A DNA stretch of 64,000 nucleotides. Origin: Azolla caroliniana. Taxonomy: Eukaryota; Plantae; Polypodiophyta. Both the position numbers and the translations under genes were made by a program. The notes beneath the pieces are model-generated. The model did no database searches. It was not told the DNA's origin and was given only the letters and a program-made list of their open reading frames with translations. The stretch lies in assembly GCA_043228905.1 (NCBI GenBank), contig JBHGNT010000004.1, positions 19,034,001 through 19,098,000 on the forward strand, read 5' to 3'. Positions 1-64,000 of this stretch are shown here, piece by piece. Position 1 is the stretch's first letter; the number at the start of each line of letters is the position of its first letter.

Positions 1-2718
1 TGGAGCCATAACAAGCTCGATTTGATCCATTCGGATGTGTGGGGACCAGTGCAGAACGTAAGCATCGGTGGGAGTCGTTACTTTGTAACCTTCATTGATG
101 ACTACACTTGACACACCTTGGCATGCTTGGTCAAGAAGAAAGACAAAGTCTTCTCCTGTTATTGAAGGTGAAGAACCTTTCCGAATGGGAGATAGGCCGG
201 AAGATCAAGTGCCTCAGGTCCGATGGTGGAAAAGAGTATTTTTTCAACCAGTTCTCAAGCTATCGGCAAAAGGAGGGAATTCGACAGGAGTTCTCTTACA
301 GATACACACCAGAGCAGAATGGTGTGGCTGAACAGAAGAATCGGCGATAGAGGAAACAACATAGGCAATGCTTGAAGAGAAGCATATGCCGATGTTCTAC
401 TAGGCCGAAGCAATTCGGACATCCGCATATCTTCAGAATCGGACAACTGCAACTGGAGGAAAAGTGTCGCCACATGAGTTGTACTTCGGGAAGAAGACGA
501 ACTTGGTACACTTGAGGGTGTTCGACAACATAGTATATCTGCATGTGCTGAATGAGAAGCAGAGGAAGGTAGATGCCAAAGAAGAGAAGTGTATATTGGT
601 CGGATACTCAGATGAGCAGAAGGGTTATAAGTGTTATAAGCCCTAATCGAAACAGGTCTGAGTTAGTCGCGATGTCATATTTGACGAGTCAGCTTCATGG
701 TACTTGCCTCCATCTCCAACCCCCATCAACTCCGTTCCAAATTCTGAAGATGAGGCTAGTGAGGCCAACTCTCTGAATGAGGGAGATATCAGAACTCTAG
801 AAGAGAGTCTGATATCATTCCGACTAAGTGGGCCGAATGAGAGACTGAGTCGGAATGACCAATCGGATAATGAGCCGGCAAGCAGTGAAAACTCGGTCGT
901 GCACTACCGGTGCATCAAATCTTAGTGAATCTGAAGCGGCCATGAACGAAGATGGACCTCTGAAAACGAGGTCTGAATCGGTCAAGAGGGCCGTGAAATC
1001 AGTGACGTAAAAGTTGTGCCGATCAATCCGCCAGAGGAATCTCGTCATTCGGTACAGATACAACGACTATATGGCACATCGTTATGCATATATGGCAAAG
1101 GTGGTGGAAGTGCATGAGCCGGAGAGCTACATAGAGGCGGAAAAGGACGTAAAATGGCATGCTGGCATGGAGGAAGAGATGTGAGCATTAGCGTAAAACG
1201 AGTCATGGGACCTGGTTGACGCCCCCAAAAGTGTGAAGTTGATTGGGTGCAGGTGGGTGTACAAAGTCAAGTACAATGCCGACGGCTCCATCAACCGATA
1301 CAACGCCCGACTGGTGACGAAGGGCTACGCGCAGACACACAGCATCGACTACGATGAGATATTTGCGCCAGTCGCCAAGATGACGACCATCCATGTGTTG
1401 TTGGCTGTAGCAACAATGAAGGGGTGGCATCCACATCAGATGGATGTAAAGAATGTGTTCCCACAAGGAGAGCTTCAGGAACGGGTGTACATGGTACAAC
1501 CCCCCTGATCCGAATTGAACACATCGGTAGTTTGCCGACTGAAGAAGTCCATCTACAGACTTAAGCAAGCCCACATGCATGGAATCAAAGATCATGTAGA
1601 GATTGCGTGGATGGAGTTTGCTCCGTCAAAATCGAACTCTTCATTGTTCATTCGGTGGAGTCAGACCGGACCAATAAGCATTTTGCAATATGTCAATGAT
1701 TTAGTCATTGTCGGTGCCGACTTAGAAGAAATCGGCCAAGTTAAGTCTGAACTTGCCGCATCATTCGACATGAAGGATTTAGGGAACCTTCACTACTTCC
1801 TCGGGATTGAAGTGATCCATACCCCTGAATGCATACCAATCAGCCAACGACATTATGTGTTGAGTATGCTCTTCAAATTCGGAATGACGGACTGCAAATC
1901 CATCACGACTCCTCTAGATTGAACCGTGAAACCGAATCAAGAAAGGCATGCAACCCGGCACGGTTCCGACAAATAGTCAGAAGCCTTATCTACCTGACCA
2001 TCACTCGTCCAGACCTCAACTATTCGGTTGGCTTGAGCAGTCAATTTCTGTCACAACCAACAATTGATAACCTTCAGTGCGTGCAAAGAATATTGTGATA
2101 TGTCAGCAACACGAAGGACAAGACGTTGTTGTATTGACATGACATAGCCGAATTGTTAGTCAACTACACTGATGTTGTTTGGGCGATAAATACCAACAAT
2201 CGCAGGTCAACATCAGGTTTTGCGTTCTCATTGGGAAGCACTGCAATCGCCTGGAGTAACAAGAAATAGTCGATAGTGGCACTGTCGAGCATTGAGGCTG
2301 AATATCTAGGAGCAGTTGTCGCCACATGTGAAGCCATATGGCTCAAAAGGCTATTGAAGGATCTACGTGTGGAGGTGTCCGAGCTGACAGGTATATACTG
2401 CGACAACCTCAATAGCATCCAACTTGCGAAGCACCCTGTCTTCCACACTCGAACCAAGCACATTGAGGTGCACTACCATTTTGTCTGTGAGTGTGTCCTC
2501 TCCGGTGAAGTGGAACTCGTGTATGTTTCGACTGATCGGCAGCTTGCCGATATCTTCACCAAATCTCTCGGCCTAGACATGTTGCAGAAATTCTCGGGCA
2601 TTCTTCGCATTCAGGACCTCAACATGCCAAACTTGAGGGGGAGGAGCGCAAACGAGAGGGAGGAGAGAGGTGAAGATGAAAAAACTGAATCAGATGAAGA
2701 ATTCGATTTTGGGACGAC
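1..2718 (+). mobile_element. Ty1/Copia element A, 5' portion (degenerate integrase-RT-RNase H), runs off window start
   Basis: Fragmented ORFs with Copia motifs: HSDVWGP, LRSDGGKEY and YTPEQNGVAE (INT); IGCRWVYKVK, ARLVTKGY, QMDVKN and QYVNDL (RT); IYCDN and [11 protein letters not shown] (RNase H). Many stops and frameshifts. Confidence 0.95.
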
Positions 2719-2995
2719 TATTGAGGATCAAGCACAATATAATAATAGGCACATTGGGATTTGAACCTTGTACCTTTACTTTATATACTATAAAACTTAT
2801 AATAATGATATGTATCCTTTTTTATTATACGATAAACATACTAGCATGTAATGCATAGAATGTCATGCATACATGAAGCCATGTGGCGAGCATGTGGTAA
2901 ACATGCTCGCATGCTTCATTTTATATAAAGGGGGCTTACCCCCACCATTCAATTAGACTTATTTTTAGAAGATATCTCATATCTAGATCTCAACA
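2719..2995 (+). repeat. 5' LTR of Copia B
   Basis: TATTGAGGATCAAGCAC...AGATCTCAACA. Matches 8718-8982; first TG mutated to TA. TATA box TATATAAAGGGG near 2922. Confidence 0.93.
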
Positions 2996-3008
2996 TGGTA
3001 TCAGAGCC
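2996..3008 (+). promoter_or_regulatory. Primer-binding site (tRNA-iMet)
   Basis: TGGTATCAGAGCC directly after the LTR. Confidence 0.93.
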
Positions 3009-3240
3009 ATAATCAACCGTTTATCTTTGCCAAAGATTCTCCCATAATTTCTCTATTACTTCTCCACAAACTCAACTATCAATATCAATATCTCAACAAT
3101 AATCGATTTCTTCTACGATTATCGCAACGACATATCGAAAGGCCGTCAAGCATCAAGCTATCACGAACACGCAAGCTCTTCAACAACAACGGTTTTTGGT
3201 AAACACTTTTAATTAAGATCCTTACGTACTTGCATTCAAT

Positions 3241-4489
3241 ATGTCTGTTCAAGTAGCGAAACTTGAAAAATTAACTAAAGATAATTATGCATCATGGAAG
3301 TATAAAGTCATGTTGTTTTTAAAAGCAGAAGAATTGTGGCAAATAGTTGTTAATGATAAACCTAGTCCTACAATAAAAGAAGAAGATAGAAAGGGAAAGA
3401 AAAAGAATCTGGTGTTATTGAGGATGCAAAGGATTGGAATAAAAAGGATGTACAACCCATGGTAATACTTTCAAACACTCTTTCATCATCTTTGATTCCA
3501 CATATAAAGCATTGTAATACTACTAAGGAAATGTGGAATACATTAGAAAAGATTTTTTCGAATGTATCTTCGGCTAGAAAAATGCAACTAAAAGTGCAAT
3601 TACAAAATGTTAAAATGGATAGAAACATGACAATCATGGATTATGTTGGAAAAATTAGGAAAATTGTGGATGATTTGGCATTGATAGATTGTATTGTGGA
3701 TGATGATGATATTGTGCATGTGTGTTTGAAAGGATTGCCATCAAACTTTAATATATTTAAAACATCCATTTATGTTGCTGGAATACCATCATTTGATGAG
3801 TTGATTCCTAAACTGCTACAAGAAGAACAAATTACAAGTTCATCAAAGAGTGGTAAGGATTGGAGTGAAGAACCATCTTTCTATGCTAATAGAGGAAAAT
3901 CTCTAAGAGGAAGAGGAGGAAGGTGGCAACAACGAGGAAGAAATCAAGCTCATGGGAGATGGCAAAATGAACAAATTTACAATGAAAATAAACAAGAAGG
4001 TGAGAACTACAATAACAATAATAATAGAGGGAGAGGGAGAATGCAAAGAGGACGAAAATTTCTGAATAATCAAGGTCATTTTCATGGTTATTCAGCCTCA
4101 ACTATTGAGTGTTTTTATTGTAATAAGATTGGGCATTATGTGCAAGACTGTTGGATTCGACAAAATGATATAAAGAATGGAAAATATAGTGAAAGTAATT
4201 ATGCATCCAATAGTATTACTCAAGTAGATGAACATGATGAGAATACATGTGATAAAAATGCACTTGCAGTTACAATTGGTAAGAATGCAAATAATACTTG
4301 GTATCTTGATTCTAGTTGTTCAAATCACATGACTGGAGATTGTGGTTTGTTTGACGCAACAAAGGGTTTGTCCACTCCAATTGAAATTTGTATGGGTGAT
4401 GATACATGTTATGATGTAAAAACTTGTGGAGATGTTCAATTGCATTTGTCAAATGACATGTCCAAAAAGCTAAAAGATGTGTGGTACAT
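3241..4489 (+). pseudogene. Copia B gag-protease (frameshifted near 3410, interrupted by a solo LTR)
   Basis: LTKDNYASWK gag start, RGG-rich tract, zinc knuckle CFYCNKIGHYVQDC, protease WYLDSSCSNHMTG. Confidence 0.9.
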
Positions 4490-4982
4490 TGTCGTGAAGA
4501 TTTTCGGCAATAGTGTGAAACTTGTGAGGAATATACGAAATCGAGTGTGGCTCTTCTCATGAAATATAAAACAATAATAGTGAAGATACTATTTAAATAA
4601 GTTTAATATCTTGGTACAAACAGATAGAGGTCTTAAAGAGCTTTTGAATGCACTTTACTACGTAGGAAACAGACATCTAAGTGTCAAGTTATGTGGGTAT
4701 GAAGTTTGCAAAGAAGAAGAGAAAAATAAAACAATGTGATATCCCACATAAACAGGACAAATAAGGATCCCACCATATATAACGTAGAGCAAAAGCTGTT
4801 ATATTTGTGTCTATGTGTAGACTATAGAAAGGTTAAGTTGTATGACTTAACGAATGGATGTAGCCAAATGCATATAACTATGTGTTTTGGACGGATCTGA
4901 CGATGGCGACCGACGGGGCCGACGAGACAGGTGACGGAACCAGCGATCGGTGACCGGCATCCGCCATCCGACGACCTCGAGA

Positions 4983-5466
4983 TGTGGACCGGAATGGGCC
5001 AAAACCAAACGGATACAAATAAGACGGTTCACGGTGCATGGTGTTTTAAAGATATTTGGTCCAAAAGCCTAATAGTAGTTTGTGCTTTAAAAGGGCTATA
5101 AGACTTGAACCTTGCACCTCCAAGATGAAAGGCAATAGACTTACCACTAGACTATGTCATTTCCTTAGAAATGTTTTCCTATCGTTATACTTTCACATGT
5201 AAATTCTCATATTAGAGCTTGATTTGTGGACCGGAATGGGCCAAAACCAAACGGATACAAATAAGACGGTTCACGGTGCATGGTGTTTTAAAGATATTTG
5301 GTCCAAAAGCCTAATAGTAGTTTGTGCTTTAAAAGGGCTATAAGACTTGAACCTTGCACCTCCAAGATGAAAGGCAATAGACTTACCACTAGACTATGTC
5401 ATTTCCTTAGAAATGTTTTCCTATCGTTATACTTTCACATGTAAATTCTCATATTAGAGCTTGATT
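4983..5466. repeat. 242-bp tandem duplication inside the solo LTR
   Basis: 4983-5224 and 5225-5466 appear identical (TGTGGACCGGAATGGG...GAGCTTGATT). Confidence 0.93.
5101..5154 (-). promoter_or_regulatory. tRNA-like Pol III A/B-box module in LTR (second copy at 5343-5396)
   Basis: Minus strand TAGTCTAGTGGTAAG...GAGGTGCAAGGTTCAAGTCT, A-to-B spacing 43 nt. Confidence 0.7.
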
Positions 5467-5863
5467 GAGTGACATGTGATACATGAGCGCCAAATGGCAA
5501 ACATGCATCACATGCATTACATGCATGTCTTGTACCCTCACATGCATCATATGCATGGGAGCATCTATAAAAGGGTGGATGAAAAAGATCAAAGGGGGTG
5601 ATGTATTAATCAAGAAATTAAAAGTAAGAAACTCGTTATCCAATTGATGTATCAATCTTGTTCTTGAAATCTAAAGTCAAGAGTTCAATCTTAATCTCTC
5701 TCAATCTAAAGGCAATCGTTCTATCTTATCTCTCACTCTCTCTCTTTCAATCTATCTTAATTCCTTTCTCGCTAAAGCTTGTGCAAACTTCGAATCCTTC
5801 CAATCCAGAACCCCGACGGTTCCGCCTCACAATCCGCGCGTAGTGATAGATATCTTCACGACA

Positions 5864-8723
5864 ATGTACCTGGTGTTAAAAAGAATTTAATTTCTATTGG
5901 TCAACTAGTTGAGAAAGATATGGATGTATTGTTTTTGGATGTACAATAACAAGTTCAAACAATTGAGAAGTGCTTGTAACCGGAAGAAAAGTAGGATGAA
6001 TGTTCATATTGAATGACATAGAAAAGAAATGCATGATTGCAAATGAAAAAACTGAGTTTGAGTTGTGGAATAAAAGATTAGGACATGTGAGTGCAAAAAG
6101 ATTGCTAAATATGAGTAATAATGATTTGGTTCATGGATTGCCAAAGTTTAATAGAGATTGTGTTCTACCTCTTTGTGACCCGTGTTGTAAAGCAAAGTTC
6201 ACAAGGACGGTAATGTCGATGAGGAATCCAACTTTCAAGCACCCATTTGAGTTGGTTCATACGGATGTTTGGGGTCCTTCACAAGTAGCAAGCATTGGAG
6301 GATCAAGGTATTTTGTAACATTCATTGATGATTATTCTAGAATGGTGTGGATATACTTTGTAAAAAAGAAAAATGACATTTTTACAAAGTTCATTGAATT
6401 CAAGCAAATGGTTGAAAATCAATGTAATAGAAAAATAAAAATGCTTCGAAGTGATGGAGGAATTGAGTATATGTTAAATGAATTTGATAAGTTCTTAATA
6501 GAAAATGGTATTATAAGGCAAGTCACACCTAGATACACTCCTCAAATTAATGGAGTTGTAGAAAGGAAAAATAGACATATACTAGAGACAACTAGAGCTA
6601 TGCTATTTGAAGTAAATTTGTCAAAAAGGTTTTGGGTTGATGCTTGTCACTATGGAGTGACTTTGATAAATAGAATGCCAACAGCCATAATTGGTAACAA
6701 TACTCCTTATGAATTGTTTTATAATAAAAAGCCTTGAGATGATACATTAAAAGTTTTTGGATGTATTTGCTATGTATATGTTCCTAGTCAAGTAAGGAAG
6801 AAGCTTGATGAAAAGGCTATAAAGTGTATTTTCCTAGGTATTGATGTCATAAAAAATGGATATAGATGTTTTAATATAGATTATGAGAAGTTTTACATCT
6901 CAAAGAGTGTAAAATTTGATGAAATGCAAAATAGGAAAACATTAGAATGTGATGTGCAAATGCCTTTGTCAAGTAAGCTAAGTAGCGTGGATCACAAAAA
7001 TGATGTTGATACCGAGAATGAGAAAATAGATGATTACATTGAAGAAGTCGACATAATTTGTGGGACAACTTCACAATTAAGAAGATCTAGTAGAATAAGA
7101 AAACCTATTCAGAGGTTAATATATGATAGTTGCATTGCACAACATTATCTGTTTATGGCAAAAGTTAATGATTTTATTGAGCCTAATTGTTTTGGAGATG
7201 CATATAAGAATAGAGAATGGAAGTGTGCTATGCAAGAAGAAATTGATGCATTATACAAGAATGATACATGGGAGCTAGTGCCTAGACTAAATGATAAAAA
7301 GGTAATTGGTTGTAAGTGGGTATATAAGTCTAAGTTCAATTCTAATGGTACTTTGAATAGATGTAAAGCAAGATTAGTGGCTAAAGGTTATTCTCAAACA
7401 TATGGTCTAGATTATGAGGAAACATTTTCACCAATAGTTAAAATGGCCTCTATTAGGGTTGTTATCTCTTTGGCAACATCTCTAAAATGGAATTTATATC
7501 AGATGGATGTAAAAAATGCTTTTTTGAATGGTATTTTGAAGGAAGAAGTGTTCATGGAACAACCACATGGTTTTAAGGATAATGTTAACCCTAATTATAT
7601 GTGCAAATTGAAGAGGGGCTTATATGGACTAAAACAATCACCAAGAATATGGTTTGAAAGGTTGGGAAACTACTTGAAAGTATGAACTTCAAGCAAAGTT
7701 GTGTAGACGCATCAGTTTTTAGGAATGATGGTACAAATGGTAAAATCATTATTGTTTTATACGTAGATGATCTAATTATAACAGGTGATAATGATGAACT
7801 TGTACAAAAAATAAAACATAATATGTCAAATGAGTTTGAGATGAAGGATTTAGGAGAGCTTAAGTACTTCTTGGGCATTGAAATGATTAAATGTATTAAT
7901 GGTTGGATGCTTTCTCAGAAAAATTATATGGTTGATATGCTAAAAGAATTTAGTAGGTATGATTGTAAGCCAATGCAAACACCAATGCAAGAAAGAATGA
8001 CGTTAGATGCTACTAAAAATGATGCTCTTACAAATGTCAAGATGTATCAACAAATAGTTGGAAAGCTTTTCTACTTGACAATAACAAGACTAGATATTGC
8101 ATTTTCAGTTGGTATTTTCAGTTGATATATACAAGAGCCTATGAAAGCGCACATGACGATAGTATTTAAAAAATTCTAAGATACATAAAAGGAACATTAG
8201 AATATGGTCTTTTGTATTCTAATGATAAGGTGTCTCCTAGTTCTTTTGTGACGCAGATTGGGCTGGAGATAAAGAGGCAAGAAGAAGTACAAGTGGATAT
8301 TGTTGTTCACTTGGTAGTGGAGTTGTGTCATGGTTGTCAAAGAAACAACCAACTGTTGCATTGAGCACCACAGAAGCAGAGTATAGAGTTGCAACCCAAG
8401 CTACATGTGAAGCTACATGGTTAGAGATGTTATTAAAGGATCTTGGAGTCAAAATACAAAGACCATTAGTTATCTATTGTGATAACATAAGTGCAATCTT
8501 GTTAGCAAAGAATCCTATTTTTCATGCTCATACAAAACATATTGAGGTTCATTATCATTTCGTTCGTGAAAAGATTGTCGAAGGCATCATTGATTTGAGA
8601 CATATCAAAACAGAGGATCAAGTTGCTGATATCTTCACCAAGCCATTACCAAAAGAGAAGTTTTTCAAGTTTAGAAGAAAACTTGGTCTTTATGATCTCA
8701 ATGTGCTTGAAAGGGAGTGTTGA
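5864..8723 (+). pseudogene. Copia B pol: GAG-pre-integrase, INT, RT, RNase H (disrupted)
   Basis: [65 protein letters not shown]. Several stops and frameshifts. Confidence 0.95.
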
Positions 8724-8982
8724 GGATCAAGCACGATATAATAATAGGCACATTGGAATTTGAACCTTGTACGTTTACTTTATATACTATAGAACTTATA
8801 ATAATGATATGTATCATTTATTATTATACGATAAACATACTACCATGTAATGCATAGAATGTCATGCATACATGAAGCCATGTTGTGAACATGCTCGCAT
8901 GCTTCATTTTATATAAAGGGGGCTTACCCCCACCGTTCAATTGACTTATTTTTAGAATATATCTCATATCTAGATCTCAACA
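8718..8982 (+). repeat. 3' LTR of Copia B
   Basis: TGTTGAGGATC...TCTCAACA, preceded by the PPT. Confidence 0.93.
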
Positions 8983-9961
8983 AGCCGAGGACAAGCTAGA
9001 GTCAACCAAACTTGGGATAGGAAGAGCTAAGAAAGGCAAAACTAGCAGTGGAGTCAAGAAGGATAGAACCGACCTAAAGATGAAGGTTAGGACCAGGACA
9101 TGGTCAGATATGGTCAAGGGCCTGAAGGAGGACAAATTGGAGACAATTAATTCGGACAAGAGCAAGAATGAATCGGAGACAGCCAATTCGTTCGAAGAGG
9201 ATGATTTGGAAGAGCCAAATCCCATGATGGCCACGTGGACAAGGAGGCAGACGAAACCAACGCCACAAGTGGAAGGGTGCCAATGCTGCGACAACGAGGG
9301 AGCTGAGAAGGGCCTTAGCAGCACAAAAGTTGACCGTAGGGATCGAGGAGCGCAAAACTGGAGGGGTCAAGGAGCGTTGGACCAGAGGGGTCGTAAAACG
9401 TGGAACCAGACTAGACGAGGGGCACAAGTAAGGCGTGAAGACACCAATAGAAGCCGGAAGCCAGAATCGGCAAATGTTGACACAAGGAGCAAACCTCAAG
9501 TTGAGGTCGAGGGGGAGTGTTGAGTGAGCAAGCTCAACTTGGGCCGGATCGGATGGAGACCGATCGGCTAGGCCCGAATCGGCTGAATAAGCTGAAAGCC
9601 AAATCAGTTGCAAGGCCAAATCCTATGGCCGAGTCAGATGGAATCCGATAGGCCATTAGGGGCCTATATTCCTATTATAGTAAATAGGAATATTATAAGC
9701 AGAGTTAGTGTCAGGCTCATCTATAATCATTAAAGTACTAATAGTATTTGTGTCGGCCCACTCGTCAGGGCTTGTATAAAAAGTGCTCTGTGAGCATATT
9801 GTATGTATTGAGTCTTTTTTAATAGAATTGTTTTTCGCATGTTTGCTCACTCAATCTATCTCTCTCTCTCTTACATTCTCTACGATTACCTAATGTTGCA
9901 TTCTGGATAACCGACTGTGTACTCGGTGTTTCGCATAAGCTTCCGCACGTATTCTTTTATA
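8983..9961 (+). mobile_element. Copia A 3' portion: pol C-terminal extension, PPT (9509-9517) and 3' LTR (9518 to about 9961)
   Basis: Frame resumes from the RNase H ORF and ends VEGEC-stop over GAGGGGGAG|TGTTGAG. LTR has a TATA (TATAAA near 9775). Right end inferred (TTTTATA for TTTTACA). Confidence 0.8.
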
Positions 9962-10794
9962 GAGATACAAGGAATGCTCTCCAAGAGCTACAATCACATG
10001 CGTAGATACTTATCCTTAGGTTAAATTATGTCAATGATTAAAGTTATAAGTAATGAGAGTTTTATGATATGAAGAGGGGTTTAAGCTCAATTAGCTAAAG
10101 TTTACACGAGATTTTAAGAAGAAGCTTAAAGACTTATTAAAGTGTCTTTTATAGCATTTATGATGCCCTCAAATCTTTTCACTTTGTGCCACAACTCTCT
10201 CTATTCTTATGTCCCTTGCCTTCGCACAACACTTGCTTATCTCTTTTTTACCAACATTTAGGTTTGCAAAACCTGATAGTACCCTAGAGTTTAGTACTTC
10301 AATATCAAGGATAAATAATTCGCATCAATTCTAGAATTTTATTAAGTGATAGTATCAGTACATCAAGGATTGTTGGAAGTAGCTTTACAAGTGAGTTACC
10401 AACTTATATACGTAGTAGGAGTAGTTGGTTTCTTGGATTTGTTTAGTAGTCTCTAAAAATGTTGGGATGGGATGAAACCACTTTAATATACATGTCATAG
10501 GGCAATAATTAAAGCATGTATTGCTCCTTCTTCACTATCACACGATTAAATAATTAAGTCACCTAAGCACCGAACTAAGATTGAAGATCATTAATGATCG
10601 GTGTAATTAACTATAACTAAATTTGAAGCGATCGATCGGTAGCGATCACGCGCTGGATGCGGATGCGAGCTAGACGATGATCAAGGGATGATGACGACAA
10701 ACGATGTCTTGGGTATGTATATATGTATGTATGTATGTATGTATGTACATATGTGTGTAAACAATGACCATAGGTATGGTATTGGTGATGATGG

Positions 10795-11592
10795 TCATGA
10801 GGTACCTATGCTTAGCATGGTTTTGAACTCATGTATGTCTACCATGCCATTGCCATCACCATCGACTCGACCAATCAGGTGTCGACACGTGTCCACGGCA
10901 TGGTTGGAGCTTGGTAGTAGGTCAAGGTCTTGAAGCACTATGGCCAGTTCCCATGCGCTGATGAACCCATCCCCATCCCGATCATACACCCTGAATGCTT
11001 CCATCACATCCTCCTCTTCCTCCTCTTCTAGGGTTAGGGTTTGTGGTCGATCCTGCGCTTTAGCCCTGGTTAGGGTTTCTCCTCCCTTGTTAAGTTCTCC
11101 TTCCTCTACTACTTCTTCGCGGAAGAGGGAATGATAGAAAGCTTTGAATTGAGCGAGGTCGAGATCGGTAGCTCCTGCAGAATTAGGTCTGATGGATCGA
11201 ATCAAAGAGGTCAAGCGATCATCAGACGGGAGATCGGGAATGGTGAGCTTTTGAAGAAGACATTGCAACTCATCAACACTGACACGGCCATCTCTGTTCC
11301 GATCGAGGAGGCCGAAGAGACTGGTGAGCAAAACGCTATCAGAGGAATCAAGCGCTAAGCTTTCATGGAGTTCTTGTGCGTTACAGGTAGAAGAAAGTGA
11401 CGATGAAGAAGAAGAAGAAGGAGAAGAAGAAGGAGAAGGAGAAGGAGATGAAGGAGAAGGAGAAGAAGGTCGATGAGGATTACCATACCATATTGTCTCC
11501 ATCAAGATGCAGATATTAATATTCTCTGATTCTTCTTCTTGTCCGTTGCAACGAAATGATGGTGGAGAAGGTGCGGTGATGGAGTATTCCAT
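10795..11592 (-). CDS. Calmodulin-like (CML) EF-hand calcium-binding protein, intronless; start may be Met at 11502
   Basis: EF loops DRNRDGRVSVDEL, DRDGDGFISAWEL and DGDGNGMVDIHEF, plus a degenerate second loop. Ser/Pro-rich N-terminus. Confidence 0.9.
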   Translation of the reverse strand: MEYSITAPSPPSFRCNGQEEESENINICILMETIWYGNPHRPSSPSPSSPSPSPSSSPSSSSSSSLSSTCNAQELHESLALDSSDSVLLTSLFGLLDRNRDGRVSVDELQCLLQKLTIPDLPSDDRLTSLIRSIRPNSAGATDLDLAQFKAFYHSLFREEVVEEGELNKGGETLTRAKAQDRPQTLTLEEEEEEDVMEAFRVYDRDGDGFISAWELAIVLQDLDLLPSSNHAVDTCRHLIGRVDGDGNGMVDIHEFKTMLSIGTS

Positions 11593-13429
11593 TTCTGATT
11601 TTCTCTGAAGAGTGAAAAGATTGGATTGGATGGCAAAACGTTAACGCGGCGGTGTATTTTCTTCGTGTTTCAGATTAATACGCAGGGGTATCCTGCAGGT
11701 TTTCAAATCGCGACTGCTTCTGCGAGCGGGGAAGGGAAGGCTGGTTTTTTTTTCAAATGTTTACTGTGGGAAATGGAAGTCTGGTTTTCTATATATGTTT
11801 TTGTGTGGAGCAGAAAAAAACAAAACCGCCATCAGTTTCGATGGGAGTTTCCTTTTTCGTTGTCAAAGAAAAAAAACAAACTCGGATTCGATCCGTCGTG
11901 GGTGAGCTGAGTCAAATAAATGACAAAGTCTTCTTCTTTTTTATAATTATGAAGTGTTGAGTACGGACTCCCGCGAATCGCTCGCATTACATTAATAGTG
12001 TCACCACACGACGACTCCACCATGTTTGATGTTGCCAAGGAATATCACAATACGCTTTGCACACTCATTAATCGTCCCGCTCGCCCGCCCAACACATTCT
12101 CATGATTCAGTGTGTTTTGGATGCTTTCGCGGGACTTGTGCTTTACACTAGAGATATTTTGTCTTGCTCTCTTTATGATTTGTTGTTGCATTCTCCGACC
12201 CTTACGTCGATTAATGCCTCTTATATCCATAAAAAATATAGTTTTTGACTTTGTAGTTTCCCAAAAAAATATTATTTGGAGTGCCGATGGATGAGATATA
12301 TCATGACGGCTACGATATTTATGAACATGTGGCTGATTGTATAGCCACATGTCTATCATACGTGTTTTGTTAAAATCAAATGGATAGTTTAGAGACTAAA
12401 GTAAACAGAATATATATGGGCCTACTATCCTTGACCTTTTCGATGGAAATGGACATTCAAAAGGCATATTTCCTCATTTTCTCCATTGCTTTACTTTTCT
12501 GCATGATTGTTATAGAAAATCAAGGATTTACAAACAATTTTCAAAGGAAAAGTCTAGGGGAATGAGCCATGTAACTTCTTGGAACATGATTGCACAATTA
12601 TATAAGGCATTCATATACTCTTCTTCTGGAAGTAATGAAGTCGTCACCGTGTTGCCACATTATTCCATTCTACTTCTTTTTGTTGGCAAACATTAAGAAT
12701 GTGAGGCTTTGCATTGTGATAGATATTTTTTTGGTGAAGAATGTTGGGATTTTGTAGGTGATCATTGTATGCAAAAGTTCGTCCACCAATGAGTTAATAT
12801 TGTTTTCTAGAATGAAATTTTTTAGCAGAAAATTGCTTCTCTTGTGTGTCATATTAATCCTTCCTTTACATTTATGGAGGAAAGTTGCATTTGTCCACTA
12901 ATAAACTCTAGGCCCAAGACAACAAACAATGTTAGCATGAGGTAGTAATACATTGGAACTTACACTTACCCTCCACCTTCATTATGTGGTTTTGAGGTAG
13001 TTTCCATTGCACCCACTAATTACCTTTATACAATGAGCGAAATTGATAAACAATTAATTATAATAAATTATTACTAATTTTCTATTCTAATGCTTAGTGA
13101 ATGTCTTAAGTAAAAACACAAAGCAAAGAGTTATAGCGTGGTACAAAAAATGTTCTAGGATGTAACATGTTTTATAAAGGAAAAGGCTATTTCTTGAGAC
13201 TATAATTTCATTCCATCCAAGTCTCTTGAAAAGGAGCAAGGGGGTTAAGGGTTTGGATGTTGGTGTGCTATGCGGTCTCCATGTAAATGGTATCCTAACC
13301 ATAGCTTCCAAACAGGGCAATTCCCATTCCCTTATCTTATTAATTGCTTTTACACGACAATGATAAAGTGTATAAGACAAATGATAGTCGTATACAATAT
13401 GAGGGCTTGACCAAACCAATTAGATAGAG

Positions 13430-14630
13430 TTGTGAATTATAATAGATTATAATTCTCAAAAAATTAATAGGGATTAAGAGATTAAGGATCATATACACGT
13501 ATATATAGCTTATGACTTATAAATCAAAAAGAAATTTTAAAGAAGATAGTTACAAACAAGTAGAGAAAGAAAAGGATAATTTAGAAATATAGAAGTCTTT
13601 CCCTAAGTATAATTTGGAGTGATTTTCTCCACAAACGTTGTGACACAACAACCTTCCTTCAAACAATAATTACTCCAAGAGAGTTGCTTCGTTTGCCTCG
13701 AAATTTAGAACATTGATGTTTGTCATAAAGAGGAAGATTTTGACATCTTATATGTCCACATTGGAGTTTGTATGACCTCCGTAGAGTTGTTTGAAGTTTT
13801 CCGCTGTATTTCACAAGTTCTTCCACTTTCGATCTCCAAGTTAAGCGTGTAAGGACATATTTGAAGCACCTTTTAACAAGGATATACTATATTAAATAAT
13901 TAGAGAAACGAAAAATATATAAAGCGTAATTAATTGATTAATGTGGCTGATAAACTTCTACAAAACAACTCAATTCTCTTCAAATCCTTCACCTTCAACA
14001 ATGATTTTAATGTCAATAGAGCCTACAAACAAAGGCAACATAACTATATAAATCACTAATCTTGATTATAATGAGATCTAATACAATAAAACACTTCTAG
14101 CCTCTAGCCTTCCTCCTTAGCCTCCTACATCTCATTTCTTATAATCTTCTTATTCTCCCTCTTCCTCTCTTTTTCACGCTTTTTTTAGAAGTTTTTTATC
14201 TCCTATTTTTAACTATGACACAATGACCTTCTCATCGTCATATCTCCCTCATCATAATCCAAATTTAGAGATGTAAAATTCTAAAGATAGATCTCTTCAT
14301 GAGCTTTCCAAGCCATATTTGAACATGATATTTGGGTTTCAAACGAAAGAGTTATGACCGTTCTTTTTAGACTGTTTTTAGGTGGCCTATTGTTTCTTGT
14401 TTTACTTTTCTACGTGTCTCTTGCTTTTAATTTGACTTCTCCTTAAGATCTTGGTTCGTGTTTTTGCCCTCCAAATGTGAATGCTCCATACCTTATATTC
14501 TTCTAGAGTTCAATAGCTTGAATTCTAAAAACACTTTCACGTTTATTGTCTTCGAAACCCTATATCTGAGGGATTTTTTGTTGTTCTTTGGTTTTCTGCT
14601 TCAATGAGGGAGAAGCCAAGTGGTGTAGGT
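13430..14630. mobile_element. Old LTR-retrotransposon relic (gag-like remnant near 13650-13720)
   Basis: RVASFASKFRTL resembles Gypsy gag. Boundaries not resolved. Confidence 0.35.
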
Positions 14631-14699
14631 GTGTCCATGTTCATCGTCCCCCATGTTCCTAAAAAAATTCAATGGTTGCATGTTGGTAAATGTTAGAAA

Positions 14700-15281
14700 G
14701 ATTATGGTTAACATTTTGTAGCTTATTCTCTCTAGGTCGTTTTAGCTCTAAGATATACCTAACTAGTGTCTTTATGTCCGAGGTATCTAAGGAATTCTAT
14801 TAGCACAACCATTTTCAATCTCAAGTTGGTGGGATGATACTCTAAGTTGTCCAAGGACAACCCTTAGTGCATTTGGTAAAAACATATCTAGATATTTTGG
14901 TTGTATAATAAATACTAACTCAAAGAAATGCATGAAATGCTCCTTATAATACAACATTTTAGATGGGAGTGGCTCTAATGGGTTGATCCATTTATGTTGA
15001 GTACAAAATTGCCAGATTTTTTGGCATATCACTTTATTGCAGTCCCCATGAGAGATTAAAGTTGTATTGGTCTCGTGGTCCCCAGGAGGTAGGTTATTAA
15101 TGTTTAGGCCGTTTGTGGAAAGCCACCTTACTATAGTGCTATACTAGGAACTAGTATCCCTAGACCCATAGAGTGATTGAGATGCCTCAAAAGCTTGACG
15201 AGATATCCTATCTTTTGATTAACTTTTGCATCCTATTAATAAAATCTACTAGTTGAAAAAAGTGTTTTAACTAGACAGGGG
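14700..15281 (-). mobile_element. LINE ORF2 3' relic (continues at 25272-26243)
   Basis: GQLRVSSHQLEIENG resembles the LINE RT C-terminus. The sequence rejoins across the hAT insertion. Confidence 0.7.
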
Positions 15282-15868
15282 TAGCAATGGGCCCGGTTCA
15301 TCAGTTTCGGTTTTTTGGCTTTGAAACCGAACCATTTATTAATAATAAAATTTGAACCAAATTGTTTGAAAATTTTGAAGCCATTTAAACCAAACCATTT
15401 AGAACCGAACTGTTTAAACCAAACCATTTACAAGTAGGAAAAACCAAACCATTTGCGAAAAATTTAGAACCAAACCAAATCAGTTATCATAAATCCAAAC
15501 CAAACCACTTTTGAGAAAATGCAACAAAAGACATTGCAACATCATAATGTTGTTATAGAGTTGAAACTTGATATAACAAAAGATTATCTCATGTTAGCTC
15601 AAGCTATTTGCCTTCTTCATGTTATGATAAACATTGACTAGTATCAAGATTGATTTGTATGCTCTGTCTAAAACAGAACCAAAGATTAGTTAGACATAAT
15701 AAACAAAAGTAGAGGTTAGATGTAAAAAACTGAACCAAAAACAAATAATAATAAACAGAACGAATAAGAGAAAGAAAAACAGAAATTCACACCACATTTT
15801 CAATGCTTTCTGAAGAAGAATATCATAATAAATACAAATTTACACCACATTTTCTAAAAAGTAAGTTT

Positions 15869-16597
15869 TGTGGAGAATGTTAAGATATAACATAAAAAAG
15901 TAAAGGTATTTTGGAATAAAATCCCTGAGCTTATGAGTCATGAACAACAATCGATCTAATAGAGTTCAAGTCTGCATTAAGTTTGTATCCACAACAAATT
16001 GAACAGTATAAGAAAAATGTGAAAAACCTCTACATAAACTAATGCTCCTCTTTTAGTTTCCAATGTTTACTTTCAACTTGAATTACAGATTCCTAGAAGT
16101 ATAAAATATGTAAAAGAAGTAATTCGTAATAAAAAATTCTTAAGAGATATTCTTAAGAATAGGGGAGAGAGATGGATGGGAATTTAAAGAATAAGAGTTT
16201 TCATGTTTCCTCTCTCATACTCTTATACCCTAAAAGGGGATTAGATTAATCAATTGAATAAGAAAATATTTCATGTTTCCTCTCTCATACTCTCTTGCTT
16301 TTTTGTTTATGTATAAGTATAATTTAGTGTTATTCATACTTTCTTACTCTAAGTTTTGTTTACTCATAAGCATAATTAAGTATTTCTCGATCTCGCATAC
16401 TCTCTTACTCGAAGATTTGCTTGCACATAAGTATAATTAAGTATTATTCGATCTCTCATACTATATTACTCTTATTTGTGGGAAATTTCTCGTCTTTAAG
16501 CTTACAGTGCATTAATCATTGAGCCCCAAATCCTTCTGGTCCAAAACCCTGGCGGTTCCCCCTCATGATCCGCACTAGCTTCCCAATTTTCACGACA
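15869..16597 (+). mobile_element. Gypsy LTR fragment inserted in the 3' end of the outer hAT (left boundary uncertain)
   Basis: Ends AATCCTTCTGGTCCAAAACCCTGGCGGTTCCC...TTCACGACA, homologous to the end of LTR 4490-5863. Confidence 0.6.
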
Positions 16598-18620
16598 TCG
16601 TCTTCACCAACAAGATCATCTAGATTAAATTTTAGTTCTTCATAAGCCATGCGAAAGTTATCTGTTATCCAAACATCTGATTGTTGCAAAACTTCTATCC
16701 ATGATCAAATACACATTTCGGCCAATGTGCATGAATGTAGTTTGATCTTATCATCAAAAGTCACTTTTGCTGCTGAATTAGCCCCTTCAACAAGTATTGA
16801 TGATGTTGGTATAGCAAGGTAACCACATGCCATCCTATATAGTTGTGGCATTGCAAATTTTATTATCATGCCACCATTATAAAGGATCCTTGTTTGCTAG
16901 CAAAAGAAAGTCTTATGAAGTGCTCAATTTCTAACCATGAATCAGAAACAATGCTTTTATTATTTACACCCATTAACCTCCAAATTTTAAAGCTATTATC
17001 AATTGGTTGTATTATGGTTGAAGGTGGTTCAACACCACTCAAGAATGAGTTGTAATGGGATTTAATCATGCTTTCAACCAACTTAATATCCAACTCTCTT
17101 CATGTATGGTCATTTGGAACAAGCAATCTATAAAGGAATGAAAAATATTATTAAACTCAAATAAAATAGAGAAAGCATGAAAACAATTGTAAGACATAAA
17201 GGTAAGTATTACCTAGGATCAAGAAACATTGCAATGTGTGATAGAATAGACTTTAATGATTCTTGATACTTAATTAAATATTGTAAGCAGTTCTCAGACA
17301 CTTTTTGAAGCACCTCTTATGTGAATCTAGATGATCTTGGGTGTGAAGAATCTAGAAACTGATTACAATGATTTAGTAAACAATTATAAGCTAGTGATGC
17401 TAGTGATAATGTGGGATATTTTGATCCTCCTTGAAAGGTAGAAACCTCTGCAAGTGTATCTAGCCATTCCTCCATAACATGTATGTGACTCCAATCTTCC
17501 CCGGTCAAGACATAACCATTGAAATCACTTGAAATGATTAGAACTGAAATTGTAAAATTTAATATATCTCTATCCTTGATAGCTTGCCTAAACATTTCCA
17601 TAGTAGAATTCCATCTTGTAACAACATCAAGCCTTGGAGTTTCCCTTTCACGATGTTCAACCATCCTAGCACACTTCCTAAACACTTCCCTTCGAACCTT
17701 GCTAGATCTAATAGTATGGAGCATTATTCTCAACTTTTCTGTTGAGGGTGAGATAACCTGTAATGTTGACTTGATGCCCAACTAAAAAGTGTGCACCATA
17801 CACCTTAACATATGTGAGGGAGCCAACATTTCCTTACCATGTTCATTTTGTAACAACATGTTAAACTCTTTTGCAGCCGCTTGTGCAACACTAACTCCAT
17901 CAAAAATTGTGGCTAAGAATTGACTAGAAATATCAAAAGATCGAAGTCGACGAAAGAGGGCATGTGCACAACGTTTCCCTGATCCAACACTTGGAAATAC
18001 ATGCACAAAATACAATAGCATTGACCTCGATCTTGTTGTCTCGTGACATGCCCAATGAAGTGTCACTGAGTAGAAGCCCTTTAGACATGCCCACCCATCA
18101 AAAGTAATAGAAAATCTTGATTGGCTTTTCGGTAACAAATCTATCACTTGATGGCACAACACCACAATGTCATACATTTCTAAGATGGAATGTTTAATCG
18201 TGTGCCTTGTCTTCATCTAATATTGAGGTATAAGTTGTTGTATGAACTCTTTAAATTCATGTGATTTCTCATGTGTATGGGGCAAAGTTCCCTTGACAAT
18301 ATACTTCGTGATGACACCATCAATTTTCTTCTCTAAAACACGAGATACTTTAACAGACTTAATAGAAGATTGAAAGGCTTCGAAATACCTGAATTTTTAT
18401 TTGGATCGTTTGATAGATGATGCTTTTTTACTAAATGCTTAGCTATAGTACCCGTGGATTTTGTTGAAGACCAATAAACATGACAATGATGGCGTCGTCA
18501 TCGAGGTGTGCCATTATTCATGTAAGATATGATCTGAGCATCTATCCGTGATGTACGTTGCCTTTTTCTTGATATGCTTGTTGGCCCATGGCTAACATTA
18601 ATTGACGATGAGTCCATTGC
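16598..18620 (-). pseudogene. hAT (Ac-like) transposase pseudogene with intron at about 17128-17212
   Basis: FSITFDGW, LRCMVHTF (CxxH), RLDVVTRWNST, YPTLS, MFLDPR and GYLAIPTSS dimerisation remnants. Stops present. Confidence 0.85.
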
Positions 18621-21600
18621 TGCATGAGCTTGAGAAGACGATTCCATTTAATGTTGTTCCTATAAAAACATAAAAAAGAAAGCATGATTATGTATCTAAT
18701 ACACATAATTTGTCCATAAGATAGTAACTACCATGACTATGACTCATATATGCATCCTCTTATTAATTAAAATGGTCATATTGCATACAATCATCTACCA
18801 CATATTCTTTACCATACCCTATAAGTCATGTGCATGCATGTTCTTATCAATTTTGCATAATTATAATTACACGGGATATTAAAATGTCCACAACCATTAA
18901 CCCTATGTATCAATGGTCTTTCTTATCTATCAAAGAGCTCATACCCATAATTCCTACAAATCCATGCTATTATCCATGAAAATGCTCATACACACATGCC
19001 CTTCTCAATCAAAACAATGATATTCATGACATTCATGTACCTCCCTTTGATTATCAACCAAAAAGCCTATTTGATGCTTCTTATGGTGGCACAAGTGTAA
19101 ATACATAGTTAAAGTTCTTCCACAATTTAGGATTGAATCTATATATGATTAGGAACAAGATTATATTGTACTATTGCATTTCAAAAACTAGGAAGATGTC
19201 CAATATCATCAACATGGCTCTACATGAGCTTACGGTAGTAAAAAATACAATTCCAATGGAGATTCAAGAATGTCAAAGAATTGCCTGAATGAGTTTCTCA
19301 TCCATTCCAACATAGATGTGTAGAACTAAGTTCCAATGTTTTTGGTTCGCCCATCATCGAGATTGTTTAGCCACCATCATTATGCTCTTCATTTTGCATA
19401 CATTCTAGCTCTCCAGGAACAAAGAAGCAACCTAATCAAGCCATTTCCATTTCTTTGCTTCCCTTGACCAATTAGAGCATCAAGATCAACAGGAATTAGA
19501 GCGTTCAAATCAACAACAATCAGAGCATTCAACAGCACTAGAAACAAGAATAAAGGAACAAGAACCAGAAATGACGACAAAAGAAATCATCATAAGAAAC
19601 ACGAAATTCATAAACTCAAAATTTACTTCACAAATAAAAGAAAACCAATCATGGCCATAGTCGAAAACCCAGACATTGTTGCTGGTACAATAACAACCAA
19701 GATTTGTAAATATTGAAATCCCAACGTTGAAGTGCTAGAACAATTAGATGGGATGATTGATGAGTGTACACATAATGTTGGTTAATGGAGATTTTGGATA
19801 AGACATAGGCCCATGTGTTCGTGGACAACAATGTGATTGATCTAACGAAGCCGATTATGGTGTCCGTATAAATCTAAGGTTTACTATGTAAATAGACATG
19901 GATGCCCTATTACATACACTTGATCTTGTTACTTGTTGATAGCATTCACCTGGATGTCAGCTCTGATATGCCAAGAGCTACATATGTAGGCAAGAATCTC
20001 CATTCTAGATATGAGAATGTTGATTTCTCCTCTATATGGTATATAACAAGATGGAGGAGGGCTTTGATCCTTAAACTTTAAACCCTAAACAGGTCGGCTC
20101 AAGTGTTAGATGATTGAGTGTCTAATATCTTGCTCCTCATTTCTTATTACTTTCCTCCCTTCTATTTCATTGATATGAACTTGCAATGTGATCCTCTATG
20201 ATCCGAACCAAGGTAGCAACATGCCCTTTGCAAGGCAGGGCCATCTTCATGTCAGCAGTATGAACAACCAACCAGAAGGTGAACCCAGAAAGATGGAATA
20301 CCATGGCCAAGATCGGGGTCATGGCCTTCGGAGAGTTTCATGCTACCATCATTAGAGATTAGTTATGGTAACCAACTATGACGTTGAGATTAGGTGCTTT
20401 CTTCAGCTTGTGAATCAGAAGAACCTTGGTACATGTAACATGGTTTCTCAGAGTTTTCTGCTAAATCAATTCGAATAGGGTAGTAATGCTGATGATCTTT
20501 CTGGCTGTTGTCTTCACTGTGAATTTAGTGTTTAATGGTTTACTAGGTTAGAGTTTAGATGGTCTTATTAGGTTTAGAGTTTTGGGGTTGAGAGTTGAGG
20601 GTGAGGATTAAGGATTAGGGATAGGGTTTAGATTTTAGGTTTTTATGGTTAGCAAAATGCATACAGAAGAACAGAAGGCAAACCATCGATAAGGTTATCT
20701 ACCTAAATCTGGGCACAAACCAGAATTATGTGTAATGGAACAAGTTCTTATGCAAAATTTGCCTCCATTGCAAAGAACCCCAAAGCACCAGATCTTACCA
20801 ACCTCCACATATAAGGAGAAGGAGCTTTAGAAAGATCGAATCAGCCTCATAAATCTGATGAAATTATGCCAAAAAAGGACTTGTATGTACACAAACGACA
20901 GCTTAAGCAACAGAAGATATGGACATGTGTAGAGATGAGATGAGAGATAGAGTGTGTTTATTTCATACACGTGTATTATAATAAACTGTAGGAGGAGGTG
21001 GTAATCTGTAGGAGGCACGCAGAAACAGAGTCATGACTTAGAAGTTAGAACAAAAGAGGTAAAAATCTTAAGTTAAAAGTTAAAACTAGGGTCTAAAATT
21101 AAAAGTCGAAAGTTAGAGGGAAATTTTAATCATGAAGAGAAACAAGTATGTAAGTTAGTTGGACATCACATTCGTCATTTGCTCTGATAAGAAAGGTTAG
21201 GGGATGTTGAGAGACATATTCATGGTAATGTTATGAATATGTATCTCTCTATGTATGTAAAGATGACTAACAAGCATAGTTCCTAATATTCGCGTACGTC
21301 CAATTTATTGGACGTACGCGAACGTTTGCAAACGTACGCGTATGATATGCGATATTCGTTTGGGTTTTTTTTTTTTTTGGGGGGGGGGGGTTTGGGTGTT
21401 TTTTTGGGGGGTTTTTTCTGATGCGTCGTTGCGTTGTGAGCACTGAGCAGTGAGTCAGTGACGAGTGACGAGTCTGAGTCTCTGAGAGTTTGAGAGTTTG
21501 AGAGTTTGAGAGTTTGAGAATCGAGAGTCCTCAGTCAACCGTAGAGAATCGAGAGCTTTGAGTGAAAATCAGATTTCTGTGAAGGACAAAACGAATAGGC

Positions 21601-22565
21601 TGATTTCTAATTTCTAATTTCTGATTCCCAAATCCCGAATCCCGAATCCCGAATCCCGAATCCCGAATCCTGATTCCCGCTAACCCGCGGGCCGCCTACA
21701 ACCTGCCGCCTTACCGATTTGTCTCGTTTGATTCTTCTTGGAAGCGTAAAGGTAAATTGTTATCCTGAATTCATGTATTTCTAATGTCTATACAATTGTT
21801 AAATCATTCAATGAGCATGAGATCAAACCCTAAAACGAAAATTTGGGAAAAAACCCTCAAAATCTTAACAAAAACCCAAGAACTCATAAAACACTAAATG
21901 AGATTATGGAATTATGGATGTTTGTATGTGCAAATCAGCTTTAATTTCAGGTTATACATACTACAAATGCATGTTTTTCTCAAATAATGGATGCAAGGGA
22001 TAAGAAAACTAGACATGTCGCCCTTCCCCGCCCCTTCACTACCCATTTTTTTGGTTTTTTTAATCGAATAATTGAAAGAGGAAGAGAAACAACAAATTGC
22101 ATGATGCATCTTTTTCTTAGGTTTGTGATTTGTCTTGCATGGGATTGAGAAGGTCTTAATGTGCTGAAAAGTAATACCTCTTGGCCATATAGGATTCGTA
22201 ATAATGTAGAGAATTTAACTAGTTGTTCATGTTTTCATCTAATTGAAATTTGGCCTTTGGAGAGAGATAATCACCATTGAACCTTTTGGCTTTTAGCCAT
22301 AGAAATTTTTGATATTGAAATTTGAAACATAAGATAGAAAGTAACATAGAAAGTGACGTAGAAATGAATTATATTGAGGCAATGTTGCCCGAAATAGAAT
22401 AGAACTTAATAAACTCTGAGAAGGAAAAGCACCTCAAAAGGATTGTAGTTTTATTAAATCAATGTAATTGTAGTTTTCTAATGTTCTTTTATATATTCAT
22501 ATCAACGTGATTGTAGATTTGTTAAGTCACTTCCTAGTTGATTTATAAATTAATGTGATTGTAGT

Positions 22566-24626
22566 ATGGGCAAACAAAAGAGCTTTTTATGGGACCACAT
22601 TACTGTCGTGAAGAGAAACGATAAAGGAATGCATATAAATGAATGCAAACATTGCAAACACGTGTTTGCTGGTGGTCCACACCGAATTAAAGCCCATCTT
22701 TTGGGGCTAAAAGGACAAGGTGTGGATAAATGCCGCAAAGTCACTGGAGCAATAAAAGATGAGATACAAAAATTGGTATCGGATGTGGATGCTCATGAAA
22801 ATATTAATGCTAATGAAAATTCTATTACAGAAAGTGAGAATAATGTCGATGTAAGTACATCTAATGCCAATGTTGTGCCATCTACTTGTGCATCTGTAGT
22901 TGACATGTCATCTTCATCATGTAAGAAGAGGACAATTGAGAATTCTAGTGGATCCCTACAAATCTCTTGGCAAAAAAGTTTGAATAAAAATGTCGATGAA
23001 TCAGTGAGAAGATTCTTTTTTGTAGAGGATATTCCACATCTTAAGGTTGATAGTTCCTTTTTTCATGATATGGTTCAAGCAATTGCAAAGGCTGGTCCGT
23101 CATATAAGCCACCAAGTTCTTTCCAATTGGGAAAGAGGCACTTAGATGAAGAAGTAAAAATTGTTGAAGATAAACTTTCATGCATCAAAGAGAAATGGAA
23201 AATATATGGATGCACTATAGTCAGTGATGGTTGGTCAGATACTAGAAATAGGCCAATAATTAATGTTCTAGCTTCATCAATGTTTGGTTCACTGTTTTTG
23301 AGGTCCGTGGATACAAGTGGAGAATGTAAAACGAGGGAGTATATCTTTAATATTCTAAAAGCTACCATTCTTGAAATTGGCCCAACAAATGTTATGCAAG
23401 TATGCATGGATAATGCATCAAATTGTGTGGCAGCGGGACATATGATAGAGAAAGAGTGGCCCATGATATTTTTTACTCGATGCACATGTCATTGCCTTGA
23501 TTTGTTGTTTGAGGATATAGGAAAATGTGCTTGGGTTAATGATGCTTTGAGATTAGGTATGAAGGTTACTACGTTCATCACAAGAAAGCTATATGTGCTT
23601 GCAATGTTTCGCAAGTTTAGTAAAAAGGAATTGTTGAAGCCTTCTACTACAAGGTTTGCTTATAGTTTCATTGTGCTATCAAATTTGTTAGATGATAGAG
23701 TGTATAGTGGTTTAAGAAGAATGGTAGTTAGCGAAGAATGGTGCCAATGGAAGGGATCTAAAACGCAACAAGCAGAAGAAGTAGTTTCGATAATATTGAA
23801 TGCTTCCTTTTGGTCAAATGTAAAGATGATAGTGGAAATATGCTCACCAATTTTAAAAGTGTTGCGATTGGCGGATAGAGAAGGTGCAACAACGGGGTTG
23901 ATATATGAATGTACACGACGAATGGTAGAAGAAATAAATAAAATGCAAGGAATCAATAACATGTTGCTTGATGAAATTAGAGGATTATGCATGGATAGAT
24001 GCAAAATGTTACATTCACCATTACATGCAATTGGATATCTCTTACATCCAATTTGGTGGGAAAATTCTCAAGTTTTTGATAATGTGGTGAATGCTAGTTG
24101 GATAGACACCATTATGCGATATGCAAATGGTGACATTAAGATGCAAGGTAATTTATTAGATGAGTATCATGCTTATAAAACTAAAGAGAAGGGTATTTTT
24201 CAACTTCCACCTTCAAATGATCCTACTAGAATGAAAGAAGGTGTTAAGTGGTGGGAATTATTTGGAGGAGAAACCCCAAATTTAAGTAAACTTGTGATAC
24301 GAGTGCTTTCTCAAGGTACTTGTGCATCTCCATGTGAGAGAAATTGGAGTACCTTTTCATTGATACACACTAAGAGGAGAAATAGGTTGAGTCATGATCA
24401 TATAGAGAAGCTGGTATACTTGCATACAAACCATCGTCTATTAAAGAAAGTCAAAGAAAGAGATGCATGCCGTATAGAAGTGACTTTGGATATGATTAAT
24501 AAAGAAGAAGATGATGATAGGCTTTTGGTATTGCAAAGACAACATGCAACTATGGTTAATGAGGATTTCGAAGAAGATGATGATGATGGGCAAGATGTTA
24601 ACATTGACAATGCACCTCAAGAGTAG
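22566..24626 (+). CDS. hAT transposase, 686 aa (BED finger, DUF659, C-terminal dimerisation domain)
   Basis: LWDH..CKHC..RIKAHL BED finger. Catalytic SDGWSD, MDNAS and SPCERNWS. Also CTCHCLDL, TRFA and RRNRL. Confidence 0.93.
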   Translation: MGKQKSFLWDHITVVKRNDKGMHINECKHCKHVFAGGPHRIKAHLLGLKGQGVDKCRKVTGAIKDEIQKLVSDVDAHENINANENSITESENNVDVSTSNANVVPSTCASVVDMSSSSCKKRTIENSSGSLQISWQKSLNKNVDESVRRFFFVEDIPHLKVDSSFFHDMVQAIAKAGPSYKPPSSFQLGKRHLDEEVKIVEDKLSCIKEKWKIYGCTIVSDGWSDTRNRPIINVLASSMFGSLFLRSVDTSGECKTREYIFNILKATILEIGPTNVMQVCMDNASNCVAAGHMIEKEWPMIFFTRCTCHCLDLLFEDIGKCAWVNDALRLGMKVTTFITRKLYVLAMFRKFSKKELLKPSTTRFAYSFIVLSNLLDDRVYSGLRRMVVSEEWCQWKGSKTQQAEEVVSIILNASFWSNVKMIVEICSPILKVLRLADREGATTGLIYECTRRMVEEINKMQGINNMLLDEIRGLCMDRCKMLHSPLHAIGYLLHPIWWENSQVFDNVVNASWIDTIMRYANGDIKMQGNLLDEYHAYKTKEKGIFQLPPSNDPTRMKEGVKWWELFGGETPNLSKLVIRVLSQGTCASPCERNWSTFSLIHTKRRNRLSHDHIEKLVYLHTNHRLLKKVKERDACRIEVTLDMINKEEDDDRLLVLQRQHATMVNEDFEEDDDDGQDVNIDNAPQE

Positions 24627-24886
24627 AGAGATGAGATTAACTATTAGTACTATGAATTTAGAGCTACTTTCTAGGTTAATGTTCATGTTTGAAGTTTGAA
24701 CTTTGGATAAATTTTGGTTCATGTTTAGAATTTTGGATGCTATTTTGTTAGTTTTCAATGAATTTATGGTCTTGATTTTTGTTTATAAAAATCTTGATTA
24801 TTTTTTATTTTTCATATTTTAAATTTTTTTTAGAGTAATAAAAATAAAAATATAGACGAATGGATTCCAATCATACTTGGAGCCAT

Positions 24887-24957
24887 TTCACGTATGAGTA
24901 TGATACGAATATTCACGTATGAGTATGATACGAATATTCACGTATGAGTATGACACG
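24887..24957 (+). repeat. Three 25-bp subterminal tandem repeats of the inner hAT
   Basis: TTCACGTATGAGTATGATACGAATA about three times. Confidence 0.9.
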
Positions 24958-25271
24958 TTTGAGACGTATGGCTAGAACTATGCTAACAAGTTGTAATAGG
25001 GGTTTTTTTTACATGCAATTAATATAATTGTGTGATTTTACCAAAAAAAAAAAAGAGGGAAAATTTAGGATTTAAAAAAAAGTTATAAACCTATAAACCA
25101 AACCTTTAAACCGATAAGCTGCTAAACCGCTAAACTGTGAAACCCAAAAATCGAACCGAATAGTATCCTTTGAAACCAAACCAAACTATTTATTTAACTT
25201 TTAACCGATAAACCATTAAGCCACGACTTAACTGTTTGGTTCGGTTTGAGCCGAAACCGGGCCCGTTGCTA

Positions 25272-26243
25272 CACGGGGGGTAAAGTGAACTCTACTATAA
25301 TGATTTTATGTGGCAAAGCAACTAGGAGAGATGAAAGTTGTATTGGTCTCGAGGTCGTACCTAAGAGGAGGTAGATTATTAATGTTTAGGCCGTTTGTGA
25401 AAAGCCACCTTAGCACAGTACTATACCAGGAGCTAGTATCTCTAGACTTGTAGAGTGATTGAGATTGTCACAATTCTAACTCTTGACATGACCATATTAT
25501 AAACAAGTGTTATGTGTTAACTAACATATCTAGTATACAATCATGTGTGTAATTGCTCCTTGTAGTTTTTAGCTAGCATCATGTGCATAGTTGCTCCCTT
25601 GTATTACTTACACTTGGCACATGCATGCGTACCTACATGTTCTATTGTATCACATGTGTGCAATAGCTATGTATGCCGCTTAGTATAAATAATTGAGTTC
25701 ACCTTGAAGGAATTCAAAGTGAACAACACTAGTTATAGAGTCTTTCAGTTAATACCACTTATCCATTTGGTTATCTTCTTTCTAGTCTCTTGAGCTTATG
25801 ATCTATCCGTGACAGAGATGCCCCGAAAGCTTGACGAGATATGCTATCTTGTGATTGTCTTTTGCATCTTATTAATAAAAACTACTAATTCAAAAAAGGG
25901 CTTCAACTAGCACAAGGGATAAAGTGACCTCTACTATAATGATTTTATGTGGCAAAGCAACCATGAGAGATGAAAGTTGTATTGGTCTCATGGTCGTACA
26001 TAAGAGGAGGTATATTATAATTAATGTTTAGGTCGTTTGTTGAAAGCCGCCTTACCATAGTACTATACTAGGAGCTAGTATCTTTGGACTCTTAGAGTGA
26101 TTGAGATGCCTCAAAAGCTTGACGAGATATCCTATCTTGTGATTGGCTTTTACATCCTATCAATAAAAACTACTAGTTGAAAAAAGTGCATCAACTAGCA
26201 TAGGGGGTAAAATGAACTCTACTATAATGATTTTATGTGGCAA
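25272..26243 (-). repeat. Tandemly repeated (about 290-bp unit) LINE relic
   Basis: GAAAGTTGTATTGGTCTC...AAGCTTGACGAGATAT...GATTTTATGTGGCAA recurs at about 15055, 25330 and 25970. Confidence 0.8.
25466..25814. mobile_element. Solo LTR, 349 bp
   Basis: TGTCAC...GTGACA termini, perfect 5-bp TSD GAGAT. Confidence 0.9.
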
Positions 26244-26321
26244 TGTTAATTTACTTCGGATTTGTTATGATAACATCATGACCAATGGTCTCTCTAATTG
26301 TCAACACACGAAAGGTGGTAG

Positions 26322-26511
26322 AGTTAGAGCTTAATCCTAATGTAAGCAAAAGATAAGGAAATATAAGATAGGAAAATAAAGAAGAGAGAGAAAGAAGGGT
26401 GTCGATCCACCCGACCACCCCCGAGCGAAGGGATTGAGATGGGCTCAAGCCTCGATCGGCGTCCCATACCACCGTCATGGCATCGAGTCATACCTGGTAT
26501 TGCACACTCTG
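26322..26511 (-). mobile_element. 3' half of a split chromovirus solo LTR (other half at about 32488-32795)
   Basis: Reverse-complement match to 40020-40206. Outer flanks GGTAG (26317-21) and GGTAT (32796-800) form a near-perfect TSD. Confidence 0.75.
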
Positions 26512-27674
26512 TGTTGGAGTCTGAGACATGGTAAAACATTTGCATTTCGGGAAATGCTCGAAAGACATAGGAAAGCATTTGCATTCTATCCAAATGAAAT
26601 CGGATGCGCATATCCAAGGATAATAGAACCGATGGTGATATTCACAATACCACATGTGTCGTGGAACCTGAAACAGATACCAGTCCCAAGAACACACATT
26701 CTAAAATTAATCAATCTCTTGAAAGAGAAGGTCGAGATGGGAATTCTAGAACCGTCGAATGCTCCTTACTCAAATAGGTGGTTCACGGTACCAAAGAAGA
26801 ATGGAACCTTAAGGTTCATACAAGGTCTTCAATCAGTGAATAAAGTTACGATTCGCAATGCCAGAATTGGTCCAAGTATCGATGAGTTTGCGGAAGCATT
26901 TGCGGGAAGGTCCATTTATTCTATTGGTGATCTCTACTCAAGCTACAATCAATTTCAACTAGCAGTCGATAACAGAGACATCATGACAACAATGAGGACC
27001 TCGATTGGATTGGTACAGATGTGCACCCTACCGCAACGTGCAACCAACTTTGTAGCACACATGGTGAATGCCATGAACAAAGTACTAAGAGACTGTATCC
27101 CAAATATTACGATGCCTATGAAGATTTGTAGAAGATTTGTTTCAAACCATATTGAAGATTGTGAGATAGTGCTACAAAGACTAGAAGGAGCAGGGCTCAC
27201 ATTCTCCGGAGAAAAGTCGGCATTCGGCCAACGTGAGGTCCTAGTAGTGGGACATCTTGGCGGACCATATGAACGAAAATCCTCTCATGAGAAGGTGAAT
27301 GCTATTCAAGAGATGCGAGAAGAATGTATATCCCAGACAGAGGTGCGAAGATTCTTGGGAATGTGTACCTTTTATCATATCTGGATTCCGCACTACACTC
27401 ATGTCATCGAGCCATTATATGGATTGCTGAAAAAAAGGAAGAAGTTTGAATGGCAAGAGGAGCATACAAATGCGATTCGAAGATTGAAGAAACTACTTCT
27501 TGAAACTCCAACACTAAGAAAGGCTGACTAAACCGAAGGAAAACCAATTTATGTGATTGTGGATACGAGCCCAACTGGAATTGGGTGGGTCATCAACCAA
27601 GAAGGAGAAGATAGCACATGGTATGCCATCCGATTTGGAGCAAAGGTCCTAAGAGAACAACAACGAGGATACGT

Positions 27675-28653
27675 TGTCGCAAAGTTTCATGTGCGTGTGT
27701 TGCTCGAATCGGGACCACCGGGGCCTTGAACCGGGGAGACAAAAGTAGTGAGGAAGTGGGAGATCAAGACAAAGACATGGGCAATTTATACACAAGTTAG
27801 CTTTAATACCATGATTTCGGTGGGTTTTTTTTACATAGAATCCATTTCATGATTAATAAAAAGGGTTTTTGTTTTTCTTTAGAATTGCTAGGCTTGACAC
27901 CATGATTTTAGTGGTTTTTACAACGATCAGTTATCAAATAATCAAAGGCTAAAATAATCTAGCAAAGGCGAGTCTAGTGGGCTCCGAGCTTGACTACTTC
28001 CAATGGCTATGTTGCCTCGATTCGGAGTAGCCCTCGTGCCACTACAACCTCCCTTACACCACTGGCCACCGAGTTTACTACCACCGAGATGCCGAAGAAG
28101 TTGATGTATAAGGAATCAAAGCCCTAAAATCTATAGAGTAAGAAGTATAATAGAGGCAAAACTCTCAAACCCTAAAATCCTAACTCCTCTAGTATGTTGA
28201 GGAGAAAAGAAGAAAAGTAGAAAGAAGAAGCTCTCAAACCCTAACCCTAGAAGGAAAAGAAGAAGGAGAAAGGGATAAGGAGAAAGGAATGCTACAAAAC
28301 CCTAACCCTAGAAGAAGAGGAGAAGATGAAACCCTAGTGGTACACCCCTACGGCAAAATGGGCGACCCCCAAATAAGCCCTATCCCTCCTCTATAGAGGA
28401 AAGAGGAGCTTATTTTAACATTACATGCTCTTCTTCTTCTTTTTACCTTTATCACAAAAATGGAAGGGGAACAAAATATTCCTTGATTTGTAGGAAAAGA
28501 GACTCAAACTCTACACCTCTCTAGATATACTTATAAGTTTTAACCACTACGCTACTACAAGTTACTTATTGTTATTTATTTATTTGTACATTATTTCATG
28601 AGATGTGAGTGGAACCTCGGTTTTTCTCACGCCACACACGCCACACCACAACA
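27675..28653 (-). mobile_element. Solo LTR (979 bp) inserted in the Gypsy RNase H
   Basis: TG...CA ends, perfect 4-bp TSD ACGT. Removal restores QRGYVQVKREL. Carries the reverse complement of the GC-rich LTR-end motif. Confidence 0.9.
28500..28554 (-). promoter_or_regulatory. tRNA-like A/B-box module in LTR
   Basis: TAGCGTAGTGGTTAA...GAGGTGTAGAGTTTGAGTCT, spacing 44 nt. Confidence 0.6.
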
Positions 28654-30645
28654 ACGTCCAAGTCAAGCGGGAACTCTAGGGTATCGTGTCTACAGTGAAG
28701 GTAGACAAGGACTACATGATCGAGTTGGAAGTGATAATGGAGACAGATTGTCTCCCAATCCTTAGGATGATCTCAGGATGTGCAACACCAGATTTGGTTA
28801 TGCTAAGGTGGATCGCTTATATCAAGTCTTTGAACCCAGAGATCCACCACATCGTAGGAAAGAACAACGCCATGGCTGATATGCTGTCAAGAGCAAGATT
28901 CGAGAATGAAAGTGACATGGTTTCATAGGATGAAGACGTCACCCTCGACTTCTTCAAGACGGCCCCGATTGTCAACGGAAGACAAAGGCACGCCAACCCT
29001 CCACGCTTTCAACGAGAACGAGTATGAAGGAGAGGGTTACTGATCGGCAGGTTCTTGAGAACAATGACGACGGATGCCTCGTGGTCGAAGGAGGAGGCTC
29101 CACGAATCCGGAAGAAAGCTTATCAGTACTTTCTGAAGTGAGGATTTCATTGGCACGGGAATGCCACGTTGAGTAGTGGTGAAGAGAGAGGACCAAGCAA
29201 TGCTGATGTCTGAATTCCACGAGAGTCCTTGGGCAAGTCATAGAGGAACATGGGAGACGTTCGAAAAGCTGAAGGAGAAGTACTGGTGGCTGAGCATGTA
29301 CAAAGATGTACTTCATTTTGTGTCCACATGCGAAAACTGCCAAGTACATTTGAACATACGTCACCGTGATGAGTTGCGACCGACATACCCACTCACCATA
29401 CATTTCAAATTGATGGTGGATATGGTCTCGATGCCAATGGGAGTGGGACAGATGAAGTACTTGGTACTCGCAACAGAAGACCTGACAAATCATGTGGAAG
29501 AATGAGCCTTGGCAAATAAGACGATGTCAGCCATTTGCAAATTTCTACTCGATACAGATGTGTGGGAAAGATAGTGGCCGACCAAGGGGAGCTGGATGCA
29601 CACAAAGCAATGGAGCTCTTCGAGCAACTAGGCATGAAGCTCTCCCTCACGACTGCCTACAATCCGGAATCGAATGGGAAGATCGAGCGAGGGCATGGAC
29701 CGATAGTCAAAGCCATCGAATGAGCATGTGACTGTTGAGTTGGGAATTGGCCGCGACTATTGCTCTATGCCTTGTGGCCCGATAGAACTACGCACAGTTT
29801 TGTGACAGGGTATATGCCGACAGAGCTTATGTATGGACGGAAGCTGGTAATGCCCATCGAAAGGGCGATCGCCTCATGGGTAGCGATACCATGGGAGAAC
29901 AATATGAGCCGAGAAGAATTATTGGCAGCACAGATAAGGCAGCTCGAAAGAAGGCCCAAAGATCTAGAAAATGCACGAAAGATAATGGAGGTAGCCCGAG
30001 TGAAGAACAAGATTCGGTTCGATAAGACGCATCGACTACGTCCCAAGGAGATCGAAGAAGGAGATTGGGTATTGGTCTACGACAACAGCCTTGACAACCA
30101 ACACAAGACGACAAGAAAGTTCGCAAGAAGATGGTTTGGACCGTATGTGGTGACGAGTGCCAATGACAACGCCACCTACCACCCATCGCAGGGAAAAGAG
30201 TAAAGATCTTCAAGAAAAGACAAGACGAGGGTCGTAACCTCGATCACCTCAATGATGAAGATAATAGGGCGGAACCCGCAAACATGAGCGAGGGTAACGA
30301 GGATGTGGAGGAATTTGATTGATCACCATAGCCGAAATCTCACACTCTCTTCTTAGCACATAACATAGGACGTGCGGTTTGGTGGGGGTGGATGTAGTGA
30401 AAATTTCGGCAACAACATGAAAATCACGCAGAAGGGACAAAATTGAGAAGGTGCAATGTGCGCGCGTTTGGAAGGGGTGATGGTCACACATGTTCTCTAG
30501 CATGTTGTAAATAAGACTGAAATGAGAATCGTAAAAGGAAGGCTAGATGTAAAGTTAAACATATGCACATTTCTCAAACACTTGTAAATATAAAAATAAG
30601 ACTAAAGCCTATTAACATTTGAGTGCATACAGAGGGGTGCAAGCA

Positions 30646-30700
30646 AGGTTTAAACCTTACACCTCCAAGATAGGAGACAAATGACTTATCACTAAAGCTA
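30646..30700 (-). promoter_or_regulatory. tRNA-like A/B-box module in the Gypsy 3' LTR
   Basis: TAGCTTTAGTGATAAG...GAGGTGTAAGGTTTAAACCT, spacing 44 nt. Homologous to 5101-5154. Confidence 0.6.
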
Positions 30701-31137
30701 CTATTGAGTGCTTTAGATTTTATATATATTTTTCTCATATTGAGTATTCTATAAGAATATAAACGTATAAAACTGTGTGCACAAAACCATGGTTTAAGCC
30801 TATGGTTTTGTGCATGTCATAAGCAAACCCATGTGCACAAAATCATGGTTTTAGCCCATGGTTTGTGCATGTTACAAGCATGGAGAGACCTATAAAAGCC
30901 TCTAGTTGGGCTTGTGTAAAGGGCTATGTATTGAATCAAGAACTTAAGAATAATAAAATCATAGTAATGTCATTGGTCTTGTCTCTCAAAACTTGAAGTC
31001 AAGGGTTCAACGTCAAAATTGGAATCTATCTATCTTAAATACTTTCTCTCTTATGCTAGTAAAAAAGTTGAATCCTTCCGGTTCAGGACCCCGGCGGTCC
31101 CGCTTCATTTCATGAACGCTCGAAGATTTCTTCGACA

Positions 31138-32487
31138 ATGTTTTCAGCCTCGATTGAACTTCCTTAGACTCATCTTTGACGAGCTGGAGGTTGAGGCCAT
31201 TTTGATGTGACTCAACTAGTTGGAAGGTTTTGTCTAGAGGTGGCTACTATGGATGCAATCGGCTAGTTCACCCAAATTTGATCTAGCCAAATTGGGCACA
31301 AACTTGGTCGATTGTTCGGTCAATTTTGCTCGAAGTGGCTACGACCAAGTGTGGAGCAGAGTCGACTGGTCTCTCCATTGTGATGCCTAGCCGATTTGAG
31401 CATCGTGTTGATTGGATTGTCGATTTTGATTTGATCGCCGATCCTGCTTGAAGTGGCTACAACAACTAAAGGGACAGAATCAACTAATCTTCCCGAATGT
31501 TGCTTGGTTGAGTTAAGCACAAATTAGACTGATCAAAGTGCCAATCACAGTGTTTGTGTGTGCCATTTTTAGTGTCAATCTTGCTCCGAGTGGCTACAAT
31601 AGAGGGAGTCTCTTCTAGCCAGATAGAGCCGATTTGTCTTCGTGAGTCTCTTCTAGCCAGATGGAGCACAAATGATGTCAGATTTGAAATCTATTCTACT
31701 TCGATTTGTTACAACAATTGAGTGGGCAACGCCGACTAGCCCGTCTGAATGTTGCTTAACCTGATAAGGCACGAACAATACTTGTTTGAAGTAGGTTCCA
31801 CTCCAAGTCGTTGCGATCACAGGAACCATGTGTGGCCAACTGGCCTACTTGGGAGGTGATCTAGCTTAGTGGAGTGCAGACCAACTAGTGTCTTTCTTCT
31901 CTTCTCTTGATGGTTGTTGAACTTCGTGCCTTCAAGATGACAAGGGCAAGGATACTGTTAAGGATAGATGACAACCAATAGCGAGTTGAAGGACCTCTGC
32001 TATGATACCAGATGTTGGATTCTGAGACCGTCAATGCGGAAACATGAACAACATCTATGCTAAGAAGATTAACAAGTTAAAGCAAGATCAAGAAGGCAGA
32101 GAGAGAGAGAGAGAGAGAGGCACACAATGGAGCTCAGTTGGTATGTTGCCCAATGGAGACCAGGTGGTCATGGGTTCAACCCCTACATTCCACAGTGGCA
32201 TCTAGTGAATTAAGAGATATATAAGAAGTATATGAGGAAGTTGGGTTTCAAACCCAAAATACAGTGCTTGTAATGCTAACAACTTACCACTAGGGTAAGG
32301 TAATTACAATAAGTAAAAAAGAGAGAGACACATAATGTAACAGTCTTATTCCAAAAATAGTTACAATACAAGAATGACACTATCAACCCCATGAGCTAGG
32401 TTACAAAGCCAATTATATACTAATTGGGCCAGGGAAACTGCCCTTTGACATAATTACAAAATTCTCCTAAACCTAGTTTGTCCAAAG
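31138..32487 (-). mobile_element. 5' part of a minus-strand LTR element with Met PBS (31999-32010) and LTR at about 32013-32487
   Basis: Minus strand TGGTATCATAGC next to an LTR beginning (plus) TGTTGGATTCTGAGAC. The matching stub TGTTGGAGTCTGAGAC at 26512 marks the other LTR. Confidence 0.7.
32130..32297. promoter_or_regulatory. Two convergent tRNA-like A/B-box modules in one LTR (32130-32183 +, 32244-32297 -)
   Basis: GAGCTCAGTTGGTA...GTGGTCATGGGTTCAACCCC and TACCCTAGTGGTAAG...GGTTTGAAACC, each with 43-nt spacing. Confidence 0.7.
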
Positions 32488-32795
32488 GAATAGTGTGAAT
32501 ACGACCATTATACACTCGTATTCGACTCACTCGCTACAAGAGTTGATCACCACAATATTAGAGTCTCAACATAGTCGATAATCCATCAAATGAGGGTAGT
32601 TAGGCCTCATATCTATAGCCAAACCTAAGGCCACCAGGCAAGTTCACACTTGGCCTTCATGGGCTGTCTCAATCTCTAGGATTAAAAGTAATCCTCCCTT
32701 CTTTACAATCTTGGTTAACCCTCACAAGTTATCCTCGTGTGTAGAATACTAAGGTACAACTTCCCATGGGATATTATATAGTCATGCCCGTAATA
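32488..32795 (-). mobile_element. 5' half of the split chromovirus solo LTR
   Basis: Reverse-complement match to 39762-40018 (GGCCAAGTGTGAACTT..., TGTTACGGGCATGAC). Confidence 0.8.
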
Positions 32796-35096
32796 GGTAT
32801 CCTCAGAGCCCAAACCACCGCTGCATTATGCACACGAGGGATATGCAATGTATTATAATGTCAAGCGTTATACTCTCATTCCAACGACCTCTTTTCATAA
32901 AGAGTATTGTTATATTGTGCCCTTGGTTCATTTATTGTTAGTATGTTTTCGCAACAGTGTTACTGTGGGAGTATATATATGTATATCATTGGTGTTCACA
33001 CTCTCATATAATTTATCTATGCTAAGAGCAATCCTATTACAAGGAGTATATATACGTATTATCGTTGGTGTTCATACTCTCATATATATATATATGTTAA
33101 GAGCGAATCTTATTAAAAGTTTAAAGGAGTATAGTTGTTGTATGATTGATTACATGCCCAACCATATTTTTTTCTTCTTTATATATTTATGATGTCTCAC
33201 ATGGAATACATAATAATATTCACATGAGATCTTGCGTGAAGAGGAAGGTGGTTTTGTGTGTATTTATTATTATCAGACACTACCCCCCCCCCCCCTTCTT
33301 CCAAAACAGTAGTTTTGAGTATTTAATTACCAGATGCCCCCCCCCCCCCTTTCTTCCAAAACAGTAGTTTTGAGTATTTAATTACCAGATACTGCTGCTA
33401 TCCTTGACGTGAAAAGAGTAGTTTTTGTGTATTTTTAATTTATTATCAGATTCTGCCCCTACGTGAAAAACAGTAGTTTTCTTTATTATTACTATTAACC
33501 TCTCTCAGAGCTTTCTTTCACTCCTGCTTTCATTCTCATCTTCTTTCTTTCTGCTTCGTCTGTTCTCCGTTTGGATCCAACAGATCATCGACCTTCGCCT
33601 CCCCCACAATCCATTCTGCTTCCCAAGTTTCTTCTCTTTTGCTTTCTCTGAGCCCCTCCTGCCATGTCTCAATTTAGATCCAACTGATCAACCACCCCGC
33701 ACTTGCTTCTCAGGTACGACCTTCCTAACCTAAAATTTTCTCCTTCAAAATTTCTTTCTTTCGATCTTATAGAAACGTTTCTATTCATTTAACTTTTGGA
33801 TGTTCTTCGGATCCTCTGTCTTCTGAATCTTGATATTTTTTATATGCATTCGTCATTGACGCGTGATTTTCTGCTTCATGGGAACATAAGTATTTCTCGA
33901 AAAAAAATGAAACTTGACTGCAACGTTTCCACTGCTAGTTAGGAAAATCTCTTCTTCAATCAATTATTTCTTTGTTAGGACTCTCCCTTCTTCAATTAAT
34001 TATTTCTTTGATCAACACGATGTGATTTTCTTATTGGGTTTCATTATGTAGATCTCATCCCTTTGACGTTTCTTTTGTTTCTGTCATGTGATCTAAGAGC
34101 GTTACTACCTTTAAGAATGCATTATATTGAATTTTTAATAGTCTTGATCAAAATGTCGTCTTTTTGTCATGATTTTTCTTGTTATGTAGATTTCAGCGTT
34201 GTTATCATGATCATTATGATGTAGTTTTGTTACGTCTCTTTCTGTGCAAGGTTTCAGCTCAGTACAACGGTCTATGCTTCTTTTATGGTTTCTATGCGAT
34301 TAAAAAATTGTACAACTTCCGTGAATGCATTATCTTGATCAAAATGTAGTCGTTTTTGGTCTTCTTATACAGGTTTCAGCACAGTGCAGTTTCTTATGCT
34401 TTTATTATTATGTTTTTACCTGATTCAAGCATTTTACTACCTCTAAGAATGTATTACCTTCATCACAATGATGTGTTTTTTTTTTTGTTTTTCTAATGCA
34501 TATTCAGCACAATCAGATTTTTTATTCTTCTGTTACATTGTTCTTGTACGTGATTTTAAGAAAAATTCCTGCCTTAAGATTTTCATGCATTTTTCTATGC
34601 TTATAGTTATGCATTACCTTGACCATTTTCAGAGTGTTGATTAAATGATTAGTTAGTTTTGCAATAACTTTTCTTATGTAGATTCAGCATAATGTTGTTT
34701 CTGATGCCTGTGTTATGTTTTTGTATAATGTTTTGAACTCTTTTCCTAGCTTAAGCTTTTATGAGATTTTGTAATGGCTTCATGTACGCTTCTAAGGGTT
34801 CATTGCTGTGAATGTTTTCAGAGAGTTAGGAACATATAAAAGCATCAGAATGTGTGGCACCATGATCGTCAGCCACATGGCTGGTTCGAGATATTCATAA
34901 TTCTAGAGGATTAGATACTAATCTGTAGATTAACATCTAATGAACTTCAGAAGGTTCTAATAAACTGTATGCCTTGCTTAACTGACTAATGATGTATCTC
35001 ATGCTTACCAAAATTTGTTGGATTTAGGAGGGGTTTGCTGCTATCCGTGTTTCTTTAGGCAAATGTAGGACACCAGAAGAGAGAAGATAAGCACAT

Positions 35097-38000
35097 ATGA
35101 TTAGAGGTGTTTATATGGCATGGAACGTGTTCAAGTGGTGCAAAGGGCTCAAAGCACTTGGCTCCTTGATGATAGTTGCAGTTCTTGCCATTGTAGCTGT
35201 GACATATTATTCTATCGTCATTCTGATCTATGGTCCACAGCTTGTAAGGGGACATGCATTGTTAGCTGCAATACCGATATTGTTGTGTTTCCATGCACTA
35301 GTAAGTTTTCTTTGAGATGTTAGAAACCCTTGTCTTTCTGGACCTTATTTTATTTTGAATCTTTGTGCTTTTTCTTGAGAAGAAAGATTGAAAACCTTAA
35401 TTTATGTCAAGAAGGATGATTGAAAACCTTATTTCTTTACAAACTGTGTGCATCGTATCGGCAGAAATACTTTCTTCAGTTCTGTATATCTATCGCTCAT
35501 TATAATTAAAAAATAATTACCTGGGTTCCCTAGATTTATAGGAGGCAAAGTTATTAAAAACCTTATGTCATTTACAACCTTTATTCTTTTTATCTCAAGA
35601 AGAATATTTGAAAACGTTATTTCCTTTACGACCTTTATTATTCTTATCTCAAGTAGAGTTGATTGAAAACCTTATTATTTACAGCCTCTGTGCTTTTTAT
35701 CTCAAGAACAATGATTGAAAACTGCATTTATGTAGAATCTTTGTGCTTTTTATCTCAAGAAGAATAATTGAAAAACTTATTCTATTTACAATCTTATTAG
35801 AATACCTTATTTTATTTACAAACTTTGTGATTTTTATCTCAAGAAGACGATCAAAAACTTTATTTGCATTCTCTGTGCTTTTTATCGCAAGAAGAGTTGT
35901 TGAAAATCTTATATTATTTGCAATTTGTGTACTGTTTATCTCAACAAGAATGATTGAAAAATTTCATTGATTTCCATGAAGCTGGTGATGCTTTTATGGT
36001 GCTACTCAATGGCTGTATTTACTGATCCTGGGAGGGTACCAGAAAACTGGAGGCCAATTATTGATGAAGAAGAAAATGAGGCACAACTTGAACCTTTATC
36101 TGCTCCACCTTCGCTAAATGGAGGCAGTGCTAACACAGCTGATAGAACTACAGAGAATGGGTCAACTCGTTTGCCAAACATTCGATATTGCAGAAAATGC
36201 TCTTGCTTCAAACCGCCACGCAGCCATCATTGTTCTGTGTGTGAGTATTGTCTATGGAAAACTATTTTTTGTCTTGACTTTGTCATTTTAAAGCTTGATT
36301 TTTGTTTATTGTTTCAACTTCAAGTTCTCGGGTTGCTGAGTTGGGTGTGTTTTTAGTTTCAGAGAAAGTTTTAGGGGTCTTGTTGAATCTCTAGTAAGGT
36401 CGAAGGGGTTGTGGTGGCTATTCATATGGTAAATGAGAACTAAGATTTTAACTAGCATATCCTTCTGTCTACCATCTTGAGACCATACCTAACAACTTTA
36501 CCACATGTAGAATGATTTCAGCATAGAAGCACGAGCAAGAACTTTAGCAGCTCTATTTTTTTGGATTCTGATCTGGAAGGTCTTGCATAATGGTGCTTTT
36601 CTTTTTGGGATTGAATTTGACAGCACAATGACGACATTGAACTTATTCCCGTGCTAGTTTTAATAGGACCTTCTATGTGTATTATATTTGCACACAAGTC
36701 TGTCCCTTCGCACATCCTCATGTACATTGTTTCGATAGATTTTTAAGCATATTCTATATGTTAAGAACTTGGATAAGTTCTGCCTAGGATCTTGTTATAA
36801 ATGTTGTAGAAGTGCACAGAATGAAGAAAGTTGTGGTTATTTTATGTTGATGTGATGTTTGTAATTGTTGTTGTCCTTCAATAACCTCTCTTTATGTCTC
36901 ATGAATTCTAGCAAGAAATATTCCAAGCACCGTTCATCTTCGTATTCCATTGCCTCAGTGGATCAAAGCCTTGTTTGAAGAGACAGTGGTATCTTTCTCC
37001 TATTTCATAAAAAACAGCACAATTGTAAACATTGTGTTTTTCCAATGCCAACCCTTGATGGCACAATTGGCATATTGCATGCCTATCCACCGATCTCAGT
37101 TCCTAATTGATGTGAAATGATCCTGAGTTGCCTTATTGCACCTTGGAGTACATGAGGTAGACGTCTATCCATATAAGAAGTCTTGATAATAAATCTGTTA
37201 CGGGCATGACCATATAATATCCCGTGGTGAGAATTTACCGTAGTATTCTATACACGTGGATAAAGTGGGAGGGTTAAACGAGAGTGTAAAGAAAGGGAGG
37301 ATTACTTTTAATCCTCGGGATTGAGACAACCCATTAGGCCAAGTGTGAACTTGCCTGGGGGCCTTAGGTCTGGCTATAAATATGAGGCATAGCTACCCTC
37401 ATTTCATCATCTTTTGACTACGTTGAGACTCTGACGTTGTGGTGGGTCTCCAGGGAGCTCGGTATTTTATGAAACTTGATCTCTGTACGAGCTACCATCA
37501 AATTCGTATAAGTGAGGACGATCTTCTTAAAACGACATTTCGTACGCACTATGGCCATTATGAATTTTTTGGTATGCCTTTTGGTTTGACTAATGCTTCG
37601 GCCACATTTTAACAAGAAATGAATGACATTTTCTGAGAAAAAATTGGAAAATTTGTCGTTATTTTCTTGGATGATCTTCTAGTTTATAGTCGTACATTAG
37701 AAGAACATGCTAAACATGTCCTCTTTGTTTTACAAACATTGCGTGACAAACAGTTTTACGCGAAGATCTTAAAATGCGAGTTCTTCAAGAAATCAATTAC
37801 TTATCTTGGACATCTCATAACCAAACGAGTTGAAATTAATCCTTCTCGCATTGAGAAAGTCAAACTTTGGCTCACTCTTCGGAATATTCGAGAAGTTCGA
37901 TCATTCCTTGGTTTTGTTGAGTCTTTATGAAAATCCCTTCGTAATTACTCCCAATTGATGACGTCGTTTACTGATCTTCTAAAAGGTCAAACGCGTAAGT

Positions 38001-51619: not shown

Positions 51620-54271
51620 TCATAAGTCCATCTTTATGTACCTTGCATTTGAGACTGGACTCAAAAAAGTGTCAACAAGAGAGTTGTACCCTTCCTCCTC
51701 AAAGTACATATTTAACGCATACAGTTTATCATATATATCCTTTCTTTGAGGATGTCGCCTGTCACTAACAAAGAAATCGTACACTTTATTGTCCACCTCA
51801 ATGGCCGCTTGTCCAGGTTTCTTCCATGCATTTGCAGACAAGCGCAGATTTTCTATAAAGCATGCTTCGTCTTTCATGCCAGCACTCTTATATAAGTTGT
51901 GCATAAGCATATAAGCACCAGCTTTCTTTCCATTCAATGCCACAACATGATCAAAACAGTGTCTTCCAATCTCCACGTTGCATTGTTGTCTGCAATGAGT
52001 AAGCAAAGATATCCATCCAGTCACATCAAACATGAATGGCATGCATTGAAGTAAATCAATTGCTTCTTCCAAGTGTCCAGCATGACCAAGGAGATCAATC
52101 ATGCAGTTATAATGATCTAGCGTGGGTGCAACATTTTGACTGTTCATTACTTCAAAGTGCTGGCAACCCTCGAGTAATCGAGCTTCTCGACTACAAGCAG
52201 ATAACACGCTAATCAAAGATACACCATCTGGCTTCCACCCCTCTTTTTGCATACCTTGGAAATATTTGAGTGCTGAGTTATAATTCTTCGCTAGTGCATA
52301 GCCTGATACCATTGTAGTCCAACTCACATTATTCTTTCTTTGTAATCCATTGAACACATTTTTCCCATCCTCTATACACCCACATACAGTGTACATGTCT
52401 ATCAGCGAATTACCGACATGCACAATAGTTTCAAGTTGACTTTCAAGAATATAACTGTGTATTAGTTTTCCTTCCAATAAAGCTCCTAAATTGGAGCACG
52501 ACTTTAATGTGCTGATAAAAGTAATTGTATCAGGGACAAATCCTCCGTGTACCATTTCATGAAAGAGTTTGATGGCATCTTGATCATATCCATGCACAAC
52601 ATAACCAGAAATCATAGAACTCCATATCACCATGTCACGATGCTGCAATTTGTCAAACATATTGCGTGCATCATCAATGTTTCGGCATTTCGCATACATA
52701 TCAATAACACTGCTTATAACAAACTCGTGACACTCAAATCCTGCCTCAATTATGGTGAAATGAAGTAATCTACCATGCTCAAGCGCCTCAAGGTTTGAAC
52801 AGGCTTTTAAAATGTTCACAAAAGTAGCAGTATCAGGTGCTATGCCTTTAGATTGCATTTCCTGGAAAAGTTGCAAAGCTTGCAAACCATGCCCAGGTGT
52901 ATGAGCACAACCTCCAATTATTGCACTCCATGTAACCACGTTTCTTTCCCTTAGTCCATCAAACACACTGTACGCATCTTCAATGCTACTATGTTTAGAA
53001 TATGCATCAACAAGTGCACTACCAACCACTAGATCTGACTCAAAGCCCTTCCTAATGGTTCCAATATGGATTAACCTTACATAGGCTAGATCTTCTCCAC
53101 TAGCACATGCTTTCACAATAGTAGCAATTGTGATTGCATTTGGTTCTATACCCTCTTGTAGCATTCTTTGAAAATTTTTGAGAGATTCTTCACTGGCGTC
53201 ATGTTGTGAATATCCTGCAATCATCGTTGTCCATGTGACAACTGTCCGTGTAGACAATTTATCAAAGACACTTTGTGCATTCTCTAGGCTTCTACACTTG
53301 GCATACATATCCATGAGAGAACTAGACAGAATTGCATCTCTCTCGCAACCACATTCAACGCAATGAGAATGTAGAAGTTTTCCATCACAAAGAAATGATG
53401 ATGCACAGCAGGTTTTTAGTATACTCGAAAAAGTGATGCAATTAGGCATTACTCTCTCTTCTAGCATCCTTATAAAAAGATGAAAGGTATCTTCAGAATG
53501 TCCACTCAGTGCATGACCCGAAATCATTGCATTCCATGTGACCACATTTCGAACCTTCAAACCCTCAAACACTTCACAAGCCTCCTTTAGACTGCCACAT
53601 TTCATGTACATATCAATGAGAGCATTATCAATGACAATGTCCGGTTTCAAACCACTCTCTTGAACTTTCCTATGTATTTCTCTTCCATATAAAAGGCCTT
53701 CTTTTGAAGCACATGCTTTGATAACCGCAACGAATACATGGCCATCTGGCTGGACATGCGTTTTGATCATCTCGAGATACAATTCAAAAGCTTTCTTTTT
53801 GCACAGAAATCTAACATGTGCATTGATGATGGCACCCCATGCATATACATTAGGATTAACTAAATTTCTAAAGGCCTTGTTAGCATCAACCAAGCTACCA
53901 CATGACGAAAACATGCGAATGAAATGGCAAACCAGGTATGGGTCGCCGGCGAAACACCTCGTAAAGAGATTGTATAAACTTCTACCTGAAGCAATATCTT
54001 GCTTATCGGTGCAACATCGGAGGAGTCGATAGAAAACAGACTTGGGTATTGTCGCGGGAGCGGCGTGGTGTCGAGAGAGAAGGTGGATGGTCTCTGAGAG
54101 ATGATGGGCTCCATGGGAGGCGCAGAGGTTGGGGGTAGCTTGAAGGGCAGGGGTAGTATGATGTGAAGAAGAAGAGGCAAAGCTCATCTGTGCCTCCATC
54201 ACCATGCAAGCTTTCAATTGTGTTCTAATGATTTGCTGTTTTGTTAGGTAGTATGTGAGGGGGTCACTCAA
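51620..54271 (-). CDS. PLS-class pentatricopeptide repeat protein with E and E+ domains, no DYW (probable organellar RNA-editing factor)
   Basis: Intronless P-L-S triplets (LIDMYMKCG, NVVTWNAMI, PNCITFSSILK). E domain HYNCMIDLLG..WISLL..AYMLMHNLY. PG box KKPGQAAIEV. True start may be a downstream Met. Confidence 0.95.
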   Translation of the reverse strand: MSDPLTYYLTKQQIIRTQLKACMVMEAQMSFASSSSHHTTPALQATPNLCASHGAHHLSETIHLLSRHHAAPATIPKSVFYRLLRCCTDKQDIASGRSLYNLFTRCFAGDPYLVCHFIRMFSSCGSLVDANKAFRNLVNPNVYAWGAIINAHVRFLCKKKAFELYLEMIKTHVQPDGHVFVAVIKACASKEGLLYGREIHRKVQESGLKPDIVIDNALIDMYMKCGSLKEACEVFEGLKVRNVVTWNAMISGHALSGHSEDTFHLFIRMLEERVMPNCITFSSILKTCCASSFLCDGKLLHSHCVECGCERDAILSSSLMDMYAKCRSLENAQSVFDKLSTRTVVTWTTMIAGYSQHDASEESLKNFQRMLQEGIEPNAITIATIVKACASGEDLAYVRLIHIGTIRKGFESDLVVGSALVDAYSKHSSIEDAYSVFDGLRERNVVTWSAIIGGCAHTPGHGLQALQLFQEMQSKGIAPDTATFVNILKACSNLEALEHGRLLHFTIIEAGFECHEFVISSVIDMYAKCRNIDDARNMFDKLQHRDMVIWSSMISGYVVHGYDQDAIKLFHEMVHGGFVPDTITFISTLKSCSNLGALLEGKLIHSYILESQLETIVHVGNSLIDMYTVCGCIEDGKNVFNGLQRKNNVSWTTMVSGYALAKNYNSALKYFQGMQKEGWKPDGVSLISVLSACSREARLLEGCQHFEVMNSQNVAPTLDHYNCMIDLLGHAGHLEEAIDLLQCMPFMFDVTGWISLLTHCRQQCNVEIGRHCFDHVVALNGKKAGAYMLMHNLYKSAGMKDEACFIENLRLSANAWKKPGQAAIEVDNKVYDFFVSDRRHPQRKDIYDKLYALNMYFEEEGYNSLVDTFLSPVSNARYIKMDL

Positions 54272-54559
54272 TTGACTCGCTCATTTTAGTGGCTTAAGTT
54301 TTAACTAATTCATTCCATTTTAGTTCCCTGGGTGTCCATGAGACCACCGGTCTCGTCGATCCCTGTCCATGGACTCCCGGACATTTGCGTGAACCATCTC
54401 TCCATTTCCCGACCTGAGACCACTATGCAGATATATACCATATCATAGTCAAAGGAAAACCTAGTAGTTTCAAAAGTCGGGACCAATAATTTGTATTGCC
54501 CCCATGATTTGTGTCATCTCGTAAAAAAATGTGGTTTTGCACAACTATGCATAATAAGC

Positions 54560-55200
54560 CACAAAGGTCTCGACAACATTGCCGGCTCCATTAGAACAAC
54601 CATGTGTAAGTGACTACGCCTAGGCAACAATTGTGTGGTGTGAGAAATTGTTGCTTGATAAGGGCGTAGTTTGCACGCTAAGTGTAAGCCACACCAATCT
54701 TAGACATTTTATGCGGATTAGTGCTTGATAAAACTACAAATCATGTGTAGGTTCCAAAGTTTAGACAACCATGTGGATTGCCGTTCAACAATACCATAGT
54801 TAATAAGTCACAGACTCTGGATAATTGTGAATATTATGGCATGATAAAACCATTGTTGAGACAATTATGTGTAAATCATCGAGTCTATACAATTGTGAGT
54901 AAGTCATAGATTCTAGACAACTATGAGGATTGTCATTTTGATAAAACCATACTCTTACTTGAATATGTGCAAGTCAATGAGTATGGACAATTACGTGGAT
55001 TATCATTTGATGAAATTATAGTTTATACAATTATGTGTAAGTCACAAAGGGCATGAGCAACTAGTATGTGGATTATCATTCAATGAGTATAATTTACACA
55101 ACTGTATTTAAGAAATTACGACGCAATGTTTGGACATCTATGTGGATTGTCATTTAATAAGGCATAGTTAATAGAGTCTAGACAACGATGCAAATGATTG
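54560..55200 (+). repeat. Degenerate short-unit tandem array
   Basis: Alternating ACAA(C/T)TATGTGTAAGTCA and ACAACTATGTGGATT(G/A)TCATT units of about 28-35 bp. Confidence 0.7.
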
Positions 55201-58200
55201 ATCGATACAATGCATTAGATTAGTCTTAGATCTATGTCCCAACCATAGTTCTCCCGTTTTTGGCTTTGTGGAGTTGATATCATCTTGACAAAAAGGTTGT
55301 ACCATTACAAGAAACTCGTTATTGAGGGACATGTCTACTATAGGTGTGTGCCATATACTTCAATTAAAAAATGAGCACCAATTCTAATGGTAGTTAAGAT
55401 GAAGCACTGATAATAATGTTAAGTGAGCTTGTGATAATAATGTTAAGTGAGCAAGCTGTAGCATTCTGTTATATGTTTTAGGGTTAGGGTTAAGGACGAT
55501 GATAATCATGATAAAGATAGACATGGTGGTTATGATGATGATGGAGAGTATGGATTGATGGCGAGAGAGATCATGTGCATTGAGAAGCATTGCGGGGTGG
55601 GGGATTCAACGTTGAGGGGGAGAGAGAGAGAAAGAGAGATGACAAGAGAGAGTGAGATTGAGAGAGAAAATGGTCATTCATCTTTCATTCATTCCCCATA
55701 AGGGGGTTAAATAGTACAAGAGGGGGTAGATACATAGGGGTGTAAGCCCCCTCGAGCATTCATACTGGACACTCACTCACACCTCCTCGTATCCATCCAC
55801 ATGCACACACGTGTGCATGTGTTCACATACGTATAGACTCACAATTACATTTATGTCCCCTACACATACACAACAACATCATGATAACATTCGACCCTCG
55901 CTCATCACACTGACTCTCCGTACATCTCGTACGGGGACACATTCAAGAATGCATGCCATAATAAACAACTTGCATTTATGAAATTGTAGCCACCATCGAT
56001 GTAGACAAGGTTAGTAAGGTGACCCAAGTAACGGAAATGAATTTTTGTGGCCTCATCTCCGTACTACATTTTTTTATCCTTGTTCCCTATGTTTTTGTAC
56101 TATGTGTTTATTTGTTCATGCTAATATAACTAGTCCAATGCATTCATCTATCATGTAGTTGTGTGTTCTATCCATTTGGAATGCAACTATCCTTTTGAAT
56201 TGTAAGTTTTGTCTGTACTCATATGTCTAGGCGAAAAAGCGTAAAGCCATTATTTGATCGTGCCTCTCTTGTCTACTTTGTCTTCCCAATAAAAAAGAAA
56301 GTCTACTTTTGTACTTATGCAAACAATCAACTTATGTGAAGGCTCTACTAAAAAATTTGTACATGTTTCTATAAGGTGTAAATGGTTGCCACCTCTACCG
56401 CACTAGCATCAATACATTACCAAAGCTTGAAAATGCACTTGGGTCGGAATAGTATGGGTGATATTCAAGAATTCCTATTGCCACAACTTTTTTATTGTTA
56501 TAAGCAACTAACTTCTTGTGTTTGAATAACATTTTTCCATCTTAATTCTCAATAATATCTACTTTACTTACTGCTAATCTTCAACAACTAATCATCCATA
56601 AGGATGTTGTTTGTATCGTGATGATCCCAAGTATGATCATATGTGGTGAATATTGAAATCCTTTGCTTTCTCGTATGTATTCTACATCTATTTCTAAGGG
56701 GCATGCAAGCCTTTGTGTTTTCCACCATAGAAGTATATTTTGCAAGTGAGCACGAAGGGTAGCTAGCGCACCATGCGTGATCATATATTAAAAGTCATTC
56801 TGAAGGATGTCACACCATCATCTTCCATGACCCAATTAACTTTTGCCAATTCTACACTAATTAGGCAAGGGATAGTATGGCCGCCCAAAATAAACTCTTG
56901 TAGCCTCATCTCCTTACAACATTACTAATGCTTATTCCTATGTTTATGTAATCAATATGTTTTTCTTTCGCTTATATTCTTTTGGACCACGAGTATTTTC
57001 GTTGCACTATATGTCCTTTTGTGATCGTAAGTTTTCATATGTGTCGATAAAGGGTGTTGCAAGCTACTTATAGACATTCTTCGCGCGTGCCTCGATTTGC
57101 TAGTTTGTCTACCTCTTGAAAAAGTCCACTCTTGTATTTATACAACAAATATGTAAACGTTTGTATGCTTTAGGAAAATATTTCCACATGTTTCTAAAGT
57201 CGGGGATATTTGTTTTTTGCCATCATAGTCATAGTAGCTTTACATACATAAGTAAAACTCCAATGTTAATTGCACTTGGATCCAAAACAGTAAGAGGAAT
57301 GGTGATTGTTGTGTGAATCCTAATGTCCCAAAATTTATTTATTTATTTGTTATAAGGACACCAAACGTGTTTTCCATCATGCTCCTAAATTATAACCAAT
57401 TTATATTGGTACCACATCCATCCCACCCCAAAGTATCCTGGCTAGTCGGGCACACTAGTACGAGGACAAAAATACCTATAGGATAATACATATATATGTG
57501 GTGTGGGTGCCAGCATGCTAGTTAGCTAGCTCTAAAAACGCACTCGAGGAAACGAAAAAGCCCATAGAAAAGAAGGCAACGAAACACTTGCCGGGTAATG
57601 ATATGGCCAAAGGCGGAGATATAACCCCCCGGATGGCCGTAACCGCACCCCAACCCATCTCTCTCTCTCTCTCTCTCTCTCTTATAATGTATAATCTCTT
57701 GTTTGGTCTTTCTTATAGACCATTTGGGCCCTTCTTAAAAGAAAGTTAATATATCTTTCTTTCTTTCTCTCTAACTTTGGTTGGCCTCTTTCTTAGTTTT
57801 TAGCCCTCCCTCTATTTTTCGTTTAGTGAAAACATTGAACCCTTCATTTTCTGTCTTTCTCTTTGTTTCTCTGTCTGTCTCTGTTTCTCTCTGTTTCTCT
57901 CTGTCTCTGTCGATCGATCGATCGATCGATCGAGAAGAATAAGACCCAAGAAAGAAAATCCAGAAACGCAGAGACAGAGAGAGAGAGAGTCAGCGACAGA
58001 AACTTAAAAAGGGAACCAACTTAACAAAAAGGTCTGATATACATACTCCCCCTCCTTCCTCTCTCTGCAAATCAACACACATGTTTCTTGCTTGCTTCTT
58101 TTCTTCTTCTCCTTCTTTTTCCCGTTTTCAGATCTCTCTCTCTCTCTCTCTCTCTCTAGCTGAGTAATTCCTTCGTGTGTAATACTTCTCCTTCTTTGTA

Positions 58201-58964
58201 GTTTTCTTTCACCGTGTAGATCTTCACATCTCTGCCCCTCACCTCTCGCTGTCTCTGTCATAATCTTGCGTTTATCCTTCACCATTGTTTTTGGCTCTTT
58301 TGCAGAGCATTAAAGTCTGCAGATCTCCATCGCTAATTTGGGCGCTAGTTCTAATGTGAGTAAATTTGTTCTCTTTCATTGTTGGTTAGTACTATTGTCG
58401 TCTTCTAGATTTAGCAATGTTTTTTTTTTCTATCTGTCCTTTGATATTTCCAACAGTATCATAACTAATATCTGTTTCTCATCTTCCAAATTTGGCAGAT
58501 TTTGTTCCGTACTTATCAAATTGTCTCTAAATCTGAAAGCCCATTCAATTCGAAGGCTTGACCTTTTCAAACTGGTTAGGTTTTTTGTTCTAGATTTGAA
58601 TTCTTTTTTTATTTCTACAGCTAATTATATCTCTTTAATTTTTGCTAATTGTACTCTCCAAATTTAGCAGAATTTTGCATAGATCCTATCAAAGTTAGCC
58701 AGATCAAAATTTTAAATAATCTCTAATTTAGCAGGAGTGCAACTTAAGGATCTAAGGTTTGTATTTCTTCCCTAAATTTAGACATGATTGAAGCTCTTTA
58801 ATGTGACTCAGATTTTACCTAATACTATCCCATTTCCTCTGAATTTGGCAGATTTGATTTGTTAAATCCCACCAGAATTTTGTTCAATCGAGATAAATCT
58901 TCTCTCGAATTGGAATTTGCTCTAGGATTACCAATTTGATCTAGAAATTAGAATTTAACAACAA

Positions 58965-61900
58965 ATGGATCTTGTTATCGAGACCGCAGTACCATATCAA
59001 AATGGTGTTGTAAGCAACGGGGAATCCATTCAAGATCCCATCATAGATCCCAATTTTGCATCTGCCCAAGATTCTTCTGTGGATGACAAGAATAGCGTAA
59101 AATCACATCAGGAGAATAAAGAAAAAACCCATGGAACAGATAATTTGCATTTGAACAGAGGAGTTCATGGTGAAAAAGAGATATCTGAATGGATCAATGG
59201 TTCGAATAATAATGAAGTTAATGGTTCTGGTTGGATTAGTGTAGATGGAGCTCCTGTTGTTCTCCCTGCTGTTCCTGAGCAACCATGGATAGCTCCAAAA
59301 AGGCATACTTTTTACCTTATCAGAATCCCTAGATCTGTTGATGAGAAGCTAAGAAATGAGATCAGATTGGCTGAAGCAAAGCTAGAACAGACAATTAAGA
59401 AGAGGGATGCACATAAGGTCTCTATGCAAGAAATTAAGGTAATTTGTTTCTGCAACCCCCCTTTTATATTTGTGGATATAAATTTATCATCTCATTGGAG
59501 GCTTTTATGTAGCCACGTTTTTACAGTATTTAGTTAGTCTCTATGAGTGAGGATGATGATGCTAGGTTGGTGATCTGAGAGGCTTGTATTAGCTTTATTG
59601 TTTGCATATTTGAGCCAATAATGATGGTGGCAGGTTTAAGATCTGGAATTTTTTTTGTAAGTCTGTGTGAATAATGGTGGGTTTACGATCCAAGAAGCCG
59701 TGTATCAGCTGTATTTATGAGTATTACAATCTGTGTAAGAAATGCTGATAATGGTGGGTAAGTGATCTGATGAGGCTTGTGGTAGTCGTATTTTTTTAGT
59801 GTTTCAGCCTTTAGGAGGGATAGTAATGATTATATATGATCCGAGGTGTGTGTGTTTAGCTATACTTGTGAATATTTCAGCCCGTTTGAGTGGTGATGGT
59901 AATGACTTTTTTATTATATTTGCTCATTCTGAGGTTCAGATGGAAGGTTTCAGACTTTTTCTCTCTTCCGTTGATGATTATAACTGTCATTGATGATAAT
60001 TTCAATGTATGTGAATGACGATGATCGTAGTTTTTGATTATTTGTTTCTCATTTCGAGTTTCAGACTCGAAAGTTTGAGCTTCTGGACAAGTTGAAACCC
60101 TTGAGAGAGAAAGAGAGAGCATGTTTTGCTGCTATCCAAGGTAAACGCACAGAAATGGAGCCCTTCTCCATTGCTCTGAACAAGTTTCGAAGTGCTCATA
60201 GCAATGGTAATACCAATGTTCGAGGGAAAGGTCAAGAGATTTGTTCCTCAGAAGAGGAACTCAATGAGAGGGTAAGCTTTTAAGTTTCCCTGGAGTAAGA
60301 TTTTGCCCCATTTATTTGTTTATTTATGTCGAGATGTTTTTCATATGTTTGTTTTATTCACTTGGAAATGTTGGTTTTCAGATTGGAGAACTTGAGTATA
60401 GGATTGAACATGAGAGCATCTCCTTAAAAGAGGAGAAACAGTTAATGAGGGATATCAAACAATTAGAGTCTACCCGCAGTCAAGTTTGTGCTAATACTGT
60501 TTTACAACAAGAGCTCACAGAAAGCCTTGGACTGAAGGAGAATATCCAAGACCAGTACAAGGTACATTGTAAATCCTTTCGTAATGTTTCCTATCACATA
60601 TCTTAACATGCTTATTAAAAGGCTTTAGGCATCTATCCAGTCACAAGTCATTGTATACTGCAAGGCTTAACATTTCCTATCACTTATTGTAAGGCTTAAG
60701 GTTTCTGATCAGGTGTCATTTTATAAAAGATTTAGAGGTTTTGGATCATTTATCTGTATATGTTCAGTAAAATATTTATTGGATCTGTTTTTGTGCAGTT
60801 TCTGCGTCAAGACATGGATGGTATAAAAAAGGAGCACAGTCTAGCATCTGCCGAATGTCATGCCATAGATAAAGAAATCAGTACACTTAATTCTGCAATT
60901 GATGAATTACGTGAACTGTATGACAAAGCAAATGCTGCACAACAAGATGCCTTTGCAGCTCTTAGGGAATTAAAGAAGCAAGAAAACGCCAAGGTAATAT
61001 GCAATTTGATTCAACATGGTGATACCGGATGGCTATTTATTAAGTTTTGCTGTTATTTGCTTTGCATATGGTTTGTTCTCAGAAGGATGCTAGACTTACA
61101 TAATAGTTCGTTGGATTATGTTTAATAATGTCATACTAGGTCATATTTGTGTGCACATACTGTAATATAATAACCTTTCAGGTTATGCATTATATATAAA
61201 TGTGTGTATACACATATACATACATGTGTGTGTTCCTAAGGCAATGCTGTGATGCAGCATTTGTGATTCTAAAGTGAGAATGCACTCCGAATACCTTAAT
61301 ATATAATCAATACTGTATATTAGTTTATTTGTGATGTCCATGAAAATAAGAAGGGATACTGCACTTGCCAGAGAATTGATGGTTGTGTGTGCTTGCTTGA
61401 CTTAAAAATTCAAGTATCATGATTTAGGGAGATGTGATGCTAATTTCTTTGCATTTGTTTTATTAGAATGACCCATTCTTCCAAAATAAGCGTGACATTC
61501 AAACAGCTAAAGAGCTTGCTATGCAAAGAAAACCGGAGGAGCTCGAAAAGTTCTGCTTAACGAATGTATGTTTATTTTATATCATTGACAAACTTGTTTT
61601 GTTTTACCCCTAGCTTGTATATTTACCAGAATATGCCCAAGTTTTAACAATTATTAAGATATATTAATTTTTACTACAAAACTTAGTCCTTCATAGGAGC
61701 ATTCAGATAATGTCTGAAACTGATGGCTATTCTTGTGAATATTCAAAACATTAGTGGGTATTTTGGTATTTTATTCAGAAAATAATAACTGACAATAACT
61801 ACTTGGCTAAAATTTGAGAGCTACAGGTAGAGGTATTCATGGGTACATGGAACAATAACAACAAGTTTCGAGCTGATTACATAAAAAGCAATGAAAGAAG

Positions 61901-63446
61901 CACTATTCGGCGGTTGGACACTTTGGATGGAAGGTCATTAGGTCCAGGTGAAAAACCGCCTCAGATAATTGACCCCGACTATATCTTGCCTAACACGGCT
62001 GGTGTTAGACCAGTTGCAGAGTCACCCTTGATAAAACCTCAGATAACAGGTTCGAAACCACCTAGTGCCATACCAGTAGTGGAAAATTCTCCAATACCAA
62101 AAACCGATCCAGTACTGAAGACTGCTCAAGTCCCCAAAAGCTCTCAAGTATCAAAAACCCATTTGGATGTTAAAGAAGATGTTGAAGAAAATGCTGGTTC
62201 CCATGATATAAGCAATGAAAAGGTGGTTAAATCGAGGCAGATTGATGAGGAGCCTCCTGTTGATCTTGAAGCTCAGGCTCTCAAGCTTAAGGAGACCCTT
62301 AGGCAGGAGCAAATAGCGAAAGCTAAGGAGGCGGAAGAGAGAAAGAAGAAACGAGCCGAAAAATTGGAACAGAAAGCTCAGATTCGAGCCAAGAAGGAAG
62401 CAGAGCGCAAGGAAAAGGTGAGATATTTAAATCTCCATGACATTTTGGTTCACTATTTTGAAAATTTAATGAAAAATTGTTATTTTTTGGGGGGGAAGAA
62501 GGGAGCAATGGATAAAGTGAGATATCAAAGTTCAATCAAAATTTACATTGAAACATTGAAAATTGAGTGATATTTTGTTTGAAAGATTGACATCCCAGTG
62601 CTCGTTATGAAAGACTATATGTGTAGGCTATGAAAAAGAAAATGGATAAAATATTCGACTGCTACTTTTTACTTCGAAATCTGCTGCTTATGAATGTCCA
62701 AGCACTTGAGAAATTTGGTAGCTTTAGAGAGTGCATAAACACGCCAAATTTTATGGAAACGTAAAAGCCAGTATGCAACTATCTCTTGATAGTTTTAAAC
62801 ATAAATTGACAAAATTCTTCCCATCTGAAACTTGATAGATTTAGAGAATAAACATGCTAAATTTATGAAAACACAAGAACGTGTGAAGAATGTTTTTATA
62901 GATCTTGGAATTTGACATAGATTATCTAGAAATCCTTAATAATACTTATGGAAAATAAATAAGTTTAGTAGTGTCGCAAAGAATAAACATGGAATATTCA
63001 TAGAACATGAAAACAAGTGCATTTTCATACATTTAAAGAAGTTATACATAATCTAATGAAGACATGAATCTTATGATTTGAGTCTGTTTCCTTGTTAATG
63101 CTCTTTACAGAAAAAAGTTCAAAATGTAGCCAGAGCCACGGCAGTTAATGACTCGATTTCTCAAGATGAAGAAGATACATCTTCAGCTGCCGAGAAGCAA
63201 GCTATACCCAATTTAGATGAAAGTTTGAAGAAACCAGGAGTTGAGGTAGTTCATACATCTAATAGAGGACAAAAAGGAAGCGTACTTGGTCGTAGGAAAA
63301 TACCATCAAGAGAGGTCAAAGGGCCTAGACCCAGTTTTCCACCCAGAGCGAATAAAAAGTCGGCATTTCCTATTCATCTTTGGGCATATATTGCGGTTGC
63401 TGTTGTGGCTTTCCTCCTTGCCATCTTCCTCTTTTTGAGAATATAG
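58965..63446 (+). CDS. Proton pump interactor (PPI1-like) coiled-coil, tail-anchored protein, about 693 aa
   Basis: Phase-0 GT-AG exons 58965-59438, 60065-60271, 60382-60561, 60799-60993, 61467-61565, 61827-62417 and 63111-63446. FYLIRIPR, CSSEEELNE, HESISLKEEKQ, RRLDTLDGRSLGP, C-terminal TM helix. Confidence 0.88.
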
Positions 63447-64000
63447 CTGGGCCCAGATGATTGTTGGCTTTAGTGGTGGTTCTGGCCCTTTCTGTGGTAA
63501 GTCACAATACGTCATGAGTTTGGCTATTTGATGACAACACAAGTCCTATTGGTAGTTGAATTGAGTTTTATTTTATTTTTTTAACTGGATTGCCTATCCT
63601 AGTCTCTTTTTGTGTATTGAGTTGTCAATGACATTAGTTTATTCTTTTGATATGTTACTACTGAAAAATGGTGTAGATGGTGGGAACGGAGTGAGTGACT
63701 CAATTTTACGTCCACTCCAGAGATGATCATGAGAAACATATGAGGAGCGTTTTTTCTCCATACATTAACATAATTTTGATAGCTAAGGTGTCCGTGTATT
63801 ATTATTTTAGTGCTATTGTCATTGTCTTCTTACTCAATGTATATATTGTGGAGTGTCATATTTAATGGTTGTGTCGAGCATGAATTAGTAATTGGCAATG
63901 GCTCTTTGTGGGAGACTGGAGTCTCAATCTCAACTTGTTTCAAACCAAACTGTTCACAATTTTTGAAACACAAACCAAATCAAACCTAGCCGGAAAACCT

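What the first reader, a model, noticed from the sequence alone, without database searches (positions are those of the whole stretch)
2757..32297. tRNA-like Pol III A/B-box cassette recurs in LTRs of unrelated Copia and Gypsy elements
Seen: eight copies in six LTRs, all with 43-44 nt from A-box start to B-box start, versus 44 nt in the real tRNA-Lys of this window. Copia B LTRs: 2757-2810 and about 8756-8809 (minus; B GGTTCAAATCC, A eroded to TATCATTATTATAAG). Gypsy solo LTR: 5101-5154 and 5343-5396 (TAGTCTAGTGGTAAG..GGTTCAAGTCT). Solo LTR 28500-28554 (TAGCGTAGTGG..AGTTTGAGTCT). Gypsy 3' LTR 30646-30700. Two more at 32130-32297. Copia and Gypsy copies share AGGTRYAAGGTTYAA. Boxes and spacing persist while acceptor and anticodon stems do not pair. 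Where a TATA is visible, the module lies upstream of it. Known: small-RNA-derived LTR segments occur in non-autonomous TRIMs (5S in Cassandra; tRNA-like in Helenus, from memory), and TFIIIC-bound tDNAs act as chromatin barriers in yeast and animals. Inference: coding elements of both superfamilies here may use a shared TFIIIC/Pol III decoy as an insulator, anti-silencing device or antisense RNA source.
Basis: partly seen in the sequence, partly recalled or inferred. Interest (0 to 1): 0.82.

Follow-up and report, generated by a model that had tools for sequence, protein, structure and literature searches.

The report
tRNA promoter inside retrotransposon ends
Two distant groups of protein-coding jumping genes in this plant genome carry, in their end repeats, a backward-facing remnant of a tRNA gene that keeps the promoter letters but not the tRNA fold, and it likely docks the host factor TFIIIC to keep the element's own promoter open.

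Summary
The modules are real, but two lie in a SINE, not an LTR, and the Copia copy has lost its A box. A strict A/B pattern has 5,444 genome-wide matches versus 1 for the reversed control. Among 35 full-length elements found by structure, both LTRs carry the module in 5 of 5 Tcn1-like chromoviruses and 3 of 6 Phygy-like Gypsy elements, and in 0 of 18 Copia. It lies in U3, antisense, 110-250 bp from the TATA box. Across 11 diverged spacer types the box positions and AGGT at tRNA 44-47 stay fixed while stems decay; yeast and human TFIIIC read these positions. Best reading: a TFIIIC/TFIIIB docking site kept by selection during transposition, likely shielding the LTR promoter. No binding or expression data were available. 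One Tcn1 family's module is 86-89% identical to the SINE head; the direction of transfer is open. Closest known: Helenus, which is non-coding. The scan noted LTR-borne tRNA-like promoters before in fungal genomes; my look-ups showed none for these modules. New variant of a known kind.

The parts
4490..5863 (+). Solo LTR of a coding Phygy-like Gypsy family, with a 242-bp internal duplication (4973-5456); 4-bp TSD, likely a CpG-decayed NCGN site
   Evidence: 985 candidates genome-wide; relatives flank gag-pol
5101..5154 (-). tRNA-derived A/B-box module, antisense in U3 (duplicated copy)
   Evidence: 0+0 mismatches, spacing 43; family-wide in the 29 copies aligned
5343..5396 (-). tRNA-derived A/B-box module, antisense in U3, about 168 bp from the TATA box; a T4 run follows about 12 nt after the B box
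2719..2995 (+). Copia B 5' LTR, followed by a PBS
   Evidence: small family, 28 candidates
2757..2810 (-). Eroded module: B box and AGGT kept, A box lost; about 110 bp from the TATA box
8718..8982 (+). Copia B 3' LTR (92-93% identical to the 5' LTR)
8756..8809 (-). Eroded module in the Copia B 3' LTR
27675..28653 (-). Solo LTR of a Phygy-derived family whose copies often have only about 215 bp between PBS and PPT; TSD ACGT; inserted inverted in a Phygy-like pol
   Evidence: 176 candidates
28500..28554 (-). Module in SENSE orientation to its element; B box C56T in 21 of 28 distinct copies
30393..31137 (+). 3' LTR of the Phygy-like element whose broken pol spans about 26380-30392
30646..30700 (-). 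Degenerate antisense module, homologous to 5101/5343
   Evidence: (D12, 78%)
32120..32320 (+). SINE-like repeat in (GA)n: tRNA-like head (A box at 32130, +), second inverted tRNA-like module (A box at 32297, -), A-rich tail; not an LTR
   Evidence: head 86-89% identical to the LTR module of one Tcn1-like family
49646..49718 (-). Real tRNA-Lys(CTT) gene, used as reference

Best explanation
Coding Tcn1-like and Phygy-like Gypsy retrotransposons carry in U3 an antisense tRNA-derived A/B-box module, head-to-head with their TATA box, that likely binds TFIIIC (and likely loads TFIIIB) and so likely keeps the LTR's Pol II promoter open or buffered from silencing. Shown: position, orientation, presence in both LTRs of young elements with long intact ORFs, fixed 43-44 spacing, retention of the box positions and loss of the RNA fold. 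Inferred: selection acts on the replicating lineage (U3 is recopied from the 3' LTR each cycle) while inserted copies decay neutrally; TFIIIC occupancy; any effect on the Pol II promoter. A short antisense Pol III transcript would be a by-product. The Copia B remnant would be a TFIIIC-only site, possibly picked up with a U3 block from a Phygy-like LTR.
For: Both LTRs positive in 5 of 5 Tcn1-like and 3 of 6 Phygy-like elements of 35 found by structure; two of them have 1,203- and 1,204-aa pol ORFs with RT, RNase H and integrase. Tcn1-like 3' LTRs located by protein: 16 of 19 positive; 13 of 15 after dropping loci fetched by the pattern; proteins 51-100% identical; B box 21-44 nt from the LTR end. 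Across 11 spacer types T8, A14, T16, G53, T55, C56, A58 and C61 are invariant, and AGGT at 44-47 is 91-100% conserved although it was not in the filter; most spacer columns are 36-64%. [quoted passage not shown] C56G lowers binding 370-fold (PMC11811891 passages). CpG decay in copies is symmetric (1,813 CA versus 1,607 TG), yet at family level the tolerated CA is in 6 of 11 types and TG in 0 of 11. A box to TATA distance 110-252 bp. T4-T8 runs 23-29 nt after the B box in three Phygy-like elements.
Against: No binding, chromatin or expression data. Many young elements lack it: 0 of 18 Copia, 0 of 5 other non-chromovirus Gypsy, 3 of 6 Phygy-like; Selaginella SM-Tcn1 shows none by eye. So it is dispensable. 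Within families the key positions are not significantly more conserved than the spacer (p 0.56, 0.19, 0.15; 0.012 only in the sense family). That family has the damaging C56T in 21 of 28 copies. Box conservation is partly imposed by the mismatch filter, and families share ancestry. In young Tcn1-like copies a spacer CpG is kept almost as well as the B-box CpG (7 of 9 versus 9 of 9). Copia-Phygy likeness outside the module is weak (best z 2.0-4.3, below the shuffle maximum for 3 of 4 queries). The C1 regions (600 of 874 kb) were chosen for many pattern hits.
Confidence: 0.5

Rival explanations
1. The selected product is the antisense Pol III RNA: about 100 nt inside U3 for Phygy-like families, or running from the 3' LTR back over the PPT and integrase end for Tcn1-like families, limiting copy number or feeding small-RNA pathways.
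For: A box and exact spacing are kept though binding alone needs only the B box. T-run terminators in Phygy-like LTRs. The SINE head matches one Tcn1-like module from 13-14 nt upstream of the A box, where Pol III would start. In four Tcn1-like elements the first antisense T4 lies 518-1,358 nt into the internal region.
Against: RNA fold is not conserved. The T4-free stretch is not general: other Tcn1-like copies have T4 at 14-91 nt. No benefit to the element is shown.
Confidence: 0.2
2. Neutral relics of old SINE or tRNA insertions that hitchhike in U3, or whose motifs were re-used as ordinary Pol II enhancer sites.
For: Symmetric decay after insertion; no within-family excess conservation; absence from many active families; a closely related SINE exists; partial deletions seen.
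Against: The promoter positions survive while spacer, stems and flanks turn over across families down to 51% protein identity; spacing stays 42-44; one family carries two antisense modules and one sense module.
Confidence: 0.2
3. The module is a landing pad or nuclear-positioning signal that attracts integration near Pol III sites, as for yeast Ty3 (lead from note e1-10420559).
For: Elements are densely nested in the regions read.
Against: No insertions just upstream of the A box in the aligned families, although those loci were picked by matching across or next to that region, so the test is weak.
Confidence: 0.1

Closest known systems
Helenus / TRIMp3 (Kojima 2024, PMC10886601; parts 1-4 of 6 and passages read)
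   Same: tRNA-derived sequence inside LTRs, conserved around boxes A and B, not a functional tRNA; proposed origin by SINE insertion.
   Different: Helenus is non-coding, 311-1,263 bp, and the module is proposed as the promoter of the element's RNA; the paper expects autonomous partners to use Pol II and not to share such LTRs. Here coding elements of about 5.7-7.9 kb carry it antisense, upstream of a TATA box. The paper does note that 'not a few' Repbase LTRs hold tRNA-like parts but follows up only TRIMs.
Cassandra and Ajax TRIMs (as described in PMC10886601)
   Same: Pol III internal promoter kept in LTRs.
   Different: 5S-derived (type 1), non-coding, and for Cassandra the source of the replicated RNA.
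tDNA insulators and extra-TFIIIC (ETC) sites (PMC11811891, PMC11724288 passages)
   Same: B-box-centred TFIIIC sites acting outside tRNA synthesis; the Copia B remnant resembles a B-box-only site.
   Different: Described in yeast and animals as host sites; here carried by retrotransposon LTRs in a plant, occupancy untested.
Twin SINE and cqgypsy_1 of Culex (PMC3286476 passages)
   Same: Dimeric tRNA-related SINE; tRNA copies at a Gypsy LTR.
   Different: cqgypsy_1 has intact tRNAs at the PBS of one element; the SINE here has convergent halves and sits in (GA)n.
Tcn1 and Phygy lineages (Neumann 2019, PMC6317226; passages and Additional file 5 read)
   Same: Chromodomain, self-priming, 5-bp TSD (Tcn1); no chromodomain, 4-bp NCGN TSD (Phygy).
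   Different: No LTR tRNA module is mentioned in the passages and table seen.

Membership tests
Helenus (TRIMp3) | tRNA-derived sequence with boxes A and B in the LTR | tested here: met
Helenus (TRIMp3) | Short non-coding TRIM (311-1,263 bp reported) | tested here: not met
   Carriers of about 5.7-7.9 kb with gag-pol, some with long intact ORFs. The 28500 family has a short internal part but LTRs of about 980 bp.
Helenus (TRIMp3) | Module placed to transcribe the element's own RNA (implied by the paper's model) | tested here: not met
   Antisense in Tcn1-like, Phygy-like coding and Copia B LTRs; sense only in the 28500 family
Type 2 Pol III promoter / TFIIIC site | A box, B box and tRNA-like spacing | tested here: met
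   not met for Copia B, which lacks the A box
Type 2 Pol III promoter / TFIIIC site | TFIIIC or Pol III occupancy, transcription | not testable with these tools
   only contigs available, no raw RNA reads
tRNA gene | Cloverleaf and covariance-model score | tested here: not met
Tcn1 chromovirus | Chromodomain after integrase | tested here: met
   PF00385 at E 3e-14 in one element
Tcn1 chromovirus | Self-priming site and 5-bp TSD | tested here: met
   PBS-complementary sequence just after the TATA box (by eye); TSDs; R region and PBS resemble SM-Tcn1 by eye
Tcn1 chromovirus | Phylogenetic placement with reference elements | not testable with these tools
   reference protein file too large to read
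Phygy | 4-bp NCGN TSD, no chromodomain | tested here: met
   6 of 6 elements with NCGN; window TSD ACGT; no chromodomain in the one pol scanned
Phygy | tRNA-Trp PBS | tested here: inconclusive
   A shared PBS is seen; its match to tRNA-Trp is recalled, no such tRNA was fetched
SINE2 (32120-32320) | tRNA-like head with A/B boxes, A-rich tail, dispersed high copy, no LTR structure | tested here: met
SINE2 (32120-32320) | TSD and partner LINE | tested here: inconclusive
   flanks are (GA)n, so a TSD cannot be read; no LINE search made

The most novel reading that the evidence does not exclude
Autonomous plant retrotransposons of unrelated lineages converged on, and swapped, a portable Pol III promoter used as a built-in chromatin barrier for the LTR. 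This scatters thousands of TFIIIC sites through heterochromatin, and read-out from one such LTR module gave birth to a high-copy SINE, the reverse of the accepted SINE-to-LTR route.
Probability: 0.3. Interest if true: 0.87.

Novelty: new variant of a known kind. Interest (0 to 1): 0.7.

Why it matters
It would show coding retrotransposons using the host Pol III machinery as a cis-element of their Pol II promoter, a possible anti-silencing route. It would make TFIIIC barrier function in plants testable on thousands of natural sites, with natural controls: families without the module, B-box-only, and C56T. It may also give a traceable birth of a SINE from an LTR.

Tried and rejected
Expression: no RNA holder listed with raw reads; contigs only show that related organisms carry the Tcn1-like LTR region and the SINE head. 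Rfam and ARAGORN gave no proper tRNA call on the modules (ARAGORN made two spurious long-intron calls using SINE heads). A search for Copia-type PPT-LTR junctions followed by an intact B box and partial A box within 12-42 nt gave 9 matches, all Tcn1-type LTRs by sequence; Copia modules deeper in an LTR would be missed. Depletion of antisense T4 in the Tcn1-like 3' region is not general. CpG retention in young copies does not separate box from spacer. The tree test for direction of SINE/LTR transfer was uninformative: the family is the deepest branch and its module only 43-56% like others. The Phygy-like tree needs 2 changes, so one gain with losses or two gains (17 of 23 rows long enough). Literature: 10 searches found no report of antisense A/B modules in coding plant LTRs; subscription papers and Repbase reports are not covered, and Additional files 1 and 3 of PMC6317226 could not be read and may bear on lineage assignment. 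No genome of a relative was available.
Full report
Setting. The window lies in a 523-Mb plant genome. It is likely a moss, inferred from the Tcn1-like and Phygy-like elements, which Neumann et al. place in mosses and club-mosses (PMC6317226 passages).

Observation. A mismatch scan finds perfect A and B boxes 43 nt apart at 5101-5154 and 5343-5396, a perfect A box with a C56T B box at 28500-28554, and near matches at 32130 (+) and 32297 (-). The first two are one module doubled by a 242-bp duplication in a solo LTR, 4490-5863. That LTR family has 985 candidates and flanks gag-pol elsewhere. The Copia B LTRs keep the B box and the AGGT before it, but none of the copies aligned has an intact A box. 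The pair at 32130/32297 is not in an LTR: it is a ~200-bp repeat with two convergent tRNA-like halves and an A-rich tail, inserted in (GA)n, with 2,148 candidates. No module scores as a tRNA.

Chance. A strict pattern has 5,444 matches genome-wide versus 1 reversed. These include some real tRNA genes. Of the 30 first matches fetched, 28 cluster with Tcn1-like or Phygy-like LTR sequences and 2 lie in an unidentified repeat. In 874 kb, spacing 43-44 gives 68 hits versus 4 in reversed sequence.

Who carries it. In those 874 kb (600 kb chosen for dense hits) I kept 35 LTR pairs with TSDs, after dropping a tandem tRNA-Tyr array and poorly bounded pairs. Both LTRs carry the module in 5 of 5 Tcn1-like and 3 of 6 Phygy-like elements, in 0 of 18 Copia, 0 of 5 other non-chromovirus Gypsy and 0 of 1 unclassified. 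Carriers include a young coding element with 99.5% LTR identity and a 1,203-aa pol with chromodomain, and one with a 1,204-aa pol without. Locating Tcn1-like 3' LTRs by protein, 16 of 19 are positive (13 of 15 without pattern-fetched loci), across 51-100% protein identity; 7 further rows had no junction called, 5 of them from a more distant family (28-32% identity). In the Phygy-like group, module-bearing LTRs are more AT-rich (GC 0.34-0.43) and most module-free ones are GC- and CpG-rich (0.44-0.57); the label needs 2 changes on the tree. A targeted search found no Copia junction with an intact module near the LTR end.

Anatomy. The module is in U3, antisense, with its A box 110-252 bp from the TATA box where one was found, so a Pol III and a Pol II promoter would face away from each other. 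Three Phygy-like elements have T runs 23-29 nt after the B box; Tcn1-like LTRs end 21-44 nt from the B box start with no terminator inside the LTR. One Phygy-like LTR has two antisense modules and one sense module. The 28500 family is the exception: short internal part, sense module, C56T in 21 of 28 copies.

Selection. Across 11 spacer types drawn from 30 modules, T8, A14, T16, G53, T55, C56, A58 and C61 are invariant and AGGT at 44-47 is 91-100% conserved, while in-register stems pair at 1-4 of 5 against 5 of 5 in correctly registered real tRNAs. The filter (at most 2-3 box mismatches) inflates box conservation, but not AGGT. [quoted passage not shown] C56G cuts binding 370-fold (PMC11811891 passages). 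After insertion the B-box CpG decays symmetrically (3,631 CG by subtraction, 1,813 CA, 1,607 TG), and within families key positions are not significantly better kept than the spacer in 3 of 4 sets. At family level the tolerated CA appears in 6 of 11 types and TG in none. This fits selection on replicating lineages only; shared ancestry weakens the count.

Links between elements. The module of one Tcn1-like family (1,056 candidates, found with a query ending before the A box) is 86-89% identical to the SINE head, and the match starts at the SINE's 5' end, 13-14 nt upstream of the A box. Either the SINE arose by Pol III read-out from the LTR or the LTR captured the SINE; the tree did not decide. 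Copia B relatives align best to Phygy-like LTRs (z 5.8-9.9 with the module; 2.0-4.3 without), weak support for a U3 transfer between superfamilies.

Mechanism. I commit to a TFIIIC/TFIIIB docking site that keeps the LTR promoter open or buffered from silencing (0.5). Rivals: antisense Pol III RNA (0.2), neutral or re-used relic (0.2), landing pad (0.1). Binding, transcription and chromatin effect are all inferred; no raw RNA reads were available.

Comparison. Helenus shares the tRNA-derived LTR segment but is non-coding and is proposed to use it as its own promoter (PMC10886601, parts 1-4 of 6 and passages). These elements fail two Helenus features, so they are not members; they may work more like mobile tDNA or ETC sites. 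SM-Tcn1 of Selaginella shows no module by eye (PMC2864245 supplement), so the feature may be lineage-limited. Ten literature searches found no description (search listings only except for the six papers cited with passages). Verdict: new variant of a known kind, interest 0.7.

Noticed in passing
window 32120-32320; L092-L120: High-copy SINE-like repeat with two convergent tRNA-like halves that inserts into (GA)n microsatellites, sometimes in tandem; its head is also seen in contigs of related organisms.
   Followed up: partly
L063, L064, L068, L072, L080, L082: Phygy-derived family with ~980-bp LTRs and only about 215 bp between PBS and PPT, carrying a sense module; the nearest thing to Helenus here.
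   Followed up: partly
L161 (minus strand LTR): Phygy-like LTR with two tandem antisense modules and a third, sense module after the TATA region.
   Followed up: partly
L142 and L145, about 1490-1570 on the minus strand: Another repeat with a GC-rich tRNA-like head that appears to keep an acceptor stem; not assigned to an LTR.
   Followed up: no
G000:C1:13340000-13366000 (L220-L222): Tandem array of intron-bearing tRNA-Tyr genes and pseudogenes; similar tRNA-Lys, -Ile and -Gln clusters occur elsewhere.
   Followed up: no
elements e4, e9, e16, e20, e34: Gypsy elements with a tRNA-like 3' end at the PPT position, as in earlier notes on this genome; their LTRs lack the A/B module.
   Followed up: no
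window 2719-8982: Copia B has no matching TSD and its LTRs are 92-93% identical; the Phygy-like solo LTR sits inside its coding region.
   Followed up: partly
window 35401-35981: Tandem array of about 54-bp units.
   Followed up: no
window 51620-54280 (-), 10795-11640 (-), 22554-24626 (+): PPR gene with E/E+ motifs, EF-hand gene and hAT transposase.
   Followed up: no
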